A DNA stretch of 64,000 nt from Acidobacteria bacterium bin61 (lineage in GTDB: Bacteria > Acidobacteriota > Vicinamibacteria > Marinacidobacterales > SMYC01). The stretch is from NCBI GenBank assembly GCA_963578475.1, contig CAUZCL010000003.1:27027-91026 (forward strand), read 5' to 3'. This document shows, in pieces, positions 1 through 64,000 of the stretch. The notes under the pieces are model-generated. The model saw nothing but the letters and a program-made list of their open reading frames with translations, did not search any database and was not told the DNA's origin. Both the position numbers and the translations under genes were made by a program. Position 1 is the first letter of the stretch. The number at the start of each line of letters is the position of its first letter.

Positions 1-917
<917 letters not shown>

Positions 918-1448
918 TTAAAGCACTCCTTCGTGTGCAAATTCCTCGGCAGGCGTTTGCTCGCGTACCATAGCTACCCGTCCCGTGCGTGCGAGCCCTA
1001 AAATACCAAAAGGCCGCAGCACTTCCACGAGACGATTGATTTTGTCCTCGGTGCCCGTAATCTCGAAAATTAGAGCGTCCGGGCTCACGTCAACGACTCG
1101 CGCCCGAAAAACCTCCCCGACCTGCATGACCTCCGCCCGGCTTTCGTGGCCCGCCCGAACTTTGATGAGAGCTAGATCGCGCGTGACTGACGGAACGTTC
1201 GAGACATCCTCGACCTCCAGAACATCCACAAGCTTATACAAATTCGCCTCGACGAGTCGAGCCACGCGGTCATCCGCGTTCATGACGATGGTGATATGCG
1301 AGACGCCCGGACGCTCCGTATGGCCTACCGCGAGCGACTCGATGTTGTAGGCGCGCCGGCGAAAAAGCGACGCGACGCGGTCCAAAACGCCAGGGCGGTC
1401 CTCGACGAGAACGACGAAAGCACGGGCGCGCATGCTTGGCTCCATCAC
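918..1448 (-). CDS. ilvN: Acetolactate synthase small (regulatory) subunit
   Basis: 176 aa; N-terminal ACT domain sequence MRARAFVVLVEDRPGVLDRVASLFRRRAYNIESL typical of IlvH/IlvN. Starts 2 nt after the ilvB stop. Confidence 0.9.
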   Translation of the reverse strand: MMEPSMRARAFVVLVEDRPGVLDRVASLFRRRAYNIESLAVGHTERPGVSHITIVMNADDRVARLVEANLYKLVDVLEVEDVSNVPSVTRDLALIKVRAGHESRAEVMQVGEVFRARVVDVSPDALIFEITGTEDKINRLVEVLRPFGILGLARTGRVAMVREQTPAEEFAHEGVL

Positions 1449-1449
1449 G

Positions 1450-3183
1450 TTAGTCCTTTTTCACCAGCGGCTTGTCGCCTTTCTTCTCGAGCAACGGTTC
1501 CGGCCGCCGGATCATGGCTTCGATGGTGTTGCCGGAAGGCACCATCGGGTATACGGTGTCTTCCCTCTCGACGCGAAAATCGATCACGGTAGTCCCCTCC
1601 GCCGCGCGCGCGGTGGCGACAACCTCTTCGATGCCCGCGCGCTTGTCCACGCGCAGTCCAAGAAGACCGTGCGCTTGTGCGAGCTTGACGAAATCAGGGT
1701 TCCGCATCGGGGTCGCGGCATAGCGTTTGTCGTAGAAAAACTCCTGCCATTGGCGCACCATGCCGAGATAGCCGTTATTGATGATGGCGACGTTCAATTT
1801 CAACCCTTCTTGCGCGCAGGTCGAGAGCTCCGCCGCCGTCATCTGAAATCCGCCGTCACCCACGATGACCCAGACTTCCTCGTCCGGCCGTGCGACTTTC
1901 GCGCCGATGGCGGCGGGGAGCGCAAAGCCCATCGTGCCGAGACCACCGGAAGTGATGAGCTTTCGCGGCGCGTCGTGCTTGTAATATTGCGCTTCCCACA
2001 TTTGGTGCTGCCCCACATCGGTCACCACGAGGGCATTCCCTTCCGTCAAATTCCACAAATCGCTGATGACATGGGCCGCGTAGAGATGGCCACTATCGGG
2101 AAGCTGCTGGATGTCACGAACCGCCGAGTCGCCCTTCAAATCGCCGATGAAGTCGTGCCACGGCGTTAGGTCCTGGCAAGAGACTTTCGGCGCCAGAGCG
2201 CCGAGTGAGCCCGCGAGATCACCGATGAGGGCAACTTCGACTTGAATAATCTTGTTCACCTCGGAAGGATCGATCTCGACATGGATCTTGCGTGCAGCGG
2301 GAGCAAACTTCTTCGGGTCACCGACAACGCGATCGTCGAAGCGCATGCCGAGCGCTAGAAGAACGTCAGCGTTTTGGATGGCCTGGTTCACCCAAGCCTC
2401 GCCGTGCATGCCCATCATGCCGAGATTCAACGGATGGGACGCGGGAAAACCACCGATACCGAGAAGGGTCATCGCGACCGGGATCTGCGTCTTCTCCACG
2501 AAGTCGGCAAGCAGCCCGGTCGCGCCCGAAAGCGTCACGCCGCGCCCCGCGAGAATGAGCGGGCGCTTCGCAGTATTCAGGATCTCCGCGGCGTGGTCGA
2601 GCTCTTCCGGGCTTACCGTGGGTCGCGCGGCGCGGGAAGGAAGCTCGACCGGGCTGTCGTCCCATTCGTAGTCGCATTCACGCTGCTGCGCGTCCTTGGT
2701 GATGTCGACGAGCACTGGACCAGGACGACCGCCCTCGGCGAGATGGAACGCTTTCTTGATGGTCTGGGCAATGTCTTCGGTTTGGGTAACCAGAAAATTG
2801 TGCTTCGTGATCGGCAGGGTGACGCCTGTGATGTCTGTTTCTTGAAACGCGTCCGTGCCGATGACATGGCTCGGAACTTGCCCTGTAATGAAGACGCAAG
2901 GCGACGAATCGAGCATCGCCGTGGCAATTCCCGTGACGAGATTCGTGGCACCGGGGCCCGAGGTCGCGATCGCGACGCCCGCACGTCCAGCAGCACGCCC
3001 GAAGCCGTCGGCCATGTGCGCCGCGCCTTGCTCGTGCCGCACGAGAACGTGATGGATAGTCGAATCGAGGAGGGCGTCATAGGCCGGCAAGATCGCGCCC
3101 CCTGGATAGCCGAAGACCGTCTCGACGCCCTGGTGCTCGAGGGCATCCCAGAGGATCTGTGCTCCTGTTTTGCGTGTCGTCAT
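1450..3183 (-). CDS. ilvB: Acetolactate synthase large (catalytic) subunit, TPP-dependent
   Basis: 577 aa; TPP-binding GDGGFQM motif and the FAD/TPP enzyme fold (GYPGGAILP...). Conserved ilvB-ilvN-ilvC order. Confidence 0.92.
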   Translation of the reverse strand: MTTRKTGAQILWDALEHQGVETVFGYPGGAILPAYDALLDSTIHHVLVRHEQGAAHMADGFGRAAGRAGVAIATSGPGATNLVTGIATAMLDSSPCVFITGQVPSHVIGTDAFQETDITGVTLPITKHNFLVTQTEDIAQTIKKAFHLAEGGRPGPVLVDITKDAQQRECDYEWDDSPVELPSRAARPTVSPEELDHAAEILNTAKRPLILAGRGVTLSGATGLLADFVEKTQIPVAMTLLGIGGFPASHPLNLGMMGMHGEAWVNQAIQNADVLLALGMRFDDRVVGDPKKFAPAARKIHVEIDPSEVNKIIQVEVALIGDLAGSLGALAPKVSCQDLTPWHDFIGDLKGDSAVRDIQQLPDSGHLYAAHVISDLWNLTEGNALVVTDVGQHQMWEAQYYKHDAPRKLITSGGLGTMGFALPAAIGAKVARPDEEVWVIVGDGGFQMTAAELSTCAQEGLKLNVAIINNGYLGMVRQWQEFFYDKRYAATPMRNPDFVKLAQAHGLLGLRVDKRAGIEEVVATARAAEGTTVIDFRVEREDTVYPMVPSGNTIEAMIRRPEPLLEKKGDKPLVKKD

Positions 3184-3342
3184 AATTTACCGACCGGTTG
3201 GTAACCAAAACATCTTAACACAAATCGAAGGAGCGTCCAATTCCTGCTAACCGACGCTAACGTATCGACTTGACGCGACCTGGCAAATCTGAAGTCTCCG
3301 CCCATGGTAGCTCAAGCCAACTGACGAAGACGGGATGACGAG
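3184..3342. promoter_or_regulatory. Divergent intergenic region between ilvB (minus) and an oxidoreductase (plus); likely carries both promoters
   Basis: 159-bp non-coding gap between divergently oriented start codons. No specific motif confidently identified. Confidence 0.3.
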
Positions 3343-4323
3343 ATGACGACGAAACGATTGGGCATTGGTTTCAACGGCAGCGGGTTCATCACACGCTTTC
3401 ACATCGCGTCTTTTATCGCCGTGCGGGATGCGGATATCCGCGGGATATGGAGCCCGAACGCGGGGCGCGCGGCAGAAGCGGCGGCGCTCGGGAACGCCCG
3501 CGGCGTAGGCGAAGCGAAAGCCTTCCCGTCCATCGAAGCCATGGTGAAAGATCCATCCATCGATGCCATATGGATTTGCGGCCCGAATCACGAGCGTGTC
3601 GCCAACATGAAAGCCATCTTGGAAGCTCTCGGAAATGGCGGCGAGCTTCAAGGCGGCGGCGTCCTCAATGACATGATGTGCCATTCCATCGAGGCAGCAC
3701 GCTACCTGTTGACCGAGCCGGGCAAGCTACGCGAAAGCCTCAAAGCCAAGAAAGTCAGCGCGCAGATCGCCTGTATGAAATGGCAGCGGCCCGCCTATGT
3801 CGAGAAGCTGAAAGCTGCTTACGGAAGCGACGTCGACTACAGCACGAAGCCTTCGGAAGATTTCGCGCGTGCGATCGTGGAATATGAGGACGGGAACGGC
3901 GAGCCGCTCATCGTGGAAGCTACGACTTCGTGGAGCTATGTCGGCGCCGGACTTCGTCTGTCGATGGGGCTGCTCGGGCCGGAATATTCAATGAAGGTCA
4001 ATACGCTCGACACGGAACTGTCACTTTTCTTTAGCCACGACTCCGGGCAATCATCTGGCGAGGATCTCGTCGAGAAACAGAACGCGGAGCTCGGCCTCAT
4101 GCCCGTCGTCACCGACGAAGGCGCCTACGGCTATGTCGACGAGAACCGTCACATGGTTCAGTCGTTTCTGAAGAACCTACGTCCCGAAGAGACGTTCGAC
4201 GACGGGGTCGCGGTGACGGAGCTTCTCATGACCGCCTACAAGAGCGCTGAAATCGACGCGGCCGTCGAGCTCGAGGGCGCTTCACTCGATGAGTTTGTCC
4301 CCGCGGTCGCCCGCGGCGTGTGA
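3343..4323 (+). CDS. Gfo/Idh/MocA-family NAD(P)-dependent oxidoreductase
   Basis: 326 aa; N-terminal Rossmann region (LGIGFNGSGFITRFH...DAIWICGPNHERV) and a Gfo/Idh/MocA-like C-terminal alpha/beta domain. The region around the expected EKP motif looks atypical or shortened. Confidence 0.65.
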   Translation: MTTKRLGIGFNGSGFITRFHIASFIAVRDADIRGIWSPNAGRAAEAAALGNARGVGEAKAFPSIEAMVKDPSIDAIWICGPNHERVANMKAILEALGNGGELQGGGVLNDMMCHSIEAARYLLTEPGKLRESLKAKKVSAQIACMKWQRPAYVEKLKAAYGSDVDYSTKPSEDFARAIVEYEDGNGEPLIVEATTSWSYVGAGLRLSMGLLGPEYSMKVNTLDTELSLFFSHDSGQSSGEDLVEKQNAELGLMPVVTDEGAYGYVDENRHMVQSFLKNLRPEETFDDGVAVTELLMTAYKSAEIDAAVELEGASLDEFVPAVARGV

Positions 4324-4654
4324 AACCCTCGCGCCAGGAATCGCTGACTTGCCGCCATGAGGCGACTCACTAGTGAAAAACGATTTTCTCACCGCGTTGG
4401 GACACCAGCTCCCAGACATGTTCGAGGAGCAGCTCGCGCCTTTTGAGAAGGTGCTCACCTCGAGGCCATCAAGATATGGCGACACCGTTAGCGGAGCTCA
4501 TCGTCAGTGAATCCGACGAGCTTCTCCCACAAACGGCGATCCACTCGAACGATGCGATCGTCGAGAAGCTCGGGCACGAAGCTTCGGAGGCTTTCACACG
4601 GTCCAACGGGATTCGGCTAGAATCACGCGGACCATTATTCTGAGAGGATCGTCG

Positions 4655-5116
4655 ATGCTATCGACCATGGAGCTCATCGTCGCCCTGAAGGAGACCCCCC
4701 TCTTCTCCGCCGTCCGAGGGGAGGGCTTGAAGCGTATCTCCGACGCGATTCGGGAAACCCGGATTGCCAGCGGGGAACTCATTTTCGCCGAGCAGGATCG
4801 TGGCGACGAGATGTACATGATCCATTCGGGGAAGGTCTCTCTTTTTCGCGGCGACGCCCCCTCGGAGAAGCTTCTCGCGACGCTCGACAAGGGAGCTTAC
4901 TTCGGAGAGATGGCTATTATCGACGACCAACCGCGACCGACCTCCGCGAGGGCCGAAGAGAGCTCGACTTTGCTCGTGCTTCGCAAGCGAGATTTTCGTG
5001 TCGCGGTGCTCGATTATCCAGACATCGCTTTCGCGATGTTCGAAGAGTTCGCTCGGCGTCTACGCCAAGCGAACGAGCAGATTTATTCTCAGTCGGAGAA
5101 ACATGGAGATTCGTAA
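4655..5116 (+). CDS. Stand-alone cyclic-nucleotide-binding (CAP/Crp effector domain) protein
   Basis: 153 aa; cNMP-binding signature GELIFAEQDRGDEMYMIHSGKV...GAYFGEMAII...RSARA. RBS-like GAGAGGA upstream. The 3' end overlaps the next gene by 14 nt. Confidence 0.8.
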   Translation: MLSTMELIVALKETPLFSAVRGEGLKRISDAIRETRIASGELIFAEQDRGDEMYMIHSGKVSLFRGDAPSEKLLATLDKGAYFGEMAIIDDQPRPTSARAEESSTLLVLRKRDFRVAVLDYPDIAFAMFEEFARRLRQANEQIYSQSEKHGDS

Positions 5117-7922
5117 AGCGTTCAACATCCTCGAGATGGACCAGCGCCCCATCCTGCTCCTCGGGGCGCTCCACTTCGTGATGGCGGCCGCGCACACGCT
5201 TTTCGATATCGGTATAACCTCGCTCTTGGTGGCCAATCTCGGCGCGGAGGTGCTGCCGCAAGTCTATGTTGGAAGCGCGCTGCTTCTCATCTGCGCCAGC
5301 CTGTTCATCATTCCCGTTATCGATTTCCTGGATCGATTCAAGCTCTTCGCATCGACGTTGATCCTTTTCGCCGCCGTCCTGGCGCTCACACACCATCAGG
5401 GCGAACAAGCTCCCGGTCTCATCTATCGCGGGCTCTACGTTCTTTCCTATCTGATGAAGAGCTTGCTCTTCCTGCAGTTCTGGCTAATCGCGGGAGACGT
5501 TTGTGACCTCCGGCAAGCGAAGCGCTTGTTCCCCATCTTGCTCGGCTTCAGCCTCGCAGGAGGAGTGACCGCCTCGGTGGCGGCCTCCGTGCTGCTGCGA
5601 TGGATGGCCACGGAAGATCTTCTATTGACCGCCGCTGTGCTGCTCGTCGCCGCCCTAATTCCGACGCGCAGCGTTGCCCGACAATACGGAGCTGCTATCG
5701 AACGGCCTAGGATCCCAGGACAATTCAAGGTCAGGGACTCCCTCTATCGCCTTCGGTCCGACTTTCGCATCTCGCTCTCATCGCCGCTCCTGAGAAACAT
5801 CTCGGCATCGTTTCTGCTGTTCGCCTTTCTGGCACAAGTGCTCGATTTCCTCATGGGTAAAGCAGCAAGTGTCCGATTCACTGAGCTCGGGGCAGTGGAC
5901 GTAGAAGCGCTCACCTCCTTCTATGCTCTGTTGAACGGCGTTGTCATCGGAGTCGGCGCCCTGGTGCAACTTCTCGCCGCCAACCGGCTGATCTCATCGC
6001 TCGGCGTGACCCGAGGGCAACTTGCAGCTCCGCTCGCGGTCCTCGCAGGCTTCGGTTCGATAGCGGTGGTGCTGATCGCCACTGGCAACGCGCTCGGGCC
6101 GGCATTCTTTTTCGCCGTGCTCGCAAGCCGGGGCGTCCAAAAGGTGCTACGGATCTCCATCTATCGGACCTCTACTGACCTCGTCTTCAATCCGATTCCC
6201 GCCGGTCGCCGTGGCCGTGCCAAAGCCTTCAAGGAAACGGTCATCGAGCCCGCGGGCGTGCTGATGGGAGGACTCTTCCTGCTTGCGAGCGGCTTGTTCG
6301 AGCTGCGCACACTTGTCATCGTAGCGCTCGCGCTGTCGGGAGCGTTTCTTTTCGTCTCCCTTCGACTGCACTCCGCATACCTGGCAAGCCTGGTCGCGAT
6401 CCTCGAAGAAAAGAGCCGGCTTCGCTTTACGTTCTCATCGAGCGATACACCACAAGCGACGCTACAGACGCGGCATAGCCAGGATCTCTCGGACCTCGAG
6501 AGAGCTCTGAACGACGACGAAGTCTCGGTGAGACTCCTCGGCGTCGAAGTAGCTGCCGAGCTCCGCGATCCCGCCGCTGCACCACTTCTCGTGGACGGCG
6601 TGCGCCGGGAGCAGGATCCACGGGTGCGTGCCACGATGGTGGCGGCACTCGGTCGGTTGCTGCGCAAGAACGAGGAATCGACGCGGCTCCTGGAACCGGC
6701 ACTCCAGGATAGTGACCCGAGGGTACGAGCCAACGGGATCGAAGCACTCGCCGAAATCGGCCTGGCACACCCTGAGTCCTTTCTCCCGTCCTTCGAGACG
6801 GATCCGGAAGGGAGAATCCGCGCCAACGCGGCGGTCGCCTATAGTCGCCTCGATCCGGAGCGCGGAACCGACTATGGCCGCGAAATTCTCGAAGAGATGT
6901 ACCGGACCGAAGAGGAGGCGCACCAACGATCGGCGCTCTACGGGCTGGGCGAGGTCGGCGATGCCCGCTCCATTCGGCTCCTCGACGAAGCGCTCGTCGA
7001 CGAGAGCATAGCGGTCCGTCGTCAAGCTATTCTCAGTCTGGCCCAAGCCGGTCGGCGCGAGGCGATAAAACGTCTCGTTCGATTCATGGAGGAAGGCGAC
7101 GGCACCACGCGCCGGCTCGCCGCACGGGCTCTTGCCAGTTCGGGAGAAGCGGCAGTCGAGCCGCTCCTTCTTTCACTCTGGGGCTCCGAAGTCGAGGTGC
7201 GGCGCCACGCGATCGAGGCACTGGACGGGGTCGGCTCGACCCGCGCGGACCAGGCACTTCTCCAGATCCTCTCACTCGAAGCCGAGCAGTCCTACTACGA
7301 CCTCGTGCGCTTGCAGAAGCTCCGAACGCTTTCCCAGACGCCGGGTCTTCGCCTCGTATGCGACGCGCTCGCCGACCGCGTCAAGAGCGCCAAAGAGAAC
7401 ACTCTCGACGTTCTGGACAGCGTCTTCGGTGAGCGCGACGGCATGCGCCTCATTCTCGGAAATCTCACTCACCCCGAGCTCACCGTGCGCTCGAACGCCA
7501 TCGAGGCGCTCGAAGTGCGCGTGGACGCCGATGTTCTCGGCGGCATCCAGCCCCTCTTCGAGCACGCGAACCTGACCACCGTCGCCGAGCACGGCGGGAC
7601 GCTCTATGATCTTCCGAGCAAACAGCCGATCGAGGTGCTATTCGAGCTAGCCCACGATCCGTCCGGCTGGACTCGCGCCTGCGCCCTATACGCGCTCAGT
7701 GAGCTCGGGAGTCAAGAGGCGGTCCAGCAACTCGCACAGAAGATCAACGACCCCTATGAGCTGGCGCGCTTGAACGCCATCCAGGGGCTCGGCCGTCTCG
7801 CGTCGAAGAGCAGCCTCTCGATCCTGGAGCATATCGACAAGGGCAAGAACACGACCGCGAGCAAATGCGCAAAAGACGCCATCAAAAGCATCAGATCTCG
7901 CATCATCCTCGCAAACGATTAG
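5103..7922 (+). CDS. Polytopic transporter-like domain (MFS/TLC-like, about 10-12 TM) fused to a C-terminal HEAT/PBS-lyase repeat array
   Basis: In-frame ATG at 5103 (MEIRKAF...) inside the 974-aa ORF. The first about 430 aa are hydrophobic helices (ILLLGALHFVMAAAHTLFDIGITSLLVANLG...). The C-terminal about 500 aa contain repeated D-x-VR-xx-A-xx-AL-G HEAT-like units (DPRVRATMVAALG, DPRVRANGIEALA, SIAVRRQAILSLA, ...). Confidence 0.75.
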   Translation: MEIRKAFNILEMDQRPILLLGALHFVMAAAHTLFDIGITSLLVANLGAEVLPQVYVGSALLLICASLFIIPVIDFLDRFKLFASTLILFAAVLALTHHQGEQAPGLIYRGLYVLSYLMKSLLFLQFWLIAGDVCDLRQAKRLFPILLGFSLAGGVTASVAASVLLRWMATEDLLLTAAVLLVAALIPTRSVARQYGAAIERPRIPGQFKVRDSLYRLRSDFRISLSSPLLRNISASFLLFAFLAQVLDFLMGKAASVRFTELGAVDVEALTSFYALLNGVVIGVGALVQLLAANRLISSLGVTRGQLAAPLAVLAGFGSIAVVLIATGNALGPAFFFAVLASRGVQKVLRISIYRTSTDLVFNPIPAGRRGRAKAFKETVIEPAGVLMGGLFLLASGLFELRTLVIVALALSGAFLFVSLRLHSAYLASLVAILEEKSRLRFTFSSSDTPQATLQTRHSQDLSDLERALNDDEVSVRLLGVEVAAELRDPAAAPLLVDGVRREQDPRVRATMVAALGRLLRKNEESTRLLEPALQDSDPRVRANGIEALAEIGLAHPESFLPSFETDPEGRIRANAAVAYSRLDPERGTDYGREILEEMYRTEEEAHQRSALYGLGEVGDARSIRLLDEALVDESIAVRRQAILSLAQAGRREAIKRLVRFMEEGDGTTRRLAARALASSGEAAVEPLLLSLWGSEVEVRRHAIEALDGVGSTRADQALLQILSLEAEQSYYDLVRLQKLRTLSQTPGLRLVCDALADRVKSAKENTLDVLDSVFGERDGMRLILGNLTHPELTVRSNAIEALEVRVDADVLGGIQPLFEHANLTTVAEHGGTLYDLPSKQPIEVLFELAHDPSGWTRACALYALSELGSQEAVQQLAQKINDPYELARLNAIQGLGRLASKSSLSILEHIDKGKNTTASKCAKDAIKSIRSRIILAND

Positions 7923-7969
7923 CGCAATGCAATATTTAAGAAGAGATCAATATTAAACGTACTCGGAGG

Positions 7970-8782
7970 CTAGATATGGCCTAGGTCCATCTGCTTGACC
8001 GCGTAGTCGCAGGCGCGGGCGGTCAACATCATGTAGGCGATCGACGGATTGACGCAGGATGAGGACGTCATACACGCGCCATCGGTTACGAAGAGGTTCG
8101 GGATGTCGTGGGCCTGATTGTGGCCGTTCAGGACCGACGTCGCCGGGTCGCGCCCCATCCGCGCCGTACCCATCTCGTGGATCGTGAGTCCCGGTGGGTT
8201 GTCTTCAACAAAGCTCGAGACGTCTTTGGCGCCCGAGGCTTCGAGCATTTCCGCCGCGGTCACAGCGGCATCTTCGAGAAGCGCGCGCTTGTTCTCTGAC
8301 CAGGCCATGTGGACGCGAAGCGCCGGAATACCCCATTTGTCCTTGGCGACCGGATCGATCGCCACGTAGTTGTTCTCGCTCGGTAAGCACTCGCCGAGGT
8401 CTTTGTCGAAAGTGTACGGGTTCTCGTCATCGTTGACGAAGAACTTGCTCGACCAATCGTCACAGGCATAGCAGTTCTTTTGAATCGGCTGCGTGCTCGA
8501 TTGACGCGCACGATTGCGGTGCCTTCGGTACGGGAGCTGCCACGGTTGCACATGCTCGACATAGTCCTGCTCGGGGCTCGTGGGACGCCCCGCTTCGAGA
8601 ACGAGTGTCTCGAGCCCTTTCTCGGTTAGCTCCTTGGCGGCGTAGCCGCCGCTGATGCCCGAGCCTACTATAATTGCGTCGTACTCTTTGCGCTGCGCAG
8701 AAATACCATCGTTAAACCTCGATGTTGCGGCCAACGTTATGGATGGGAGTGCAACCTTCATAAGAGCCGGGAAAGACGACAT
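7970..8782 (-). CDS. GMC-family FAD oxidoreductase, unusually short (possible internal deletion)
   Basis: 270 aa; FAD-binding N-terminus DAIIVGSGISGGYAAKE and GMC C-terminal signature HEMGTARMG...NLFVTDGACMTSSSCVNPSIAYMMLTARA. Typical members are about 550 aa, so the middle substrate domain appears absent. Confidence 0.55.
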   Translation of the reverse strand: MSSFPALMKVALPSITLAATSRFNDGISAQRKEYDAIIVGSGISGGYAAKELTEKGLETLVLEAGRPTSPEQDYVEHVQPWQLPYRRHRNRARQSSTQPIQKNCYACDDWSSKFFVNDDENPYTFDKDLGECLPSENNYVAIDPVAKDKWGIPALRVHMAWSENKRALLEDAAVTAAEMLEASGAKDVSSFVEDNPPGLTIHEMGTARMGRDPATSVLNGHNQAHDIPNLFVTDGACMTSSSCVNPSIAYMMLTARACDYAVKQMDLGHI

Positions 8783-9182
8783 GTCCGAGCTCCTGCTCCA
8801 TCCTGATCTCCGATGTGTAGTAGCCCCAGAGCGTGAGCCATTTCATCACACTGAAAAACGGCTGGTCCGCGGGAGAATCGGACGTCGCGACCAGACTCCG
8901 GCTCGTCGCGCGCTCCTCTTGCTCCGCGAGCGCGGCTTCCTCAGCTCTCTCCAGGAGCGCGACCTGCTCGGCCGGATCGTGCTCGACGAACGGTGTTTCG
9001 TCACCGTCGAGCTCCGCCAAACCTTTTCGGAAGCTCGATCGTTCTTCGTCCGTGAACCACTCGGTCAGCATGACGTCGATGAACTCGTTCACGCGCGCAG
9101 CTTTGGCCCCTGGCGTGTCGGTCTCGGGGATGATGAGCTCCGCCATCACGGTAACCATCTCGTTCTGCCTCGTCCAGGTCAA
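8712..9182 (-). CDS. Gluconate 2-dehydrogenase subunit-3 family protein (small subunit partner of the GMC oxidoreductase)
   Basis: 156 aa; AELIIPETDTPGAKAARVNEFIDVML matches the subunit-3 family core. Begins at TTG and lacks the usual Tat signal. The upstream ORF (9183-9534) is in another frame, joined across a C5/G5 run at 9233-9237. Confidence 0.6.
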   Translation of the reverse strand: MTWTRQNEMVTVMAELIIPETDTPGAKAARVNEFIDVMLTEWFTDEERSSFRKGLAELDGDETPFVEHDPAEQVALLERAEEAALAEQEERATSRSLVATSDSPADQPFFSVMKWLTLWGYYTSEIRMEQELGHVVFPGSYEGCTPIHNVGRNIEV

Positions 9183-9534
9183 GACCGGGCGGTCGCGGAT
9201 GGAGAACTCGCCGATGGCAAGGGCGAAGGTCTCCCCCTTGCCTCCGGGCGTGAAGCATGGCGTTACAGGGGTTGATGAAGGCTGTCTTGTAGGTCAGGCT
9301 CACGTTCTTCGGCAAGTGAATGATGCGCTCGTGAGGATCCGTGAAAGGACACGTATTCATGAAGAGGTAATCCCGGATGAGGCTCGTGAGCGCGGCCAGC
9401 GGATGGCCTCCCTCGATTGTAAGGACGCCGACATAGACTCCGAGGAAAAGCGCTAGAATCACTTGGCGCGTGACGACGGCACAGGCGATGGCAACCACAA
9501 TAGGCAGGATCAACCAGACACCGGTATGGTCCAT
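9183..9534 (-). pseudogene. N-terminal membrane-helix fragment; either a NhaC-like remnant or the frameshifted 5' part of the subunit-3 gene
   Basis: MDHTGVWLILPIVVAIACAVVTRQVILALFLGVYVGVL are hydrophobic helices, followed by low-complexity Arg/His-rich read-through. Removing one G from the G5 run (minus strand; plus 9233-9237) fuses this frame to the subunit-3 ORF. Confidence 0.35.
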
Positions 9535-9561
9535 TGGCGCCTATTCTAAGGGAACAGCGCT

Positions 9562-10581
9562 ATGAGCTCAGCCGATTTCGTACGCGCCTTTCCGGACGGC
9601 TACTTTCTCGACGCGGCCAATCTGAAAGGGCTCGAGCGATACGCGCGCCAGCAGGAGTTCATCGGACCCACCCAATTGCTTCATAGCGCTCAAAGAGCGG
9701 GCGAAGGCAACATGAACCTCACCTTGAGGCTCGAGACGGCGGAGAACTCTCTGATTCTGAAACAAGCTCGCCCGTGGGTCGAGAAGTATCCCCATATTGA
9801 AGCGCCCGCGGACCGCTCGCTCGTGGAGGTCGCATTCTACGAGATGGCCGCGAAACGCCCCGCGCTCTGTGACGTAATGCCTCTATTACTAGGAAGCGAT
9901 CCGGCCTCGCGCGTCGTCGCTCTCGAGGATCTGGGGGAAGCCAAAGACTTCACGCCTCTCTACTCAGGTAAGACGCTGACGTGTGCGGAGCTCGACTCGC
10001 TCGTCGCCTATCTCGAGGCGCTTCACACCGCGTGGGAATCTCCACTTCCACCTGTTTTCGCGAATCGAGAGATGCGCGCCCTGAATCACGAGCACATCTT
10101 CCAGCTCCCGCTCGCGAGCGACAACGGTCTCGAGCTAGACTCGTTCACGACCGGACTTCAAGAAGCGTCCGAGGCGTTGATCGCGGATCGAGACTATGTC
10201 GATGCCGTCACCAAGCTCGGAGAGATGTACCTCGCCGATGGCAGCCCGCTCGTCATCGTCCACGGCGATTACTTTCCAGGAAGCTGGCTACGAACGACCA
10301 GAGGCATCCGCATCATCGATCCTGAGTTTTGTTTCACCGGCCCCGCGGCGTACGACGTTGGCGTCATGCTCGGGCATCTCTATCTCGCCGACCAAGCCTG
10401 TGCCGAGGACGTACTCGAGCTCTATCCCAGCAATGACGCGTTTGCGGCGCTCGCGCGCCAGTTCGCCGGTGTCGAGATCATGCGGCGTCTCCTCGGCGTC
10501 GCCCAGCTTCCCCTGAGCTGCGCTATCGAGAGAAAACGCGAGCTGCTCGAGCTGTCACGCGAGCTCGTCCTCTCCGCGTGA
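9562..10581 (+). CDS. Phosphotransferase-family kinase (APH/MtnK-like small-molecule kinase)
   Basis: 339 aa; GEGNMNLTLR nucleotide-loop motif and HGDYFPGSW catalytic-loop motif typical of the aminoglycoside/methylthioribose kinase superfamily. Confidence 0.7.
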   Translation: MSSADFVRAFPDGYFLDAANLKGLERYARQQEFIGPTQLLHSAQRAGEGNMNLTLRLETAENSLILKQARPWVEKYPHIEAPADRSLVEVAFYEMAAKRPALCDVMPLLLGSDPASRVVALEDLGEAKDFTPLYSGKTLTCAELDSLVAYLEALHTAWESPLPPVFANREMRALNHEHIFQLPLASDNGLELDSFTTGLQEASEALIADRDYVDAVTKLGEMYLADGSPLVIVHGDYFPGSWLRTTRGIRIIDPEFCFTGPAAYDVGVMLGHLYLADQACAEDVLELYPSNDAFAALARQFAGVEIMRRLLGVAQLPLSCAIERKRELLELSRELVLSA

Positions 10582-10710
10582 CGCCCGCAGCGCCACCGGG
10601 CTCGTTCTTGCGCTTGCTAGCGCTCATTTTCTCGCGCCGATCTTGCCGCTTCTCATCGAGTCTTCCTCTTGCCGAAGACCATCCCCCGAAGGTACACTCC
10701 CGCAAATAGG

Positions 10711-12429
10711 AAAAGCTCGATGACACGACTCGCAAAGACATTGGCCGTTCTCGCTCTTTTGACTGGCTGCACGGCTCAGGAAGCGAAAGAGCCGGCCGAC
10801 CTCGTTCTTCGAAACGGCAAAGTCGTCACGGTCGACGAAGCACTGCCCGAGGCGCAAGCCGTGGCCGTGAAAGACGGCAGGATTTTGGCTGTGGGAAGTA
10901 ACAGCGACATTGCGGGCCATATCGCCGAAGCGACCGAAGTCATCGATCTCGAAGGGCGTCTCGCGATTCCCGGCTTCATTGAAGGTCACGGGCACTTCAT
11001 GAGCCTCGGCAATGCGAAGATGATCCTCGATCTCACAAAAGTCACGAGCTGGAGCGAGATCGTTGCCATAGTCGGCGACGCTGCGCGCGAAGCCGAGCCG
11101 GGCACGTGGATCTCGGGCCGCGGCTGGCATCAAGAGAAATGGGACGCGATCCCGCCGGGTGCTATCGAAGGTCTACCCGACCACACCGGCCTGAGCGAAG
11201 TGTCGCCGGACAACCCCGTCATTCTCGAACATGCGAGCGGCCATGCCGCTTTCGCGAACGCGCGCGCAATGGAGCTCGCGGGAATCGACGCGAACACCCC
11301 CGATCCCGCCGGCGGGACAATCGTCAGAGGAGCTGACGGCGATCCAACAGGAGCGCTCCGCGAAACGGCGCAAAGACTCGTACGCAGAGTCTTTCAGGAC
11401 TATCTCAACCAGCGCTCTTCCGAAGAGCAGCGCGCGGAGGCCGAGCGGCGCGTAGCGCTCGCGAGCCAAGACATGCTCTCGAAAGGCATCACGAGCTTTC
11501 ACGATGCGGGCGTAGGCTTCGGGACGATCGATTTTTACAAAGAGATGGCCGAGACGGGAAAGCTCCCTGTGCGCCTCTACGTGATGGTGCGGGGCGAGTC
11601 GAATGAGGCGATGGACGAGCAGCTTGCCGCGTACAAGATGACGAACGCCTATGACGGCCACTTGACGGTGCGTTCGATCAAACGGCAGATCGACGGCGCT
11701 CTCGGCGCTCACGGCGCCTGGCTTCTCGACAACTACGCGGATCACGATTCGGCCGGTCTCGTTCTCGAGACCATCGAAGATATCGCCGGCACAGCAGAAG
11801 TCGCGATCAAGCACGGCTATCAAGTCAACACCCATGCTATTGGCGATCGTGCAAACCGCGAAGTGCTCAATATCTACGAGAAGGCTTTCGCCGCCGACGC
11901 GAGTGGCGGTAAAGAGCTGCGCTGGCGAATCGAGCACGCGCAGCACATCGATCCTGAGGACATTCCTCGCTTCTTCCAGCTCGGCGTCATCGCAGCCATG
12001 CAAGGCATCCACTGCACCTCGGACGCGCCGTGGGTCTTCAAGCGCCTCGGCGACGAGCGCGCTGAATCCGGAGCTTACATGTGGCGCGACCTCCTGGACG
12101 CTGGTGCCATCGTCACGAACGGCACCGACGTCCCCGTCGAAGACGCCGATCCGCTCGCGAGCTACTACGCCACCGTCACCCGCATCACGAAGGACGGCAA
12201 TGCTTTTTTTCCCGGCCAGGCGATGACGCGCGAGGAAGCGCTCGAGTCCTACACGCTGAGCAACGCCTACGCCGCGTTCGAGGAAGACGTCAAAGGCTCC
12301 ATCACGCCGGGAAAGTATGCCGACATCACCGTGCTCTCGAAAGACATTTTGACCATAGAGGCCGAAGAAATCCTGGAGACGGAAGTCGTCTACACGATCG
12401 TGGGTGGCAACGTCCTCCACGCGCCGTGA
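10711..12429 (+). CDS. Amidohydrolase-family (metal-dependent hydrolase, amidohydrolase_3-like) lipoprotein
   Basis: ATG at 10711 gives MTRLAKTLAVLALLTGC lipobox. HGH metal-binding motif (FIEGHGHFMS) and C-terminal amidohydrolase fold motifs. Confidence 0.8.
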   Translation, partial: KSSMTRLAKTLAVLALLTGCTAQEAKEPADLVLRNGKVVTVDEALPEAQAVAVKDGRILAVGSNSDIAGHIAEATEVIDLEGRLAIPGFIEGHGHFMSLGNAKMILDLTKVTSWSEIVAIVGDAAREAEPGTWISGRGWHQEKWDAIPPGAIEGLPDHTGLSEVSPDNPVILEHASGHAAFANARAMELAGIDANTPDPAGGTIVRGADGDPTGALRETAQRLVRRVFQDYLNQRSSEEQRAEAERRVALASQDMLSKGITSFHDAGVGFGTIDFYKEMAETGKLPVRLYVMVRGESNEAMDEQLAAYKMTNAYDGHLTVRSIKRQIDGALGAHGAWLLDNYADHDSAGLVLETIEDIAGTAEVAIKHGYQVNTHAIGDRANREVLNIYEKAFAADASGGKELRWRIEHAQHIDPEDIPRFFQLGVIAAMQGIHCTSDAPWVFKRLGDERAESGAYMWRDLLDAGAIVTNGTDVPVEDADPLASYYATVTRITKDGNAFFPGQAMTREEALESYTLSNAYAAFEEDVKGSITPGKYADITVLSKDILTIEAEEILETEVVYTIVGGNVLHAP

Positions 12430-12773
12430 AACGCGACATCGATCTTCTCCGTCGCATTCTGCTCGATCTCGAAAGCGGCAGCTCTGTGCACGACGCCGGA
12501 GAAGATCTGCAGACACTCCACTACCACATCCAACTGTTGGACGACGCGGGTCTCATCGTCGCGGACGAGCTCGTCCCCGGCCAATGGTGGCCGGAGCGGA
12601 TCACGTGGGCGGGTCACGAATTTCTGGACCTCGCCAGAAACGACATCTCTTGGAACCGAACCAAAAGCAACGTGGCCTCCAAAGTAGGCTCCGCGCCCTT
12701 CGCGATCGTGCAGGAGCTTCTCGCCCGCAACTTGCGTAGCGCTTTGGGCTCGGCGCGAACGAAAAAGAAGTAA
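12426..12773 (+). CDS. DUF2513-like small protein
   Basis: GTG start overlapping the amidohydrolase stop (GTGA, 12426-12429). Translation VKRDIDLLRRILLDLESG... matches the conserved N-terminus of DUF2513 proteins (MKRDMDLIRKILL...). Confidence 0.5.
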   Translation: MKRDIDLLRRILLDLESGSSVHDAGEDLQTLHYHIQLLDDAGLIVADELVPGQWWPERITWAGHEFLDLARNDISWNRTKSNVASKVGSAPFAIVQELLARNLRSALGSARTKKK

Positions 12774-12915
12774 CAAGGCGAATGTCCTCGCCAGCGGACA
12801 CTCGTGGGTAGCGGCCACCGAAGGCTGGTATAGCCTAAGTAACTGCCTCAAAGCCGCTTAGGAGTCTTTCGTGACAGTGGCACGTGAGCTGCTATTACCC
12901 AAGCGAGGAGGACGC

Positions 12916-13293
12916 ATGAAAAACATCAAGCTCACAGCAGCCATAACGCTTCTTGTCATCGGGAGCGCCTGTGCCTCTAAAACCGTCAATGACGTCATGG
13001 CCGACCCGCATCGTTATGCCGATCGCAACATTGCTCTGCGCGGAAGAGTCATCGAGAGTTATTCCGTTGCCGGCACCGGCTTCTATCGTTTGGAATACAC
13101 GACCGGTCGCCTCTGGATTTGCTCCTCCAAAGGCGTGCCCCGAAAAGGCGCACGGGTGGAAGTCAAAGGAAAGATTCATGACGGCTTCGATTTGACCTCA
13201 GTGGGAGGTTTCCTGAAGCTGCCCGCAGCGATCCGCGAGCGCATCGAGTCGGGCCTGCTAATGGTGGAGAGGTCGCACAAGGCAAGAAGCTGA
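12916..13293 (+). CDS. Small lipoprotein of unknown function
   Basis: GAGGAGG RBS 6 nt upstream of ATG 12916. MKNIKLTAAITLLVIGSAC lipobox. 125 aa. Confidence 0.5.
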   Translation: MKNIKLTAAITLLVIGSACASKTVNDVMADPHRYADRNIALRGRVIESYSVAGTGFYRLEYTTGRLWICSSKGVPRKGARVEVKGKIHDGFDLTSVGGFLKLPAAIRERIESGLLMVERSHKARS

Positions 13294-13346
13294 CCGCGCG
13301 TCGCGCTGCGCGTGACGAGAGTACAGCAACCTGCACTATGCGTTAC

Positions 13347-14160
13347 TCAGTAGTGTAGGTTACTCCCCCAGTTAGTTCTAATTAGAGCCCAGAAGATCCG
13401 CTGGACGGAGACCGGATCGCCTATTAGCTGATAGAGAGACAGCATCGCGCGCGTGCCTCCGAGCAACGCATATTCCTGGAGCGACAGAACGATGGCATCA
13501 CCGAGGAGCATGTCTCTATGACCAAGAGAGGCTGAAAAGAATCGCTCGGCGAGCACGCCCGCTTGTCCATGCTTCGACAGACCCGTCGGCGACCAGACGG
13601 CAATGGCGCCTCCGCCGGCCTTTTGCACGAGCTCGGCAGCGAGGGGCGTGAATCCAGGAATCCCGAAACGACCGACCGAGCAGGTCATGAACGTCACGAT
13701 GGGACAGTTCTGATTCACGAGGTACTCGACGTCCGAAATCAGAAGCAGCGACTCATCCGCCAACCGGTCGAGCCCGCCATGCCAAAATAGTGCACGTGTC
13801 CCACGCCTTCATGCAGTGCGGTGAAGAGTTTTAGCCTCCCATCCGCGCCCGTGAGTTGCGAGAGATAGATGCGGTCGACATTGTAGTCGGGTGGGATGAA
13901 GCCAATTAGCCTTTCGGCATCTTGGGGAAAGTTGGACCGCGCGTCAGCGTTGTCCGCGAGCATCAAAACTCGGTTCGCCCACGGGCCCGTGCCGGCGCTC
14001 TCGTAGAGTCGAACCTTGTCGACATAATCGAGAAGCTCGTCATTGGAGAGCACCGGGATCCTCCCCAGTGCGATCTCCGGGACTCCATCATCGCCCACGA
14101 TATTCGCGAACGCGCTGTCGGCGGCGAAGAGCCCTTCCGGCGTTCCTCAGCGGTGTCACG
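13347..14160 (-). pseudogene. Peptidase C25 (gingipain)-like domain remnant, frameshifted and N-terminally truncated
   Basis: Two overlapping minus-strand ORFs (13739-14098 and 13347-13763) in different frames carry ...LHEGVGHVHYFG / ...CPIVTFMTCSVGRF... (His and Cys catalytic regions). A 1-nt deletion within TTTGGCATGGCGGG (expected ...GGCCATGGC...) separates them. An upstream in-frame TGA and no N-terminal domains. Confidence 0.45.
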
Positions 14161-14242
14161 ATACAGCTCTGTCCGCTACGAAGCGCCATAAACGAGAGCG
14201 CAAGCGCGGTGTTTTTACACGAGTGATCCAGCCGCTTTCCTG

Positions 14243-14746
14243 TTACTCGGTGGCTTGGCCGCCTAGGCGCGCCGAAACTTTAGCGAAGCGCTTGCCTCGC
14301 CGAAGCTTTAGCGAAGGCGGGCGCCACTCACCCGTAGCGACGAGCGTGAAAGAGGGAGGTGGCGGCGATGCGTGCACGTATATCTCGACTTCGAGCGAAA
14401 GCTCTTCCAAGTGCAGTGTCTCTCGCCAGTAGTCGTAAGGTGCTTCGAGATCGCCGAGCTCTTGAAGCTTGTCAGCGTCCACTTCGAAAAGCTCGACCCA
14501 AATTGGGTGGCGCTTCGACGACGCGACGAGCATCGGATATTCGCTGTTCTCGTACATCTCGAACGGAAGATCGACGAACCGACTGTGCACAGGCAAGGCA
14601 CCTTTCAGGTACAACTCGTGGTTGAAATAGCCGACCTTCAACGTGCCGTAAATGGCAACGAGGGTTAAAGGCCTGCCTGTTGCAACACGAAAAGAGCCTC
14701 GCGCATCATCAATAGCCGAGCGAATGCGTTTCGCGCCGCACGTCAC
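14243..14746 (-). CDS. Gamma-glutamylcyclotransferase-like (AIG2/GGCT fold) protein; start codon uncertain
   Basis: IYGTLKVGYFNHELYL matches the GGCT/AIG2 YGTL...N motif. The annotated ATG overlaps the upstream GGT gene by 37 nt, so the true start may be internal. Confidence 0.55.
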   Translation of the reverse strand: MTCGAKRIRSAIDDARGSFRVATGRPLTLVAIYGTLKVGYFNHELYLKGALPVHSRFVDLPFEMYENSEYPMLVASSKRHPIWVELFEVDADKLQELGDLEAPYDYWRETLHLEELSLEVEIYVHASPPPPSFTLVATGEWRPPSLKLRRGKRFAKVSARLGGQATE

Positions 14747-16559
14747 CGGCGGCTATCATCACGCCCGTTTCCGGATCCCGATAGGTGACCGTGAGCGCCC
14801 CCGTTCGCCAGTTCCAAAGTCCCCACGACTGCACGTCGTGACCTTTCACGCGCAGCGCCTGGAAAGTCGCCGTCGGGATGCGCGCCTCGACGCGTAGCAC
14901 GCCCGGGGTCGCGTTGACCTCGCTCCCGGTGCCGGGAAAGTTGTAGCTTCCGAAGCGCGGCTGGTCGACCGCATGCTCCGGCGACATGCCCCACACGCTG
15001 ACGTTCAAGAAAGTCTGAAGCATCGCCTGCACTTGCTGGTCGCCACCTGGCGTCGAGAGACCCATGAAGGGCTTCCCGTCTTTCATGACGAGGATCGGGT
15101 TGTTGGTGTTGCGCGGACGCTTCTTGGGTGTCATGACATTCGCAAGGCTCGCGTCGAGATTGAGCTGGCCCATCCGGCCGCCGAGACCGAATCCCCAGTT
15201 GGGGACGAGTGGCGTTAGCATGTGGCCGTCGCTCTCGGTCATGGAGAATACATTTCCTTCCGCATCCATCACGTTGACAGAAGTCGTGTCCGGAAGAGGG
15301 AGTCCCGCTTGCCCAGAGCCGAGCCCAGCAAAGACTTCGGGCGAGTCGGTAGCGACGTTTTCCATGTTCGCGGGATCGCCCCAGGGCGGCATGTCTTCGA
15401 AAGCCTTGTCGCGATCGACAAGCTCCGCGCGCTTGCGGCCATAAGCCTTCGTATAGAGCCCGCGCGGCACGTCCACGAAATCGGGGTCGCCGATATATTT
15501 GTGGCTGTCGGCCATCGCGAGCTCGATAACTTGCGAAAGTATGTGGATGTACTCAGCGGTGTTGTAGCCGAGCGCTTCGACGTCGAAGCTTTCGAGCATG
15601 TTCAAGATCAGGATGAGGCGAGGTCCTTGAGACCATCCATCACAAACATAGACGTCATAGCCGCGAAAGGTCGTATGGAGCGGCTCCATCCACCGACTCT
15701 CATAGCTCGCAAGATCGTCGTAGCGCACGAGACCGTCATCGAAGCCTTCATAGAGCGCCGCCGCCGCGCGGGCAGGCTCGCCTTTGTAGAACGCGTCCCT
15801 GGATGCGCGGATCGCCTCGGAGCGGGACGCACCCTTCTCGAGCGCTTTCACTTCGGCATCCATCATGTAGCGGATGAGCCGTCCCAGGTCTTTGTTGACC
15901 ATCAAGTCTCCGAGCTTCTGATTGCCGACGCCGTTCGGAAACCAAAACTCGACGTTGTAAGGAAACGGGGTAATCGCATCCTGCTGCGTATCGAGAAGTC
16001 CCTTCTGGTGCTTGTAGAGGTGGTAGCCCCCCTCGGCGATCTCGAGGGCGGGAGCCACAGCGTCGCGAAAGCTGAACGTTCCGTATCGATCGAGTGTAGA
16101 AAGCCACACGTCGACATCGGCAGGAATGAGGGCGATGCTCGTCGGCGTTTTTCCGTGCTCGAGGAAATGCGCGAGCGTTGCTTTCGCGGGTGTTTTCCCC
16201 GCCCCCACCCGGGTTATGACGCGCCCTTCAGAAGCGCTATAGAGGATCAGAGGCGCGACGCCAGTCCACCCGGCATAGCCCATCTTCATGACTTTCAAAG
16301 CCATCGCGGCCGTTACGCCGGCATCGAAGGCGTTGCCGCCTTTCTTGAAGGCCTCCATACCGGCGAGCGTCGACAGGTAGTGCCCGGTCGAGATGACTCC
16401 GCGCGTGCCCATGACGCGAGGGCGCATCGCCTCGAGGCTGTCATTGTCGTAGACGTGCCCGTAGGAGGCGAACGGGCCGAGCGTCTCGAGAAGCTTGCGC
16501 TCCTGCGAAGCGACCGTCGTCGCCAGAAGCACCATCCCCAATAGCCATAGACGTTTCAT
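14709..16559 (-). CDS. ggt: Gamma-glutamyltransferase (secreted)
   Basis: 616 aa; signal peptide MKRLWLLGMVLLATTVASQ. Catalytic Thr region (TGH...) and small-subunit GGDQQVQAMLQTFLNV motif. Confidence 0.88.
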   Translation of the reverse strand: MKRLWLLGMVLLATTVASQERKLLETLGPFASYGHVYDNDSLEAMRPRVMGTRGVISTGHYLSTLAGMEAFKKGGNAFDAGVTAAMALKVMKMGYAGWTGVAPLILYSASEGRVITRVGAGKTPAKATLAHFLEHGKTPTSIALIPADVDVWLSTLDRYGTFSFRDAVAPALEIAEGGYHLYKHQKGLLDTQQDAITPFPYNVEFWFPNGVGNQKLGDLMVNKDLGRLIRYMMDAEVKALEKGASRSEAIRASRDAFYKGEPARAAAALYEGFDDGLVRYDDLASYESRWMEPLHTTFRGYDVYVCDGWSQGPRLILILNMLESFDVEALGYNTAEYIHILSQVIELAMADSHKYIGDPDFVDVPRGLYTKAYGRKRAELVDRDKAFEDMPPWGDPANMENVATDSPEVFAGLGSGQAGLPLPDTTSVNVMDAEGNVFSMTESDGHMLTPLVPNWGFGLGGRMGQLNLDASLANVMTPKKRPRNTNNPILVMKDGKPFMGLSTPGGDQQVQAMLQTFLNVSVWGMSPEHAVDQPRFGSYNFPGTGSEVNATPGVLRVEARIPTATFQALRVKGHDVQSWGLWNWRTGALTVTYRDPETGVMIAAGDVRRETHSLGY

Positions 16560-16665
16560 TGCTGGCCCTCCCTACACCGAGACTTTTATCACATCTAGCC
16601 CTACCTTATTAATAAACACTCGGTGTCCTCCCCGACGTGGTATTTAATACCCCTAGGAGGTTGTC
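16560..16665. promoter_or_regulatory. Divergent promoter region with a strong Shine-Dalgarno (AGGAGG) 8 nt upstream of the aminotransferase ATG
   Basis: AT-rich stretch TTATTAATAAACA...TATTTAATAC in an otherwise GC-rich context. CCTAGGAGGTTGTCATG at 16652-16668. Confidence 0.4.
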
Positions 16666-17841
16666 ATGAAAGCCTGGCCACAGATGACGCTCGCGGGCGG
16701 CCCCGTGCAGCTCACCGATCGCACCCTTCGAGATCAATCCCGTCCTGTGCTGTATCACTACGATCCCGCCTTCATCGAAATATTCGGCCACACGTGTGAC
16801 CTGTTGAAGCAGGTCTACCGAACAGAGTATGACGTCGTGATCATGCAGGGCGAGGCCATCCTCGGGCTAGAGGCCGCGGCCGCGTGCTTGTTGTCGCCGG
16901 GCGACAAAGTGCTCAACCTCGTCTCGGGTGTTTTCGGAAAGTGGTTCGAGCTGTTCATCGAAAAATATGGCGGTGAGGCGATCGAGCTTGCCGTGCCGTA
17001 TAACGAAGCGATCAACCCCGATGCCGTCCGCAAAGCGCTAGAGGACAACCCCGGCATCAAGTTCCTATCGGTCGTACACTCGGAGACACCGTCGGCAACG
17101 CTCAACCCTGTCGAGGCTATCGGCGCGGTCGCGAAAGAGTTCGGCGTTCTCACGATGGTCGACACCGTGTCGGGATTGGGCGGAGAGCTCCTGAGCCCCG
17201 AGGATTGGGGGATGGACGTTGCCGTCGCCGGGCCGCAGAAATGTCTCGGAGGGCCCCCGGGGCTTTCCATGCTGTCGGTTAGCCCTCGAGCTTGGGAAGT
17301 AATGGAGTCCAAGAAGACCCCGCTTCGCGGAAGCTTTCTCTCTATTCTCGACTGGCGCGATACGTGGATGGAGAAACAAATATTTCCCTATACGCCATCG
17401 GTCACGAACATCTACGCGCTGGAATCGGTTCTCGAGCAAGCGCTCGAGGAAGGGATGGAGGCCATGGCGGTGCGCCATAGAGCGATCGCGAAAGCCGCTC
17501 GCCTGGCTGTTTCAGCGATGGGGCTCGAGCTTTGGGCGGCGAGCGAAGAGATCGCCGCGTCCTGTGTTACGGGTGCGGTAATGCCGAAAGGCATCGACGA
17601 CCAACAACTTCGAGGACGCTTGCGCGATCGCTACGGCGTCATGATCTCTGGCGGCTATGGCGAGCTCGCCGGAAAGCTCTTCCGACTCGGCCACATGGGT
17701 ATGGCCGCTCAGCCGACCTATCTCTGCGCACAGCTCGCGATGGTCGAGCGCACTCTCGCGGACCTTGGTGTGCCGGTCACTCTCGGCCAGGGTGTTGGCG
17801 CGGCACTCGCCTCGCTCGAGAACTGGGGAGAGAGCGCATGA
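16666..17841 (+). CDS. Class-V (AGXT-family) PLP-dependent aminotransferase, serine-pyruvate/alanine-glyoxylate type
   Basis: 391 aa; typical fold-type I class V pattern (VHSETPSATLNP...FGVLTMVDTVSGLGG, SGPQKCLGGPPGLS). Confidence 0.85.
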   Translation: MKAWPQMTLAGGPVQLTDRTLRDQSRPVLYHYDPAFIEIFGHTCDLLKQVYRTEYDVVIMQGEAILGLEAAAACLLSPGDKVLNLVSGVFGKWFELFIEKYGGEAIELAVPYNEAINPDAVRKALEDNPGIKFLSVVHSETPSATLNPVEAIGAVAKEFGVLTMVDTVSGLGGELLSPEDWGMDVAVAGPQKCLGGPPGLSMLSVSPRAWEVMESKKTPLRGSFLSILDWRDTWMEKQIFPYTPSVTNIYALESVLEQALEEGMEAMAVRHRAIAKAARLAVSAMGLELWAASEEIAASCVTGAVMPKGIDDQQLRGRLRDRYGVMISGGYGELAGKLFRLGHMGMAAQPTYLCAQLAMVERTLADLGVPVTLGQGVGAALASLENWGESA

Positions 17842-18245
17842 AGGCTCCCGTCCTGGCAACGCTCTTCCTTTTGGCCGCTGCGCATACGCAAGCCCGCGTC
17901 GTTCGCCTGGAGATCACCCAGCGCGAGACCGTGCTCTCCGGCCGGCCTTTCGGGCTCGCCGGCGCCTACGAGAATCTTTCAGGAACGGCACATTTCGCGC
18001 TCGACCCTGAGGTTCCACAAAACCGCGGCATCATCGATTTGTCGCTCGCGCCGCGAAACGCACGCGGCGAGGTTTTGTTCTCCGCGGATTTTTTTCTTTT
18101 GAAACCTGTCGACGCGGCACGCGCTAACGGAGTGCTCTTTTACGAAGCCGACAACCGCGGACGCAAGCGTATCCTCGCAACGTTTCAGAAAGGAAGCAGG
18201 TCCGCCAACCCGACGACCCCTGAAGATTTCGGCTCGGGCCACTGA
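17838..18245 (+). pseudogene. 5' fragment of a secreted protein gene (signal peptide plus about 110 aa), truncated by the convergent neighbour
   Basis: ATG overlaps the aminotransferase stop (ATGA). MKAPVLATLFLLAAAHTQA signal peptide. ORF stops 60 nt inside the convergent truncated oxygenase ORF. Confidence 0.35.
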
Positions 18246-18625
18246 TTCGGTCCCTGTAACGGACGCTCCGCGAGCAGGTCCGGGTGTTCGGGCGGAAGCT
18301 CGTGCATCATCACGAGACACTCGCTCAAGTTCGGCGCGAGCTCTTCGTTAAGCCAGTAACTAGAGGCGCCAATATAGCCGCGGTGAAAGGCGTTGATGGA
18401 GAGCGCGTTCTTTCTGTCCAGAGGCTCGGCGTGAAAGCGCACCGACTGCGCGAAAACGTGCCGGAGAAGCTCCGTCGGAACGCCGTGATTCGTGAGATAG
18501 AAAAAGCCGACCTGCTCGCAGGCCACGTTCAGAGCTCGGGCGACGTCCTCCGGGTCGCGGGACATGTCGAGGATCGGCAGCCGGTCTTTCGGAATCTCGA
18601 TGGCCGAACGTGTCATCGACCGCAT
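18185..18625 (-). pseudogene. 2OG-Fe(II) oxygenase N-terminal (DIOX_N) fragment; catalytic C-terminal domain missing
   Basis: IPILDMS...ACEQVGFFYLTNHGVP...LQGPNQWPE is the canonical non-haem dioxygenase N-terminal region, ending just before where the HxD...H jelly-roll domain should start. No continuation in any frame. Confidence 0.45.
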
Positions 18626-18655
18626 CTCAGCATTGCGTGTGGTACGCTCCGCGCC

Positions 18656-19696
18656 ATGCTCCGTGGCACCCTTTTCGCCGTTCTCGTTACTAGCATTTCC
18701 TCGACTGTTACGGGCCAAAGTCACAAAATTATTTTCGACACCGACTTTATTTTGCCGCCGGGCGATGACGGCCTCGCGCTTCTCCTCGCGCTCCAATCTC
18801 CGGAGCTCGAGATCCTCGCCATCACGACGGTCGCCGGCAACGCGAGCGTCGAGCGCGCGACCGCGGAAGTCCTGTGGCTACTCGAGTCCGTCGGGCGCAC
18901 GGAGATTCCCGTTTATCAAGGCGCGGATATGCCTTGGGTTCACGAGCGAAGCGACTTTGCCGTCGACAATTACGGGAAGTGGTACTCGAACGACGCTCCT
19001 CCCCCGCCCCCTGGCGGCCACGCGCAGAAGAAAGTCGAAAAAGAGACGGCCGTCGAGCTCCTCGTCCGTTCGGTCCTGGCAAGTCCGAACGAAATCACCA
19101 TCGTCGCGATTGGGCCGATGACGAACATCGCCACCGCCATCCGGCAAAACGCCGCCTTCTCCGAGAGCGTCCGCGAGCTCGTCATCATGGGAGGCGCGGT
19201 CGCCTCGCTCCAAGACGGCGCCGGGAACATCACGCCGAACGCCGAGTTCAATTTCTGGGTCGACCCCGAAGCGGCTCGTGTCGCCCTACGCTCCGGTATC
19301 CCCATCATGCTCTCCCCGCTCAACGTCTCGCGCAAAACCGCTTTGAGCAAAGAGTGGTACGAGAAAATGGTTGCCTCGAACACGGCCATAACACGGCTCC
19401 TGAGGATGACGATGGGGCCGAGGTTCGAGCGCGATCCGGATCGCGTCTGGCTCATGTACGACCAAGTCGCCGTGGGAAGTTTGATCGACCCGACGCTCGT
19501 TGTGACCGAAGAGCTTTTCGTCGACGTCGACGATAACCGAGGCGTGAGCTATGGGACCTCCGTGGGCGGCACCGAGGTTTGGCCAGGCGCCGAAGGCGCC
19601 CAAAAAATAAAAGTTCAGCATGAACTCGACTGGCGCCGTTTCATAGAGATGTTCGTCGAAAGAATGAACGCGCCCGTCAGGGCTCGAACCCATTAA
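18656..19696 (+). CDS. Inosine-uridine-preferring nucleoside hydrolase family protein (secreted)
   Basis: In-frame ATG at 18656 (MLRGTLFAVLVTSISS signal). IIFDTDFILPPGDDGLALLLAL contains the DxDxxxDD nucleoside hydrolase fingerprint. Confidence 0.8.
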   Translation: MLRGTLFAVLVTSISSTVTGQSHKIIFDTDFILPPGDDGLALLLALQSPELEILAITTVAGNASVERATAEVLWLLESVGRTEIPVYQGADMPWVHERSDFAVDNYGKWYSNDAPPPPPGGHAQKKVEKETAVELLVRSVLASPNEITIVAIGPMTNIATAIRQNAAFSESVRELVIMGGAVASLQDGAGNITPNAEFNFWVDPEAARVALRSGIPIMLSPLNVSRKTALSKEWYEKMVASNTAITRLLRMTMGPRFERDPDRVWLMYDQVAVGSLIDPTLVVTEELFVDVDDNRGVSYGTSVGGTEVWPGAEGAQKIKVQHELDWRRFIEMFVERMNAPVRARTH

Positions 19697-19909
19697 TCTT
19701 TCGGTGAATCTAGGCAACCGTTGACGCAAAAACTTCGCATCCACTTACAGAGCAACCCGAAGGCACCCGAGCTCTTCCGCATGACCCGGGAAGGCTATCA
19801 ACGTCCCGATACCCCAAAGGTGAACACCTTGGACGTCGACCCGTCCCGTTGGACCATGGTGGAATTCGCGTCGCTAGGGGATAACCAACCCATCACGCGC
19901 CACTAGCGC

Positions 19910-20727
19910 TTGTCAAAGACGTCAACGCCTTGCGTCTCTACATTCTTGCCGGAACCGGAGGCGACCTTCGTGCCAACGCCGCGTCGACGACGTTCCAGTT
20001 CGCGGCATTCATTGACGACGAGGAGGACGGCGAGAACATTGGCGGCTTCACCGCACAGTGGACCCTGCCGCTCAAAAGCGGAGAACGCGTCTACGTCGCG
20101 ACCGTCCGCCATGACGAGTCCCGTCCGCCTTTCGCGTCGGCAGTTCGTGCAGCGAGCGCTCGCTGTTACCGCCGCGTTTCCTGCTTGAAGAGCCTCAGCC
20201 GTTCCGTGGAAGCTGCCGGTGCCACAAATCCGATCGTGCTGGACCGCTACGGTCCGCTTGTGCCAGATCCGCATCGAATCCTCGACTTGCCCGGAGGCTT
20301 TGGCTATCGCGTGATCTCCCGCACCGGTGACCGCATGGCCGATGGGTTGCTCGTGCCAGGTTTCCCCGACGGTATGGCCGCGTTCTCGGGGAGTGACGGC
20401 AAGGTGGCGCACGACGAGGCGCGTATGAAGCGCTTCGAACGTGAAGCTCATGTGCTCGCCTCGCTCAATCATCCGAACATCGTAGCGATCTACGGACTCG
20501 AGGACGTGGACGGGGTTCGCGCACTCGTGCTCGAGCTGGTGGAAGGGCCGACGCTCGCGGAGCGGATCGCTTTAGGTCCAATGACGGCTGAAGAAGTCGT
20601 ACGTATCGCCCGACAGATGGCGGTCGGGCTCGAGGCGGCGCACGAGAAGTCTGTGATTCATCGGGATCTGAAGCCGGCTTGCCATCACTCCAGATGGCTC
20701 TCGCATCGTATATGCGGCGACCGTTAG
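19910..20727 (+). pseudogene. Chimeric remnant: PhoX-like Tat-signal N-terminus (frameshifted) joined to an internal Hanks-type Ser/Thr kinase core fragment
   Basis: Frame 19910 gives MTSPVRLSRRQFVQRALAVTAAF (Tat motif, PhoX-like). Frame 19930 continues IVLDRYGPLVPDPHRILDLPGGFGYRVISRTGDRMADGLLVPGFPDGMAAF (PhoX/DUF839-like), then abruptly EARMKRFEREAHVLASLNHPNIVAIYG...HRDLKP (kinase subdomains II-VIb) and stops. No kinase N-lobe Gly-loop and no activation segment. Confidence 0.45.
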
Positions 20728-20864
20728 TCGTGCCGGACATCGCGCCTCAGGACGGGAGCGAGCACGAGCCGAAGCTGTCGCTTGACGGCATTCGCGGAGC
20801 GTGCCGGATGCCGGTCGTGTGGTTGCAGGCCGTGACCGGCAAAACTTCCTTATCTGTGGATACA

Positions 20865-20923
20865 CAGGTGCATTTATCTCAAGTAATACTTGAAGTTACT
20901 CTGTCCGGAACGAGTTGCATGAC
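20865..20923. repeat. Copy A of an about 58-bp imperfect direct repeat containing the 11-bp palindrome AAGTAATACTT
   Basis: caggtgcatttatCTCAAGTAATACTTgaagttactctgtccGGAACGAGTTGcatGAC. About 80% identical to copy B at 23299-23357. Lies about 80 bp upstream of the M28 peptidase start, next to an AT-rich stretch containing TTGACA. Confidence 0.45.
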
Positions 20924-21001
20924 GTCAATATCATTGCCACACGGCTTCTAGCTAATTAGAATTGACACTCTTTCCACACGGATTCAACGGATCGGAACGC
21001 A

Positions 21002-22227
21002 ATGAAAAAACCCCCGAACCTAGTTTCAGCCTGTATTTTGCTTCTCGCGCCAGCGGCACTTGCAGAAGAATCGATCCACGATATCAAAGTGGACCACTCG
21101 ATTATCTCCGCAGAGCTCGCGAACACCGCGGTACTGCTTCGCGAACGCGCGCTCATCGACAATCTCTCAGTCGACATCCTGGAATCGCTGGCCACGGAGG
21201 TCGGACCCCGCCGCATGGGCACCGACGGCGACCGGCGTGCCATCGCTTGGGCGCAGGCCAAGTTCAAGGATCTCGGTTTCGACCGCGTCTGGATAGAAAA
21301 TGACTACGTTCCGAAGCCCGGCGCCTCACGCATGGCCGCCTACGGTGAGGGAACGAAAGCGCGCGGCCGCAGACATGTCACTGCCGTGAAGCGTGGTGCC
21401 GAGGCGATTGTCATTCGCTCGGTCGGCACGGACAACCATCGCTACGCGCATACCGGCAGCGGCAACGGGTATGTCGACGGCGTGAGGAAGATACCGGCCG
21501 CCGCGTTGTCGTCTCCTGACGCCGTTCTTCTTCAGAACATGCTGAAGCGCGGCAAACCAGTGACGATGAAAATGAATCTGACATCCGAGATTACCGGTCC
21601 GACGAAAGGCGCGAATATCATTGGCGCGATCACCGGCCGACAGGATCCCGGCCACTATCTCGTGCTGGGCGCCCACGTGGGTTCCTGGGACGAAGGCACC
21701 GGTGCGCTGGATGACGGGGCGGGCGTGGCCTTGATGATGGCCGCGACCGCGTTCATCGGCCAGATGGAGCAACGGCCGAAGCGCAGTATTCGCGTGCTGC
21801 TTTTCGCTGGCGAGGAGATCGTCTTTTACGGCGTGAACGCGTACATGGAAAGACACAAGAACGAGCTCCACGAGCATCTACTGGGCGCGGAAGTCGATAG
21901 CGGCGGTGGCCGCATCCACACGCTGATTTCGGGCGTGGGCGAGCAGTCGCTGCCGGTTGTTCGCGAGATGTATAAACTCATAGCACCTTTAGTATCGCGT
22001 GGAGCGATGCTAACAACTCGAAAGGCTCATCGGACATGAGTGTGCTCGGACGAGCCGGCATGCCGGCTCTCAGTTTCATGCAGAGCTCGAACGACTATAT
22101 GAAGTATCACCACACACCCAACGACACGTTCGACAAAATCGTTCCGGAAGACATGCGCTATCTGACCGCCGGCTACGCGACGATGTTCTACCTGGCCTCC
22201 GAAATGGAAATCGACTTCAGGAAATAA
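21002..22227 (+). pseudogene. M28-family zinc aminopeptidase (secreted) with a frameshift near 21975-21995
   Basis: ORF 21002-22039 has a signal peptide and the M28 core (HVGSWDEGTGALDDGAGVA, LFAGEE). The conserved C-terminal ...GSSDMSVLGRAGMPALSF...YHHTPNDTFDKI lies in a different frame (the 22036-22227 ORF is its tail). Confidence 0.6.
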
Positions 22228-22232
22228 AGCTG

Positions 22233-23186
22233 ATGGAAAAGCGTCCAATCGGTTCTCTCGAAGTCTCCACTGTCGGTCTCGGCTGTAACAATTTCGGCCG
22301 CCGCCTCGACGAGGCCGACACGAGCAAAGTCATCCACGCCACGCTCGATGCCGGCATCAATTTCTTCGACACTGCGGATTCCTACGGTGGCACGGATAGC
22401 GAAGTATTCGTCGGCCGCTGTTTGGGCAAGCTGCGCCACGAAGTCCTCGTAGCAACGAAGTTCGGTTGGGAGCTCGACGAGGAGCGCCGGGGCGCCCACC
22501 CCGACTACGTGCGACGCGCCGTCGAAGACAGCCTCCGGCGCCTGCATACCGACTATATCGACCTCTACCAACTCCACAAGCCCGATCCGAGCGTGCCGAT
22601 CGAAGACACGCTCGGTGTACTCCAAGAGCTCGTCACCGAGGGTAAGGTCCGTGAGATCGGCTGCTCTAATTTCGCGTCGAGCGAGCTGGACGCTGCCGAA
22701 GAAGCCGCCGAGGGCGGTCCGCGATTCGTGAGCGTACAGAACGAGTACAACCTGCTGCACCGTGAGCCGGAGAAAGACGTGCTGCAGTCGTGTGAGCGGC
22801 TCGGGTTGGGTTTCGTGCCTTTCTTTCCGCTCGCTAGCGGCCTTCTCACCGGCAAATATCGCCTCGGCCAACCAGCCCCGGAAGGACGATTGACCTCGAT
22901 CGCAAGGCTTTCAGACAGGCTCAACGACGACGCTCTCACGGTGGTGGAGTCACTCGTTAGATTCGCGGAGCGGCACGGGCACTCGATTCTCGACCTCGCC
23001 TTCGGGTGGCTTCTCGCGAAACCTCGAGTCACTTCAGTGATCGCGGGTGCCATGTCGGCGGAGCAGCTGCGCCAGAACGTACGCGCCGCATCGTGGAAAT
23101 TGACGGAAGAGCTTGTCGATGAGGTCGACGAGCTCGTACCCTCCGTCGTTTCGAACGGCGTCGATGAGCTCACGGACGAGCGGTAG
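22233..23186 (+). CDS. Aldo/keto reductase family oxidoreductase
   Basis: 317 aa; MEKRPIGSLEVSTVGLGCNNFGR...DTADSYG...GKVREIGCSNF are classic AKR motifs. Confidence 0.85.
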   Translation: MEKRPIGSLEVSTVGLGCNNFGRRLDEADTSKVIHATLDAGINFFDTADSYGGTDSEVFVGRCLGKLRHEVLVATKFGWELDEERRGAHPDYVRRAVEDSLRRLHTDYIDLYQLHKPDPSVPIEDTLGVLQELVTEGKVREIGCSNFASSELDAAEEAAEGGPRFVSVQNEYNLLHREPEKDVLQSCERLGLGFVPFFPLASGLLTGKYRLGQPAPEGRLTSIARLSDRLNDDALTVVESLVRFAERHGHSILDLAFGWLLAKPRVTSVIAGAMSAEQLRQNVRAASWKLTEELVDEVDELVPSVVSNGVDELTDER

Positions 23187-23298
23187 CGGCAAGGAGTCAA
23201 CAGTGGCCGTCGCCGGCGTCCGCGCCAATGTTGGCTCTTCAAAACAGGAAGCGCTGCTCGTTCAGGGAGCCACCCAAGCCTGTGCACATGTGTGCGCT

Positions 23299-23357
23299 CT
23301 GGTGCAAGACCTCAAGTAATACTTTAAGTCACTTGGTCTGGAACGAGTTGGCCTGAC
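23299..23357. repeat. Copy B of the about 58-bp imperfect direct repeat (palindromes AAGTAATACTT and AAGTCACTT)
   Basis: ctggtgcaagacCTCAAGTAATACTTtaagtcacttggtctGGAACGAGTTGgccTGAC. Located between the AKR stop and the 3' end of the tannase pseudogene. Confidence 0.45.
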
Positions 23358-23364
23358 CTCCCCG

Positions 23365-24975
23365 CTAGTTCGAGGCTCCGATGGGCGCGACGCAGCTGAA
23401 GCTCGCGGCGTCATGCGCGCTACCCACGCCGTCGTAGCGCGCGACATTGGGATACGGACACAAAGGTCGCGATAACGTCACCGCTCCGTTCTCCTCGCGC
23501 ACGGCGACGAATGTGTCCGGCGCGACGCCGGCTTCGACCCCGTCGACGAGCGCGGTGAGCGCATCGAAGCGATCGACGCGAGCCCACTGGCACAATGGAA
23601 CATGCCGGGAACCATGACAAGGCGAAAGAAATCGTGTGGTCTCGCTCCCATCGTGTCGCCGACCTCTTCGTAATACGCCACGGTGCGAAGTGGGTTGAGC
23701 GCTGTGTCCGCCCAACCGAAATAGCTGATGAGCTTGCCGCCTCGCTCTTTGAAACGGGTGTGGTCCGGGTCGACCGCATGAGAATCTCTCGGATGGCTCC
23801 CATGCGCTCCGGCTCCTTTTCGAAATCGAACGCATTCCAATCGTCTTCTGGATCGTCCCCGGGAAACGCCATGTAACGGAAAAACGATTTCGCGAACAGC
23901 TTCTGGATCGAAGGGCTGCGCGAGCTCAATATCCAGCCGCCCCCACCACTGCTCGAACCGCGACGCGTCACACCGACCGACTCGGCCCCGAAAGGTTGTC
24001 CCGGGTAAAACTGCCCAGCGCCTCGACGCACGCCAACGTAGATGAGGCGGAGCGCTTCGACGTCGTCCTCGCTAAAACAGGTGGGGCCATTCTCATTCCC
24101 GCTGCAACAAGGAAACTCGGTCGCGGGGTCAAACGCGCAGGCGCGAGGGTCAGCGATGAGGCCGTCCTCGAGACCGTCGACGCCGTCGCATTTCGCGGTT
24201 ACGGACTTGGCAACGAGCTCGATCTTTTGAGGTCTCGCGTCGAGCTCTCTAGAGCCCTGCCGTTCCATGCATAAGAAATCATCGTGTTCGTGAAGTCCAG
24301 AACGGGCGCTCCCGCGACGATGCCGTCGAAATCTTCGTAAAAGCGCTGCGCCGATATCAACCCCTGGCGCCTGCCGGTCGAGCAGCCGTCCCAGCAGGAA
24401 TACCGAGGACCGCGCCCGTAGTAAACGTCAATGAGCTCCTTGGCGCTCAGGACGGTCAAGTGTACGGCGCGAAACGCATAGTCGATCGTCTTCTGCAAAT
24501 TGCCGTGAGCAAAGGTCGCTAGCGGCTCTGACCGACTGTCATGGTCGGTGTCGGTATAGGCCGTCGCAAAAGCATGCTGCAGCGCGCGGTCGCGGACGAG
24601 CTGGCGCCCTTCATTTTCGGGCGGCGTTCCGGCGAAGCCGCCATTCCCGTTCATGTAGAATCGCCCATTCCACACGGAGGGGAAGTTCAGCTCGAAGCGG
24701 ACCTCCGGAGGAATGACGCCCGAGACGCGACAGTGCTCTGGGACGTCGTTGTCGGCAGCGACGAGCCGTGCAGAAAGAATGGAGTAGTCGTGCGTCGTGC
24801 GAGACAGGAGTGCTTCGTAGCCCGCCGAGGCGAAATAGGAAACGTCCGCGTAACCCACGCGTGAGCTCGGAGCGTCGAGAAAACTGTAACCATTCTGCGC
24901 CCACATCGGGACTGCCGTCGTCAGAGCGACCAGGGCTACGAATTGGATCAAGCGGGAGCTGGACTGGATGGACAT
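23365..24975 (-). pseudogene. Tannase/feruloyl-esterase family alpha/beta hydrolase, disrupted by at least 3 frameshifts
   Basis: Four minus-strand ORF pieces in three frames carry consecutive parts of the family: signal peptide and YSCWDGCSTGRRQGL (24199-24975), CDGVDGLEDGLIADPRAC (23420-24268), KLISYFGWADTALNP...FFRLVMVPGMFHCASG (23478-23840), and C-terminal LCPYPNVARYDGVG...SFSC (23365-23835). Confidence 0.6.
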
Positions 24976-25166
24976 GGGAGAGTGACGATATCACGGCGAG
25001 AAACGTCGTGCCTTCACCGCTCACACGCTGCGCTGGCACGGCGGACTATACTGCTTTACCATGTAAAAAAATGGAGAGATTTGATGTTCTATGAAGTCAC
25101 TCAGTCGGATATCGATGCCCTCACGCAGGATGGTGTCGTACCCCTGCGAGGCGTTTTCGACAAAGA

Positions 25167-25991
25167 ATGGCAGCGGCCGTCACCGCTATCGTCGTCATTG
25201 GCGGCGTGCGGCGCATCGGTAAGTTCTCGGAAGCGTTCGTGCCGCTCATGTCAGCCGTGTTCATCCTGAGCGGTCTCGCGGTATTCTTCTTCAACTACGA
25301 GCGGATTCCCGAAGTCTTCGCTCTCATCTTCCGACACGCTTTCGCACCCGCGCCGGCGCTCGGGGGCTTCGCGGGCGCGGGCGTGGCCCAAGCCATCCAA
25401 GTCGGGATGTCGCGTGGGATGCTCTCGAACGAGGCCGGGCTCGGTACCGCGCCGATGGCGCATGCGACGGCGAATAACGTGCATCCCTTCCGCCAAGGCA
25501 TGTGGGGTGCTGTCGAGGTCGCGACCGACACGCTCATCATCTGCACGATCACGGCTTTTGCTGTGCTTTCGACGGGTGTTTTTTCCTCGGGCGAGACGGG
25601 CATCGAACTCGTGATTGCCGCCTTCGCTTCGGTCTTCCCCCCCGCCATCGCGGGAGGGTTTTTGTCCTTCGCGATTCTCACCTTTTGCCTCACGACGCAA
25701 ATCGCGTTCTTCTTGTATTTCGAGACGGCGATCACGAGCCTCTTCGGCGCAGGCGCCATCCGCTATTTGCGTTACGTCTATCTCATCCCAGGTGTGCTCT
25801 TTGCCGGCGTCTCGAATGTCGACCGACTCTGGGTCTTCGCCAATCTCGCGGTCGGCTCCTGCGCCATCCCTAACTTGATTGCGGTGCTCGCTCTGAGCGG
25901 CCCGTTTTTCGTTCTCATACGAGACTATGTCCGTCAGGAGAACCGCTACACGACCGCCATCATCGATCGGTCACGGGAGTATATTCAATGA
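25167..25991 (+). pseudogene. C-terminal half of an AGCS-family alanine/glycine:cation symporter; 5' half (about 200 codons) absent
   Basis: LGGFAGAGVAQAIQVGMSRGMLSNEAGLGTAPMAHATANNVHPFRQG matches the central conserved AGCS segment. Only about 190 bp separate it from the upstream divergent gene, and there is no N-terminal half in any frame. Confidence 0.55.
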
Positions 25992-26079
25992 GCTCTGAAG
26001 ACTGCCCCAATGGCGCGGCCCCGAACGTACTGGAGTCGCTAGCTGGGTCTCCTGGCCCCCGTCCTGGCCCGAGGCGCTC

Positions 26080-27150
26080 GTGAAGCGCTGGCAAGTCTCC
26101 GTCGGTGAAGGCTATTCGAGCCCCGCCGTGGTGGGCGAGTTCGTCTATCAGTTATCGCGTGAAGACGAGGAGGAGGTCGTGCGGGCGCTCCACCTCACGG
26201 ATGGCGAGACAGCCTGGAGGGCGTCGTACCGTGCGCCCTACCAAATGAACCCGTCCGCTACCGCTCACGGGAAGGGACCGAAATCCTCGCCGCTCGTCGC
26301 CGACGGCAGAGTGTTCGTTCTAGGCATCGACGGCATGCTTTCTTGCTACGACGCGGAAAACGGCGGTCTCGTCTGGCAGCACGACTTCAAGAACCTCTAC
26401 CCGGCGACATCACCCCTCTATGGGCACGCCACGTCGCCGCTCTTGGCACAGGGCAAGCTCATCACGCATATCGGCAGCCCGGGCAACGGTTCCATCTGTG
26501 CTCTCGAGCCCGAGACCGGCATGATGATCTGGCATCACGACGGCGATGGCCCCGGCTACGCCTCGCCCATCGTCGTGCGTCTCGAACGCACGCGCCAGAT
26601 CGTTACGCAGACCGACGCCCATATCGTCGGTATCGCGCTCTCCGAAGGCTCTTCTCTTTGGAAGATCCCGTTCAAGACGCCCTATGACCAGAACATCCAG
26701 ACACCCATTCTGCACGGCGACAGGCTCATCTTTTCGGGGCTGGATCAGCCTACCGTTGCGGTTACCGTCGAGCGCAACGAGACGCGCGAGCGGTGGAAGA
26801 AATCCGTCACGTTCTACATGAGCACGCCTGTCCTCGTCGGCGATCGTCTCATCGGTTTTTCCGACAAGAAAAGCGGCCACTTCATCGCACTGGAAGCCAA
26901 GAACGGCAAGACACTCTGGGAAGGCCCTCCGCGTCAAGGCGACAATGCTGCGATTGTGGCGGCGGGCGATTGGGTGCTCGCATTGACCGATAGCGCCGAA
27001 CTCTTCATCCTGCGCGCGGACGCCGATCGCTTCGAGCCCGAACATACTTATTCTGTCGCCGAGAGCCCGACCTGGGCGCATCCCGTGCCGACCGCGGAAG
27101 GTATCCTAATCAAGGATGAAAGGACTCTTGCGCTTTGGAGCCTGGGGTAA
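26080..27150 (+). CDS. PQQ-like beta-propeller repeat protein (BamB/PQQ-enzyme-repeat fold); GTG start, no evident signal peptide
   Basis: Repeated ...DG.V... / LVWQHDF / MIWHHDGDG / TLWEGPP propeller-blade motifs. Possibly 5'-truncated. Confidence 0.6.
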   Translation: MKRWQVSVGEGYSSPAVVGEFVYQLSREDEEEVVRALHLTDGETAWRASYRAPYQMNPSATAHGKGPKSSPLVADGRVFVLGIDGMLSCYDAENGGLVWQHDFKNLYPATSPLYGHATSPLLAQGKLITHIGSPGNGSICALEPETGMMIWHHDGDGPGYASPIVVRLERTRQIVTQTDAHIVGIALSEGSSLWKIPFKTPYDQNIQTPILHGDRLIFSGLDQPTVAVTVERNETRERWKKSVTFYMSTPVLVGDRLIGFSDKKSGHFIALEAKNGKTLWEGPPRQGDNAAIVAAGDWVLALTDSAELFILRADADRFEPEHTYSVAESPTWAHPVPTAEGILIKDERTLALWSLG

Positions 27151-27224
27151 ACTGTTTGGCTCCCGAGGCTAGAGAGCAGTAGGCAGCCCGCTCACAAGCG
27201 GGCCGCCTATTTGGTTTAGCGTTT

Positions 27225-28169
27225 CTATCGGGCTTTGTCCGCGTTCAATGCGGTGACTACTTCCTGAGCGTTCGGAGCCCGCGGATGGTCGGGCGCGAGC
27301 GTCAGAAACTGCTCGAAATGCGCGAGCGCTTTTTCGTTCTCGAGTTTGCCGACCAAAATCAGACCGGCCTGGTAATACGCCAGCGCGTTATCCGCTTCGA
27401 GCTCGATCGTTTGCTCGTATGCGGCGAGCGCGCTGTCCTGATCGCCGGAATTCTGCACATAGACTGCATAATTGAAGACCGCCAACGCGTCCGTCGCGCG
27501 GAGGTCGATGGCCTTCTTCATCGCCGCGGCTGCCTCAGGCCACTCCTGCGCCGCGCCGCGGAGATCCGCCACTGCAAGATAGGAGTCATAGGCGAGATCT
27601 GGATTTTTATCGGCCGCGATCGTGTAGTACTCGATGGCGTTCTCCTTGTCGCCCATCTGATCATACGTGGTGCCGATGTTGAAATAGATCTCGGTCGAGT
27701 CCGGCATCATCTCTTTCAGCTCCAACAGCTTCGCGAGAGTCTCCGCGTGATCTCCGGCATCGCTCGCTGTATTAAACTCGGAGAGAAGCTCGGTTGCGCG
27801 CGTGTGCTCTTTCTCAGAGAGCTCACCCGCTGCGCGCTTGAACATGACTTGCTCGCCGAGCCAGGACTCGGAGAAAGCCGAGACCTGGATCTGCAATGGG
27901 AGCTTCCGGTACTCTTCCTTCTCGCAGGTGATCGTATACATGCCAGAACGAACGCCCCCTTTGGTGAACATGCCGTTGTCCTTCGTCGTGGCTATCGTGC
28001 GCCGGCCCATGGAGCCGCCGGAAAGCTCGATCGAGCATTCCACGCCGGCGAGTGGATTACCGTCTTCGTCCAAGATCTTGCCGCGAATCGATCCGGCCTG
28101 CGCGAAAGCGTACGCCGCCACGAGCGCGAAAATGGCCGCCGCCACGACCATCCAACTATTGAATTTCAT
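27225..28169 (-). CDS. Secreted carboxypeptidase-regulatory-like domain + TPR repeat protein
   Basis: MKFNSWMVVAAAIFALVAAYAFA signal. GSIRGKILDEDGNPLAGVECSIE (CarbopepD_reg-like). C-terminal TPR-like helical repeats (AIEYYTIAADKNPDLAYDSYLAVADL...). Confidence 0.7.
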   Translation of the reverse strand: MKFNSWMVVAAAIFALVAAYAFAQAGSIRGKILDEDGNPLAGVECSIELSGGSMGRRTIATTKDNGMFTKGGVRSGMYTITCEKEEYRKLPLQIQVSAFSESWLGEQVMFKRAAGELSEKEHTRATELLSEFNTASDAGDHAETLAKLLELKEMMPDSTEIYFNIGTTYDQMGDKENAIEYYTIAADKNPDLAYDSYLAVADLRGAAQEWPEAAAAMKKAIDLRATDALAVFNYAVYVQNSGDQDSALAAYEQTIELEADNALAYYQAGLILVGKLENEKALAHFEQFLTLAPDHPRAPNAQEVVTALNADKAR

Positions 28170-28248
28170 TCTTTCCTCCCGGGGTAGCACGAATCGCAGC
28201 CCTTTAGTTCATGATTTTGCTGGAGTCTCGCGAAGGGCCCTGCCTACC

Positions 28249-29163
28249 TCACGAATGTTTCCCGTAATTTTTCTCCCCCGCCTCGATTCGAATCTCTAAC
28301 CGATTCTCTTTCGTCGGCATCGGACAGGTCGTATGCGGGTTGTACGCACAAGGGGGATTATAGGCCCGGTTGAAATCGATCACGACTTTGCCGTTCTCGG
28401 GGGCCTCGGTGCGGAGGAAGCGGGCCGCCGGATAGGACCCTTTGCCGCTCGTCCCATCCCGGAAGGTGAACTTCAGCGTGCCCTCGCGCGCCTTCTCCGC
28501 CTCCATACGCACTTTCTGCCCTTGAAGCTCGAAATCCACATATCCCACGACTTCGAAGACCTCGATATCGCCCAGAATGTTCAACATCTCGACTTTCTTC
28601 TCTTCCGCATGCGGGGTGAACTTCGCCTGGACACGAAACTTCGGGTCGACCGGATACCAATCGAGGCCGGCAAACTCCTTGCGATAGGACGCGTTCAGGT
28701 CACGGAGCCGGATCGCGAGACGCTCACCGCTATAGTGCAGCCACATCTTCAGGTCGTTTACCGCTATTGCGTGCTTTTCTCCCATCTCGAGCTCAACCAT
28801 CTGGATGAGCTTTCCGTCCTGGGTGATGGTGACGCCGTCTTCAGCATGGAACGTCGCTTTGCGATCGTGAAACTTGAATACACCCACGGTGGCAGGCGCT
28901 GAGCCCTCGGGGAGCACAAAATCATTGCTGGTCGCGGTCCCGACCCAGTTCTCACCCTCGCGGAGCCAAAAGAGGCCAGCGACCGTGAGCCAACTGCTAT
29001 CCTTTTGTAGGTTCTCTTCGCGCTCAGCCTGCCAGCTTTTGACTCTGTCAACATAGCCGGGATCTTCCACGCTCGAAGCACTGACACTAAAGATGACGAG
29101 CATGACGGTTAGAAAAACGAGCGCCGCGCCCACGGCATATCCGAGTTTTCTACTAGTGTTCAC
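28249..29163 (-). CDS. DUF1684 domain-containing protein (membrane-anchored/secreted)
   Basis: 304 aa; N-terminal TM/signal. Conserved DUF1684 C-terminal motif NRAYNPPCAYNPHTTCPMPTKENRLEIRIEAGEK. Confidence 0.75.
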   Translation of the reverse strand: MNTSRKLGYAVGAALVFLTVMLVIFSVSASSVEDPGYVDRVKSWQAEREENLQKDSSWLTVAGLFWLREGENWVGTATSNDFVLPEGSAPATVGVFKFHDRKATFHAEDGVTITQDGKLIQMVELEMGEKHAIAVNDLKMWLHYSGERLAIRLRDLNASYRKEFAGLDWYPVDPKFRVQAKFTPHAEEKKVEMLNILGDIEVFEVVGYVDFELQGQKVRMEAEKAREGTLKFTFRDGTSGKGSYPAARFLRTEAPENGKVVIDFNRAYNPPCAYNPHTTCPMPTKENRLEIRIEAGEKNYGKHS

Positions 29164-29359
29164 AGCACATGCCTCCAGCCTAGCCCCACAGTCGCATTGT
29201 ACTTTACGAGAGACGACTCCGCTAACCGGGCAGCTATTTCTTGTATTCCATGACGTTTACGGGATCTGGGCTCTCGAAAACGGACGCGGGTACGTCCACG
29301 AGCACCGCCATGTTCTCGTGCTTTCCCTCGCCACGACCGGCGGAGAGCATGATCCCACC

Positions 29360-29752
29360 CTACTTCTGCCAGTCTTGCCAGGGAATTTGAAAGCGCCGCT
29401 CTGGGTCGGAGGCCTTCGGATAGTAGTCCCATTGAGTGATCAGACGGGAATCCTCGTCGACGTAGACGTGGTACTTGTTCTCCGGAGTGCGGCCGACATC
29501 CTTGAAGGTCAGCTCTAGAACATCGGCTACCATGCCATCCACCGTCTCACCTTTGCCAAAATATTTCAAGGTGACGCCGCTGTCCTTGAGCTTGAACGGC
29601 ATGAAGACCCAGTACGAGTCGTTGATCCAGGCGCTCTCGGCATCGTGGAGTGCCTCCTCGAGAGCCGCCGCTTCGGTGACCTCCTCACCATTCTTCCAGA
29701 CGCGCCCTTTCTGGAGACTCAGGTTCATCAGGACGAGCATTACCCCCGTCAC
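29360..29752 (-). CDS. Hypothetical protein (possible fragment)
   Basis: 130-aa ORF overlapping the end of the DUF4328 gene. SYWVFMPFKLKD...KYHVYVDEDSRLITQWDYY is composition-typical of a beta-rich periplasmic domain. No recognisable family. Weak. Confidence 0.3.
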   Translation of the reverse strand: MTGVMLVLMNLSLQKGRVWKNGEEVTEAAALEEALHDAESAWINDSYWVFMPFKLKDSGVTLKYFGKGETVDGMVADVLELTFKDVGRTPENKYHVYVDEDSRLITQWDYYPKASDPERRFQIPWQDWQK

Positions 29753-30404
29753 GCGCTTTGTCCGTCTGGCGCCGATCGATCGCGCGCACCACCATCATGA
29801 GAAGAAGGGTAGCGAGAGCTCGGAGAGTCTCGAAGACCGTCAGGCTCCAGACCGTGGATTCCCCACCGAGGTTTTGCGCGATGATGTTCCACACGATGCT
29901 CAGAAGCCAAAACCCCCACCACATGGGGAGAATGGACGGCACAGTTCCAGAAACCCGCGCGACCCCCGGCTTTGGCTCGCTCGCTTGATAGATTTCCTTC
30001 ACGGCGCGATACGGACCGATCAGGTTCGCGACGGGAACAAAAGCGATCCCAGCGCTCCATCCGGGCGAGAAAAACATTCCTTCAGCGCCAAGCGAGCGCG
30101 CGTCGCGATTGGCGCGAAAAACCCATACCGAGAAACTCACCACCACGAGCGCAAGCATCGGCCACGTCAACGCCCAGCTCAGTTCGAGCGGGCCGGGAGT
30201 AAGGGTCAAGATCGCGTCCTGATAGCCCTCCCAGCGAAAAAAGACGGAGAGATAGAGCGTGGCCCGAAAGGCCCGAAGCGCGAGATCGACGAGCAGGACA
30301 GCGAGGAGAAGGGTCGCGGCGCCCGAGCTTTGCCTCGGCAAGGGCTGCGTGCCCTCCTCGGGAGGAGAGTAAGGATTCGCCCTTTCCGCCACCGCACGTT
30401 CCAT
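29685..30404 (-). CDS. DUF4328-like integral membrane protein
   Basis: Multiple TM helices with Trp-rich loops (PMWWGFWLLSIVWNIIAQNL, LTWPMLALVVVSFSVWVF). Start taken at the internal MERAVAERANPY. Confidence 0.5.
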   Translation of the reverse strand: MERAVAERANPYSPPEEGTQPLPRQSSGAATLLLAVLLVDLALRAFRATLYLSVFFRWEGYQDAILTLTPGPLELSWALTWPMLALVVVSFSVWVFRANRDARSLGAEGMFFSPGWSAGIAFVPVANLIGPYRAVKEIYQASEPKPGVARVSGTVPSILPMWWGFWLLSIVWNIIAQNLGGESTVWSLTVFETLRALATLLLMMVVRAIDRRQTDKARDGGNARPDEPESPERARLEEW

Positions 30405-30438
30405 TGCTCGTCTCGGAGCCCATCCTAGTCCCCAACAT

Positions 30439-31083
30439 TTGCCCAATCAAGGCTTGACTTCACCCTCCAAGACCTGTGTTTTTGAAACGTTCTCGAGATG
30501 TACGGGGAGAAAAGGCTCTCTCTTGCCATTTGACGACAACTTGAAGCCCAATGCAGGCCCTGTCGACTCGGAGTATTTTCGCGTGCTCGCCGAGAACTCC
30601 TCCGAGCGGATCTCGACCCTAGACCCCGACGGCACGATCCTGTTCATCAATCACGCGTTAGCCGATCTTTCGATCGAAGAAGTCATCGGCACCAACATCA
30701 TGAGCTACGTCGAAGAGCATGAGCGTGCGGCGTACGTGGAAGCTCTCGACGACGTTTACTCGAACGGTGTCATCCGCTCCCTAGGGCTGTCAGCAGCCCG
30801 GGGGAGTTGGCTCACGAGGCTCATCCCTATCAAAATTGACGATTTCGTTGAGACGGTTCTCGTCATAGCGACCGATCTGAGTGAGCGCGACGCGGTCCTA
30901 CTCGACATGACGATGCCACGGATGAGCGGAGAGCAAACGTTGGCCAGGCTCCGCCGCATGCGGCCCCAGGCGAAGGTTCTGCTCACGAGCGGCCATAGCG
31001 AACAAACAAGAGGTTTTCACGGACATTCGCGGGCAAGAAAGCCTCGGCTTTCCTTCAAAAGCCGTTTCGCGCCTCAGAACTGA
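30439..31083 (+). pseudogene. PAS-domain fragment fused to the C-terminal third of a response-regulator receiver domain (chimeric remnant)
   Basis: VDSEYFRVLAENSSERISTLDPDGTILFINHALADLSIEEVIGTNIMSYV (PAS fold) followed by VLLDMTMPRMSGEQTLARLRRMRPQAKVLLTSGHSE (REC beta3-alpha5 region without the phospho-acceptor Asp segment). Confidence 0.45.
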
Positions 31084-31454
31084 TCGACAGAATCCAGCAA
31101 GTGGTGAACCCGCGTCCCTGAGTCAAGCCGCCGGCCGCCTCGCAGCAGCGAAGCACTGAGCAAAAGGAAGTATTCAAAGCTCTCCCAGATATGCAGCTGA
31201 GGCATGAGCGGCTCGCTCGAGGCGGGCGTCCGGAGCGACGTCGAGCTCACGCAACATGGCGCCCAATGCCGGCGGTGCTCGAGCTCTTCACTCTCGATTT
31301 GCTGGATCTCTACGACTTCTAGAGCGTCTCGGAGCGAGCGCCAGTGCCCGCGATAGGCACGAGCAGCCCCGAGCTCCCCCGCATGCGCGTTCTTCAACAC
31401 CGCCACGAGAGCGATATGGGCCGAATCCCGGTCAAGCGTCACGAAAGGTCTCAT
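31074..31454 (-). CDS. Ferritin-like di-iron domain protein (COQ7/MiaE-like), probably degraded at the C-terminus
   Basis: NAHAGELGAARAYRGHWRSL...IESEELEHRRHW resembles the ExxH di-iron helices of the COQ7/ferritin-like superfamily. The last about 60 residues are low-complexity. Confidence 0.3.
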   Translation of the reverse strand: MRPFVTLDRDSAHIALVAVLKNAHAGELGAARAYRGHWRSLRDALEVVEIQQIESEELEHRRHWAPCCVSSTSLRTPASSEPLMPQLHIWESFEYFLLLSASLLRGGRRLDSGTRVHHLLDSVDQF

Positions 31455-31656
31455 CGCCCGGACTCCTCACAAATCATTATTCGAAGAACGAGGCTCCTTC
31501 GCCAGGGGTTTCAAGAGTGCAACGAAAGGGTTCGATCACTGCGCTGTGCTACGATCCCGAGACCGGAGGTGAGATGCGCAATGTCTTCTATTTGAACGAG
31601 ATCGCCCCGCCGCCAGACCGCTTCGGTTTGGACCAAGGCGGACAGGAGCTCGAATA

Positions 31657-33357
31657 GTGTCCAAAGAAACCTCCGACAAAGCACCTTCGCTCGATTTCAT
31701 CCGAACAATCATCTCGGAAGACATCGCAAACGGGAAGAATGATGGCCGCGTCGCCACGCGTTTTCCTCCCGAGCCGAACGGCTATCTGCACATCGGCCAC
31801 GCCAAATCGATCTGCCTCAATTTCGGGGTTGCTGAAGAATATGGCGGGACGTGCAACTTGCGGTTCGACGATACGAACCCGGCGAAAGAAGACGTGGAAT
31901 ATGTCGATGCTATAAAGGAGGACGTCCGCTGGCTCGGTTTCGACTGGGACGAGCGGCTGTATTTTGCCTCCGACTACTTCGAGAAGATCTATGACTGCGC
32001 CGTCAAGCTCATCCGGAATGGCAACGCTTATGTCGACAGCCTGAGCGCTGAGGAAATCCGTGAATATCGCGGTACGCTGACAGAGCCGGGTAAAAACAGC
32101 CCGTACCGCGAACGTTCCGTCGAAGAGAACCTCGACCTATTCAAGGGAATGCGCGCCGGCGATTTCGCGGACGGAACCCACGTCCTGCGAGCGAAGATCG
32201 ACATGGCCTCGGGCAATGTGAACCTGCGCGATCCGACGCTTTATCGGATCCGGAAAGTAGCGCATCATCGCACCTGCGACCAGTGGAGCATCTACCCGAT
32301 GTATGACTTCACCCACGCCGTCTCGGACGCCTTCGAGAAGATCACGCACTCACTTTGCACGCTCGAGTTCGAGGATCACCGCCCGCTCTACAATTGGTCG
32401 GTCAAAGAGACCGGCGTCGCGTTCAAACCTCGGCAAATCGAGTTTGCCCGTTTGAACTTGAGCTACACGATTCTCAGCAAGCGCAAGCTTCTGTGCCTCG
32501 TGCAAGATGGCCACGTCAGCGGATGGGACGACCCCCGGATGCCGACGCTCTGCGGATTGAGGCGGCGCGGCTACACGCCAGAATCCCTCCGAACCTTTTG
32601 CGCACGGATCGGGCTCGCGAAGCGCGACAGCCTCGTGGACGTCGCGCAGCTCGAGCACGCGGTTCGCGAGGACTTGAACGCCCTCGCCCCTCGCGTGATG
32701 GGTGTCCTCCATCCCCTCCGCGTCGTGCTCGAGAACTACCCTGAAGGCGAAGTGGACGAGCTCGACGCGGTGAACAACCCCGAGGACGAGAGCGCCGGGA
32801 CGCGCAAAGTACCGTTCTCGCGGGTTCTGTATATCGAGCGCGCGGACTTCATGGAGGATCCTCCGAAGAAGTTCTTCCGGCTCGCTCCTGGCTGCGAGGT
32901 CCGGCTTCGCTACGCTTATCTCATCACGTGCACCGATGTCGTCAAGAACGACGCGGGCGAAATCGTGGAACTTCGCTGCACTTATGATCCCGAAACGCGC
33001 GGCGGGACGCCGCCCGACGGGCGCCGCGTGCGCGGCACGCTCCACTGGGTCTCCGCCGATCACGCACTCGATGTCGAGCTGCGCCTCTACGATCGGCTCT
33101 TCTCGCGCGAGAAGCCCGACGACGTGGAAGAAGGTCAGGACTTCACCGCGAGCTTGAATCCCAATTCACTCGAGATCCTCGAAAGCGCCAAGCTCGAGCC
33201 AAGCGTGGCCGATGCCGCGCCCGGCACGCGTTACCAGTTCGAGCGGCAGGGTTATTTCATCGTCGACTCGGACGCGTCGGCCGACAAGCTCGTCTTCAAC
33301 CGTACGGTCTCGCTCAAGGATGCTTGGGCGAGGATCACGGCTCGTGGGTCGAAGTAG
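31657..33357 (+). CDS. glnS: Glutaminyl-tRNA synthetase
   Basis: 566 aa; class-I HIGH motif ([14 protein letters not shown]) and KMSKS-like ILSKRKL. GlnRS-specific N-terminal region. Confidence 0.92.
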
Positions 33358-33507
33358 CTACTTTCGGCTTTCTGCTCCGGCTACGTTTCTTGGTTTTCAC
33401 GGTTTCCGTTTTGTGAGTCAATATTAAAAAAACGTAGCGGAAAGATGATGGCGACACGGATCGTGGGAGTGTTATTCTCCGACAGCCCTCTTCCGAAAGG
33501 AGCCTGT

Positions 33508-35169
33508 ATGACGATTCCAGCCCTTCGCCTTGCTCTCATATTGAGTCTCGTCGCCTCGACTGCGCTCGCGGGTGACCGCCCGGCCAAAGGCGCGACGCTC
33601 GGCCGCTCGCCCGTGCTCGCCACGCACGGGATGGTGGCTACCAGCCAGCCGCTCGCGGCAGCCGCGGGGCTCCGGGTGCTCCAGGAGGGCGGCAACGCAA
33701 TTGACGCCGCCATCGCTACAGCCGCGGTGCTGAACGTCGTTGAGCCGATGATGTGCGGGATTGGCGGCGATCTCTTCGCGCTCGTCTATCACGCCGAGTC
33801 CCAAAAGCTCTACGGGCTGAACGGGACCGGGCGCGCCGGCTCCCTCGCCACCGCGGAAAAGATGCGCCAAGACGGCTACGAGCGCATGCCCAGCTCTGGA
33901 ATCTATGCGGTCACCGTTCCGGGAGCGCTCGACGGCTGGGAGCAGCTACGCTCGCGCTTCAGCAGCAAAAGCCTCGCGGAGCTCTTGGAGCCCGCCATCG
34001 GCTACGCTGAGAATGGGTTTCCCGTCTCCCAAATCATTGCCACCGACTGGAAAGTGGCCGAAGAGAAACTTGCACGCCATCCGGCGGCCGCCGCGAATTA
34101 CCTCATCGGCGGACGCGCGCCACGGCACGGTGAGCTATTCAAATCGCCCGACCTCGCCAAGACGTTCCGCATCATCGCGGACGAAGGACCGGACGCCTTT
34201 TACCGCGGGACCATCGCCCGAAAGATTACCGAGTTCATCATGAGTGAAGGTGGCTTCGTCACCTATGACGACATGGCTGGCCACTCCTCGACTTGGGTCG
34301 ACCCGATCTCGACGACATATAAAGACGCGACCATTTATCAAATCCCGCCGAACTCTCAAGGCTATGTCGCACTCGAAATGCTCAACATTCTCGAAAGCTT
34401 CGACGTCGCGTCGCTCGAGCATAATTCCGCAGAATATCTACACCTCCTCATCGAAGCGAAGAAGCTCGCTTTCGCGGACAGAAACGCCTATCTCGCGGAC
34501 CCCGACAAAGCCGACGTGCCGCTCGACAAGTTGCTGTCGAAGCAATACGCGTCGGAGCGGGCAAAGCTGATCGACCGCGAGCGCGCGGCCGGCGAAGTTC
34601 GTCCCGGTATGATCGACCCGACCGAAACCGTTTACTTGACGGTCGTCGACGAGGATCGCAACGTCGTGTCGCTCATCTACAGCGTCTTTTCGGCCTTCGG
34701 CTCCGGGCTCGTCGTTCCAGGCACAGGCATCGCGCTTCAAAACCGTGGTACCGGATTCTCTCTCGAGCCCGGCCATCCGAACGAGCTCGCGCCGGGAAAG
34801 CGCGCGCTTCACACGAACATGCCGGGAATGGTTTTCAAAGACGGCAAACCGTGGTTGAGCTACGGGGTGATGGGCGGCGACATGCAGCCACAGGGCCATA
34901 CCCAGGTGCTCTTGAACATGATCGAGTTCGGGATGAATGTCCAGGAGGCAGGCGAGATGGCGCGCTTTCGCCATTTCTCCGATCGCGCAGTCGGCTTCGA
35001 GTCCGGCATCGGCATCGAAGTTCTTCAGGCGCTCATCGAAAAAGGACACCGACCACGAATCTCGATGGGCGCCTATGGGGGCTATCAAGCCATCATGATC
35101 GACTGGGAGCAAGGTGTTTTGCTCGGCGGATCAGATCTGCGCAAAGACGGCGCAGCCATGGGCTACTGA
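33508..35169 (+). CDS. Gamma-glutamyltransferase family protein (second paralog, secreted)
   Basis: Start at MTIPALRLALILSLVASTALA signal. MCGIGGDLFALVY and small-subunit motifs YGVMGGDMQPQGHTQVLLNM. Confidence 0.85.
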   Translation: MTIPALRLALILSLVASTALAGDRPAKGATLGRSPVLATHGMVATSQPLAAAAGLRVLQEGGNAIDAAIATAAVLNVVEPMMCGIGGDLFALVYHAESQKLYGLNGTGRAGSLATAEKMRQDGYERMPSSGIYAVTVPGALDGWEQLRSRFSSKSLAELLEPAIGYAENGFPVSQIIATDWKVAEEKLARHPAAAANYLIGGRAPRHGELFKSPDLAKTFRIIADEGPDAFYRGTIARKITEFIMSEGGFVTYDDMAGHSSTWVDPISTTYKDATIYQIPPNSQGYVALEMLNILESFDVASLEHNSAEYLHLLIEAKKLAFADRNAYLADPDKADVPLDKLLSKQYASERAKLIDRERAAGEVRPGMIDPTETVYLTVVDEDRNVVSLIYSVFSAFGSGLVVPGTGIALQNRGTGFSLEPGHPNELAPGKRALHTNMPGMVFKDGKPWLSYGVMGGDMQPQGHTQVLLNMIEFGMNVQEAGEMARFRHFSDRAVGFESGIGIEVLQALIEKGHRPRISMGAYGGYQAIMIDWEQGVLLGGSDLRKDGAAMGY

Positions 35170-35177
35170 TTAACTGA

Positions 35178-36172
35178 TTAGCTGACTTGCGGGCGGGAGA
35201 AGGACGTCTCTTCCAAAAACCCGTCGGACGCGCTCGTTGTTTTGAAAAATCCTCTCGCGAGCAGCGAGTGGATATGCCGGAGCACCTGGAAGTCGGTCAG
35301 CTCTGACTCTTCCATGACGCGGACGATCGTCTGATAGCGGATGAGATATTCGTAAATCTCGAGCTCATCGGTGTTGAGTGCGCTGACGGCGAGGTCGCAA
35401 GCGTCGTTGAGCCCGATCTCGTAAACGAGTGGCGGGGGCTTCGAGGTCAGCCGCTCGAGGGCTTCAATTTGCTGCATGGCCTCCAGAATGAGTGTCTCCG
35501 TCTGACCTGCGATCGTCGTTGGTACGGTCGCATCTGTGGGGAACTCGAAGATCTCGTAGCGGCCTTTCTGTATCCCGAGGATGCGGTGAAGCGCTTTCTC
35601 TTTGCGCACGTTTCCGGCCTGACAGTGCACGATCTGACCGTCTCTGAGATAGATTCGGCCGTCGCCGCTTTGATTCCGTATGACGATCATTCCCGTCATC
35701 CCGTGAGTGGCGAGCTGTATCAGCAAATCGGGTAGCGTCGTGTCGATGCGCTCCGGAGACACCGTTAGGTGTGTTGCGGACACGGCGCTTTGATACGGAA
35801 GGATATTCCCGACCGGTCCCGATACGAAACGGGCTGGCCAGCTTGGTTTCTCGCCGACGGGGCTTGAGCGTAACGTTCAGCTGGAAGCTCCCGACCCGGA
35901 TGCGGTCGCCGGTCACGAGAGGTTGCCGGCTCACAGGTGCGTCATTCACGTAGGTGCCGTTGGTGCTCCCCATATCGCGAATGAGCAGCTCGCCCCCCCC
36001 TCGTTAAGAATCTCGAAGTGATAATTCGACACTCAGTTCGAGCGAAGCTGGATATCGTTCGTATGATGGTGCCCAATCGCAACCCGAAACGTCTCCTTGA
36101 GATCGAAGCTATGGCCCTGACGATCGGTAGCTAACTGCAGCACCATCTCGTGAAGCGGCAAGTCGTTCTTAG
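35178..36172 (-). pseudogene. FHA-domain / DUF4388-domain protein with an in-frame TGA, a frameshift in a C8/G8 homopolymer, and a second frame change at the domain junction
   Basis: MDHAKNDLPL...FRVAIGHHHTNDIQLRSN-TGA-VSNYHFEILNEGG, then (after the G8 run at 35993-36000, minus strand) ELLIRDMGSTNGTYVNDAPVSRQPLVTGDRIRVGSFQL (FHA). The DUF4388 domain (LPDLLIQLATHGMTGMIVIR...) follows in the 35178-35783 frame. Confidence 0.55.
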
Positions 36173-36311
36173 CATGGTCCATAGACGGGAGAGCCCCACG
36201 CATTTAAAGCAAGTGTGATGCCAACTAGCTATCCGTCAGGGAACAAAGAACTTTTACCGACGCACGACTTTTGAGTCGTGGGGATTCACCCTCGACCGGC
36301 GCTGCATTCTG

Positions 36312-37420
36312 TTATGCAAGCCGCGCCAACCCAAAGAACGGATTGGGAGGGGCCTCGCCCAATACGACCTCGGCAACATGCTCCCCCAGGGCCGGTCCGT
36401 GCTTGTAACCATGCCCTGAACCCCCGCCGACCACCCAGACGTTATCCGCATCCGGATGACGGTCGATAATGAAGTTATGGTCGGTGCTGTTCTCGTATTG
36501 ACACACACGTGCTTCTACGAGCGGGGCGCCCTTCATGCCGGGAAAGCGAAACTCCATATAGTCGCGCGCCGCGGCGATAGATTCCTCCCGCGGGAGGCGC
36601 TCCATCGTCGTCGGATCCACCGGCTCGCCGTTCGTATCATCCGCGATTTTGAACCCGCGCCAATTACTGCCGGGAATGCCGTAATAAAGCCGCGCGCCGT
36701 TATCGATCCAGATGGGGCAAACCCCTTCGAGGTAACGCGTATCCCCGAGAGGTGTCCCGAAATAGTAAATCTCTTGCCGCGTCGGCGTGATGAACGTCTC
36801 GCCGAGCTCGGGAAAAAGACCACCGAGCCAAGGGCCGCAAGCAAAAACGTAGTTGTCCGCACTCAACGTCTCGCCGTTGGAGAGAACAACGCCTTTTCCA
36901 CTGCGCTTCACGGCGCTGTGAACATAGGTGCCGCCGAGCTCGATGAACGCCTCGAGCACGGCTTGGCACCCGCGCCGAGCGAGAAGATAGCCGACGTCCT
37001 CTTCGTAGATCGCCCGTTGAACGCCGTCGAAATTTATCTGCGGGAAGCGTCGGGAGGCTTCGCTCACGCTCAGCTCTTCGAAGACAACACCACCTTTTTC
37101 AGAACCTGGACCGCGGCTCGCTCATAGGCATCGTCCGCGCCCGCCATCCAAAGACCGCCCGTTCGACGGTAGAGCTTGATGTCCCATCGCTTCTCGTACT
37201 CTTTCCAGAGCTCGAGCGAGCGCACAACAAAGCGCGTGTAGATCTCGTCGGCACCATAGGTCGCGCGGATAACGCGGCTCTCACCGCCCGAGCTCGATCG
37301 CGAATGCCCCGGCCCCCACGCATCGACGAGCGTTACCGAAACACCTTTGAGCAACAGGTGAAGCGCCGTCCAGCCCCCGAAGGCACCGGCGCCAACAACG
37401 ACTGCAGTAGATTGCGTCAT
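36312..37420 (-). pseudogene. FAD-dependent oxidoreductase of the sarcosine oxidase/MSOX/DAO family, split by a 1-nt frameshift at about 37093-37095
   Basis: 37070-37420 encodes the dinucleotide-binding N-terminus (AVVVGAGAFGGWTAL). 36312-37067 encodes the rest (FEELSVSEASRRFPQ...VVGGGSGHGYKHGPALGE). Restoring one G in AAAAAGG(G)TGG joins them. Confidence 0.6.
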
Positions 37421-39489
37421 GGCTCAGTCGACACCCCCATCCCTTTACGATGCTGTCCAAACCAATCCAGGATATAGAGCTGCGTTCGGATGAAGTTCGA
37501 CGGCATCGAGCTCGTTCCGTGAAATTCCTTGTTGAAGCGAAGGAGCGCGGTCTCGACGCCGAGAATCTTGAGCGCTTGGTAATACTCCTCGGTCTGGCTC
37601 ATCGGCGTGCGCAAATCGAGTTCGCCCGTCATTAGAAGGGTGGGCGTCGTGACATTCCCGACATACATGAGCGGCGAATGTTCGAGATATTTTTCGGCGT
37701 TGTCCCAAGGGTAACCGTTGAATCGGTAATAGCCCCAAAGGGTGATGTCGGCTGTTCCCGCGAAGCTCATCCAGTTCACGACGGGACAGCGCACCGCCGC
37801 CGCGGCAAAGCGATCCGTCTGGCCAATCGCCCAGCTCGACAGCACGCCACCCCCGCTACAGCCTGTGACGTAGAGCCGGTCCGCGTCTATGTAGCCTTTT
37901 TCCAGAACGTGATCGACCCCCGCCATGAGATCCTCGTGGTCAACGCTTGGATAGCCGTTGTCGATGGCGTTTCCGAAGTCGGTACCATATCCCGTGCTTC
38001 CGCGCGGGTTCGTGTACAGAAGCACGTAGTCGTTCGCGGCGTAGTTCTGAAACGAATTGTTGAAGCCGACGTTGTACATGCCGTGGGGTCCCCCATGGAT
38101 TTGGAGAATCAACGGGTAGCGTTTCGAGCTGTCGTAGCGCGGCGGTTTCACGATCCAACCCTGGATGCGCGCGGCATCCTCAGTAGAGGATTCATACCAA
38201 ATCTCTTCGACTTCGCCGAGCTCGACGCCCGCGAGCACGTCGTCGTTCACATGCGTCAGCCGTTTCATCTCGCTCGGGCGCGACATCGAGAAGGCCACGA
38301 CATCGGGCGGAACGTGAAATGAAGACCGGATGGCCACGGCCGTCCCATTCTCGGCAACGGAGCCGAGTGTGAGCATGTGCTCTCCATCCGTGAGCTGTTT
38401 CAACCCGCCATTGAGCGACGCAGAGTGCACGTTGCGAGCGCCGCGATCGTCGGCCATAAAGTAGACGGCGCTGCCGTCGGCAGACCAGACGAGCCCACGC
38501 ACGTCTCGGTCGAGCTCGGAGCAAATGTTCCGCATCGCGGTGCCATCGATATTCACGACATAGAGGTCGCTCACGCGATACGTCTGTGCGGTCCAGTCAT
38601 AGCCGGAGAACGCGACCGTCTTGCCGTCGGGCGAGACGACGGGCGAGGTCCATGGACCTCGCTTCGACGTAATGGCCGCGATGTCGCCCGAGACGATGTC
38701 GACGCGGTAGATATGGGACTCGCGATATTTCACATCCGCGTCGTCCTCCATCGCGCCGTCGAAAACGAGCGCTTTGCCATCGGGCGTCCAGTCGATGCCG
38801 GCGCCGTAATCGAGTCCGACCGCACCTCGCGAGCCCACGTGCCACTTCCCTTCCGTGAGCTGGCGCGGCGAGCCACCATCGGCGGGAACGAGGAAAAGGT
38901 GCCGATAGCCTTCCTCGAGAAAGCCGACGCGGTCTTGGCGAAAGTGCATGTTGCGGACGATGCGAGGCGTCTTGGTCCAATCGGCCCCTTCCGGCGGAGA
39001 GGGCATGGAAGGCAGGTCCCACGTCTCTTTCGCGGGAACGATCATCGTGAAGGCAATGCGGGTGCCGTCCGGCGACCAGTGCAGATCCCGCGGCGTTGTC
39101 GTGACATGCGTTACCTGCGACGTCGCGCCTTCCGCGTCCATCCACCGCACGAGTATCTGCTTCCCTTTGGGCTCGCCATCGGCCAAGTAAGCGAGACGCG
39201 TTCCGTCCGGGGACCAGCGCGGGCTCGAGCCATTGACGAGGAACCGGTTGCGCGTTCCGTCGGTGCCTACCATCCAGAGCTCTGAATCCCAGCGATCGTC
39301 GATCCGGTTCACCATCGACCGCGTATAGACCGTGCGTTTGCCGTCGGGTGAGATCTGGGGGTCGCGGACGCGCTCCCAATCGAGAATATGGTCTGCCGTG
39401 AGGCGGCCTTTACTGGCCGTTTCCTGCGCAGCAGAGGATGAGGCCAAGAAAATGCTCGCAAGCAGCCAGTACGTCGATCGACGAGTCAT
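37417..39489 (-). CDS. S9-family serine peptidase (prolyl oligopeptidase/acylaminoacyl-peptidase type) with N-terminal beta-propeller
   Basis: Internal ATG at 39489 gives the signal MTRRSTYWLLASIFLASSSAAQ. Repeated WSPDG propeller motifs. Catalytic GCSGGG (GxSxG) and C-terminal Asp/His region. The upstream in-frame extension is read-through from the NPP pseudogene. Confidence 0.85.
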   Translation of the reverse strand: MTRRSTYWLLASIFLASSSAAQETASKGRLTADHILDWERVRDPQISPDGKRTVYTRSMVNRIDDRWDSELWMVGTDGTRNRFLVNGSSPRWSPDGTRLAYLADGEPKGKQILVRWMDAEGATSQVTHVTTTPRDLHWSPDGTRIAFTMIVPAKETWDLPSMPSPPEGADWTKTPRIVRNMHFRQDRVGFLEEGYRHLFLVPADGGSPRQLTEGKWHVGSRGAVGLDYGAGIDWTPDGKALVFDGAMEDDADVKYRESHIYRVDIVSGDIAAITSKRGPWTSPVVSPDGKTVAFSGYDWTAQTYRVSDLYVVNIDGTAMRNICSELDRDVRGLVWSADGSAVYFMADDRGARNVHSASLNGGLKQLTDGEHMLTLGSVAENGTAVAIRSSFHVPPDVVAFSMSRPSEMKRLTHVNDDVLAGVELGEVEEIWYESSTEDAARIQGWIVKPPRYDSSKRYPLILQIHGGPHGMYNVGFNNSFQNYAANDYVLLYTNPRGSTGYGTDFGNAIDNGYPSVDHEDLMAGVDHVLEKGYIDADRLYVTGCSGGGVLSSWAIGQTDRFAAAAVRCPVVNWMSFAGTADITLWGYYRFNGYPWDNAEKYLEHSPLMYVGNVTTPTLLMTGELDLRTPMSQTEEYYQALKILGVETALLRFNKEFHGTSSMPSNFIRTQLYILDWFGQHRKGMGVSTEP

Positions 39490-39539
39490 GAGCTCCTCCT
39501 TTGATCGTGGTGCGAGTGTAAGCGCGAATATCGCCGAGA

Positions 39540-40966
39540 TCAACGCTGGCTTTCGAGCTGTGCCAACGGGCCGGCGTAAGCGGTAAAGTCGATGTGGTGA
39601 GTCACCGCGTCCTCGACCTCGCTCCTTTGGAGAATCTCCGTCATTACAACGCCTGTCGCGCTCGGAAGATTGAGCCCGAGTAGGTGCGCGATGGCCGGAG
39701 CGACGTCGAGGTTCCGAACGTGACCGACCCGCTGGCCGCGCGATTCCCACACCCGAGGCGACGAAGGCCGGGTACATGCGGGGATGGGACGGCAGGTACC
39801 CGTGCCCGTGATAGGCCGTTGCCCGAGGCCGACGCTCGGTGGACGAGCTCTCCGCGTCCGCGACCGGGAAAGTCTCGATATCGCCGACGATCGCGTATTG
39901 GCCTTGGACGTGCGGGTCTTCCTCGTAGCGCGGGAAGCCGAGGTCGTGAAAATCCTGGGGTCGAAGGATGCGCGCGACACCGCGCAGACTGAGCGCCTCT
40001 TCGAACACGCGCTCGAGCACCGCTTCGTCGCGCGCGAGATCCGCGGCTTCAACGTACAGGGACCAGCCCGATCGCATGAGGCGTACACGGTCGGCAAGCC
40101 CGTATGTTGGAAGAGTGGATGCAGATTCACTTCGTGGCGCACGGTGTGGAAGCCGTGATCGGAAACGATGAAAAACGTTGTTTTGTCGGAGAGCCCTGCC
40201 TCGTCAACCGCCCGCATCAGGATGCCGACGGCGTTGTCCGCGGCGGTGATCGCCTCTTTCGACCGGTAGTGGTCGGGTCCGTACGCGTGTTGGATCTCGT
40301 CGGTGACAAGGAAGTGAATCGCGAGAAGCTGCGGCCGGTAGCGTTCGAGCACATAGGCTGCCGCGTCGGCGAGGATGGCATCCGCGACGCCTTTGCGATT
40401 CCGATCCATGTACCACGCGTAGTAAAGTCGATCGGGATGCCAGCTTTCCTCAGCTCTTCGAGAAAAGCAGGGTCCGCCGCCTTCGGGTCAGCCGTGTCTC
40501 CGTCGAAGACTTCGGGAATGTTGTAGTCGATCGAAGGGTCTTGATAGTTCTCGGGCCAATAGAAAGCGGCCGTTATCAACCCTTTTTGCTTCTCCGCATT
40601 GAAAATAGTGGGAACGCGCACGGATTCCGTGTGCGGCTTGTTGGTGAAGTGAAAGCGCTCGCCCGTCTCTCGGTTGACGACACGGTTCCCCACCACGCCG
40701 TGCACGCGCGGCATCACACCCGTCACGAGCGTCGTGTGGCTAGGATGCGTCAGGCTCGGATAGACCGTCTCGCTGCTCTTCGCCCAAACGCCGGTCTCGA
40801 TCAGCTTGCGGATGTTCGGAAGCACGAGCTCGCGATCGTCGAGCTGATAGGTCGCGAGCCCGTCGATCGAAACGAGCACGACGTGCTCCGGCTGAGCCCC
40901 GGCGCCGGCCGCGAGCGCCAGGAAAGGAAGTATGAGGTAGCGCCTCACCACGTCGGACTTTAACAT
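39540..40966 (-). pseudogene. Nucleotide pyrophosphatase/phosphodiesterase (alkaline-phosphatase superfamily, NPP-type) with at least 3 frameshifts
   Basis: Consecutive conserved blocks lie in three frames: signal and VVLVSIDGL...THPSHTTLVTG (40217-40966); LLAIHFLVTDEIQHAYGPD...FFIVSDHGF (39540-40409 frame); RATAYHGHGYLPSHP (40077 frame); and GHVRNLDVAPAIAHLLGLNLP...* (back in the 39540 frame). Confidence 0.6.
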
Positions 40967-40972
40967 AGCAGG

Positions 40973-41566
40973 ATGCTCGCGCTCGCCTTACTCCTCGCGG
41001 GGCCTTTGACTCTGGAGGTTCCGATCTATCTCGGCGCCGAGCTCCACGAAGAAACGCTCATGAACGCGCTCCGAGAGACCGCACGCATTTTAGAGCTGGG
41101 CGACATCCAGCTTCGCTTCGACGTCTCCCCGGACCAGTCAACGACCCGCCCGCTCGTAACGGTGAGCGTACAGCCACGGCCGGCTCGCTTCAAAGTGCAT
41201 GGATGCAGCCGCGACCGCCACGACCACCGGCTCGGCCATACTCATCTGCGCTCACGCCGCATTACCCTCTGGTCGGAGCAAGTGGCGCGCGCCGTTGACG
41301 GGAACTGGGACGGCAAAGAGCTCCCCAATGTCAACGAGCACACCTATGCTCGTGCGTTAGGCCGGGTCCTCGCCCATGAGCTCGGCCACTTGCTCCTACG
41401 CCTGAACGGGCATCGCGACCGAGGTCTGATGCGGTCCGCTTTCTCGCATCGAAGCTTGACCGCGCGCGGACGCCGCGCTTTTCGCTTCGCCGAGGAAGAT
41501 CTGCAGGCGATCCGAGAGACGCTTCTGCGAGCACATCTCGCAAGAGCTGACCGTTGCGCACATTAA
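40973..41566 (+). CDS. Hypothetical secreted protein with an HExxH motif (putative zinc-dependent peptidase-like)
   Basis: N-terminal hydrophobic signal MLALALLLAGPLTL. VLAHELGHLLLRLNGHRDRGLM contains HExxH...H. No confident family assignment. Confidence 0.4.
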   Translation: MLALALLLAGPLTLEVPIYLGAELHEETLMNALRETARILELGDIQLRFDVSPDQSTTRPLVTVSVQPRPARFKVHGCSRDRHDHRLGHTHLRSRRITLWSEQVARAVDGNWDGKELPNVNEHTYARALGRVLAHELGHLLLRLNGHRDRGLMRSAFSHRSLTARGRRAFRFAEEDLQAIRETLLRAHLARADRCAH

Positions 41567-41569
41567 GTC

Positions 41570-42660
41570 CCGGAGACCCTTTCCACGAACCGCATCAGTT
41601 GTTCGCCGTCGTCGCGCGCGATCCGTTCGTCGAGCACACGATCCTGGGCGGAAAGGACGCGGTCGCGTAGCTCCGGATCCGTCACCAACAGATGCGCGAT
41701 CTCGTCGATCTCGTCGATTTTTTCTCGTGCAACAAAATACCGCCCCCACCAAGCGTCTCACTGACGGCCCCCGTGTCATAGGAGATGACGGGAACACCCA
41801 TCTCGTAGGCTTCGAGCAGGGGGGGCGCAGAACCCTTCGTGCTCGCTCATACACAAGAAGACGTCGGCGACGCGATAATAGGCGACGAGCTCTCTGGTGC
41901 TCACGCGACCGGGGAACTCGACGTTCTTGAGATCGAGCTCGTAGGCGAAACCAACGAGAGATTCGTAGTAGCGCTCGAAGTCGCGCCATTCGCCAACGAA
42001 GATGAGTCGGCACTTCCTATCGATGAAGCGCTGGTAGTATTTGACGACCTTCATGACGTCTTCGAGACGCTTGTTGGGGATGACGGGTCCAACGAAGAGG
42101 AAGTTCGTCAAGTCGTCGCCGAAGAGCGCCTCCACCACCGGGCTCGGGGACGCCGCCAAACGCTCGGGATCGGACAAAAGCGGGAGGACGCCCGTAGGCT
42201 GAAAACCCAGCTCTTCGAGCTCGCTTCGGTTGTACTCGGAAACACCTAAAGCGAGTGCGGTGCGCTCCGCGAACGTCGCAAGCTCCTGCCGTCCGCGCAC
42301 GCATTGTCGGGCAACTTTGGGCGCGAAGTCTGCGAACCAGTGAGCGGGCGTGATGTTGTGGTAGCGAAGCAAGAGCCGGTCGGGAAGCTCTCGCGCGAGC
42401 GAAGCGCTCTTCTAGCCGATTGCAAAATGCAGCAGCAAGACGTTGTCCGGCGATGACACCGACGGGTATTCGGAGAGCTCTCGGCCGCGCCCCGACATCG
42501 CCGAGTCTGTCGACTCGGCAAAGATCTCGGATTCCACGCCGTGGGATCGAAGCACCGACTGGATTCGGAGTGCCTCGTTTCCGATGGCATCACCGAAAGT
42601 CAGTGAGGCCACCATCTGATGAACGAGCATCGAACGACGCCATCTTGTCACCTTTCTCAA
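41570..42660 (-). pseudogene. GT4-family (GT-B fold) glycosyltransferase with two frameshifts, one in a G7/C7 homopolymer
   Basis: N-terminal MVASLTFGDAIGNEALRIQ...LLLHFAIG (42412-42660), then FLFVGPVIPNKRLEDV...ADVFLCMSEHEGFCAP (41776-42372), then C-terminal ...LLEAYEMGVPVISYDTGAV... in a third frame after the run at 41819-41825. Confidence 0.55.
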
Positions 42661-42754
42661 TAAGGTCTACCAACCTCGAGCCCACGCTTGATCTCACCCC
42701 GGGAGCGGCCTACTATGCCGAGGAATTGGAACCCTTAAATAAGGAGTCGCTCAC

Positions 42755-43852
42755 ATGACGAAGCTAGGCATCACGAGTGCTCTCTTGTTCGCGCTCGTAG
42801 CAACATGTTCAGGCATCGCGATGGCCGAACCGGTCCCCGCGGACGGCGGTCCTCAGTTTCAATCTATCGGACCGCTCACGTTTGGCCCGGACGGTATTCT
42901 CTTCGCCGCCGATAACAAAGCAGCAAGGATTTACGCCATCGACCTGGGTGACCACGCGGCCGGCAAGACCGCGGGCGCTGCGGACACCGAAGCCATCGAC
43001 CAGAAGATCGCGAGCATGCTCGGCACGGATGCGCGCGAGCTCACGATCACCGACCTCGCCATCCACCCTGAATCTCGAAACGCCTTTTTATCGGCGCAGC
43101 GGGGCCAGGGAGATAACGCCCAAGCCGTCTTGCTCCGTGTCGACGGTGCCGGCGAGATCTCTGTCATCTCGCTCGCACAGCTGAAATACACCTATGTCGA
43201 GATCCCGAACGCACCCGAGGCCAACCCGACCGCGCGCCGCGATCCTCGCAAGGCGACGATTACGGACATGGCCTATACCAGCGGGCGGGTCTTCATCGCG
43301 GGCCTTTCGAACGAAGAGTTCGCGTCGAAGCTGCGCTCGGTGAAATATCCGTTCGACAGCCTCGACGGCGGCACGAGCGTCGAGATTTACCACGGTGCCC
43401 ACGGCGCATGGGAGACGCGCTCCCCTGTTTACACTTTCGTCCCTTACGAAGTCGACGACGAGCCGCACCTCATCGCCGGCTATCTGTGCACGCCTCTCGT
43501 CAAGTTCCCAATCAGCAAACTCGAGGCTGGCCAAAAGCTCGTCGGCACGACGATTGCGGAGCTAGGCAATCGCAACCGCCCCCTCGACATGGTCGTCTAC
43601 TCGAAGGACGGCAAGGACTTCATCCTGATGTCCAACACGAGCCGCGGCGTCATGAAGATCCCGACCGACGGGTTCGGCTCCCAGGCGGGCATCACCAAGC
43701 CCGTCGACGGCGAGAAAGAGGGTGTCAGCTACGAGACCATCACGGCGATGACGGGCATCGAGCAGCTCGACCTCTTCGATGACAGTCACTCCATCGTTCT
43801 CGCGCGCACCGATTCCGGTTCGCTGAATCTCGAGAAAGTCGCGCTTCCGTAA
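42755..43852 (+). CDS. Secreted protein of unknown function
   Basis: 365 aa; signal peptide MTKLGITSALLFALVATCSGIAMA. No recognisable family motif. Codon usage and periodicity consistent with coding. Confidence 0.6.
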   Translation: MTKLGITSALLFALVATCSGIAMAEPVPADGGPQFQSIGPLTFGPDGILFAADNKAARIYAIDLGDHAAGKTAGAADTEAIDQKIASMLGTDARELTITDLAIHPESRNAFLSAQRGQGDNAQAVLLRVDGAGEISVISLAQLKYTYVEIPNAPEANPTARRDPRKATITDMAYTSGRVFIAGLSNEEFASKLRSVKYPFDSLDGGTSVEIYHGAHGAWETRSPVYTFVPYEVDDEPHLIAGYLCTPLVKFPISKLEAGQKLVGTTIAELGNRNRPLDMVVYSKDGKDFILMSNTSRGVMKIPTDGFGSQAGITKPVDGEKEGVSYETITAMTGIEQLDLFDDSHSIVLARTDSGSLNLEKVALP

Positions 43853-43863
43853 GGAGCTTCGCA

Positions 43864-44931
43864 TTGGAAAGATGGCGGCGTCGCCTCGCGTGCGGCGTCG
43901 CCCTTTTTTTTGCGCCCTGGGCGAGCGCCGGGCAGGCGGAGATTCGAGTCTCTCTCGTCGACGGACAGGTCGAGATCGCGGGCCTTACGATTGAAACGAT
44001 GGAGGCGGGGGCTGCGCGCGTCCGCGTCTCGGTCGGACCCGACGCTCCGGCGATCCTCGGTGAGTATCGCATCGCCGGTGGGCGCCTCTACTTTCAACCC
44101 ATGTTTCCTTTCGATCCGGGGCGTGAATACTTCGTCCGCGTCGACGGTGGGCGCGAGCCTTTCGTCGCCACGGTGGCGCTCCCAGCGCGAGACTTGCAGC
44201 CCACGACAACGGTCACGCACATCTATCCTTCGACCGACACGCTTCCGGAGAACCAGCTCAAGTTCTATATTCACTTCTCGGCGCCGATGGCGGGCGGCGA
44301 CGGCCTTTTGTTCGTCAAGCTTCTAGACGCGAGTGGAGAAGTCGTGGTCGATCCGTTCCTGCCTCTCGGCAACGCCTTTTGGGGTCGCGACCACCGACGC
44401 TATACAGTGTTCTTCGATCCGGGCCGCGTGAAGCGTGGCATCCTACCCAACGAAGAGATAGGTCGGCCAATCCTCGAGGGACCACGCTATGTGCTCGTCG
44501 TCGACCCCGCGTGGCGAGACGCAAAAGGCGTACCGCTCGCGGAGCCCTTCCGCAAAGCGTTCATTGCCGGACCGCCCGACGAGACACCGATCGACCCGAA
44601 GTTGTGGACGCTCACACCGCCGCGAGCCGAAACGCGGGAGCCGCTCGCGGTAGATTTTCCCGAACCCTTGGACCGAGCCGTCCTCGCCCGCGCGCTCGCG
44701 GTGGAGAACGTCGACGGGGAGATCGAGATCTCGCGGGACGAGACGCGCTGGTCGCTCATCCCAGAAAAGCCTTGGCAAGCGGGCACATACCATCTCGTAG
44801 CACTCACGATCCTCGAGGACCTCGCCGGGAATCAAATCGGGCAGCCCTTCGAGGTCGATGTGTTCGCGCGCATTGACAGCCCCGACGACGACACCGAGAC
44901 GCACCGCCTGCCGTTCGTGGTGCGAGACTGA
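43864..44931 (+). CDS. Secreted protein of unknown function (probably co-transcribed with the preceding gene; 11-nt gap)
   Basis: 355 aa; hydrophobic N-terminus LACGVALFFAPWASAG. No family recognised. Confidence 0.55.
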   Translation: MERWRRRLACGVALFFAPWASAGQAEIRVSLVDGQVEIAGLTIETMEAGAARVRVSVGPDAPAILGEYRIAGGRLYFQPMFPFDPGREYFVRVDGGREPFVATVALPARDLQPTTTVTHIYPSTDTLPENQLKFYIHFSAPMAGGDGLLFVKLLDASGEVVVDPFLPLGNAFWGRDHRRYTVFFDPGRVKRGILPNEEIGRPILEGPRYVLVVDPAWRDAKGVPLAEPFRKAFIAGPPDETPIDPKLWTLTPPRAETREPLAVDFPEPLDRAVLARALAVENVDGEIEISRDETRWSLIPEKPWQAGTYHLVALTILEDLAGNQIGQPFEVDVFARIDSPDDDTETHRLPFVVRD

Positions 44932-44933
44932 AT

Positions 44934-45839
44934 CTACTCCGTCTCGATAAGCGCTAAAAGAGCCCAGCCCGTCGTCGAAATGTACTGGGCGTAGCTTATC
45001 TGCCCTGCGGGCCGTGTCGTTTCCGGCCAGCTTCCATCATCGAGCTGATTCTCGAGCAAATAGCGTCGTCCCGCCTGCACTTTGTCCTCATGGCCGCCGA
45101 CACGCGATAAAGCGAGGATCACGAGCGCGGTGTCGAAAGGCTCGGCCGCAGAAGTGACGTAGGGTCCCCATCCTCCCGAGGGCGCGTGTCCGGCCGCGAT
45201 CAGCTCCAGGCACTTCTCGCGCTGGACGATAGCGGCCGCGTCTTCCGCTTCGGCAAGGGCAGCGAGGACCGCGGCGGCCGCGAGCACGGTCTTGACTTCG
45301 ACATCGCGAAAAAAACGATAGGTGCGATCGAGCTCAGCGGAGAACCGTCCTGAGTCCGCAGCCATGAGCACACGCTGGGCGACCGATGTGGCGAGAAAAG
45401 TTCCATAGGTCGCGGGCGAGCCGATGCTGCCGCTCACGTCTAGCTTCCACGAGCCGTCGGGCTTTTGGTCGGACGCCACGAGCACGGCCGCGCGGTCGAG
45501 CGCGCTCTCATCTTCGATGAGGCCCACATCGATAGCATCGAGCAGCGCGCTCGCGAACTGGATCCGCGCGAGCACTTCGTCGCTGAAGGCATCGGCTCCT
45601 TTTTGTTCGGACCATCCCGCGGGGTCCGCAAGCCAATCGACCGTGACGCGCATCGACTCCGGAGGCACCGCGTGCCCCGCACGTCTGGCGGCGAAGAGCG
45701 CCCGCACCGCATCACCATTGTTGTGGCACGAAAAGCATTGGTTCTCCGCGGGCCAAGCCGGCACCTCACGCGACAGAAACGCGATCGCGCGCTCCTCGGC
45801 GGCGCCGAGGGCAAGTAAGAAGAGGAACGAATGAATCAT
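44934..45839 (-). CDS. Prenyltransferase/squalene-oxidase (PFTB-type alpha-alpha toroid) repeat protein with an N-terminal CxxCH motif
   Basis: 301 aa; signal-like MIHSFLFLLALGAA. CFSCHNNGD (CxxCH, c-type haem-binding consensus). Repeated QxxDGSW motifs (DQKPDGSWK, NQLDDGSWPE). Confidence 0.65.
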   Translation of the reverse strand: MIHSFLFLLALGAAEERAIAFLSREVPAWPAENQCFSCHNNGDAVRALFAARRAGHAVPPESMRVTVDWLADPAGWSEQKGADAFSDEVLARIQFASALLDAIDVGLIEDESALDRAAVLVASDQKPDGSWKLDVSGSIGSPATYGTFLATSVAQRVLMAADSGRFSAELDRTYRFFRDVEVKTVLAAAAVLAALAEAEDAAAIVQREKCLELIAAGHAPSGGWGPYVTSAAEPFDTALVILALSRVGGHEDKVQAGRRYLLENQLDDGSWPETTRPAGQISYAQYISTTGWALLALIETE

Positions 45840-45880
45840 CGCGCTAGAATCGGAATGAGCTCCAAGAGAAAACGGTCGAG

Positions 45881-46826
<946 letters not shown>

Positions 46827-46837
<11 letters not shown>

Positions 46838-47765
46838 CCTTGCCTTTGCCTTGCTCGCAGCAACTACGGGTCAGGCGCAAGACTACCCCGCTGCGCGCCG
46901 CGACGTGCGCCACATCATCCCTTGGGGCGCTGGCGGCGCCACCGACACGGCGATGCGCGGGTTCATGCAGTATTTCGAGAAACACCTCGGGACGTCGGTC
47001 GTCACCGAGAATATCCCCGGAGGCTTGAGCGCAGTCGGCCTCCTGCGCCTCAAGATGGCGCGGCCCGACGGCTATACGATCGGCACCTTGACCTATGATG
47101 TGCTGACATTGTCGGCACAGGGACTCGTGCCGATAGCGTGGGAGGACTTCGAGCTCATCGGCATGGTCACGGAGCATCCGAGCGCGCTCATCGTTCGCGC
47201 GGAGCGCTTCCAAACACTCGAAGTTTTTCGTGAAGAGGCTGCCGCTGGGGCGCGGCTCAAAGTCGGGAACGTGGGTACGGGCGGCATTTGGCATCAGCAT
47301 GCCGCGGCGATGGAGAAGGCTCTCGCGATTTCTCTCACGCACATCCCCTACGAGGCCGGCTCGGGCGCACAGCTCACAGCGCTTCTCGGAGGCGAGGTCG
47401 ACGCGGCCGTGGCAAGCTTACCCGCATCCTTACCGTATGTGCATGAAGGCACCTTTCGGGTCCTCGCGGTAATGTCCGAGGAGCGCGACACGCTCGTGCC
47501 CGATGTGCCCACGTTTCGCGAGAAAGGGTTCGATATCACCCATGGAGGCTTTCGTGTGCTCGCGGTTCCGAGGCGCACCCCGGAAGACGTGCGCCGCCAA
47601 CTCGAAGCGGCGCTTCGCGCGGCCTGGAACGACCGCACGTTCCAAGCGTGGGCCAAAAAAGCGGTGATCGGCGCTCGTTTTCGCGACGCGAACGAGACAC
47701 GTGTTTATCTGCGCGACACAGCGGCGAAAGTCGCTGCCCTCATGAAAGTGCTGGAGCTATCATGA
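46827..47765 (+). CDS. tctC: Tripartite tricarboxylate transporter substrate-binding protein (Bug/TctC family)
   Basis: 312 aa; signal peptide. IIPWGAGGATD and the overall Bug-family pattern. Confidence 0.8.
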
Positions 47766-49425
47766 ACGGAAGCGAAGCCATTGTCCGAACGCTCCAGGGC
47801 CTCGGGGTCGAAGTGTTTTTCGGTCTCTGCGGCGACACGACCTTGCCTCTCTACGAGGCTTTGTACGACATCCACCATGGGATGAGGCACGTTCTGACGC
47901 GCGACGAGCGTTCGGCCTCCTTCATGGCCGACGCCTATGCGCGCTTCAGCGGCCGTGTCGGCGTGTGCGAAGGGCCTAGCGGCGGCGGTGCAACCTACAT
48001 ACTGCCTGGCGTTGCGGAAGCGAATGGCTCGTCGGCCCCGCTCGTCTGCCTGACGAGTGACATTGCTCAAGCGGATGTGGGACGGGGCACGCTGACCGAG
48101 CTCGACCAAAACAGTCTCTTCCGGCCGGTCACCAAAGCGACCTACTCGCCGTCATCAGCTGCCGTAGTATCGCGTGTTCTGCACGACGCTTTCCGCACCG
48201 CGACTTCCGGTGCGCTCGGCGCAACGCATGTGAGGCTCCCCTTCGACGTCCAGACCGGTAACGCCGGCTCCGAGCTGCACATTCGCGAGGGCGGTGACCG
48301 CTACCCTGCCTTTCGGATGGATCCCGAGCGCGAGCTCGTCGAGAAAGCCGCGCGCGTGCTTTCGGAGCCGAAGCGCCCACTCATTATTGCCGGCGCGGGT
48401 GTGGTGCGATCGGGCGCATGGGACGAGGTGACGGAGCTCGCCCATCGCCTCGGCGCTCCGGTGGCGACTTCGATTGGCGGCAAAGGCAGCATCGCGGAAA
48501 CGGATCCCTATGCGCTCGGTGTGATCGGAAGCAATGGCGGGCTTCCCTACCGTCATGCGTTCGTTCACAGCGCGGACGTCATCTTCTATGTCGGTTGCAG
48601 CCTGGGGTCGGTGACGACGGAGAAGTGGACGCTCCCGCGAAACGGCGAGCATCGCATCTTGCAGCTCACGTCGATCCCGAGAAGCTCGGTCTCAACTACG
48701 ACACCGAGCTCGGGATCGTCGCTGATGCGAAACGTGGCGTCGCGACCCTTCTCGAAACGCTTGCGCCGTCTACGAAAGTCGATCCGGCCGAGCTCGAGTG
48801 CGAGCGGACGCTTTATCTCGCAAGCGTCGAGGACACGTTTACTTCCGACGCGATGCCCATCCGGCCCGAGCGTTTTCTCACGGAGCTCCTTCCTCGTCTG
48901 CCGGAGACGTCCGTCATCTGCGCGGACCCGGGTACGGGTTGCCCGTAGATGTCCGCGTATTACCGATTGCCTCGAGCGGGTAGGTGGTTCGTCTCGGCGC
49001 GGGCCCACGGGGCGCTCGGTTACGCGCTTCCCGGTGTCGTCGGCGCGTACTTCGCGCGCCCCGACGCGGAGCGCGTCGTCGGGCTCATGGGCGACGGGTC
49101 CTTCGGGATCTCATGTGGCAAGCTCGAGACGATCGTGCGTTTGAATTTGCCCGTAACCCTCGTCGTCTTCAACAATCGAAGCTTTGGCTGGATCAAAGCG
49201 GGCCAGCGCGTGCGTGGCGAGAAGTATTACTCGGTCGACTTCAGCGACTCCAACCACGCCGCGATCGCCGAAGCATTCGGGATACGGGCGCGCCGTGTCG
49301 AGAGGCCTGCCGAGCTCGCGCCCGCCATCGAGGAGAGCCTCGCGAGCGACGGTCCTTATCTGCTCGACATCGTCACGCAGCCGCTTCACGAAGCGAAGGC
49401 GCCAGTGTCGAAGTGGATAGCGTGA
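47762..49425 (+). pseudogene. TPP-dependent enzyme (acetolactate-synthase-like/sulfoacetaldehyde-acetyltransferase-like) with one frameshift (about 48663) and one in-frame TAG (48946-48948)
   Basis: N-terminal Pyr domain MNGSEAIVRTLQGLGVEVFFGLCGD. Middle domain continues in frame 48418-48948 (HVDPEKLGLNYD...), then TAG, then the TPP-binding C-terminal domain (GLMGDGSFG...FNNRSFGW) 48949-49425. The ATG overlaps the tctC stop. Confidence 0.6.
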
Positions 49426-49471
49426 TCCGTATTTCGATGGAGCATTCGGCATTCAGCATTCAGCATTCAGG

Positions 49472-49873
49472 TTGATGCGGGACGGAGTTTCTGGGGCGGG
49501 GCTGGTTCTTCTTTCCGTCTTTTATTTTCTTGCGGCTCGGGGGCTTCCTTCCGGCAGGGGTGAGCCAGGGCCCGTTTTTTTTCCCACGCTTCTCAGCGGC
49601 GTTCTTTTGGTTCTCGGTCTCGTCATTCTTGTTCGGGGGTGGCGTTCGAGTGGCGGTGAGGGCGGGCGGCGATCGTGGTTGGTTATCGGCATCACGGTTC
49701 TTTACGCCGTCGTTTTTTCATCCATCGGGTTTGCGATCGCTACGGTTCTCTATAGTGGCGCAGTCGCGCTCGTGCTGGGGCGGCGGGGGTGGGGCGTCCT
49801 CTTGTTCTCGGCAGCCGCGACAGCTTCCATCTATTTTATCTTTGGTCTTGGGCTCGGGGTGCCGCTTCCTTGA
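49472..49873 (+). CDS. tctB: TctB-family small membrane subunit of the tripartite tricarboxylate transporter
   Basis: 133 aa, 4 predicted TM helices. Position between tctC and tctA. Confidence 0.55.
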   Translation: MMRDGVSGAGLVLLSVFYFLAARGLPSGRGEPGPVFFPTLLSGVLLVLGLVILVRGWRSSGGEGGRRSWLVIGITVLYAVVFSSIGFAIATVLYSGAVALVLGRRGWGVLLFSAAATASIYFIFGLGLGVPLP

Positions 49874-51303
49874 CGCTCGCGGCGCTCGGTTTTCTTACCG
49901 GAGGCGTGGCGCTCGGGCTCGTCGTGGGGGCTATTCCGGGCTTGACCGCGACGCTTGCTATTGCGCTTCTTCTGCCGTTTACGTTCTCGCTCGAGACGGT
50001 CGACGCGCTGCTCGCGCTCACGGGGATCTATGTCGGCGGCATCTATGGCGGCTCGATCACGGCGATCACGGTGCGTATCCCGGGAGCGCCTGCCAATACG
50101 ATGACGCTTCTCGACGGGCATGCCATGGCGCGGGCCGGTCGTACGGAGGAAGCACTTGGGCTCGCGACGTTCAGCTCATTTGTCGGCGGGATCGCTGGAG
50201 GCATCGTCCTGGTTTTGTTTGCGCCGCAGCTCTCGCGTCTCTCGCTCGAGTTTCAATCCCCGGAAGTCTTCTCGCTCGTCGTCTTCGCACTCGTCGCGGT
50301 CGCGGCCGTCAGCACCGGTCCGCTCACGAAAGGTCTGGCGGCAACAACCCTTGGACTCATGCTCTCGACCGTTGGGCTCGACCGGCTCGTCCCGGTGAGC
50401 CGGTTTTCCATGGGAGCTCCGGATCTCTTCGCAGGCATCCCGCTCCTTCCGGTCGTCATCGGACTGTTCGCGCTGAGCGAGCTGTTCTGGCAGGCGGGCG
50501 AAAAGATCACCTCCCTCGAGAAACTCGCGATCGAGTGGCGACGCGTGTTCGATTTCATACCGACCGTGAAGCGCGTAGGGTTCGCGCTCTTCGCGAAGAG
50601 CGCCGTGATTGGCGCTTTCGTGGGTGCGCTCCCCGGTGGTGGGGCAGCCATGAGTGCCTTTCTCGCCTACACCGAAGCGAAGCGGAGCTCACCGAATCCC
50701 GACGCGTTCGGAACCGGCATCCCCGAAGGCATCATCGCGCCCGAGACCGCCAACAACGCGATGACGGGCGGCGCTTTCGTGCCAATGCTGGCCTTTGGCA
50801 TCCCGGGTGACGCGGTTACCGCGGTGATCCTAGGTGGTCTCATCATCCAAGGTCTGACACCCGGCCCAACCCTCTTCCGTGACGCGGGCGACGTGATGAC
50901 GCCTTTTTTCGTCGGCTATTTCCTCGCTTACGTGCTCGTCCTCGTGCTCGGGCTTGCTCTGCTGCCGTGGTTCGCGCGGCTCGCGACCATCGACCGCAAA
51001 TATTTGCTGCCGTTCATCGGTTCGGTGTCACTCGTCGCTGCCTATGCGTCGGAGCGGACAGCGTTCGCTATGGGCCTGACCGTCGCGATTGGCATTTTCG
51101 GCTATACACTGCGACGTTTCGGCTATCCGCTCGTGCCGGTCCTGCTCGGTCTCATACTCGGCCCACTCCTCGAGACAAATTTTCGGCGATCCCTCATGCT
51201 CTCGGAAAACGGCGCGTGGATCTTTGTCTCGTCGCCGCTGAGCGCAGTCTTACTCATTGGCGCAGCAGTGCTCGCGATCTATTTCGCCCGGCAGAACCGC
51301 TAA
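49870..51303 (+). CDS. tctA: TctA-family large permease subunit of the tripartite tricarboxylate transporter
   Basis: TTG start overlapping the tctB stop. Conserved TctA N-terminal region LTATLAIALLLPFTFSLE...GIYVGGIYGGSITAI...GAPANT. Confidence 0.8.
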   Translation: MTLAALGFLTGGVALGLVVGAIPGLTATLAIALLLPFTFSLETVDALLALTGIYVGGIYGGSITAITVRIPGAPANTMTLLDGHAMARAGRTEEALGLATFSSFVGGIAGGIVLVLFAPQLSRLSLEFQSPEVFSLVVFALVAVAAVSTGPLTKGLAATTLGLMLSTVGLDRLVPVSRFSMGAPDLFAGIPLLPVVIGLFALSELFWQAGEKITSLEKLAIEWRRVFDFIPTVKRVGFALFAKSAVIGAFVGALPGGGAAMSAFLAYTEAKRSSPNPDAFGTGIPEGIIAPETANNAMTGGAFVPMLAFGIPGDAVTAVILGGLIIQGLTPGPTLFRDAGDVMTPFFVGYFLAYVLVLVLGLALLPWFARLATIDRKYLLPFIGSVSLVAAYASERTAFAMGLTVAIGIFGYTLRRFGYPLVPVLLGLILGPLLETNFRRSLMLSENGAWIFVSSPLSAVLLIGAAVLAIYFARQNR

Positions 51304-51329
51304 AGCTACTGGCCCTTCGCCGGAGCTGT

Positions 51330-51430
51330 CCCCAGCGCATGGCGCGTGCCCTCACTGGGATGGGCGCTGCAAGCGGTCGAGTCGATGGTAGCACTCGCGC
51401 AAGCCCATGGCCTTACGGGTTATCACCTTG
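51330..51430 (-). pseudogene. Relic duplicate of the 3' end of an S9 peptidase gene
   Basis: About 85% nucleotide identity to 52025-52110 (the last about 30 codons of the intact S9 peptidase at 52003-54069). Encodes ...ECYHRLDRLQR... versus REYYHRLDRLKRQFEW. No upstream gene body. Confidence 0.35.
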
Positions 51431-51773
51431 TTCTGCGGACGGCGCGCCGGCGAGGTTCAATCAGGTGAAGACTAGCGGTTCGATTACCCAGAATCAGCTT
51501 TCATCCGTGCCGCCTTTCGTCTTCTACTAGCAATCTTCGGTGGATAAAATCTGACCCGTAGACACGCTCCGCCTGCAGTAAATTGTGTTGCGGGCATAAA
51601 AATTGAAGCAATCGCTCATCGTTTCTGCGATAGATGGCGAACGGCGCCCCGTGGTCGATGTGCAGTCCGGCCCGCGCAGTACACCTCGTCCCTCCATCGC
51701 GCACGACGCGCGCCCCCCAATTCCGCACAGTGACACGCTTGTAACATCCCCGTCGAATCGATAGATTATCTCG

Positions 51774-52001
51774 ATGCCCCTCACCTCGAGAACGCGCCTC
51801 GGCCCATATGAGATCGTCTCGCTAGTCGGCCAAGCTTTGGTCGAGGCCGAAAAGGATTCCGCCACGGAAAGTCTCGAGATCAAGCTGAAACTACGGGCTG
51901 AGAATCCGAAACAGTTCCTGATCGACATTCGATTCGGACCTATTCATCTTCAGAGCTCTTGGGTCACGGCTGACTTGCAACCGATGGATACCAATAATTA
52001 A
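51774..52001 (+). pseudogene. Possible relic of a Ser/Thr kinase N-terminus
   Basis: 75-aa ORF beginning MPLTSRTRLGPYEIVSLVGQ, the typical first beta-strand preceding a kinase Gly-loop. The Gly-loop itself and the rest are missing. Confidence 0.2.
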
Positions 52002-52002
52002 C

Positions 52003-54069
52003 CTACTCGTTCGTCGCCGCTGAGGTCGCGAGCGCATGACGCGTCACCCACTCGAATTGGCGCTTCAAGCGGTCGAGCCGGTGGTAGTACTCGCGCAAGC
52101 CATGGCCTTCGCGCGGGTAGAAGACGAGCTCCACGGCAACGCCGCGATCCTTGAGCGCGCGGTAAAACTCCATCGGCTGGCCAATGGGTACGCGCTGGTC
52201 GTTTCCGCCGTGAAGGATCAATGTCGGGGTCGTGACGTTATCGGCGAAGGTCAGCCCGGACCGGTCGCGATAGAGCTGCTCCGTCTCGGGGGACAACGTT
52301 CCGTTGAAGAACGTCCCGAGATAGCTCGGGACGTCGTTGGTGCCGTACATGCTGACGAGATTCGTGAGACCGGCACCGATCATCGCGGCTTTGAAACGCG
52401 TCGTCTGCGACACTGTCCAGCACGTCATGTAGCCGCCATAGCTCCAGCCTTGGAAGGCGAGCTTATCGGGATCAGCGGTCCCCATCTCGATCACCGCATC
52501 GACCCCGGCCATGATGTCGCGGTAGTCTCCTCCGCCCCAATCCGCAAGGTTCCCCCGCATGAACGTCTCACCGTAATTGGTGCTCCCGCGCGGATTAGGA
52601 TAGAGCACCGCCCATCCTTGACCGGCCCAGTGTTGGCCGCCGTCGCCATAGCGCACACGGTAATAATCGTGATGCGCGCCGGTGGGGCCGCCATGCGCAA
52701 CAGTCATGAGCGGATAACGCTCGCCTTGAACGTAGCCGACCGGCTTCACGAGCACACCTTCGACCTCGAAGCCCTCGGTGCTCTTCCACCGGATGACTTC
52801 CGTCTTGCCAAGCTCGAGCTTTCGGGTTTCGGGGTGGACATCGCTCAGCTTCGCCGGCGCGGAAAAATCGAGCCCCGAGACGTAGACGTCGGCTGGCGCC
52901 TCGGCGGATTCGAGCGTGAAGGCCACCCGCGAGCCGTCGGCGCTCACGGAGCCCAAGCCGAGGATTCGTTTGTGGGTGAGCTTGTCGTAGCGCTCCGACG
53001 CAACGTTGTAAGCGAAGACCTCACGATAAACGCTGTCGCCTGCGGTGAACAGGATCCTTCGGCTGTCCGGCGTCCACCGGGGATTCGAGGGAATCCGATC
53101 GAACCCCGTCGAGACGTCCCGCAAGCTGCCTTTCTGCACGTCATAGATCGTCAAATGGGCGTTTATCATTGGTTGGATGAGTGTGCCGTCCGGAAGCGGC
53201 TCGCTGGCATTCGGGATCGACAGGAACGCAATCGCCTTGCCGTCTGGTGACCATGCGGGGGAACGGTCCGCGCCAGGATTCTCGGTAATCTTTTGGGCAG
53301 CGCCTCCGACCGATTGAACATAAATGTCGTCGCGGCTGTCTCGAAGCCAAAGGGTGGGAGCGCCGGTAAAAGCAATCCGGGTCCCGTCGGGAGACCAGCT
53401 TGGGCGGCCTTTGACGGTGAAATCGGCAGCTTCGGTTTGAATCACCGCCTCTTTGGATGAGACATCGATGACCCAGAGCCTGTTGAAGCGCGCGTCGTCC
53501 TCATAGACGAGCGGATCGTCGCGACGGTTTTTTTTCTCGTCGTCCTCGGAGAGAGCCTCCTTCACCGTAAAAGCAATCTTTGAGCTGTCCGGGGACCAGA
53601 CATAATCGAGGACGCCTTCTTTTGCTTCCGTGAGCGACATCGCTTCACCGCCGGCGGTGCGCATCAGCCAGACCTGCCACTTGGGCTCGTCGTCCTTAAT
53701 CTTCGTCTTAGACTTGGTCTTGCCGCTTCCGCGCGCGGCTAGAAAGCTCATCCACTTGCCATCCGGCGACCACCGCGGCCCGCTCTCGCCCTTTTCACCA
53801 AAAGTCAGCTGCGTCGCCTCGCCGGCATCGGTCGCGACACGCCAGAGATGCGAGACAAAGGTCTTCGTACCTTCTTTGTCACCTTCTTCCCAGGCCGACA
53901 CGGTGTAGAGAACCGAGCTAGCGTCGGGAGAAATCTGTGGCGAGCCCACGCTCTTCATCGACAAAATGTCTTCGAACTCGACAGGACGCTTGTCCTGCGC
54001 AAGACCGAAGGAGGCGACGCTAAGAGCGCCCGAAACGAGAGCCACGAGAACAACGTGTCGATATTTCAT
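52003..54069 (-). CDS. S9-family serine peptidase with N-terminal TolB-like beta-propeller (secreted)
   Basis: ATG at 54069 (MKYRHVVLVALVSGALSVASFGLA). Repeated SPDG propeller motifs. Catalytic GWSYGG and C-terminal His/Asp region. Confidence 0.85.
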   Translation of the reverse strand: MKYRHVVLVALVSGALSVASFGLAQDKRPVEFEDILSMKSVGSPQISPDASSVLYTVSAWEEGDKEGTKTFVSHLWRVATDAGEATQLTFGEKGESGPRWSPDGKWMSFLAARGSGKTKSKTKIKDDEPKWQVWLMRTAGGEAMSLTEAKEGVLDYVWSPDSSKIAFTVKEALSEDDEKKNRRDDPLVYEDDARFNRLWVIDVSSKEAVIQTEAADFTVKGRPSWSPDGTRIAFTGAPTLWLRDSRDDIYVQSVGGAAQKITENPGADRSPAWSPDGKAIAFLSIPNASEPLPDGTLIQPMINAHLTIYDVQKGSLRDVSTGFDRIPSNPRWTPDSRRILFTAGDSVYREVFAYNVASERYDKLTHKRILGLGSVSADGSRVAFTLESAEAPADVYVSGLDFSAPAKLSDVHPETRKLELGKTEVIRWKSTEGFEVEGVLVKPVGYVQGERYPLMTVAHGGPTGAHHDYYRVRYGDGGQHWAGQGWAVLYPNPRGSTNYGETFMRGNLADWGGGDYRDIMAGVDAVIEMGTADPDKLAFQGWSYGGYMTCWTVSQTTRFKAAMIGAGLTNLVSMYGTNDVPSYLGTFFNGTLSPETEQLYRDRSGLTFADNVTTPTLILHGGNDQRVPIGQPMEFYRALKDRGVAVELVFYPREGHGLREYYHRLDRLKRQFEWVTRHALATSAATNE

Positions 54070-54122
54070 ACTGTTTCTATACCACAAAGCGAGAGCGGCC
54101 AGCGGCACGCTAGAATGGAGAT

Positions 54123-55670
54123 ATGGAGCCAGTGCACCGATTTATCGTGACGCCGACGCTCGTGGCCATGAACGTCGCCATTTTTCTCGCGATGGTGAGC
54201 CTCGGCGTCTCCGCGACCGCCCCCGGTCCGTGGGAGCTCTTGCCCTTTGGCGCCAATTTCGGCGGCTACACCGTGGACGGGCAGTGGTGGCGCTTGCTCA
54301 CGTCCACCTTTCTCCACTTCGGCGTGCTCCATATCGGTTTCAACATGTGGTGCCTCTGGAGCCTCGGCCGGCTCGCCGAACGGATGTTCGGGAACTGGCA
54401 ATTTCTCACGATCTACCTGCTCACCGGGCTCGGAGGAAGCGCCGCTAGCCTTATCTCGCATCCCCATTTCGTGAGCGCCGGCGCATCCGGCGCCGTGTTC
54501 GGGATCGCCGGGGCCCTCGCTTCGTTTCTCTATTTCGCTCAGTTAAGCTTGCCCGAGAAAGTCGGACGTGATCTTCAGACAAGCATCCTCTTCTTTATCG
54601 GCATCAATCTGATCATCGGCTTCTCGCTCGATTTCGTCGACAATGCGGGCCATCTCGGCGGGCTCGTGGTGGGTGCGGTTCTCGGAGCGGCACTCAAATA
54701 TCGCACGGCCTTTCTTGTTGCAGCCGGGACCGCCGTCGTCGCACTCGTCGCGTCGATGCCCATTGCGAAAGAGCGCGCACAAAATAGCGCTGCAGTCCTC
54801 GAGACCGAGGCGATTATTCTCACCGCCACGGCCCATGGCGATGCAGCGCTCGCCAAGATCGAGGACGCACTCGAGAGCGAGGCCACTGTCCGAAGGCTCA
54901 GCATGGCGGCCGAGCTCTACCTCACGAGGGGACGCTACGACGACGCTATCGACGCCGCGCGTCGCGCGATAGCTCTCGACCCGCAACACAAACCGCCCCA
55001 ACAACTGCTCGGAATGGCCCTGTTCGCGGCCAAGCGCTACGAAGAGGCGGTGGCCGAGCTCCGCCTCACGATACAGCTCGAGAGCGTCGACGAGCGGCGC
55101 AATGCCCTCGAGCGTGACCCGGCGGGGCTGCAGAGTCACGTGCTTCTCAGTCGCGCGCTTCACGAGCTCGGACGCCAAGAGGAGGCCCTAAAGGTTCTCG
55201 CGGAGGACCTCGAGTGGGCGCCCGACTCGTTCTTGGCTCACAACGAGTTTGGCCTCGCCTATTATCGCATCGACGAGATCGACCTCGCCATTGCCGCTCT
55301 TCGAAAAGCGGCAGAGCTCGAGCCCGAGCACCCAGAGCCCCACAACCGCCTTTCGCTGACCCTCGCGCCAACCGGAGCCCTCGACGAGGCGCTCCAATCA
55401 ATCGAGACCGCGATGGAAATCCTGCCGGACGCGCCGCACCTTCTCGACAGCCTCGGGACAGTGCGCTTTTATCGCGGCGAGCTCGACCTTGCGGTCGAAG
55501 CCTATCGCGACGCCATCGCACTCGAGCCGCGGCGGGGCGTCTATCACTACAACCTCGCGATGGCGTTTCTCAAGAACGGCAACAAAACGGCCGCCGCTAA
55601 AGCGAGGGCCGAAGCGCTGCGGCTAGAGCCCCATTTCGAGCCCACAGAGGAAGGTAGACCCGAGATCTGA
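54123..55670 (+). CDS. Rhomboid-family intramembrane serine protease fused to a C-terminal TPR-repeat domain
   Basis: Rhomboid core with GASGAVFG (catalytic Ser) and AGHLGG (catalytic His). Six TM helices. The C-terminal about 250 aa are TPR-like repeats. Confidence 0.8.
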   Translation: MEPVHRFIVTPTLVAMNVAIFLAMVSLGVSATAPGPWELLPFGANFGGYTVDGQWWRLLTSTFLHFGVLHIGFNMWCLWSLGRLAERMFGNWQFLTIYLLTGLGGSAASLISHPHFVSAGASGAVFGIAGALASFLYFAQLSLPEKVGRDLQTSILFFIGINLIIGFSLDFVDNAGHLGGLVVGAVLGAALKYRTAFLVAAGTAVVALVASMPIAKERAQNSAAVLETEAIILTATAHGDAALAKIEDALESEATVRRLSMAAELYLTRGRYDDAIDAARRAIALDPQHKPPQQLLGMALFAAKRYEEAVAELRLTIQLESVDERRNALERDPAGLQSHVLLSRALHELGRQEEALKVLAEDLEWAPDSFLAHNEFGLAYYRIDEIDLAIAALRKAAELEPEHPEPHNRLSLTLAPTGALDEALQSIETAMEILPDAPHLLDSLGTVRFYRGELDLAVEAYRDAIALEPRRGVYHYNLAMAFLKNGNKTAAAKARAEALRLEPHFEPTEEGRPEI

Positions 55671-55674
55671 GCCA

Positions 55675-56922
55675 ATGGCCGGGCGGGCGGTGGTCGTGGG
55701 TGGCGGCGGGATCGGAGTCGCTTCAGCCTACTATCTGACCCGCTCCGGCTGGCACGTTACGCTCGTCGACAAGGGCGGGATCGGCCGCGGTTGCTCATAC
55801 GGCAACGCTGGCCTCATCGTCCCGAGCCACTCGGATCCCATCCCCGGCCCTGGCGTCATCGGCCAGGCGCTCCGCTTCATGATGAAGAAGGACAGCCCGT
55901 TCTACGCGCGCCCCAGGCTCGATGCGGGCCTCCTGCGTTTCTTCTGGCAGTTCCGCCGCTACTGTAATGCTGCAAAAGCCCGGCACGGTTTTGGCGCGCT
56001 CTTGAGCCTCAGCGCCGGAAGCCTCGAGCTGTACGAGGAGCTGCGGCGCGATGGCGATGCCGATTTCTTTTTCGAGCGACGCGGTGCCCTCGAAGTCGCT
56101 CTCACCAAGGATAGCCTCGAACACTTCCGAAATGCACGAGACGCGCTGGAAGCGGAAGGCTTCACCACGAAGCTCCTGTCCCGAGACGAGGCGCTCGCGC
56201 TCGAGCCCGCGCTTTCGACGAACGTTCGAGGCGGGCTCTTCATCGAGGGTGAAGCGCACGGCTCGAGCTTCGGCTATATCACTTCGCTCACCGCGACACT
56301 CGAAAAGCGGGGCGCCCGCATTCTTGCGGATCACGCGGTCTCGCGGCTCGTGCACGATAGCGCCCAGCACATGAAAGGAGTCGAGCTCGAGGGCGGCAAA
56401 ATGCTGGAGGCCGATCTCATCGTGCTCGCGGCGGGCGCCTGGTCCAGGACACTCGCAAAACCCCTCGGCGTCGACATTCCAATGCAGCCGGCCAAAGGTT
56501 ATAGCTGCACCATCGACACCTTCGAAGGCGCGCCGAGCTACCCGATTCTCGTGAAGGAGCGCCGCGTCATCGTCACGCCTCTCGATTCCCGATTGCGCTT
56601 CGCCGGCACGCTGGAGCTAACAGGCTTCGACGAGACCATTCACGGCCCGCGCTACGAGGCGGTAAAGAGGGTCGGATGCGAGATTTTGAAAACCCGACCG
56701 CCTATGGAGAACGAAGAACCTTGGAGCGGCTTACGGCCCGTGACTCCGGACGGCCTTCCTATCGTCGACTGGGCGAAGCCTTATCGAGGTCTTCTCCTGG
56801 CCACGGGACACGCGATGCTCGGGTTCACACAATCTCCGATGACGGGGAAGCTCGTCGCGGAGCTCGCGAACGGTGACGATCCGTCCATCTCTCTCGAGCC
56901 TTTCCGCCTGGACCGCTTTTGA
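55675..56922 (+). CDS. FAD-dependent oxidoreductase, D-amino-acid dehydrogenase (DadA)-like
   Basis: VVVGGGGIGVASAYYL dinucleotide-binding motif. DAO-family C-terminal GHAMLGFTQSPMTGKLVAEL. Confidence 0.75.
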   Translation: MAGRAVVVGGGGIGVASAYYLTRSGWHVTLVDKGGIGRGCSYGNAGLIVPSHSDPIPGPGVIGQALRFMMKKDSPFYARPRLDAGLLRFFWQFRRYCNAAKARHGFGALLSLSAGSLELYEELRRDGDADFFFERRGALEVALTKDSLEHFRNARDALEAEGFTTKLLSRDEALALEPALSTNVRGGLFIEGEAHGSSFGYITSLTATLEKRGARILADHAVSRLVHDSAQHMKGVELEGGKMLEADLIVLAAGAWSRTLAKPLGVDIPMQPAKGYSCTIDTFEGAPSYPILVKERRVIVTPLDSRLRFAGTLELTGFDETIHGPRYEAVKRVGCEILKTRPPMENEEPWSGLRPVTPDGLPIVDWAKPYRGLLLATGHAMLGFTQSPMTGKLVAELANGDDPSISLEPFRLDRF

Positions 56923-58090
56923 CCTTATTGCTCTTCTGTCTTGCGCTTTCACAATCGATCGAGCACGTCCGGGTCGAAGGCAACTTACGCTTGACGGGCG
57001 ACGCCATTCGCCGTCACGCCGCGATCGCGACCGAGGAAGAGCTTGCGGAAGCGTTTCAACGTTTGTGGGCGACAGGTCTGTTCGAAGATGTCCGCTTCGA
57101 CCGCGAAGACAGTGTCCTCGTCATCCACGTCGAAGAAAAGACGCTGCTCGCCGCGTACCGGCTCGAGGGCGAGAAGCTCGAGGAAGAAGAGCTGCTCGAA
57201 GGCCTGCGAAGAGCAGGGTTCGATTTGCACACGAACCGCGCGTTCGGTCGAGACGATGCCCGCACCGTGGAGCGTCTGACCCAGCAGTTTCTGGGCGAGG
57301 AGGTAGACGTGCGTGCTCGCGTGGAGCTCGTCCTGACAGTAGAGAAAGTTCCCATCCAGCGGCTTTCGACCTTGGAGCTCGACGGAAACGAAGCCCTCAC
57401 GGACGCTGAGCTTCGCGACGTGATGCACCTGAAGCCGCGGGACTGGACGACGCGCGTCACGGGCCGCGACAAGCTCTCACAATGAGTGCTCGAAGCGGAC
57501 CTCGAAAGCCTCCGCAAGCTGTATCGCTCACGCGGCGATCGCGATATCCGGGTGGGTCCTGTCGATCTCGATGAAGCGCTGCGCATCCCGATCGCCGAAG
57601 GCCGCCGCTATCGCCTCGATACCATCACGATCGAGCCAGGCTCGCTTCTAAGCCAGGACGACGCGAATAAATAACTCCCGCGCCCCGGCGGCATCTATGA
57701 CGCGAGCGTGATCGATGCCGTGACGGCACGCGTCGAACGTCACTACCAGTCCCTCGGCTCTCCGGGTGTGCGCGTCGTGCGGGAAGAAAAGGCCGTCGCG
57801 GGCGCTCACACGACTCTAGACCATCGCCCGCGTCGTGCCCGAGATCGACTACACCGCACAGCCGGGACGTGTGGACATCACCTACCACATCGAAGAGGTA
57901 GACCCGTTCGAATACTTGATCGGCGGCGGCGTGAACGGAGTTCAAAGCGGAACGGGAAACGGCCAATTCATCGCCAAGAGCCTCCTAGGCCGAGGCGACA
58001 TGTTGCGCTTCAATCTGGACTTCGGCGACCGCTTCCAGAATTTCGCGGTCAGCTATCGCGATCCGTCGACACTCGGCCATCGCCTCCCCC
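56919..58090 (+). pseudogene. bamA: Outer-membrane protein assembly factor BamA: POTRA region plus the first barrel strands only, with 2-3 frameshifts; beta-barrel truncated
   Basis: 56919-57485 encodes POTRA-like repeats (IEHVRVEGNLRLTGDAIRR...). It continues in other frames (57486-57674, 57708-, 57835-58329: YHIEEVDPFEYLIGGGVNGVQSGTGNGQFIAKSLLGRGDMLRFNLDFGDR is the start of the Omp85 barrel). Coding signal ends about 58090, where a convergent kinase pseudogene begins. Confidence 0.5.
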
Positions 58091-59044
58091 GAGGCCACAT
58101 CGTCCCTAACCTTCTCGAGATGATTACGAAGATCAATAGCCGACTGATACCAGCGCTCTTGATCTTTCGCAAGGCACCGCCTATCAACAATCCGCCCAAG
58201 CTCCCTCGGAATCGAAGGAACAACATCCCCAAGCATCCGCAGCGTATCCCTAATAACCGAAGACAAAAGCGCCCCCGTCGTATCCCCGACAAATGGCCGC
58301 CGCCCCGACAACATCTCGTTAAAAAATAATCCCGAGCGAAACAAATATCCGACCGCGCGTCAACCGTCTTCCCTTCCGCCTGCTCCGGAGACATATAAGC
58401 AAGCGTCCCAACAATAGCCCCTTCCCGAGTCTTCGCCTCCGTCGGAACCTCGCTGCCGACATCCACAAACCCCGACACCGGCTTAGCCAGCCAGAAATCA
58501 ACACTTTGATCCGCCCGTCATCGCCGAGCATCACGTTATCCGGCTTCAAATTCCGATGCGTAATATCCGCCCTATGCGCCGCCGCCACCGCATCCGCAAG
58601 CGGGATGGCGATCTCGAAGAACTTGCTTAGAGGCATTCCGTGTCGGGAGAGAAGCTCTGTGAGGGTTTTGCCGCGCACGAGCTCCATGACGATGAAGTGG
58701 ATGCCGTCGGCTTCTTCGACCGAAAACACCTGCACGATGTTCGGATGGTTCAAAGCCGCCACCGACTTCGCTTCCCTCTCGAACCGCTCCCGCCGCTCAG
58801 GTGACGCCATCTCCGGCGGCAGCACCTTCAAAGCAACTTTCCGCCCGAGCTTCGTATCCTCCGCAGCAAAAACTTCCCCCATACCACCGCTTCCAAGCTT
58901 CTCGACGATACGATAGTGATTGAGAGTCTGGCCAATTATCGTAGGCCCGAGATTATCATACGGAAAGGGCCTTCCAACAAGACTAGACGTGAGCGCGCAG
59001 AGTCGATAAAGTTCGGCGTTCATGTCCAAATTCCGACAGTTCAT
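57985..59044 (-). pseudogene. Hanks-type Ser/Thr protein kinase with at least 2 frameshifts
   Basis: 58319-59044 carries the Gly-loop (GSGGMGEVF), AxK (VALKVL) and HRNLKPDNVML. 58053-58478 carries GTLAYMSPEQ. 57985-58344 carries the C-lobe (MLSGRRPF...). All on the minus strand, in three frames. Confidence 0.6.
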
Positions 59045-59516
59045 CTACCTGGCCATCGGCACCTCCTTCGGCCTCGGCCTCTCCCCCATCGCTCCCGGCA
59101 GCTTCGGCGCGCTCGTCGGCGTCGCCTACCACGTCGCCATCGTCCTCTGGCTTCCCGCCTCCTGGCACCTCCCACTGCTCGTTATCGGCCTGGCACTCGT
59201 AGCGCTGGCGAACCACTTGCTGACCCCCTGGGCCGTCGAGTACTGGAAGAACGAAGACCCGGGGAACTTTGTCCTCGACGAAGTAGCCGGCTATCTAGTC
59301 GTCCCCATCCTCTTCCGCGGAGGCGAGCTCTGGCAGGTCGCCCTTGTCGGCTTTCTCCTCTTCCGTATTTTCGACATCATCAAGATCCCTCCCGCCAAGC
59401 AGATCGACCGCGACATGCACGGCTCCTGGGGGATCATCCTCGACGACATCGTCAGCGGCGCTTACGCGGCGCTGGTGCTCTATGGGCTCGTCTGGGCCGG
59501 CGTGATGGCCCCCTGA
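59022..59516 (+). CDS. pgpA: Phosphatidylglycerophosphatase A
   Basis: 164 aa; PgpA family motifs (GLGLSPIAPGSFGAL, VLDEVAGY, FRIFDIIKIPPAKQ, DDIVSGAYA). Confidence 0.75.
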   Translation: MSKFRQFIYLAIGTSFGLGLSPIAPGSFGALVGVAYHVAIVLWLPASWHLPLLVIGLALVALANHLLTPWAVEYWKNEDPGNFVLDEVAGYLVVPILFRGGELWQVALVGFLLFRIFDIIKIPPAKQIDRDMHGSWGIILDDIVSGAYAALVLYGLVWAGVMAP

Positions 59517-59639
59517 CCTGACTCCAGCCGGTGGCAGTCCGCGACCCAGTTGCTAAACTAAGGCCATAGTTCTCGAACCATCCAGTAAAACTTCCTGAAA
59601 TTCCAAGGCCGCTCTTTCTTAGGGGCGACGGGTCTATAG

Positions 59640-61595
59640 CAACAGACGCAATCACGTTCCGACAGCGCTGGCGCTATCGCATCGACAGCTTCCTCGCGCG
59701 AGGCAGCGATCCGCTCTTTCTGTCCCTCATCGTCGCTTTCTTCGGCTCGATCGCCGTGATCGGCGCCATGCGATGGCTGTTCCATCAATATGCCCCCGAC
59801 ACAAAGCACAACTTCGCCGACCAGCTTTGGGTCATCTTTCTCCAGCTCACCGACCCCGGAACATGGTCCAGGACAACGACACGCCGACGATTTTCAAGAC
59901 CGCGGCCGTCGTCGCCAACATCACGGGCGTCGTCATCTTCTCCGCTTTCATCAGCTTTCGCACCACCGCGCTCGACCAGGCGATCGCGCATCTCAAGAAA
60001 GGCCATAGCCAAGTTCTCGAGTCGGGTCACTCCTTGATCCTCGGCTGGAGCCCGCGCGTGGTCGAGATCCTCCGTGAGCTCGTCGAGGCGAACGAGAGCG
60101 AATCCAATCCGGTCGTCGTCATCCTCGCGGAAAAAGACAAAGAGGAGATAGACGAGTATCTCCGGAGCCACTTCACCGACCGGAGGAACACGCGCATCGT
60201 TACGCGCAGCGGGGCCCCGGCCTCTGTCCAAGCGCTCGACCGCGTTAGCGCCAGCGAGGCGAAGTCCGCCATCGTGCTCGCCCACTGCAACCCAGCCGCG
60301 AGTCTCGAGATCAAGCTCTCGAGCGACGCCAAAGTGGTCAAGACCGTCCCCACCGTCGAGTCGCGACTCGAGGAAGGCGCGGAATTTTAGATTGTCGCGG
60401 AGATTTTCACCGACCGAAACCGGCAAATGGTCAAGGACATCGCTCCCGAAATGGTGTCGGTCATCGACGCCGAGAAAATCCTCGCGAAGATCATGGTGCA
60501 AACGTCTCGTACCAGCGGCCTCTCCGTCGTTTATTCGGAGCTACTGAGCTTTGAAGGCTGCGAGATGTATTTCCACAACAACCCGGCATGGGCCGGTCTT
60601 CGCTTCGACCGTCTATAATTTCACTTTCCCGACGGCGTACCCATCGGCATTCGAGCTCCGGATGGCGAGATAGAAATCCGGCCTGCGCCCGACCGGCAGA
60701 TGATGACAGAGGAGGAGATCCTCATCGTCGCCGAAGACGACTCGACTATCTAGTTTCTGCCGCAGCCTGTCATGACCCCGAGCACAGGAGCGATTCCCGA
60801 CAAGCGCATTCGCTTGAAGTTCAAGCGCCAGCTCATTCTCGGATGGAGCTACAAAGCACCTATCATCATCCAAGGATATGCCGATTACGTTCTCGATGGC
60901 TCGCAAATCGACGTCATGGTCAAAGATCCACCGCCGCAACTGATGGAGACCATCCGGAAGCTCGACGCGGAGAGCACCGCGACGGTCCGTCTCATCGACA
61001 AAGATCCTCTCATCTGCGACGAGCTCGGGTCGACGTCCCCGTTTCTTTACAACAACGTCATCATCCTCCCCCAGAAACCTTCCATGAACAGTGGGCCTGA
61101 GCGGATCGACTCGGAGGCGATCGGCGTGCTGCTGCATCTGCGGAAACTGCAAAAGGTACTCACGGAGGCAGGCAAGACCGTCGAAACGAAGCTCATCACC
61201 GAAGTACTCGAGTCCCTCAATCAAGAGCTCGTCTCCCATGCGGGCGTCAACGATTTCATCATCTCGGACCGGATGGTGTCTATGATCTTCGCCCAGATCA
61301 GCGAGGAGAAAGACATGCAGCGTGTCTATGACAACCTCTTCCAAGAAGAAGGCTCCGAGATCTACGTCAAGCCCGCTTGGCTCTATTTCGAGAACCTTCC
61401 GATCACTGCCGTTTCGGCGACTTGATGCAAGTAGCACAAAAAAGAGACGGGGAGATTTGTCTCGGATACAAACTCAGTGCCCTCGAAAGCGATGGCGACG
61501 CAAACTATGGTGTTAAACTCATACCTCTCAAGGATTCGGAGATTACGCTCACGGAACAAGACAGCCTCGTCGTCGTCGCGGAAGACGATCGTTAG
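59640..61595 (+). pseudogene. CASTOR/POLLUX (DMI1)-like ion channel with tandem RCK-type domains, disrupted by at least 4 frame changes
   Basis: Pore/filter-like FADQLWVIFLQLTDPG then (frameshift) NM.QDNDT. LILGWSPRVVEILRELVEANE... (first RCK/CASTOR domain, 59773-60390). MVKDIAPEMVSVIDAEKILAKIMVQ... (60427-60618). KRQLILGWSYKAPIIIQGYADYV... second domain (60772-61425). C-terminal tail 61377-61595. Confidence 0.5.
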
Positions 61596-61617
61596 ACCGC
61601 CCTCAATCCCCCCCCCG

Positions 61618-62757
61618 ATGCACATCGAACAATTACTCATTGCGCTCGGCTTGATCACCTTCGCGAGCATCGTGATCATGTATGCCAGCAACACGTTCGA
61701 ATCCGCCTCGAACTATCTCGGTCGTAACCTCGCGCCCGGGATCAAAGGCGCGACGGTTAACGCCGCCGGCTCCTCGATGCCGGAGCTGCTCACGACCGCC
61801 GTATTCTTGTTCCTCTACCAGGACGTTGACGGCTTCTCGGCTGGGGTTGCGACCGCGGCAGGCTCGGCGGTCTTCAACGGGCTCATCATCCCCGCGGTTT
61901 GTATTTTCGTCGTGGTGATTTGGGGCACGAAGATAAACGGGGTCGAGACCAAAGTGACCCACATCATGGTCGACTCGCGCTCCGTTCTCCGAGACGGCAT
62001 CTGGCTCGTCATCGGCGAGTTGATGCTCATCTTCTTTCTTGGCAATACGACGTTGACCTGGGTCGCGGGCACGTTGCTCCTCTCGAGCTATGTGGGTTAT
62101 TGCGGGCATCTCCTCTACCACAACCGAAAGTTTAGTGTCGACAGAAAGGAAGAGGAGACCGAGGACGACGAAGAGGGTGGCGCCTCGAGCTCGAAGCTCA
62201 AAGCGCTCCTGACCTTCGACTTCAACACGCTGCTCTTCAATGGCCGGCGCTTCACCTTCCGCTCGGCGTGGACGGTCCTCGCCGGCGCCGTTTTCGTCCT
62301 CGGCGTGGCGTGTCTGATACTCGCGGAATCCGTTATCAGAGTCGCCGAAGCGCTCGACATCCCGACCTACTTCACCGCCGTCGTGCTCGCGGCCGCCGCG
62401 ACGAGCGTGCCCGACACCGTGTTTTCGGTGAAGGATGCACGCCAAGGAAATTATGACGACGCTGTCTCGAACGCCCTAGGCTCGAATATCTTCGACATCG
62501 CGGTCTCGCTCGGACTGCCGCTTCTCGTTTATTCGCTCATTTTCGGCGACGTGACGCTGTCGGTGGTCGCAGGAACCTCGGCAGCGCAAGTCCAGTTTCT
62601 GCGCATCGTGCTCCTGGGGGTGACGGTCGCTGTGATCTCCTTGCTGCTCATGGGGAAAAAGGCGGGCTTGGGGAAAGCTAGCATCATGATGCTGATCTAC
62701 TTCGCATGGATGACGTGGATCGCTGATTCCGCTTTCGATCTCGGAATCTTTCCCTGA
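61618..62757 (+). CDS. Sodium/calcium exchanger (CaCA family, YrbG/NCKX-like)
   Basis: ATG at 61618 (MHIEQLLIALGLITFA) preceded by a C9 tract. Two alpha-repeat signatures (GATVNAAGSSMPEL and GSNIFDIAVSLG) separated by an acidic loop (EEETEDDEEGG). Confidence 0.8.
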   Translation: MHIEQLLIALGLITFASIVIMYASNTFESASNYLGRNLAPGIKGATVNAAGSSMPELLTTAVFLFLYQDVDGFSAGVATAAGSAVFNGLIIPAVCIFVVVIWGTKINGVETKVTHIMVDSRSVLRDGIWLVIGELMLIFFLGNTTLTWVAGTLLLSSYVGYCGHLLYHNRKFSVDRKEEETEDDEEGGASSSKLKALLTFDFNTLLFNGRRFTFRSAWTVLAGAVFVLGVACLILAESVIRVAEALDIPTYFTAVVLAAAATSVPDTVFSVKDARQGNYDDAVSNALGSNIFDIAVSLGLPLLVYSLIFGDVTLSVVAGTSAAQVQFLRIVLLGVTVAVISLLLMGKKAGLGKASIMMLIYFAWMTWIADSAFDLGIFP

Positions 62758-62797
62758 TAATCCCTCCCCACGACCGTGAAGGAGGTTCAGTGCGTTG

Positions 62798-63466
62798 TCA
62801 CGCCGATGCTTCTTCCGGCACAGGGAACAACCGATCGAGCCACGATCTCCATTGCCCTTTGAGCGCTTCGAGCTCTTCCGCGGGAACGCCAAAGGTCGAG
62901 AGGTTCGCGTATAAGAACGTTTGCTCGCCCATGCGCTCGAAATCGAGCGCGAGAAGTGAGTCTTCAAGGTTGTCAATGCGCATCGAAAGCGTGTGCGGCG
63001 GCTCGAGAACGAGCACCTCGCCTTCGAGCTTTTGCCCGAACGCGGTCGTGATCGATTTCCGGTCGCCGGTTTCGACGTTCGCGAGGTCGCCCTCCGCGGC
63101 GAGCCCCTCAGACCCCAGGAGCTTCTGCCACGCTTCTTCCACCGGGATGCGCACAGGCTGCATGAACATTATGTTCTCGCACGGTTGGCCGCAATGTCGC
63201 TCCACGTAGTGCCGGAGCCCGGCAAGAAAAATCTTCCAGCCGCGACCGGTATCTTCGTAGAAATCGTCCCAATCGGCCGTTGCCGGGAGGCCTGACTGAA
63301 CGAGGCGCAGCACCGTGATCTCGCCATCGGACTCCAGAACATTTTCCTCGACCATCGGCTCTTCCAGCTTCGTGGGTCCTTCCCCTTCGTGTACAAGCCG
63401 CAAATGGCGGTTCCTCTCGAAGCCCTCGATGCGGGAGGTGCCAGCCATACCTTCGCCCCATGACAC
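62798..63466 (-). CDS. SRPBCC-superfamily protein (AHSA1/activator-of-Hsp90-ATPase-like)
   Basis: 222 aa; AHSA1-like pattern. Typical genomic pairing with an ArsR-family regulator immediately upstream. The true start may lie up to about 60 nt further upstream. Confidence 0.6.
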   Translation of the reverse strand: MSWGEGMAGTSRIEGFERNRHLRLVHEGEGPTKLEEPMVEENVLESDGEITVLRLVQSGLPATADWDDFYEDTGRGWKIFLAGLRHYVERHCGQPCENIMFMQPVRIPVEEAWQKLLGSEGLAAEGDLANVETGDRKSITTAFGQKLEGEVLVLEPPHTLSMRIDNLEDSLLALDFERMGEQTFLYANLSTFGVPAEELEALKGQWRSWLDRLFPVPEEASA

Positions 63467-63527
63467 CCAGTAGCGCCCTCCTTCCGACAGCGAGACCTCC
63501 GCCTCGGACGCATACCAGCGGATGATC

Positions 63528-64000
63528 TCATCGGCCTCGGACTCCTTTAGAAGCTCCGTGTTTTCGGATGAGGCGCTCTATCTCCTGCTCGAACTCCTCT
63601 GTAAACGCCGCGAAATCCTCGGGGCTCTCGAAGCGAATTTCAGTCTCGAGGGTTTGGGTCAAGAGCTTCTTACCCGCTCGAGCGGCCCGCTCTCGAAGGA
63701 CCGCGACGTCGCGGATCAGCCGGGCGGCGACAGTGACGAGGTACGCGCTCAAAAAGCGATCGCGGATCGACGCTCCCTCAGCCGCGATGGGTCCAAGAAG
63801 CGCCGGGTCGATCACAAAAGCCTTCGCGCTCGGCCGGACAATGCGCTCGATGAAGCCCCGTTTCTGGCGCTCCTCGACGAGCTCGACGAAACCGTTTTTC
63901 TCGAGCTCCCGCCAGTGGTAGTTCACCTTCTGGCGCGACATCTCGAGCCGAACGGCCAGTCCAGCCGCGGAGTCCGGCTCGATGAGCTCTTTGAGGATCC
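63528..64000 (-). CDS. ArsR/SmtB-family winged-helix transcriptional regulator (partial; 5' end beyond window end)
   Basis: Reverse-strand translation through the window end: ...ILKELIEPDSAAGLAVRLEMSRQKVNYHWRELEKNGFVELVEE is the ArsR recognition helix/wing region. Confidence 0.6.
   Translation of the reverse strand, partial: ILKELIEPDSAAGLAVRLEMSRQKVNYHWRELEKNGFVELVEERQKRGFIERIVRPSAKAFVIDPALLGPIAAEGASIRDRFLSAYLVTVAARLIRDVAVLRERAARAGKKLLTQTLETEIRFESPEDFAAFTEEFEQEIERLIRKHGASKGVRGR

What the first reader, a model, noticed from the sequence alone, without database searches (positions are those of the whole stretch)
4655..7922. Coupled cNMP-binding protein and transporter-HEAT repeat fusion: a candidate cyclic-nucleotide-gated membrane module
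A stand-alone CAP-type cyclic-nucleotide-binding protein (153 aa) overlaps by 14 nt the start of a 940-aa protein. That protein's N-terminal half is a polytopic MFS/TLC-like transporter domain and its C-terminal half is an array of HEAT/PBS-lyase repeats. Translational coupling suggests stoichiometric co-function. A transporter with a large cytoplasmic HEAT scaffold and a cNMP sensor is not a characterised system. Directly upstream there may be a small frameshifted ORF (4373-4643).
Basis: partly seen in the sequence, partly recalled or inferred. Interest (0 to 1): 0.6.

Follow-up and report, generated by a model that had tools for sequence, protein, structure and literature searches.

The report
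Divergent NTT–HEAT transporter with cNMP-binding partner
[quoted passage not shown] The pairing was described by comparative genomics in 2017 and has never been tested experimentally, so this is a real but only moderately novel variant.

Summary
A 153-aa cNMP-binding protein (4655-5116) overlaps by 14 nt the ATG (5103) of a 939-aa protein. That protein has a 12-helix MFS domain (aa 1-442) and a HEAT solenoid of about 28 helices (aa 452-938).

The membrane domain scores below Pfam's TLC threshold. However, its AlphaFold model matches the solved NTT1 ATP/ADP translocators best. A profile-profile comparison also links it to Pfam-TLC-positive NTT-HEAT proteins (E=3e-39).

The gene pair is conserved. 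19 of 20 distinct Vicinamibacteria loci (43-97% identity) carry the cNBD gene directly upstream, and 16 keep exactly the 14-nt overlap. Single-chain NTT-HEAT-cNBD fusions are common (28 of 48 sampled relatives).

The architecture is not new. Major, Embley & Williams (2017) described NTT-HEAT fusions, adjacent downstream cNBD genes and triple fusions, all with unknown function. Three things differ here:
- The cNBD gene lies upstream and encodes a single domain.
- The NTT domain is strongly diverged.
- The window clade has a proline at a phosphate-binding-cassette position.

The proposed frameshifted ORF at 4373-4643 is not a conserved gene.

The most likely function is a transporter of nucleotide-like anions regulated by cyclic nucleotide. 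This is inferred, not shown.

The parts
4618..4654 (+). Conserved 5' region of the operon: a -10-like TAGAAT (4618-4623) and a Shine-Dalgarno GAGAGGA (4642-4648) ahead of the cNBD ATG
   Evidence: This is the only part of the 4324-4654 intergenic region conserved in L006 and L007. TATAAT-like boxes sit just upstream of the cNBD start in many orthologous loci. The consensus promoter scan found no full sigma-70 site, so promoter function is inferred.
4655..5116 (+). Gene for a stand-alone single-domain cyclic-nucleotide-binding protein (153 aa, no DNA-binding domain)
   Evidence: PF00027 E=1.4e-21. CRP/FtrB NCBIfam models score far below their cut-offs. PDB relatives are the cNBDs of PKG, PKA-R, CRP, MloK1 and SthK. 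The gene is conserved directly upstream of the transporter gene in 19 of 20 distinct loci. dN/dS is 0.10-0.20.
4901..4954 (+). Phosphate-binding cassette of the cNBD (F83-A100: FGEMAIIDDQPRPTSARA)
   Evidence: G84, E85 and R94 are canonical. Residue 95 is Pro in the window, L005, L006 and L007, whereas all other orthologues have S, T or A.
5095..5116 (+). Translational-coupling junction: GGAG (5095-5098), the transporter ATG at 5103 and the cNBD stop codon ending at 5116 (14-nt overlap)
   Evidence: Sequence read. The same 14-nt overlap, with an ATG or TTG start, is found in 16 loci spanning 43-97% identity.
5103..7922 (+). Gene for the 939-aa NTT-HEAT fusion protein
   Evidence: About 84 near-full-length or partial relatives at 43-90% identity. 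Full-length AlphaFold model has pLDDT 81.7. dN/dS is 0.21-0.23.
5103..6428 (+). N-terminal 12-TM MFS-fold domain of the NTT/TLC family (aa 1-442), highly diverged
   Evidence: AF2 pLDDT 88.5, pTM 0.87. The Foldseek top five hits are NTT1 structures 9j3n, 9j3m, 9j3l, 9j3j and 9j3o, with E 4e-10 to 4e-7 and TM up to 0.76. hhalign against TLC-positive NTT-HEAT proteins gives E=3.4e-39 over 416 columns. A mixed profile hits NTT1 at E=3e-33. Pfam TLC itself scores only 5.8 bits.
6408..6479 (+). Low-confidence flexible linker between the membrane domain and the HEAT domain (aa 436-459)
   Evidence: pLDDT is below 50 in the full-length model, and the whole-protein pTM is only 0.52.
6456..7919 (+). 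C-terminal HEAT/PBS-lyase-like alpha-solenoid (aa 452-938): about 28 helices, with two long helices at 713-775
   Evidence: HEAT_2 E=3.4e-41, HEAT, HEAT_PBS. Secondary structure. PDB sequence relatives are alphaRep, CpcE/F, DOHH and YibA. The family-wide conserved motifs RSNAIEALE (E801) and GWTRACA (W856) persist even in distant fused relatives.

Best explanation
The region is a two-gene operon, cNBD then NTT-HEAT, in a Vicinamibacteria-class Acidobacterium. The large protein is a divergent member of the NTT-HEAT branch of the nucleotide transporter (TLC/NTT, MFS-fold) family. It has twelve transmembrane helices, a flexible linker and a cytoplasmic HEAT solenoid.

The small protein is its dedicated partner, made in step with it through a conserved 14-nt termination-reinitiation overlap. 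[quoted passage not shown]

Proposed mechanism (inferred, not shown). The cNBD protein docks on the HEAT solenoid. Binding of a cyclic nucleotide changes how the HEAT-cNBD assembly contacts the basic cytoplasmic loops of the transporter (RQAKR between TM4 and TM5; ERRGRAK between TM10 and TM11). This switches on or off the transport of a nucleotide-like anionic substrate.

Shown here: domain identities, fold, homology, conserved synteny and overlap, existence of fusions, and purifying selection. Inferred: physical docking, the identity of the ligand, the substrate, and the direction of transport.
For: -
- Homology to TLC-positive NTT-HEAT proteins covers both domains. P0085 matches at E=4e-44 with 95% coverage. 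Its TM domain passes Pfam TLC (30.5 bits against a cut-off of 21). hhalign of the TM domains gives E=3.4e-39.
- Charged intramembrane positions are shared with solved NTT1s. Window R350, D359, K374 and E378 align with K, E, K and D of 'KY..KEM..GKAAID'. The FW...AK[R/K] motif is also shared.
- The cNBD gene is directly upstream in 19 of 20 distinct loci, and the 14-nt overlap is kept in 16.
- More distant relatives keep a cNBD of about 157 aa upstream (L032, 4-nt overlap; L031, with a TPR gene between).
- TLC-positive relatives have a cNBD gene overlapping the 3' end instead.
- 28 of 48 sampled relatives carry a fused cNBD. The order in the fusions is TM-HEAT-cNBD.
- The window cNBD is most similar to the C-terminal cNBD of fusion P0085 (E=6e-23).
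- Both genes have dN/dS of 0.1-0.23.
- The same association and a similar hypothesis were published by Major et al. 2017 (PMC5381601).
Against: - No member of the NTT-HEAT clade has been characterised experimentally, so transport, substrate and regulation are all inference.
- The membrane domain fails the Pfam TLC threshold. A profile built only from orthologues finds no PDB sequence. Substrate specificity may therefore have changed.
- In the window clade the residue after the PBC arginine is proline. From general knowledge of PKA and CAP structures, this removes a backbone N-H that contacts the cyclic phosphate, so cNMP binding may be weak or lost.
- Some fused relatives have fully degenerate PBCs.
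- One orthologue (L001, 65% identity) has no adjacent cNBD.
- The interdomain geometry is not predicted with confidence (pTM 0.52).
- No complex model could be made.
Confidence: 0.6

Rival explanations
1. The NTT-like domain no longer transports anything. The protein is a membrane-anchored HEAT scaffold, or a 'transceptor', that recruits other proteins, with the cNBD protein acting as a cNMP-dependent adaptor.
For: The membrane domain is too diverged for Pfam TLC or for an orthologue-only profile to reach NTT1. HEAT solenoids are typical protein-protein scaffolds. Relatives sit in varied operons with TPR, STAS, a second NTT gene or glycosyltransferases.
Against: The 12-TM MFS fold is predicted with high confidence and resembles NTT1 in both the inward-open (9j3n) and outward-open (9j3o) states. 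Many polar and charged intramembrane residues are invariant across 30 orthologues (H24, H31, D35, R109, Q125, D248, N278, Q289, R350, R355, D359, N363, K377, E378). Four of them match charged positions of canonical NTTs. This pattern is expected for a substrate cavity.
Confidence: 0.15
2. Transporter and partner work together, but the small protein in this clade is not a cyclic-nucleotide sensor. It is either a constitutive subunit or binds a different ligand.
For: Pro95 replaces the S, T or A that follows the PBC arginine in the window, L005, L006 and L007. The two-cNBD fusions P0089, P0093 and P0095 lack the GE...R signature altogether. The CRP/FNR-type fold is known to bind non-nucleotide ligands in other families (general knowledge).
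Against: G84, E85 and R94 are intact. The domain scores 76.7 bits against PF00027. All other orthologues, and the fusions P0085, P0086 and P0101, have canonical PR[S/T/A]A cassettes. Purifying selection is strong.
Confidence: 0.2
3. The two genes are merely co-transcribed neighbours with no functional link.
For: One orthologous locus (L001) lacks the cNBD gene.
Against: The adjacency is conserved from 97% down to about 36% identity. The exact 14-nt overlap is kept in 16 loci. The same domains are repeatedly fused into one chain.
Confidence: 0.03
4. The HEAT half acts as a phycobilisome lyase or NblB-like protein, as database names for cyanobacterial relatives suggest.
For: Weak matches to NblB (93.5 bits), CpcE/F and HEAT_PBS.
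Against: All these matches are far below the equivalog cut-offs (300, 220 and 330 bits). They reflect the generic repeat. The host is a non-photosynthetic Acidobacterium, and the domain is tethered to a transporter.
Confidence: 0.01

Closest known systems
NTT-HEAT and NTT-HEAT-cNBD proteins, with adjacent cNBD genes (Major, Embley & Williams 2017, Genome Biol Evol, PMC5381601)
   Same: An N-terminal NTT-type membrane domain is fused to C-terminal HEAT repeats, with a cNBD encoded in the same operon or fused. These proteins are found in free-living bacteria and their function is unknown. The window protein aligns over both domains with TLC-positive members.
   Different: The cNBD gene is upstream, not downstream. 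It encodes one domain (153 aa) rather than the two-domain 309-374-aa proteins seen in L027, L029 and L030. It overlaps the transporter start by a conserved 14 nt. The NTT domain is diverged below the Pfam TLC threshold. The clade is Vicinamibacteria (Acidobacteriota), of which that study had only 3 sequences. Monophyly with their clade was not tested by phylogeny.
Canonical NTT/TLC nucleotide transporters (Chlamydia pneumoniae NTT1, Arabidopsis AtNTT1; PDB 9j3n, 9j3o, 9j3j, 9j3l, 9j3m)
   Same: These are the best structural matches (Foldseek E 4e-10, TM 0.74-0.76). They share the FW...AK[R/K] and [K/R]..[E/D]..P..K..[D/E] motifs.
   Different: Identity is only 13-16%. Canonical NTTs have no HEAT domain and no cNBD partner. 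The window protein's direct HMM score is below threshold. ATP/ADP exchange is unproven here.
Membrane transport proteins regulated by cyclic nucleotides through a cNBD (MloK1 and SthK channels; eukaryotic CNG/HCN channels and SLC9C1, the latter from general knowledge)
   Same: A cytoplasmic cNBD is coupled to a membrane transport domain. The MloK1 and SthK cNBDs are sequence relatives of the window cNBD (E about 1e-10).
   Different: In those proteins the cNBD is covalently attached to a channel or exchanger through a C-linker. Here it is a separate polypeptide, and a HEAT solenoid of about 490 aa lies between the transporter and the position where the cNBD is fused in relatives.
CRP/FNR transcription factors (CAP)
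   Same: The effector-domain fold is the same. CRP-family PDB entries match at E 1e-15 to 1e-12.
   Different: The window protein has no helix-turn-helix DNA-binding domain. CRP and FtrB equivalog models score 41-43 bits against cut-offs of 211-266. It is therefore not a transcription factor.

Membership tests
NTT / TLC nucleotide transporters (Pfam PF03219; TCDB 2.A.12) | Match to the family HMM at or above the curated threshold | tested here: not met
   PF03219 scores E=7, 5.8 bits against a cut-off of 21. No NCBIfam hit.
NTT / TLC nucleotide transporters (Pfam PF03219; TCDB 2.A.12) | 12-TM MFS fold closest to solved NTT structures | tested here: met
   AF2 model has pLDDT 88.5 and 12 TM helices. 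The Foldseek top five hits are all NTT1 entries, ahead of generic MFS proteins.
NTT / TLC nucleotide transporters (Pfam PF03219; TCDB 2.A.12) | Demonstrable sequence homology to bona fide family members | tested here: met
   hhalign of the orthologue-only profile against TLC-positive proteins gives prob 99.96 and E=3.4e-39. A mixed profile hits 9j3n at E=3e-33. The orthologue-only profile alone finds nothing in PDB.
NTT / TLC nucleotide transporters (Pfam PF03219; TCDB 2.A.12) | Conservation of the nucleotide-binding residues seen in the NTT1-ATP structures | not tested
   The paper describing the structures is not in the library, and model coordinates cannot be inspected. Only the shared charged positions R350, D359, K374 and E378 were noted.
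NTT / TLC nucleotide transporters (Pfam PF03219; TCDB 2.A.12) | Nucleotide transport activity | not testable with these tools
   Needs uptake assays.
NTT-HEAT (+cNBD) module of Major et al. 2017 | An NTT-type membrane domain followed in the same chain by HEAT repeats | tested here: met
   45 of 48 sampled relatives of the TM domain carry HEAT_2.
NTT-HEAT (+cNBD) module of Major et al. 2017 | A cNBD encoded immediately downstream or fused to the C-terminus | tested here: not met
   A cNBD is present and linked, but it lies upstream. The downstream arrangement is seen in L027, L029 and L030, and fusions. The association is met; the position is not.
NTT-HEAT (+cNBD) module of Major et al. 2017 | Membership of the single monophyletic NTT-HEAT clade | not tested
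   No phylogeny including canonical NTTs was built. Whole-length homology to TLC-positive NTT-HEAT proteins makes membership likely.
Cyclic-nucleotide-binding domain (PF00027) | HMM match above threshold | tested here: met
   76.7 bits against a cut-off of 27.5.
Cyclic-nucleotide-binding domain (PF00027) | Intact phosphate-binding cassette (G-E ... R-[S/T/A]) | tested here: inconclusive
   G84, E85 and R94 are present. Position 95 is Pro in the window clade and S, T or A in all other orthologues.
Cyclic-nucleotide-binding domain (PF00027) | Binding of cAMP or cGMP | not testable with these tools
   Needs ITC, DSF or structures.
CRP/FNR transcription factors | C-terminal helix-turn-helix DNA-binding domain | tested here: not met
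   The protein has 153 aa and only the cNBD is matched. CRP and FtrB models are far below their cut-offs.
Phycobilisome lyase / NblB HEAT proteins | Equivalog-level match | tested here: not met
   NblB scores 93.5 against 300, CpcF 34 against 220, and CpcE 33 against 330.

The most novel reading that the evidence does not exclude
The upstream-cNBD/NTT-HEAT pair could be a true second-messenger-gated nucleotide porter in free-living bacteria. For example, it could be a cAMP/cGMP-controlled valve that imports environmental nucleotides or exports ATP or cyclic nucleotides, with the HEAT solenoid acting as a mechanical transducer between a detachable sensor subunit and an MFS gate. That would give the whole uncharacterised NTT-HEAT clade, including the Chlamydia trachomatis and oomycete members, its first mechanism. 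It would also be a mode of MFS regulation without precedent.
Probability: 0.2. Interest if true: 0.65.

Novelty: new variant of a known kind. Interest (0 to 1): 0.35.

Why it matters
NTT-HEAT proteins are widespread. The membrane domain alone has 3545 relatives at the 50%-identity cluster level, and the family includes members in Chlamydia trachomatis, cyanobacteria and oomycetes (PMC5381601). Yet none has a known substrate or regulatory mechanism.

The Vicinamibacteria subfamily offers a naturally split system. The sensor is a separate 153-aa protein made by translational coupling, so sensor and transporter could be expressed, titrated and mutated independently.

Natural variation also supplies ready-made comparison material:
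- the canonical 'PRS' cassette versus the 'PRP' cassette;
- paralogues linked to an EAL gene versus paralogues without one.

In itself, however, the finding mainly re-discovers a published architecture in a new lineage with a permuted gene order.

Tried and rejected
- Direct family assignment of the N-terminal 455 aa failed with Pfam, NCBIfam and PDB phmmer. An orthologue-only profile against PDB also found nothing. The link had to be made through intermediates, profile-profile comparison and fold.
- The first related-loci run, using the diverse alignment A1, had no conserved stretch to search with. It was repeated with the orthologue alignment A2.
- I searched for the paper on the NTT1 cryo-EM structures, to map the ATP-binding residues. 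It is not in the library.
- I searched for functional work on NTT-HEAT and on Synechocystis slr0593. Nothing was found beyond the 2017 survey and two papers that cite it.
- The small ORF at 4373-4643 was rejected as a gene. The tested piece has no family hit, the region is absent from L006 and L007, and the 97%-identical L005 carries frame-breaking indels.
- An Rfam scan of 4200-5300 found nothing. The sigma-70 consensus scan found no full promoter, and terminator-like hits were at the chance level.
- I looked for an EAL gene, or a second copy of either gene, in the window. There is none.
- A PBS-lyase/NblB function was rejected because the scores are far below the cut-offs.
- AlphaFold-Multimer modelling of the cNBD with the HEAT domain was not possible with the tools. 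Single-chain jobs return no coordinates or PAE, so modelling a natural fusion would not have shown the interface.
Full report

Yes. The + strand carries a 153-aa ORF at 4655-5116. A long ORF, open from GTG 4998 and with an ATG at 5103, ends at 7922. From the ATG the product is 939 aa, and the ATG lies 14 nt before the end of the upstream stop codon. A GGAG sits 5-8 nt upstream of that ATG (5095-5098).

The small protein matches PF00027 (cNMP_binding) at E=1.4e-21 and has nothing else, in particular no HTH domain. The C-terminal half of the large protein matches HEAT_2 (E=3.4e-41), HEAT and HEAT_PBS.

The N-terminal 455 aa give no significant hit in Pfam (TLC E=7, 5.8 bits against a cut-off of 21), NCBIfam or PDB sequences.

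**2. What is the N-terminal half?**

AlphaFold2, using a 46-sequence alignment, gives a confident model (pLDDT 88.5, pTM 0.87). It has twelve long transmembrane helices in a 6+6 arrangement, with an amphipathic helix in the central loop.

Foldseek against the PDB ranks five entries of the NTT1 ATP/ADP translocators first. These are Chlamydia pneumoniae 9j3n and 9j3o and Arabidopsis 9j3j, 9j3l and 9j3m, with E 4e-10 to 4e-7 and TM-score up to 0.76. Generic MFS transporters follow at E of about 1e-6 or weaker.

Sequence homology is reached through intermediates:
- The window protein hits P0085 at E=4e-44 over 95% of its length. P0085's membrane domain passes Pfam TLC (30.5 bits).
- A profile built only from Vicinamibacteria orthologues aligns with a profile of ten TLC-positive NTT-HEAT proteins at probability 99.96%, E=3.4e-39, over 416 columns.
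- A mixed profile hits NTT1 at E=3e-33.
- The orthologue-only profile does not reach NTT1 on its own.

The alignments show shared signatures. One is FW...AK[R/K]LF at TM4-TM5. The other is in the TM10-TM11 segment, where window R350, D359, K374 and E378 align with K, E, K and D of the canonical 'KY..KEM..IPL..GKAAID' motif.

The domain is thus a very divergent NTT/TLC-type MFS transporter domain. The full-length model (pLDDT 81.7, pTM 0.52) shows a disordered linker (aa 436-459) and a solenoid of about 28 helices from 452 to 938.

**3. Are the two genes partners?**

A search of 5.8 billion proteins found about 84 near-full-length or partial relatives at 43-90% identity. Nearly all come from Acidobacteriota/Vicinamibacteria MAGs. 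A scan of GTDB representative genomes gave 22 loci, among them 'Candidatus Marinacidobacterales' and a 97%-identical relative, SMYC01000237.1.

tblastn and ORF clustering show a homologue of the cNBD gene immediately upstream in 19 of 20 distinct loci. The exception is L001, whose protein is 65% identical.

In 16 loci, spanning 43-97% identity, the overlap is exactly 14 nt. The downstream start is ATG in the window clade and TTG in most others. In several loci the downstream reading frame is closed until 24-30 nt before that start. This rules out the equivalent of GTG 4998. Such a fixed overlap, with weak TTG starts, fits termination-reinitiation coupling; this is an inference.

The pattern extends further out. 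P0107 (45% identity in the TM domain) has a 158-aa cNBD gene upstream with a 4-nt overlap. P0108 (36%) has a 157-aa cNBD gene, then a TPR gene, then the NTT-HEAT gene. The cNBDs of these loci share the N-terminal MLSxMExIxALKxxPLF..GEGLKR motif.

Both genes evolve under purifying selection, with dN/dS of 0.10-0.23.

**4. Fusions**

The distant hits P0085, P0086, P0089, P0093, P0095 and P0101 carry the membrane domain, the HEAT domain and one or two cNBDs in one chain, in that order.

A full HMMER scan of 1.84 billion cluster representatives with the membrane domain alone found 3545 relatives at E<=1e-3 and 1079 at E<=1e-10. Most are 850-1230 aa long. Of 48 sampled long relatives, 45 have HEAT_2, 28 have a fused cNBD and 26 pass a TLC match.

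The window cNBD is most similar to the C-terminal cNBD of P0085 (E=6e-23). TLC-positive NTT-HEAT loci (L027, L029, L030) instead have a two-domain cNBD gene overlapping the 3' end of the NTT-HEAT gene. They often have a stand-alone NTT gene upstream as well.

**5. What is known?**

Major, Embley & Williams (2017; PMC5381601) reported exactly this family:
- NTT-HEAT fusions that are monophyletic and widespread in bacteria, including Chlamydia trachomatis and cyanobacteria, and also present in oomycetes;
- NTT-HEAT genes 'immediately followed' by a cNBD gene;
- NTT-HEAT-cNBD triple fusions.

They stated that the function is unknown and suggested that cAMP sensing might tune ATP uptake. Later literature in the library only cites this work.

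The architecture itself is not new. Three things differ here:
- The cNBD gene lies upstream, encodes a single domain and keeps a fixed 14-nt overlap.
- The NTT domain is extremely diverged.
- The lineage is Vicinamibacteria; that study had only 3 acidobacterial sequences.

**6. The sensor**

Most orthologues have a canonical phosphate-binding cassette, FGEMAIID..PR[S/T/A]A[S/T]A. The window, L005, L006 and L007 have PR-P-[T/N/A]-SARA. G84, E85 and R94 are kept, but residue 95 is proline.

From general knowledge of PKA and CAP complexes, the backbone amide at this position contacts the cyclic phosphate. Binding may therefore be weakened or altered in this clade. Some two-cNBD fusions have completely degenerate cassettes. 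Whether cAMP or cGMP is the ligand cannot be decided; the closest PDB relatives include both PKG and PKA/CRP domains.

**7. Surroundings**

Only the last ~40 nt before the cNBD ATG are conserved among close relatives. They contain a TAGAAT at 4618-4623 and a GAGAGGA at 4642-4648.

The stretch holding the proposed frameshifted ORF (4373-4643) is alignable only in L005, where it carries 1-nt indels. It is replaced by unrelated sequence in L006 and L007. It is not a conserved gene. No Rfam family matches the region.

Flanking genes in the window are not conserved partners. They are ilvB/ilvN-like genes, a GFO/IDH/MocA oxidoreductase, and GMC oxidoreductase plus gluconate-2-dehydrogenase subunit 3 on the opposite strand.

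In 14 of the 20 loci a divergent degenerate-GGDEF/EAL gene precedes the cNBD gene. This is absent from the window clade and from the window itself.

**8. Mechanism**

MFS topology puts both termini in the cytoplasm. The HEAT solenoid and the signal-less cNBD protein are therefore cytoplasmic (inference).

The most economical model has three steps. The cNBD docks on the HEAT domain, at or near the position it occupies in the fusions. A cyclic nucleotide changes this assembly. The change is relayed to the transporter's conserved basic cytoplasmic loops and gates the transport of a nucleotide-like anion.

Invariant polar and charged intramembrane residues argue that a substrate cavity is maintained. 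The substrate, the direction of transport, the ligand and the docking are not shown.

Rival readings are a scaffold or transceptor without transport, a partner that does not sense cNMP in this clade, and mere co-transcription. They are scored in their own section.

**9. Verdict**

It is a new variant (upstream split sensor, divergent NTT domain) of an already published but functionally unexplored module. Interest is moderate to low for the finding itself. The family as a whole remains an open question.

Noticed in passing
L002 3868-5307; also L003, L008, L009, L011-L016, L019, L021, L022, L024 (about 0.3-0.9 kb upstream of the cNBD gene, opposite strand): A divergently transcribed EAL-domain gene of 447-479 aa in L002 and L003 precedes the cNBD gene in 14 of 20 orthologous loci. 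Its N-terminal half looks like a degenerate GGDEF domain ('YGDTF'). It is missing from the window clade, from L001 and from the whole window. This may indicate c-di-GMP/cNMP cross-talk, or it may simply be inherited synteny.
   Followed up: partly
L024 (OZ240210.1), L025 (CBDCYI010000004.1), L026 (OZ250169.1), L022: Genomes that hold an intact copy of the pair also hold decayed second copies. These have a premature stop in the cNBD gene and an NTT-HEAT gene reduced to fragments (for example residues 1-106 plus 770-937). This points to two paralogous clades, one of which is often being lost. Long-read assembly errors cannot be excluded for the small frameshifts.
   Followed up: partly
L027, L029 (stand-alone NTT gene upstream of NTT-HEAT); L028 (STAS gene overlapping the start of NTT-HEAT, then an 831-aa NTT protein); L032 (two GT4 glycosyltransferase genes overlapping the 3' end); L031 (TPR gene between the cNBD and NTT-HEAT genes): Distant NTT-HEAT operons swap or add partners: a second NTT, STAS, TPR or glycosyltransferases. 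This suggests a modular regulatory and transport system. The substrate might differ between branches.
   Followed up: no
window 7970-8782 (-) and 8712-9182 (-): The GMC-oxidoreductase ORF is only 270 aa. It has the N-terminal FAD-binding motif and the GMC_oxred_C domain, but the middle part usual for this family appears to be missing. It lies next to a gluconate-2-dehydrogenase subunit-3 gene that it overlaps. It may be a truncated gene or a pseudogene.
   Followed up: no
window 3343-4323 (+): In the GFO/IDH/MocA oxidoreductase ORF, the Pfam alignments of the N- and C-terminal domains both stop short at the domain junction. This suggests that a short internal stretch is missing.
   Followed up: no
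L010, L013, L017 (7-12 nt upstream of the cNBD start codon); window 4618-4623: TATAAT-like -10 boxes lie very close to the cNBD start codon in several orthologous loci, which would give leaderless or near-leaderless mRNAs. The window clade instead has TAGAAT about 30 nt upstream plus a Shine-Dalgarno sequence.
   Followed up: no
window 18284-19696 (+); 14709-16559 (-) and 33445-35169 (+): There is an inosine-uridine nucleoside hydrolase with an N-terminal extension of about 150 aa, and two gamma-glutamyltranspeptidase genes. The rest of the window looks like ordinary chromosomal metabolism (GlnRS, S9 peptidases, TctA, a rhomboid-TPR protein).
   Followed up: no
P0137 (2129 aa), P0160 (2154 aa): Two relatives of the membrane domain are more than 2100 aa long, far longer than NTT-HEAT-cNBD fusions. 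Their extra domains were not examined.
   Followed up: no

Follow-up and report, generated by a model that had tools for sequence, protein, structure and literature searches.

Mycobacterium leprae has reportedly undergone reductive evolution. In early-stage symbionts and recent pathogens (for example Sodalis glossinidius, Serratia symbiotica, Shigella and Yersinia pestis), IS elements have typically expanded and mediated rearrangements, and many transposases are also found in 'Nostoc azollae' and Trichodesmium, pseudogene-rich cyanobacteria that are not pathogenic. The locus considered here is a 64,000-nt stretch of DNA (hereafter the window, with w marking a position in it) from GenBank assembly GCA_963578475.1, contig CAUZCL010000003.1, positions 27,027 to 91,026 of the forward strand. 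Containing ilvBNC, glnS, pgpA and tctCBA, it is an ordinary part of the chromosome of an uncultured Acidobacteriota species, and its pseudogene decay is of an ordinary kind, seen at an unusually early stage and unusually dense. Probably, this decay is specific to the lineage and has proceeded under relaxed selection, with about half of the window's genes having been inactivated or deleted since the split from a sister species.

The sister species (NCBI GCA_004356105.1, "Acidobacteria bacterium") is about 92-94% identical to the window at the nucleotide level, and its loci L095, L099, L101 and L103 are collinear with the window. The same gene structure was found in second assemblies of these loci (L096, L100, L102 and L104). 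Three other relatives (L092, L093 and L094) were used as outgroups to determine polarity; L093 carries transposases.

An earlier note on this DNA, covering w13347-61595, had listed 17 lesioned loci, and Pfam profile coordinates show domains that are split or cut off at 16 of them. The remaining one, an "S9 relic", is merely a 112-nt duplicate of the 3' end of an S9 peptidase gene (S9b). Casualties beyond that list are an Abhydrolase_10 stub, a gene for a hypothetical 254-aa protein (hyp254), a probable frameshift in a BamB-like gene, a GMC oxidoreductase remnant and 11 deleted genes. The affected loci at w13-31 kb, preceded by the GMC remnant, are as follows:

7970..8842, minus strand: GMC oxidoreductase remnant (Pfam NAD_binding_8 1-28 and GMC_oxred_C 1-138 in a 290-aa frame)
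13347..14147, minus strand: C25 peptidase remnant (Pfam C25 102-245 and 238-371 in two frames)
17838..18239, plus strand: Abhydrolase_10 5' stub (tblastn and blastn against sister locus L095)
18232..18625, minus strand: 2OG-Fe(II) oxygenase 5' stub (Pfam DIOX_N only)
19930..20727, plus strand: PhoX/kinase chimeric ORF (Pfam, one frame)
21002..22227, plus strand: M28 peptidase pseudogene (Pfam M28 1-96 and 136-183 in different frames)
23365..24975, minus strand: tannase/feruloyl esterase pseudogene (Pfam Tannase 11-169, 179-314, 352-426 and 427-490)
25167..25991, plus strand: 3' part of agcS, alanine/glycine:cation symporter (Pfam Na_Ala_symp 141-385 of 392)
25988..27150, plus strand: PQQ beta-propeller (BamB-like) gene with a probable lesion (alignment and relatives' lengths)
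29234..29740, minus strand: remnant of hyp254 (alignment to the sister)
30498..31116, plus strand: remnant of a hybrid PAS-HisKA-HATPase-REC kinase (Pfam PAS_4 and REC 42-82 only)

The GMC remnant, which lies outside the range of the earlier note, retains only the Rossmann start and GMC_oxred_C, and about 960 nt of internal sequence, present in relative L098, are missing at w8397-8399. What remains of the C25 peptidase gene is the last 778 nt of 5754, with 1-nt deletions at w13783 and w13411; the rest was lost in a 5.1-kb deletion, and the sister protein (1917 aa) is intact in two assemblies. The Abhydrolase_10 stub (134 of 662 codons) ends at the junction of a 7.9-kb deletion, which took the 3' part of the 2OG oxygenase gene together with five whole genes. 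This left 131 of 334 oxygenase codons, and the sister protein (334 aa) has both DIOX_N and 2OG-FeII_Oxy. In the chimeric ORF, an N-terminal piece of PhoX (2-74 of 515, at aa 121-196) is joined to a mid-kinase piece (Pkinase 39-127 of 263, at aa 178-265). The M28 gene has one frameshift, within the catalytic domain, and the tannase gene has three frame changes (frame order 1 > 0 > 2 > 1), so that its domain is spread over four stop-to-stop segments; these two and the chimeric ORF are called pseudogenes from Pfam alone.

The agcS gene lacks its 5' 579 nt (the alignment begins at position 580 of the sister gene, whose 465-aa product passes TIGR00835). In the BamB-like gene a 1-nt deletion at w26004 affects codon 6, and the ORF restarts at a GTG at 26080, encoding 356 aa compared to 386-390 aa in all relatives. 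The hyp254 remnant has lost about 300 nt at its 5' end and carries a TAG at w29362. The hybrid kinase has lost its kinase core in a 1.29-kb internal deletion at w30888 and has at least one frameshift near its 3' end (tblastn pieces 3-130, 558-599 and 596-634 of the query), while the 635-aa sister protein has kept all its domains.

Between w35 and w62 kb the loci are:

35179..36182, minus strand: FHA-PatA_N (DUF4388) pseudogene (sister gene of 333 aa intact)
36303..37420, minus strand: FAD amino-acid oxidase (MSOX / N-methyltryptophan-oxidase-like) pseudogene (Pfam DAO 2-101 and 112-352; NCBIfam match)
39540..40966, minus strand: NPP/phosphodiesterase-SnoaL pseudogene (Pfam Phosphodiest 1-127 and 139-241)
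41568..42630, minus strand: GT4 glycosyltransferase pseudogene (Pfam GT1 16-107 and 108-135)
45836..46800, minus strand: pfkA pseudogene (Pfam PFK 25-277 of 277)
47762..49425, plus strand: TPP-dependent (acetolactate-synthase-like) enzyme pseudogene (Pfam TPP_N and TPP_M split from TPP_C)
51303..52003, no strand: extra 700 nt between tctA and S9b (alignment)
56919..58086, plus strand: BamA-family (POTRA and Omp85) pseudogene (Pfam POTRA only)
58320..58939, minus strand: Ser/Thr kinase fragment (Pfam Pkinase 1-139 only)
59636..61595, plus strand: CASTOR/POLLUX-like RCK channel pseudogene (Castor in Pfam pieces)

The FHA-PatA_N gene is interrupted by a TGA at w36035 and by insertions of two nucleotides at w35998 and one at w35815, and the MSOX-like gene (373 aa in the sister) by a 1-nt deletion at w37097. 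The lesion counts of the earlier note proved too low at three loci. The GT4 gene (355 aa in the sister) has three rather than two: a TAG at w42414, one nucleotide gained at w41824 (C6 to C7) and one lost at w41723 (A7 to A6). The CASTOR-like gene has five rather than four (one nucleotide lost at w59858 and at w61407, TAG at 60388 and 60751, and TAA at 60616), and its sister gene of 653 aa is intact in two assemblies. The NPP gene (591 aa in the sister) has at least four instead of three: single nucleotides lost at w40427 and w40105, two at w39737, and about 330-385 nt deleted at the 3' end. The tail of this dead gene is read through into the adjacent S9 ORF, and the 886-aa "S9" ORF of the earlier note is really a 690-aa S9 gene (37417-39489) plus this read-through.

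Both bamA and pfkA are broken, as had been claimed. The sister orthologs pass the NCBIfam equivalog cut-offs: PfkA (323 aa) scores 393 bits against 371 for TIGR02482, and the BamA ortholog narrowly passes TIGR03303 with 317 bits against 297. The window pfkA has lost the ancestral ATG, a 2-nt insertion at w46721 (codon 29) leaves its conserved GGDAPGMN motif in another frame, and GAG has become TAG at codon 309 of 323; it is thus not a full-length PFK, as it lacks an in-frame N-terminal GGDxPG nucleotide-binding motif and a start codon. The BamA-family gene, intact in the sister (722 aa) and in L092 (721 aa), has a TGA at w57483, a TAA at w57672 and deletions of 24 and 164 nt, and a 4.9-kb deletion took its barrel-encoding 3' end plus four downstream genes. 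With POTRA only, stops and no Omp85 barrel, w56919-58086 is a BamA-family pseudogene. The TPP enzyme gene sits inside the tctCBA cluster and has a 1-nt deletion at w48668 and a TAT to TAG change at w48946; it is intact in L092 (518 aa) and in the sister (554 aa). The extra 700 nt carry the S9b duplicate (18 aa) as well as a 93-aa relic (51534-51797, minus strand); the gene to which this relic corresponds is intact in L093. The Ser/Thr kinase gene is cut down in the sister too (206 aa), and the window adds a 1-nt deletion at w58501.

Taken together, these genes carry frameshifts, premature stops and lost essential domains, the disabling lesions by which pseudogenes are defined in comparisons. 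Might such genes still work, through stop-codon reassignment, programmed frameshifting or split-gene expression? Nothing specific speaks for this, although some fragments are ORFs with good codon usage. The in-frame stops are a mixture of TAG, TAA and TGA, all three of which also end intact genes; no motif is common to the lesion positions; and the Omp85 barrel, HisKA/HATPase, 2OG-FeII_Oxy and 5 kb of the C25 gene are physically deleted. Judged from the sequence, functional recoding appears already contradicted and is exceedingly improbable.

Another possibility is that the apparent frameshifts and stops arose from a chimeric contig or from errors in sequencing, polishing or assembly, and five of the approximately 17 small indels do lie in homopolymer runs of at least three bases. 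However, 11 same-species loci from at least six assemblies match w4709-64000 at 99.95-100% identity with zero gaps, and every lesion is base-for-base alike in them over 59 kb (for w1-4708 there is one assembly only). No gap and no SNP falls on any lesion in these loci, the only nine SNP positions among them being elsewhere. The sources are ENA ERZ27247690 (MEGAHIT), JGI 3300031801 and Logan SRR9039920, SRR9039929, SRR9039963 and SRR22804948; these short-read assemblies come from at least four sequencing runs and three assemblers, the independence of some being uncertain as one run may underlie more than one ENA or Logan assembly. In addition, nonsense substitutions, and kb-scale deletions whose junctions are clean, account for many of the lesions, the intact genes are free of net frameshifts, and contig and sister species are collinear. 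Error as the source is already contradicted by these data, and its probability is negligible. The lesions are real, as the earlier note held; they are derived, specific to the lineage and present as fixed changes in every population sampled. Population diversity is low (0-3 SNPs per 6-22 kb among the 11 loci, with the number of independent samples uncertain).

Comparison with the sister (about 93% nucleotide identity) revealed intact syntenic orthologs for 13 lesioned loci. Within the collinear regions, 52 sister genes could be followed, of which 24 are intact in the window, 15 disrupted, 11 deleted and two doubtful; 26 of 52 are therefore lost or broken in these parts. About 62.5 kb of sister DNA corresponds to about 41.6 kb of the window, with only about 0.8 kb extra in the latter, and about one-third of the DNA of these regions has gone in nine deletions (0.16-7.9 kb). 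The junctions show microhomology of 2-12 nt in six of the nine cases and filler or local duplication in three. None of the nine has an IS element, and no transposase was found among the gene calls or Pfam matches of the 64-kb window, which gives no sign of IS proliferation. The "zone of repeated rearrangement" proposed earlier fits only in part, the region being collinear with the sister and altered by deletions rather than by shuffling. The word "old", likewise, suits these pseudogenes only in a relative sense: all but one of the lesions with a reference are younger than the divergence of window and sister (median dS about 0.19). As to polarity, the outgroups L092 and L093 agree with the sister at the Omp85 stop codons, and the single-nucleotide deletion in the TPP gene is absent from L092, L093 and L094.

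Interspersed with the wrecks are flawless genes, three of which were used as controls:

14709..16559, minus strand: gamma-glutamyltransferase (GGT), intact, no indel relative to the sister, omega 0.08
31657..33357, plus strand: glnS, intact, no indel relative to the sister, omega 0.15
37417..39489, minus strand: S9 peptidase, intact (690 aa), no indel relative to the sister, omega 0.06

Among intact genes, indels are multiples of three or locally compensated pairs, leaving no net frameshift, and omega is 0.04-0.39; dead genes, in contrast, have stops and indels that are not multiples of three. The lesions are clustered beyond chance, in line with the non-uniformity noted before: the 26 small lesions are concentrated in 12 of the 39 genes, compared to 18.2 genes expected to be hit (P = 4e-4), and the long neighbours are clean.

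The surviving genes are also affected, showing faster evolution and weaker purifying selection on the window branch. Lineage-specific substitutions number 530 in the window and 384 in the sister (P = 1.5e-6), about 1.4 times as many. Polarised nonsynonymous/synonymous counts for intact genes are 86/201 (0.43) in the window and 43/166 (0.26) in the sister (Fisher P = 0.022). For the dead Omp85 gene they are 18/15 and 3/9, respectively. Pairwise omega between window and sister is 0.11-0.24 for most dead genes and 0.29-0.61 for the stubs and the histidine kinase remnant, barely above that of intact genes for the former, which suggests either that inactivation was recent or that the sister branch weakens the signal. 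Instead of relaxed selection, a raised mutation rate (for instance after the loss of a repair gene or a hypermutator sweep) could in principle have driven the burst of lesions, and the approximately 1.2-fold excess of synonymous changes on the window branch (201 vs 166) and the several indels in homopolymers agree with it. However, the nonsynonymous excess is larger (2.0-fold), and the mutational spectrum is the same as the sister's, the share of GC>AT changes being 54% in the window and 52% in the sister. Moreover, only a subset of genes carries lesions while their long neighbours are clean, so that selection is needed in any case. While compatible with decay under relaxed selection, a raised rate is most improbable as the driver. 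Neither this share nor the GC content across the window (0.57-0.64) shows the AT shift of reductive decay.

A more substantial alternative, though still an unlikely one, is local decay of a dispensable stretch in a normal large genome (about 9-10 Mb), where redundant paralogs (a second pfkA, bamA, GGT or S9 peptidase) make copies expendable. Large genomes hold many paralogs. Contigs of relatives are 8.7-10.4 Mb long, indicating that the clade is not small-genomed, and the window itself has two GGTs and two S9 peptidases. The PFK, TPP and Omp85 genes look independently degraded in L093, suggesting that the clade as a whole can do without these particular copies. Lesion density is also uneven, the window's first 13 kb having one clear pseudogene and being much cleaner. 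On the other hand, the core genes ilvBNC, glnS and pgpA are interleaved with dead ones, and the lesions are spread over w8-62 kb, matching three separate sister contigs. The faster, more nonsynonymous evolution of intact genes points to a lineage-wide rather than a regional effect.

Decay under relaxed selection in this lineage is the reading we favor, and the earlier note likewise preferred relaxed selection, in a decaying genome or island. It would imply that: the purifying selection acting on many genes weakened in the lineage, possibly due to a reduced effective population size or to a narrower niche; disabling nonsense changes and 1-2-nt indels, some in homopolymers, then became fixed; the dead genes would have gathered further hits neutrally; deletions of 0.16-7.9 kb, mostly with microhomology or filler, would have cleared dead genes and their neighbours, shrinking the collinear regions by about one-third; and needed genes would have been kept under purifying selection, hence the flawless 2-3-kb ORFs beside the wrecks. 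From these 64 kb we infer that the rest of the genome may look like the window.

Among the known systems, M. leprae is similar in having many multiply lesioned pseudogenes with intact syntenic orthologs in a close relative, clean essential genes, deletions that erode dead DNA, and a nearly clonal population. It differs in phylum, and here, over the 64 kb compared, the intact relative is much closer (about 7% nucleotide divergence) and GC is not lowered. With S. glossinidius, S. symbiotica, Shigella and Y. pestis, the window shares a recent burst of pseudogenes (nonsense changes and small indels), faster protein evolution and low diversity. Unlike them, it has no IS in 64 kb, is collinear with its relative and has microhomology or filler at its junctions, and unlike classic early-stage symbionts it shows no mutational-spectrum shift relative to the sister. 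'Nostoc azollae' and Trichodesmium, although cyanobacterial and although nothing here points to symbiosis or a colony lifestyle, resemble it in being environmental, belonging to a large-genome clade and having a low coding density that results from decaying genes.

A self-trained codon-usage scan of the window (GC 57-64%) revealed many adjacent same-strand coding segments with frame switches or in-frame stops between them, beside long uninterrupted ORFs; scans for tRNA genes and Rfam families gave zero matches in the window. The earlier note had described a dense set of lesioned loci among intact long genes, and this observation was confirmed by independent assemblies, by Pfam and by the orthologs of a collinear sister species (GCA_004356105.1, ~92-94% nucleotide identity). 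Pfam profile coordinates were read on the individual frame segments for each claimed locus, and the lesions were catalogued base by base against the sister.

Disrupted genes: Pfam profile coverage in the window; small lesions relative to the sister (w, window position); intact sister ortholog
C25: 102-245 and 238-371 in two frames, N-terminus missing; -1 at w13783, -1 at w13411; sister 1917 aa
2OG oxygenase: DIOX_N present, 2OG-FeII_Oxy absent; sister 334 aa
PhoX/kinase: PhoX 2-74 joined to Pkinase 39-127
M28: 1-96 and 136-183
Tannase: four pieces
PQQ (BamB-like; probably disrupted): -1 at w26004
hyp254: TAG at w29362
Ser/Thr kinase: Pkinase 1-139
agcS: Na_Ala_symp 141-385 only; sister 465 aa
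PAS-HisKA-HATPase-REC kinase: PAS_4 fused to REC 42-82; sister 635 aa
FHA-PatA_N (35.2-36.2 kb; the domain formerly named DUF4388 in Pfam): TGA at w36035, +2 at w35998, +1 at w35815; sister 333 aa
DAO oxidase: 2-101 and 112-352; -1 at w37097; sister 373 aa
NPP: Phosphodiest 1-127 and 139-241; -1 at w40427, -1 at w40105, -2 at w39737; sister NPP-SnoaL, 591 aa
GT4: GT1 profile 16-107 and 108-135; TAG at w42414, +1 at w41824, -1 at w41723; sister 355 aa
pfkA: PFK 25-277; +2 at w46721, start codon lost; sister 323 aa
TPP enzyme: TPP_N+M separated from TPP_C; -1 at w48668, TAG at w48946; sister 554 aa
Omp85 (BamA-like): POTRA, no barrel; TGA at w57483, TAA at w57672, deletions of 24 nt and 164 nt; sister POTRA + Omp85, 722 aa
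CASTOR-like: Castor/RCK fragments; -1 at w59858, TAG at w60388, TAA at w60616, TAG at w60751, -1 at w61407; sister 653 aa

If these lesions were consensus or polishing errors, they should differ between assemblies. Second copies of the window DNA were located by exact-protein look-ups in the following same-species records.

Same-species records
ENA ERZ27247690: 118-kb contig, MEGAHIT
JGI 3300031801: two contigs
Logan assemblies: SRR9039920, SRR9039929, SRR9039963, SRR22804948

Over w4709-64000, the span for which a second assembly exists (w1-4708 has none), all 11 same-species loci aligned to the window without gaps, at 99.95-100% identity. They represent at least four runs; some of the ENA or Logan assemblies may share runs. 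Nine SNP positions were the sole differences among them, and none lies at a lesion. As several short-read assemblies made by three assemblers carry identical 1-nt indels, some inside homopolymers and some outside, random consensus or polishing errors cannot explain the lesions, which are real, as the earlier note had held; this comparison was made between assemblies. Cross-checks between independent assemblies and against a near-identical sister can thus validate a pseudogene-dense metagenomic contig even without reads. Eukaryotic introns were rejected as a cause: the genes and operons (tctCBA, ilvBNC) are bacterial, the sister ORFs are uninterrupted, and the lesions are 1-2-nt indels or stops. 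Stop-codon recoding is likewise excluded: TAG, TAA and TGA all occur among the in-frame stops, and each of them also terminates intact genes.

Graded relatives were found by a search with the TPP fragment, and cluster look-ups then gave a series at 93.7-99% amino-acid identity, which includes the sister MAG and others whose contigs reach 10.4 Mb; TPP homologs that are 72-73% identical carry the name Vicinamibacteria. The sister is present in GCA_004356105.1, ENA ERZ27251149, JGI 3300009030 and JGI 3300024431, and two assemblies per region reproduced the same gene structure. It is collinear with the window at ~90-95% nucleotide identity across w9.7-18.7, w25.2-48.0 and w54.1-63.9 kb, and intact orthologs at syntenic positions, which the earlier note had proposed to look for, were found there for the twelve genes listed with a sister length. 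The TPP and Omp85 genes are also intact in a more distant species (GCA_964491595.1, locus L092, ~88.5% nucleotide identity), and the sister Omp85 and PFK passed the NCBIfam equivalog cut-offs for BamA and PfkA, respectively. A metagenome scan with the aldo-keto reductase returned only paralogs at no more than 79% identity, so w19.8-25.2 kb (PhoX/kinase, M28 and tannase) was judged without a sister reference. A glnS scan of GTDB genomes gave, among the matches listed, at most 70% identity and no synteny; MAGs with glnS of at least 90% identity, above the best GTDB matches listed, exist in NCBI.

Among 52 sister genes in the collinear regions, the window retains 24 intact and has 15 in disrupted form; 11 are absent and two are doubtful. 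The window has ~41.6 kb where the sister has ~62.5 kb. The larger losses are deletions.

Deletions in the window relative to the sister
7.9 kb, junction w18232-18239: 5' stubs of the 2OG oxygenase and Abhydrolase_10 genes remain; five whole genes gone
5.1 kb: removes most of the C25 gene
4.9 kb, junction w58083-58086: removes the Omp85 3' end and four genes
1.29 kb: takes out the kinase core of the PAS-HK-REC gene
1.1, 0.4, 0.33, 0.3 and 0.16 kb: smaller deletions

Microhomology of 2-12 nt was seen at six of the nine junctions and filler bases or a local duplication at the other three; an IS element was found at none of the nine. Sister-specific damage is rare: a kinase fragment has been cut short in the sister as well as in the window, and an AHSA1-like gene (62798-63466, minus strand) lacks ~410-436 nt in the sister alone (window 62763-63171), leaving 169 aa against 222 aa in the window, which indicates that the decay is not strictly one-sided.

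Two items of the earlier note had to be revised. Its 886-aa S9 ORF is a 690-aa S9 gene plus a preceding read-through tail of the dead NPP gene, and its "S9 relic" is a mere 112-nt copy, 79% identical, of the 3' end of the second S9 peptidase gene (52000-52109). This copy forms the left edge of a 700-nt insertion relative to L092 (51303-52003, between tctA and that gene), which also holds a 93-aa relic (51534-51797, minus strand) of a 351-aa protein intact in the relative L093. A further 416 nt of the window (31128-31544), lying between glnS and the kinase remnant, have no counterpart in the sister and are not repeated elsewhere in the window. Outside the range of the earlier note (13347-61595), a GMC oxidoreductase remnant (7970-8842) retains only its first Rossmann motif and C-terminal domain because of a ~960-nt internal deletion relative to locus L098. 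The adjoining gluconate-2-dehydrogenase subunit 3 has a full-length domain.

The lesions are not spread uniformly. The 26 small lesions hit 12 of 39 genes, where a spread by length would be expected to hit 18.2 (P = 4e-4), and the joint probability of six clean genes of at least 1.65 kb was 1e-3, in agreement with the earlier claim that long genes stayed clean. Where a gene is intact in both species, its indels are multiples of three or locally compensated pairs, with no net frameshift, and omega, the non-synonymous/synonymous rate ratio, is 0.04-0.39, mostly no more than 0.23. In tctB, a +1/-1 indel pair relative to L092 (49526-49534), 8 nt apart, altered three codons and kept the ORF, so that a gene still retained carries a frameshift and its compensation. 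Two adjoining conserved hypothetical proteins of 365 and 355 aa (42755-44931), situated between dead genes, are intact in the window, the sister and L093; neither has a Pfam match, and they are evidently under selection.

With outgroups, unique substitutions numbered 530 on the window branch vs 384 on the sister branch (P = 1.5e-6). Polarised non-synonymous/synonymous counts in intact genes were 86/201 for the window vs 43/166 for the sister (Fisher P = 0.022), and in the dead Omp85 gene 18/15 vs 3/9; the mutational spectrum did not differ between the two branches. These signatures, together with the sister comparison, support the main reading of the earlier note, pseudogene decay under relaxed selection. 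Its description of the pseudogenes as old was only partly upheld: pairwise omega is merely 0.11-0.24 for most dead genes, so inactivation was recent relative to the split (median dS ~0.19), while multiple hits per gene and doubly mutated stops (TGG>TAA, CAG>TAA) show that some genes have been dead for a while. The result is a dated, base-level catalogue of gene death in a natural population, with nonsense mutations and 1-2-nt indels first and short deletions later.

Apparent damage is also seen in other relatives. In L093, a 261-kb long-read contig labelled 8x, the syntenic region (2400-8800 and 10001-17600) contains an inserted Transposase_mut, a Y1_Tnp fragment and CopG antitoxins, and its PFK, TPP and Omp85 genes show independent deletions of their own; the cause is either long-read error or decay in parallel. 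Many short ORFs were found in L093, L097 and L098 (contig names 8x, 23x and 29x), and were left out of the pseudogene count as low-coverage long-read indel errors are possible. Likewise, when intact window genes (GGT2, S9, HEAT protein, nucleoside hydrolase) are clustered at 90% identity, many proteins grouped with them are far shorter and come from Mb-sized contigs of relatives, which hints at clade-wide fragmentation or at long-read assembly indel errors. For GGT2, the public gene call begins later than the 574-aa start.

The species is probably a pseudogene-rich, decaying lineage in Acidobacteriota. To our knowledge, such decay has been little described in this phylum, and literature searches on pseudogenes in Vicinamibacteria and on the sample, run and assembly identifiers gave nothing usable. 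The data fit a sequence in which lineage-specific relaxation of selection would come first, followed by a neutral build-up of lesions in dead genes, along with deletional erosion of the dead DNA. The region is not an obvious island, given its collinearity with the sister and the core genes scattered through it; its first 13 kb are cleaner than the remainder. Both the extent of the decay beyond these 64 kb and its cause, which may be host restriction, a bottleneck or a change of niche, are inferred. Relatives of the GGT at 14709-16559 (93.7-95% protein identity) were found on individual contigs as long as 8.7 and 10.4 Mb, indicating that genomes of this clade are unusually large for Acidobacteriota. 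We suggest tentatively, as a possibility somewhat short of probable, that this lineage stands at the onset of genome-wide reduction from a ~9-10 Mb ancestor, with one third to one half of its genes dead or deleted within ~7% divergence through point lesions and short deletions, with no IS burst and in a nearly clonal population. Such a pattern could mean that the lineage recently became host-associated or took up another bottlenecked way of life.

If the decay is genome-wide, the species and its intact sister would be a useful natural pair for studying how genome reduction begins in a group beyond the proteobacterial and actinobacterial models in common use; the pair could show which central functions are shed first (pfkA, a BamA paralog, transporters, sensor kinases). 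One practical effect would be wrong scores for such a genome from annotation pipelines and completeness estimators. Compared with classic early symbionts, the window is without IS elements and without an AT shift, and it comes from a clade of very large genomes.

Follow-up and report, generated by a model that had tools for sequence, protein, structure and literature searches.

A rare palindromic intergenic element on either side of the M28 peptidase and aldo-keto reductase genes in Candidatus Marinacidobacterales

Two imperfect direct repeats, copies A and B, lie on either side of an M28 peptidase gene and an aldo-keto reductase (AKR) gene in the window, which is the whole 64-kb stretch of DNA that was analysed. 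The locus raises the question of whether these repeats are the ends of a cassette, as the first-pass annotation had proposed (an insertion/excision footprint with att-like or MITE-like ends), or sites of another kind, such as the pair of operators that it had offered as a second idea. Comparison with relatives showed that both repeats are long-established, conserved copies of a rare intergenic palindromic element rather than the termini of a recent cassette insertion.

The repeat pair and its architecture

Repeats of about 80% identity had been described at this locus, and the global alignment of 20865-20923 with 23299-23357 agreed: 48/60 columns match (80%), with two 1-nt gaps. The repeat search delimited an ungapped stretch of 40 nt, 20878-20917 against 23311-23350 (spacing 2433), with 35/40 identical positions. 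Nothing similar is present elsewhere in the 64-kb window. The local score of copy A against copy B is 34, and its best score elsewhere, on either strand, is 13; the family-profile search of the window found no copy beyond A and B. The exact 14-mer CTCAAGTAATACTT and the perfect palindrome AAGTAATACTT, both pointed out earlier, are indeed confined to the two copies in the window (0.11 occurrences of the 14-mer expected at ≤2 mismatches), as is the 20-mer AAGTAATACTTNAAGTNACT at ≤3 mismatches (0.00 expected). The shared 3' sequence GGAACGAGTTG is also as first reported, exact and in register in both copies; taken alone at ≤1 mismatch, it was found 2 times against 1.58 expected in the window, which is not significant. 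The window has no further occurrence of the single half-site palindromes ACTTNAAGT, AAGTNACTT, and GCACANNTGTGC. Two more AGTATTAC sites, at 37579 and 49223, were rejected as further elements; they lie inside coding DNA, in ..KYY.. / ..EYY.. codons. An independent assembly (Logan SRR9039929, L002) and the ENA contig both have this sequence, so the repeats are not an assembly artefact.

The copies are composite (Table 1) and about 60-80 nt long. A GC-rich hairpin is followed by an AT-rich 23-bp imperfect palindrome, GACCTCAAGTA-A-TACTTTAAGTC, composed of AAGT/ACTT half-sites, and then by GGAACGAGTTG. The core is AT-rich although the genome is about 60% GC. In alignment A3, the AAGT/ACTT blocks of the core vary little or not at all, and the columns that do vary are the spacers between the blocks. 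The copy B palindrome can be written as the array ACCT-c-AAGT-aat-ACTT-t-AAGT, followed by c-ACTT; in copy A, complementarity is perfect between the inner arms TCAAGTA/TACTTGA. In nearly every copy, the AT-rich core is preceded by a hairpin whose sequence varies. According to the family alignment, the copy A hairpin TATCTGTGGATACACAGGTG corresponds, in degenerate form, to the GCACAnnTGTGC palindrome in the other copies. Copy B consists of the palindrome GCACATGTGTGC (23284-23295, unique in the window), a 9-nt lineage-specific insert, the AT-rich core, and GGAACGAGTTGGCC.

Table 1. Features of the locus, with window coordinates and the evidence for each.
Feature	Position	Strand	Evidence or remark
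PhoX 5' remnant, aa 1-95, one frameshift	20111..20406	+	tblastn with L092 PhoX
Ser/Thr kinase A remnant, aa 26-116 of kinase domain	20407..20679	+	Pfam Pkinase match
GC-rich hairpin on 5' side of copy A, TATCTGTGGATACACAGGTG	20851..20870	+	8-pair stem in terminator scan
Copy A: hairpin region, AT-rich core, GGAACGAGTTG	20859..20917	+	nhmmer family profile 20859-20909, E=2.7e-11
Copy A 23-bp imperfect palindrome, TATCTCAAGTA-A-TACTTGAAGTT	20875..20897	.	sequence; half-site conservation, alignment A3
3' extension, GGAACGAGTTG	20907..20917	+	common to A, B, and their orthologues; absent from unlinked family members
Promoter-like TTGCCA-N17-TAGAAT upstream of M28	20934..20962	+	10/12 matches
M28 peptidase pseudogene	21002..22227	+	frameshift near 21990; in-frame loss
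Aldo-keto reductase (AKR), domain intact	22233..23186	+	Pfam match
Spacer, putative scar of kinase B deletion	23146..23289	+	comparison with L071
Copy B	23282..23353	+	nhmmer 23282-23343, E=2.6e-17
Copy B 23-bp imperfect palindrome, GACCTCAAGTA-A-TACTTTAAGTC	23308..23330	.	9/11 arm positions complementary
Tannase pseudogene, three frameshifts	23368..24975	-	convergent with AKR

Neighbouring genes and the origin of the pair

The flanks are those named by the first-pass annotation: a PhoX 5' fragment fused to a Ser/Thr-kinase fragment upstream of copy A, and a tannase pseudogene beyond copy B. By blastn, the PhoX remnant matches the related loci L089, L091, L092, L095, and L104, and PhoX is taken to have been the left-hand neighbour of the locus in the ancestor. 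A PDGSRIVY-type motif occurs in 20679-20861, a stretch that would be C-terminal debris of the kinase. The kinase A remnant has 72% amino acid identity to the L057 kinase, which lies next to copy B, versus 41-45% to other kinases of these genomes. A kinase or its remnant lies directly 5' of the copies in the window (20407-20679), L057 (3508-5348), L089 (8265-8340, a shorter remnant of the same kinase A before copy A), L104 (an N-terminal remnant after PhoX), and L071.

The promoter-like site upstream of M28 begins 17 nt downstream of the copy A end, and the same hexamers are conserved in L089. The TTGACA noted earlier after copy A is present at 20963-20968; TTGCCA-N17-TAGAAT is the better promoter-like match. 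The segment had been described as carrying a frameshifted M28 and an intact AKR. The M28 frameshift stands, and M28 has also lost 73 codons (aa 108-180) through an in-frame 219-nt deletion at 21298/21299; it is intact, with 482-489 aa, in L057, L089, L091, and L095. The AKR is intact in its domain only. Homology to all relatives ends at 23145, the last codons from there onwards are replaced, and the protein has 317 aa versus 307-308 aa in relatives. The order in L071 is truncated kinase B, a stretch like window 23145-23289, the element, and tannase; the AKR C-terminus in the window appears to have been replaced after deletion of kinase B. The tannase stop codon lies about 15 nt from the copy B end, and the gene is intact in L057 (537 aa).

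The ancestral order would thus be PhoX-kinaseA-A-M28-AKR-kinaseB-B-tannase, with tannase on the opposite strand. Since kinases A and B are close paralogues, copies A and B probably arose from an old segmental duplication comprising a Ser/Thr kinase gene and its 3' flank. GGAACGAGTTG is common to A and B and is not found in the unlinked copies. After vertical inheritance within Ca. Marinacidobacterales (Acidobacteriota, class Vicinamibacteria), later deletions would have destroyed both kinases in the window lineage, so that the surviving elements look like brackets around M28-AKR. The kinase-removing deletions stop at the element edges. A duplication would also require one further loss or more (of a second M28-AKR copy), or transposition of a kinase-element unit, and the scenario rests on short kinase remnants.

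Distribution and conservation in relatives

The relatives compared at the locus (Ca. Marinacidobacterales) are 84-91% identical. Complete genomes with the locus include OZ240210.1, CBDFNJ01, ERZ28763718:ctg125729 (10.4 Mb), ERZ25074053:ctg471306, and ERZ25072076:ctg246125. Orthologues of copy A are located between PhoX and M28 in L089 (8383-8432), L090, L091, L092, and L109; orthologues of copy B are located between AKR (or the kinase) and tannase in L033, L095, L057/L084, L071, and L046. L089 and L091 contain copy A plus the 3' half of copy B. Both copies being at orthologous positions in these relatives, the insertion/excision footprint proposed earlier finds no support. No empty site joining 20864 to 23358 was seen, and PhoX, M28, and AKR are in synteny in all relatives that have retained them. 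Nor is the composition of the segment distinct, with a GC content of 0.60-0.65 inside versus 0.58-0.64 outside. Alignments A1 and A2 contain no target duplication at the copies. The 2.4-kb segment is not a mobile cassette.

Copy B is strongly conserved. In alignment A1, which contains five orthologous sequences, it forms a 48-nt island with 44/48 columns invariant and four variable; the adjoining spacer is unalignable, and the coding flanks are 84-98% identical. The orthologue pair L035a/L107a is no better conserved than its coding flank, so strong constraint does not act on all copies. A/B gene conversion as a single tract was considered for L046 and does not fit, because its two differences from B, which are in the A state, are interleaved with B-state positions.

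The element is rare, with about 1-3 copies per genome (1-2 core matches per 4-9 Mb). With the 20-nt core pattern, genuine elements were found in only 2 of the 185,579 species-representative genomes, one match being in a 9.2-Mb chromosome and two in a 4.1-Mb contig. The possibility raised earlier of a generic REP-like element at hundreds of sites is not supported by this genome scan. Most matches of the public scan were discarded as chance or coding matches in AT-rich genomes; further false matches were a coding motif conserved in soil contigs and the L029 match inside metH. In about 328 kb of related DNA, the family profile recovered only orthologues of A, B, and L035a, and the unlinked copies L035b, L019, and L078. 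At every locus that could be judged, the element is oriented like the gene upstream of it, and 0-180 nt separate its start from that gene's stop codon; copies B and L107a are between convergent genes. In L035, one small TPR-like ORF is enclosed by two copies at a distance of 660 bp from each other, and L019 adjoins an IS256-type transposase and a toxin-antitoxin pair. The pattern search also turned up a nearly identical palindrome in an unrelated phage contig (IMGVR_UViG_3300030098_004836), whose intergenic DNA contains it three times, a likeness that could be coincidence. Comparison of the neighbouring genes of the element-bearing loci revealed none common to all, and no candidate binding protein. 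A literature search on the order name (Marinacidobacterales) returned no papers.

Alternative readings and possible function

Could the copies still be site-specific recombination or nicking sites (att, attC, pdif, HUH-like) that bound an excisable or exchangeable M28-AKR module? Such a role is suggested by the direct repeats bracketing one or two genes here and in L035, by the position of L019 beside the transposase and toxin-antitoxin genes, by one L089/L091 rearrangement breakpoint that falls inside the core of B, and by the many IS and toxin-antitoxin genes of the locus in relatives, where it is a hot spot of rearrangement. However, no integrase, recombinase, or Rep gene was found within 10 kb of any element-bearing locus, the bracketed genes are vertically inherited, and the hallmarks of attL/attR-bounded mobile elements (an empty site, an integrase, and a differing composition) are lacking. 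No tRNA or tmRNA is present as an att site. L107 lacks 4.6 kb relative to L035, but the junctions are not at the elements, and a cassette reading of this second pair (L035a/b) was rejected. Integron attC sites, clusters of attC sites without an integrase, and the Acinetobacter pdif modules are similar in having imperfect palindromic direct repeats around one or two co-oriented genes, with toxin-antitoxin genes and IS elements in the neighbourhood. In attC sites, the R'' (RYYYAAC) and R' (GTTRRRY) boxes stand at the ends of a single imperfect hairpin. Here, GTTGGCC (B) and GTTGCAT (A) deviate from GTTRRRY, and the complementary RYYYAAC is absent upstream; such boxes are absent in L035a, L035b, and L078, and nothing comparable is conserved across the family. 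The XerC/D-type 11-6-11 architecture is also missing, and the bracketed genes are conserved and syntenic, unlike those of attC and pdif modules. On the minus strand of both cores, AAGTATTAC lies within an AGACC/GGTCT stem; the PCV2 Rep protein has this nonanucleotide as its nick site (PMC7826260), which recalls the rolling-circle Rep (HUH) origins of circoviruses and other CRESS-DNA viruses. The loop of the element is 23 nt, far larger than the 9-13 nt of Rep origins, and there is no Rep gene or iterons; the 8-mer of the Rep-like motif is also found by chance at two places in the coding DNA of the window. The likeness to Rep origins is no more than a resemblance. Taken together, a module bounded by recombination sites is very unlikely. 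A wider speculation, that the elements are recognition sites of a site-specific DNA-processing enzyme (a recombinase or HUH-type nuclease) delimiting exchangeable gene modules in Acidobacteria, is a long shot. If true, it would be comparable to attC cassettes and pdif modules, and it would explain the bracketing repeats here and in L035, the L089 core breakpoint, and the clustering of IS and toxin-antitoxin insertions around the locus; the palindrome of the marine phage would point to a shared protein.

The unlinked copies at unrelated loci of relatives (L035a, L035b, L019, and L078) would also be expected if the elements were functionless, decaying remnants of a formerly mobile MITE-like or REP-like selfish repeat, with A and B as independent old insertions. 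The composite palindromic architecture, the degenerate 5' hairpin of copy A, and the L035a/L107a pair evolving about as fast as its flanks are in line with this. We consider it improbable, because the copy number is very low, there are no terminal inverted repeats with target duplications, copy B is an island of near-invariance, and independent insertion leaves the shared 3' extension and the paralogous kinase neighbours of A and B unexplained. The outer arms GGC...AGACC / GGTCT...GCC are weakly complementary, which does not suit a MITE. REP/BIME elements are mobilised by RAYT transposases. They are similarly short, imperfect extragenic palindromes, often 3' of genes, with fixed orientation and conservation within lineages; they differ in having hundreds of copies, and neither a high copy number nor a repeat-flanked RAYT (Y1) transposase was found for the element. 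The nearby Y1_Tnp genes in L033, L089, and L090 are ordinary IS200-type, and a REP/RAYT or IS200-derived element was rejected after the IS200 ends in L090 and L033 were seen to carry unrelated GC hairpins. The IS200 homologue look-up returned one long locus only, which lacks the element. A third alternative places the function in RNA: the element would be the 3' UTR of the upstream gene, whose GC hairpin and A/U-rich tract terminate transcription or protect the mRNA 3' end, like REP elements or the U-tract-poor terminators of GC-rich bacteria. An RNA 3'-end element would account for the co-orientation and the start 0-180 nt after the stop codon at least as well as a DNA site would. The convergent-gene position of B and L107a and the variable hairpin before the AT-rich core likewise agree with it, and the intrinsic-terminator scan flagged copy A, where the hairpin is followed by a T-rich tail. 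Intrinsic terminators resemble the element in the GC-rich hairpin after a stop codon, the A/T-rich stretch behind it, and the position between convergent genes; they differ in the U-tract, which is absent except weakly in copy A; copy B was not flagged, and most copies have the hairpin and no T-run. Termination does not explain the invariant, specific 23-nt sequence, and the elements were retained long after decay of the upstream kinase genes. RNAalifold predicted no consensus pairs, folding z-scores ranged from -0.5 to -2.9 with most near zero, and covariation of two candidate helices was not above shuffled controls (12 distinct sequences, hence low power). Rfam 15 gave no match at the gathering score in the whole window, and none on the element at E<=10 in 20700-23500. 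An RNA 3'-end element is possible, yet unlikely.

Most likely, the element is a candidate sequence-specific protein-binding site. The operator idea of the first-pass annotation is thus the preferred reading, and copies A and B are putative sites; conserved inverted half-sites with free spacers are what alignment A3 displays. The palindromic core would be bound by a DNA-binding protein, probably dimeric or tetrameric, that acts at gene boundaries, and selection would maintain the element for that reason. Copy A would provide a site just upstream of the M28 promoter, and copy B one that separates two convergent genes; termination of the upstream gene's transcript may also be aided by the hairpin in front of the core. 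Between convergent genes, copy B has no promoter for a classical operator to act on. Operators of dimeric helix-turn-helix proteins (phage CI/Cro-type, restriction-modification C-boxes) resemble the element in the 23-bp palindrome with invariant half-sites and variable spacers, in the position of copy A upstream of a promoter-like site, and in the near-identical palindrome repeated in the phage contig. They differ in that the element adds a hairpin and GGAACGAGTTG, its orientation is fixed to the upstream gene, copy B lacks promoter context, and no cognate regulator was found near the element copies. Other known sites were compared and rejected. By eye, GGAACGAGTTGC as a sigma-54 promoter has a GG-to-GC spacing 2 nt too short for -24/-12, and as an ECF promoter a GGAAC-to-GTC spacing of 11-12 nt instead of 16-17. 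The sequence fits neither dif/Xer, LexA, nor CIRCE/HAIR boxes, nor a DGR template/variable repeat, for which a reverse transcriptase is also absent nearby.

The best explanation of the locus is a vertically inherited, lineage-restricted composite element of duplication origin with a protein-bound palindromic core, a tentative reading with somewhat less than an even chance of being right. The attractive cassette interpretation of the brackets is wrong, and gene-bracketing repeats near rearrangement scars can be relics of old duplications with decayed intervening genes. The element is otherwise an ordinary kind of feature. It is a noncoding element, not described before and apparently maintained by selection, of an uncultured marine order of Acidobacteria that has many IS elements and pseudogenes. 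As such it offers a concrete target in the search for a regulator or a signal for transcript ends, in a phylum about whose regulatory DNA almost nothing is known.

The repeat pair and its distribution

In the window, a short sequence occurs twice in direct orientation (copies A and B), 2433 bp apart; the copies bracket an M28 peptidase and an aldo-keto reductase (AKR). The first-pass annotation had reported direct repeats of about 80% identity, and this was confirmed: 48 of 60 columns are identical at its coordinates, with two 1-nt gaps, and a repeat search gave an ungapped core (20878-20917 and 23311-23350) of 35/40 identity. The A-B local alignment score is 34; the best score of copy A elsewhere in the window is 13. 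The exact 14-mer said to be common to both copies was also found, at just these two sites in the window (0.11 expected), and a 20-mer core pattern with up to 3 mismatches matched only the same sites (0.00 expected). The identical sequence, including the M28 frameshift, is present in a 118-kb ENA contig and an independent Logan assembly; thus, the pair is not an assembly artefact.

Each copy is composite, consisting of a GC-rich hairpin, an AT-rich core and GGAACGAGTTG; this last extension is common to A and B only. The annotated 11-nt palindrome AAGTAATACTT is present, but the symmetry extends further, to a 23-bp imperfect palindrome, which can be read as AAGT/ACTT half-sites in alternation. 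Alignment of 12 distinct family members showed that the half-sites are the invariant columns and the intervening spacers the variable ones. Both cores carry AAGTATTAC on the minus strand (20883-20890 and 23316-23323), which is identical to the Rep nick-site nonanucleotide of porcine circovirus 2 (PCV2) (PMC7826260). There is no Rep gene near the window cores, and the match would seem to be a resemblance only.

Features of the element and the neighbouring genes
Feature	Location	Remarks
PhoX 5' fragment	20111-20406	fused to Ser/Thr-kinase fragment
Ser/Thr-kinase fragment	20407-20679	reduced to aa 26-116; copy A next
Copy A hairpin	20851-20870	degenerate stem, unlike that of B
Promoter-like TTGCCA-N17-TAGAAT	20934-20962	upstream of M28
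Copy B hairpin	23284-23295	perfect palindrome GCACATGTGTGC, unique in window
Copy B core	23308-23330	23-bp imperfect palindrome GACCTCAAGTA-A-TACTTTAAGTC
Tannase	after copy B	convergent; three frameshifts
GACCTMAAGTAWTACTTTAAGTC copies	phage contig L102: 1488-1513, 2815-2839, 6314-6340	also L055

A 20-nt core pattern was scanned against 185,579 species, each represented by a single genome. Among the 36 matching stretches, 3 alone share the flanks of the element, one in a 9.2-Mb chromosome (L033) and two in a 4.1-Mb contig (L019, L035); all belong to Ca. Marinacidobacterales (class Vicinamibacteria). The metagenome scan added copy B orthologues (L046, L071, and L057/L084) and a new locus (L078); its other matches were rejected as chance or coding matches. 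Searching with a profile of the copies revealed one further, more diverged copy in L035, none beyond A and B in the 64-kb window and, across about 328 kb of related DNA, nothing but orthologues of A, B and L035a (a copy in L035). These low counts indicate that the element is rare, and not a generic REP-like repeat.

History of the locus

As one reading of the bracketed segment, the first-pass annotation suggested a cassette or insertion footprint, which is not supported. No empty site was seen among the relatives compared, no recombinase lies within 10 kb, and the GC content of the segment equals that of its flanks. The relatives differ by many IS insertions (IS200, IS3, IS110, IS256 and IS4-type) and toxin-antitoxin modules. 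The PhoX-M28-AKR neighbourhood is an insertion hot spot in L089-L095, L104, L108 and L109, which have large (8-10 Mb), IS-rich genomes; IS200 lies inside PhoX, IS3 inside M28, and toxin-antitoxin-like pairs include PIN with NikA-like, Fic, and two small ORFs (L095).

Long contigs carrying AKR orthologues were compared with the window by BLAST. PhoX-M28-AKR is a conserved block. Copy A orthologues lie between PhoX and M28 in L089, L090, L091, L092 and L109, and L033 and L095 have a copy B orthologue in the gap from AKR to tannase. L057 has a Ser/Thr kinase, nearly complete, between AKR and copy B; in L071, a truncated kinase precedes the same spacer as is found after AKR in the window. Homology of the window AKR to all relatives ends at 23145, its last codons are non-orthologous, and it has 317 aa rather than 307-308. 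The next 145 nt (23145-23289) correspond to the L071 post-kinase spacer. This is a deletion scar that re-tailed AKR: kinase B was lost in the window lineage when a deletion joined the AKR 3' end to the spacer. Kinase debris also lies 5' of copy A, as 272 nt in the window and a 70-nt HRD-loop remnant in L089; L104 has an N-terminal remnant after PhoX. The fragment at A shares 72% protein identity with the kinase at B, and only 41-45% with other kinases of these genomes. These gene orders and remnants suggest the ancestral order PhoX-kinase A-A-M28-AKR-kinase B-B-tannase.

For the A/B pair, the best explanation is that a kinase was duplicated long ago along with its 3' flank, which would also account for the GGAACGAGTTG extension confined to the two copies. 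A and B separated before these genomes diverged, since a 9-nt insert in copy B of the window, L057 and L071 is absent from A and L033. In L089 and L091, copy A is present and copy B is reduced to its 3' half, starting at AAGTCACTTGG (19503-19645 and 18978-19120), with unrelated DNA on one side and the deleted tannase on the other; the breakpoint thus falls inside the AT-rich core. L046 (1098-1158) is 98% identical to the window, and its copy B differs at two positions, both carrying the base of copy A. With one of the two (T to G), the inner arms of the palindrome reach full complementarity, the state seen in copy A. These changes could reflect parallel change or short gene conversion.

The annotated M28 frameshift was verified near 21990. 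Compared with every relative, M28 is additionally missing 219 nt (73 codons) in frame, at junction 21298/21299, and both lesions were found in the independent assembly. Truncation also affects the Na:alanine symporter and PhoX, the latter with a frameshift as well. Pseudogenes are dense in this region (19900-25991; also L001); with intact versions in the relatives, this suggests that gene decay is still under way in the window lineage.

Constraint and possible function

In five orthologous copy B sequences, only four positions vary within the 48 nt from AGACC to GAGTTGGCC; the coding flanks are 84-98% identical, the upstream spacer is unalignable, and the 15-35 nt downstream differ. The kinase-removing deletions stop at the element borders. 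Copy A is less conserved (the window and L089 agree at about 36/41 positions, where the region as a whole is 73% identical), and the L035a/L107a pair is conserved no better than its flank.

Rfam gave no match to the element, RNAalifold predicted no consensus pairs, and single-sequence folds were mostly no better than shuffles. Counts for two helices, the 23-nt palindrome and an alternative AGUAAU/GUCACU stem enclosed by AGACC/GGUCU, gave no covariation above shuffled controls in either case. The conservation is of sequence, in the pattern expected of inverted half-sites, which a dimeric or tetrameric DNA-binding protein might read. In the AT-rich phage contig L102 (IMGVR_UViG_3300030098_004836), a 23-bp palindrome, GACCTMAAGTAWTACTTTAAGTC, is found at three intergenic sites and matches the acidobacterial core at 22/24 positions; shared DNA-binding specificity or coincidence could explain this likeness. 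Palindromes of this kind between phage genes are usually operators, and together with the half-site pattern this favours the element as a candidate protein-binding site. L089-type relatives have kept the promoter-like sequence upstream of M28. The TTGACA noted earlier is present (20963-20968), but without a matching -10 hexamer.

Against a protein-binding site, the analysis found no regulator, there is no promoter for copy B to act on, and every copy is co-oriented with its upstream gene and begins shortly past the stop codon. Given the latter arrangement, a role at transcript 3' ends is still considered and ranks second among the explanations. Recombination or nicking at the element is a long shot, with circumstantial support from the copies bracketing genes in the window and in L035, the single breakpoint inside a core, and the PCV2-type nonanucleotide. 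The L035 copies (426-476 and 1088-1139) are a second direct pair, 660 bp apart, flanking a small TPR-like ORF that lies 3' of a ThiF/rhodanese gene. The relative L107 has the first copy only (1910-1940) and lacks the next 4.6 kb; the junctions of this difference are not at elements.

In summary, one acidobacterial order carries an undescribed palindromic element that is rare, conserved and intergenic, for which the operator role proposed earlier is a plausible candidate function.

Follow-up and report, generated by a model that had tools for sequence, protein, structure and literature searches.

The window, i.e., the whole 64-kb stretch of DNA that was analyzed, has a composition of 60.5% G+C and carries a series of genes interrupted by frameshifts, premature stop codons, and deletions. 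The original prediction had named five tracts, all of which are present at the positions given: a C8 run at 35993–36000, a G7 run at 41819–41825, a CC with an adjoining T5 run at 37093–37099, a C5 run at 9233–9237, and a C9 run at 61608–61616. It had also placed a frameshift in or next to each of them, which held for the C8 run in an FHA-PatA_N gene and the G7 run in a GT4 glycosyltransferase gene, was right at 37093 as to a frameshift but not as to a change in a run, and failed for the C5 run and the C9 run.

When genomes were scanned with the S9 peptidase of the window, which is intact (37420–39489, minus strand), the window was assigned to Acidobacteriota, Vicinamibacteria, Ca. Marinacidobacterales. 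The 886-aa ORF at 37420–40077 gave no match in an exact-protein look-up, and public gene calls begin the S9 peptidase 196 codons later, at a length of 690 aa. Two relatives, the MAG N075bin57 (L013; 96% amino-acid identity) and the chromosome OZ253507.1 (L014; 94% amino-acid identity), are syntenic with the window from 29.2 to 49.2 kb, the nucleotide identity being 83–94% per block and mostly 88–93%. At 10.2 Mb, the latter chromosome is very large for a marine MAG. Outside the syntenic part, relatives were obtained by homologue searches followed by contig look-ups. A lineage of 98% nucleotide identity (L173 to L175) and a contig of ∼88% identity (L176) cover positions 1–9178, and L177 (98.4% identity) and L178 (∼90% identity, a 4.1-Mb contig) together span 56.2–64 kb. 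A scan of metagenome contigs with the S9 peptidase revealed one further close contig (L093) among the matches listed, the others being mostly distant homologues. Several of the relatives carry IS transposases of the DDE_Tnp_1 and ISL3 types (L014 14488–15852, L176 4604–7215, L178 5688–7223), and one relative's IS copy is inserted in a gamma-glutamyltranspeptidase gene. No IS element was found within the window itself.

The FHA-PatA_N (DUF4388) pseudogene (35178–36182, minus strand) carries three lesions, while its orthologue is intact in the relatives, with 343 aa in L013 and 333 aa in L014 and the FHA domain at residues 44–107. As predicted, the C8 run (35993–36000; C8 on the plus strand, G8 on the coding strand) lies within the FHA domain and is a frameshift site, where the window has a +2 insertion relative to the CCAGCC or TCAGCC of the two relatives. 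Since the relatives have these interrupted sequences, C8 is a derived tract in a dead gene and not an ancestral repeat. An in-frame TGA in the same domain (36033–36035, minus strand) corresponds to CGA (Arg) in both relatives and represents a C-to-T change at a CpG. The second frameshift is a +1 change from G to GG at 35815–35816 (minus strand) and lies outside any run. Together the +2 and +1 changes return the frame, with stop codons in between. Because of the upstream stop and the second frameshift, the ORF is not restorable by any change in the length of C8.

Similarly, three lesions were found in the GT4 glycosyltransferase pseudogene (41563–42630, minus strand), which is intact with 355 aa in both relatives. 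The G7 run (41819–41825; G7 on the plus strand) is located within the Glycos_transf_1 domain and is indeed a frameshift site, being expanded by +1 relative to G6 in L013 and L093 or GAGGGG in L014. A second frameshift, which was absent from the original list, is the T6 run at 41718–41723 (minus strand), a –1 contraction of the T7 of the relatives. The third lesion is an in-frame TAG at codon 73 (42412–42414, minus strand), where the relatives encode Ser. The upstream TAG and the second frameshift mean that no length change of G7 restores the ORF. The changes from G6 to G7 and from T7 to T6 are probably textbook slippage. A mutual rescue by the paired frameshifts (+2/+1 in FHA-PatA_N and +1/–1 in GT4) was considered and rejected, as both genes have intervening stops as well as upstream nonsense codons; by estimate, two random indels cancel about half of the time.

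In contrast to these two genes with three lesions each, the DAO-family (MSOX-like) pseudogene (36312–37420, minus strand) has a single frameshift, which splits the public gene calls into 116 and 251 aa, whereas the gene is intact with 373 aa in L013 and 369 aa in L014. The frameshift predicted at 37093–37099 proved to be real, but not the proposed contraction of CCC to CC: the lost base is the lone G of CCGAC (∼37091; deletion site 37091–37099, minus strand), and the adjoining T5 arose by substitution. The phosphofructokinase (PFK) pseudogene (45836–46812, minus strand), which is intact in L013 and L014 (323 and 324 aa, respectively), has lost its start region through a 12-nt deletion between ATCGT direct repeats (46795). 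Some 75 nt further downstream on the coding strand, a +2 insertion (46720) is found where GC/AC dinucleotides occur, and the third lesion is a premature stop at 45881–45883. As for FHA-PatA_N and GT4, an altered tract length could not repair this gene.

Over the syntenic part of the window (29200–48000 in the comparison with L013), 10 of the 19 ORFs that are intact in L013 are either broken (seven) or deleted (three), and one more is clipped at its C-terminus. The seven broken genes encode PFK, GT4, a Phosphodiest-SnoaL protein, DAO, FHA-PatA_N, a PAS histidine kinase with a response-regulator domain that has lost 1.29 kb, and a 265-aa ORF product. Among the nonsense changes are CGA to TGA, a Ser codon turned into TAG, and Glu to stop. 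A reassignment of stop codons, considered for the in-frame TGA in FHA-PatA_N, was rejected, since the in-frame stops are a mixture of TGA and TAG and since TAA, TAG, and TGA all end ordinary genes.

Lesions were also observed elsewhere in the window. Truncated Pfam matches were obtained for Tannase (11–169 of 490), Na_Ala_symp (141–385 of 392), and M28 (1–96 of 193), and Peptidase_C25 is split over two frames. In addition, a PhoX fragment (2–74 of 515) and a Pkinase fragment (39–127 of 263) share one open frame at 19885–20724 (plus strand), which looks like a chimera generated by deletion.

At the start of the window, the C5 run (9233–9237) has no lesion attached to it and lies in an orphan stretch (9179–9417) between two homology breakpoints. 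It had been proposed that this run separates a membrane N-terminus from the gluconate dehydrogenase subunit 3. This proposal had to be abandoned, as the breakpoint is at 9178, 55 nt away from the tract, and the N-terminus is the remnant of a different gene. The Gluconate_2-dh3 remnant (8712–9178, minus strand) lacks ∼47 N-terminal codons, and its homology to the intact 202-aa Gluconate_2-dh3 of L173 in the 98% lineage ends at 9178, a rearrangement or deletion breakpoint. The window lacks everything between Gluconate_2-dh3 and APH, an interval of 8.8 kb in L176. Compared with the 416-aa gene in L173, GFO_IDH_MocA is missing ∼92 codons, with the frame kept. The two BLAST blocks share 8 nt where they meet (3640–3647), suggesting that this deletion was mediated by microhomology. 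Beyond position 1 of the window, every assembly has CutC called as two ORFs of 134 and 114 aa (L001 14249–14994), and the pseudogenes thus seem to continue past the window. Within the 98% lineage, a HEAT-repeat gene is split in L173 (∼5523) by a G3-to-G2 deletion corresponding to window position 5430, while it is a single 939-aa call in L174; the split reflects either true polymorphism or a fault in assembly.

Toward the other end of the window, the C9 run (61608–61616, plus strand) belongs to the 22 nt that separate the stop codon of a channel gene (61593–61595) from the ATG of the CaCA (Na_Ca_ex) gene at 61618. The predicted position directly upstream of the CaCA start was therefore correct, but the tract is no frameshift site, being intergenic, and CaCA is full length (61618–62757, plus strand; 379 aa), with homologues of 378–384 aa at 100% coverage. 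The tract is C9 in L177 of the 98.4% lineage and C4 in L178 of the 90% lineage, and no Shine–Dalgarno-like motif was found flanking it. The gene upstream is a pseudogene of a Castor/Pollux-type channel (59636–61595, plus strand) that is broken into four pieces and is intact with 653 aa in L178. Its –1 deletions at 59857 and 61406 were found in the window only, while the TAG at 60388–60390 appears to be common to L177, as judged from a break in the L177 gene calls at the matching place; L177 has a –1 deletion of its own at 60051. An Omp85/BamA-like gene (56721–59044), which is intact with 727 aa in L178, contains an in-frame TGA (57483–57485) and ends at residue 518 of 793. Directly next to it, on the other strand, lies a truncated Ser/Thr kinase gene.

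The reproducibility of these lesions was assessed with matching contigs that were gathered by exact-protein look-ups with four window proteins. They stem from two JGI assemblies (3300031801 and 3300031802), four Logan assemblies (SRR9039920, SRR9039929, SRR9039963, and SRR22804948), and two MEGAHIT (k141) assemblies from ENA (ERZ27247690 and ERZ27247695), the sequencing platform being deduced from the assembler names. In megablast comparisons the contigs were 99.95–100% identical to the window, with zero gaps in ∼190 kb of alignment. Each contig differs from the window by 0–3 SNPs, and they are therefore separate consensus sequences. Across contigs L001 to L012 and L179 to L183, 0–3 SNPs and no indels per 6–21 kb indicate a near-clonal population; the SNP sites are 6705, 7037, 9970, 45732, 49352, 56019, 56079, 56133, and 63805. 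Differences in gene calls between samples (e.g., TctA with 386 versus 494 aa) do not represent lesions, as the underlying DNA is identical.

By searching with the flanking sequences in these consensus sequences, a single length was found for each tract in all assemblies covering it, namely five each for C8, CC with T5, G7, and T6, four for C5, and three for C9. No variation in tract length between samples was thus seen at the consensus level in the 3–5 covering assemblies per tract, and the lesions in FHA-PatA_N, GT4, and PFK are present in every assembly. One SNP of JGI 3300031801 recurs in SRR9039920 and SRR9039963, and re-assembly may be the origin of the ENA contigs; as some assemblies may share raw runs, the number of independent read sets per tract may be three rather than five. 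Even so, the agreement extends over at least three sequencing runs and three assembly pipelines.

The original prediction had regarded runs of 7–9 G/C as rare by chance in coding DNA. However, first-order Markov simulations gave 4.7 expected G/C runs of at least 7 nt against four observed in the window, so that such runs are not over-represented, and runs of at least 6 nt are even depleted (seven observed versus 20 expected). Fourteen small frameshifting indels of the window lineage were localized, at 8697, 35815, 35993, 37091, 39736, 40105, 40426, 41717, 41819, 46720, 48667, 48978, 59857, and 61406; for those at 39736, 40105, 40426, 48667, and 48978 a single comparator each was available, and the direction of change is deduced. 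Runs of at least 6 nt make up 0.27% of the window, yet they hold three of the 14 indels (binomial P ∼7e-6), while the other 11 lie outside such runs and also outside those of at least 5 nt. Slippage at runs is therefore a real but minor source of lesions, and the majority of lesions are found elsewhere.

A comparison with the orthologues of the relatives, which had been proposed as a check for shared tracts, showed that the tracts are not shared: the relatives have CCAGCC/TCAGCC, G6/GAGGGG, and C4 at the C8, G7, and C9 sites, respectively, which identifies the tracts of the window as derived. Several other long runs of the window are derived as well, C6 (4695–4700) and A7 (45309–45315) through substitution, and the change from C4 to C9 at 61608–61616 is a gain of 5 nt. 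As far as these alignments go, they hint at a tendency of runs to grow in the window lineage. Long runs in intact genes are stable, e.g., the T8 run at 43904–43911 is also T8 in L013. Taken together, replication slippage, as originally proposed, is a good explanation for the origin of G7 from G6 and of T6 from T7 and for the growth of the two C runs, while the two further proposals of phase variation and sequencing artefact did not hold up (see below).

In three-way alignments the lesions fall on the window branch. The deletions in a GMC oxidoreductase are shared by the window and the 98% lineage, while the window alone has the deletion in GFO_IDH_MocA, the truncated Gluconate_2-dh3, and the indels at 8697, 59857, and 61406; the decay is thus stepwise. 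On the window branch, the four comparable pseudogenes have accumulated 58 non-synonymous and 118 synonymous changes (ratio 0.49), and the ratios on the branches of the relatives for the same genes are 0.49 and 0.43. Since the ratio of the window branch matches those of the relatives, the branch was mostly under constraint and inactivation is recent. Relaxed selection after inactivation was not detectable in the window-branch ratio of these four pseudogenes. An unraised ratio fits a very recent inactivation and by itself is no proof of lost function.

We conclude, with a probability of about 90%, that the frameshifts are real, that they are fixed, and that they mark pseudogenes in a lineage with a recent burst of gene loss. 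Reproducible tract lengths, intact orthologues in the relatives, derived tracts, and genes with several lesions were all directly observed. As to the underlying process, a large part of the genes in a near-clonal population of an uncultured marine acidobacterium has been disabled or lost in the recent past through ordinary mutation, including homopolymer slippage (G6 to G7, T7 to T6, and growth of C runs), single-base gains and losses away from runs, nonsense substitutions, and deletions of 12 nt to several kb. Slippage would be the mechanism at the runs, and relaxed selection or a population bottleneck may have caused the burst. Once a gene was dead, further hits would accumulate, which would account for the three lesions each in FHA-PatA_N, GT4, and PFK. 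A point against this explanation is that DAO carries one lesion only.

Homopolymer basecalling or assembly errors in genes that are really intact would likewise produce apparent frameshifts, and two of the frameshifts are indeed in runs of 7–8 G/C, where a one-base change at either would fix the frame locally. However, contigs from at least three runs, assembled by three pipelines, all have the same tract lengths, and the ∼190 kb of alignment is free of indels, which makes an assembly artefact very unlikely. Moreover, runs account for no more than three of the 14 frameshift indels, the CCAGCC of the relatives implies that C8 is not a miscalled C9, and miscalled homopolymers cannot explain the nonsense substitutions and kilobase deletions in the same genes. 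We therefore give this explanation very little weight. It is just as improbable that the G/C tracts are contingency loci at which slippage toggles the expression of FHA-PatA_N, GT4, or CaCA. Although poly-G or poly-C tracts of 7–9 nt are the classic substrate of such phase variation, and one of them is in a glycosyltransferase gene and another just upstream of a start codon, the tract length is constant among samples in the consensus sequences, C9 is unchanged in L177 at 1.6% divergence, and the tracts are absent from the orthologues of the relatives. In FHA-PatA_N and GT4, no tract length yields an ORF in view of the upstream stop and the second frameshift in each, and C9 has no flanking Shine–Dalgarno-like motif.

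Some of the broken genes could also still be expressed via recoding, e.g., by –1 ribosomal frameshifting at G_AAA_AAG in DAO or by transcriptional slippage on G7 or G8. The DAO deletion lies directly 3′ of this dnaX-like heptamer on the coding strand (window 37089–37100, minus strand), and a –1 slip there would restore the frame and give KKGGVVFEEL in place of the KKVGVPFEEL of the relatives. The Lys-Lys codon pair of the heptamer is found in the window and not in the relatives, and DAO has no other lesion and a window-branch ratio of non-synonymous to synonymous changes of 0.46, which matches that of the relatives. On the other hand, the heptamer is non-canonical at its first base, and no stimulatory RNA structure was found downstream of it, the 73 nt on its 3′ side folding no better than shuffled sequences (z = +0.66). 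Furthermore, slippage cannot bypass the nonsense codons in FHA-PatA_N and GT4, the neighboring genes are plainly decaying, and the relatives have single unshifted ORFs, the heptamer being present in the window only. The position of the DAO deletion directly after G_AAA_AAG, the sole basis of the recoding reading, is compatible with chance, and we consider recoding improbable, if marginally less so than the two explanations above.

With fixed pseudogene lesions as the preferred explanation, the frameshifts need no correction and are not regulatory switches, and annotation should call the affected genes pseudogenes. A broader and more tentative reading, based on 64 kb plus flanks, is that a near-clonal marine lineage is at an early stage of reductive evolution. 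About half of the genes of a conserved 20-kb block, with a phosphofructokinase and an Omp85-family protein among the genes affected, would have been disabled or deleted since the split from the ∼90% relatives, and decay would be ongoing relative to the 98% lineage. If this is true, it would point to a recent bottleneck, a change in lifestyle (such as host or particle restriction), or a lost DNA-repair function. An acidobacterium from plankton or sediment whose pseudogene density is typical of bacteria newly restricted to a host would represent an unusual example of ongoing genome erosion outside symbiosis. The relatives are available in three tiers of 98, 90, and 88% identity, which let single lesions be ordered in time. 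A literature search on Marinacidobacter, acidobacterial pseudogenes, and the sample accessions yielded nothing relevant. Although such lesions arise by familiar mechanisms, the lineage is undescribed as far as the literature was searched, and so is its apparent genome erosion.

Phase variation through poly-G/C tracts at contingency loci is known from Neisseria, Haemophilus, and Campylobacter. The window resembles these systems in having tracts of 7–9 nt in or just upstream of genes, one of which encodes a glycosyltransferase, but its tracts do not vary in length, lack conservation in relatives, and are found with genes that are otherwise disabled. Homopolymer indel errors are familiar from 454, Ion Torrent, and nanopore assemblies, where they likewise cause apparent frameshifts at mononucleotide runs. 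In contrast, the lesions of the window recur in independent assemblies, some of them made by a short-read assembler (MEGAHIT k141), and most lie off runs, with substitutions and large deletions alongside. In Buchnera and Blochmannia, transcriptional slippage on poly-A tracts rescues frameshifted genes, and the window shares with them frameshifted genes with homopolymers in a decaying genome. Its runs, however, are 7–8 nt of G/C and not long A/T runs, and FHA-PatA_N and GT4 are beyond rescue because of their upstream nonsense codons. Reductive evolution with mass pseudogene formation is known from Mycobacterium leprae, Sodalis glossinidius, Shigella, and Yersinia pestis. Unlike these, the organism of the window is a marine one from the Vicinamibacteria that is uncultured and known through metagenomes alone; 64 kb plus flanks of it were examined, and the window has no IS element. 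Like these reductive genomes, it combines recent inactivation through mixed lesions (frameshift, nonsense, and deletion) with intact orthologues in relatives, a near-clonal population, and related genomes that contain IS elements.
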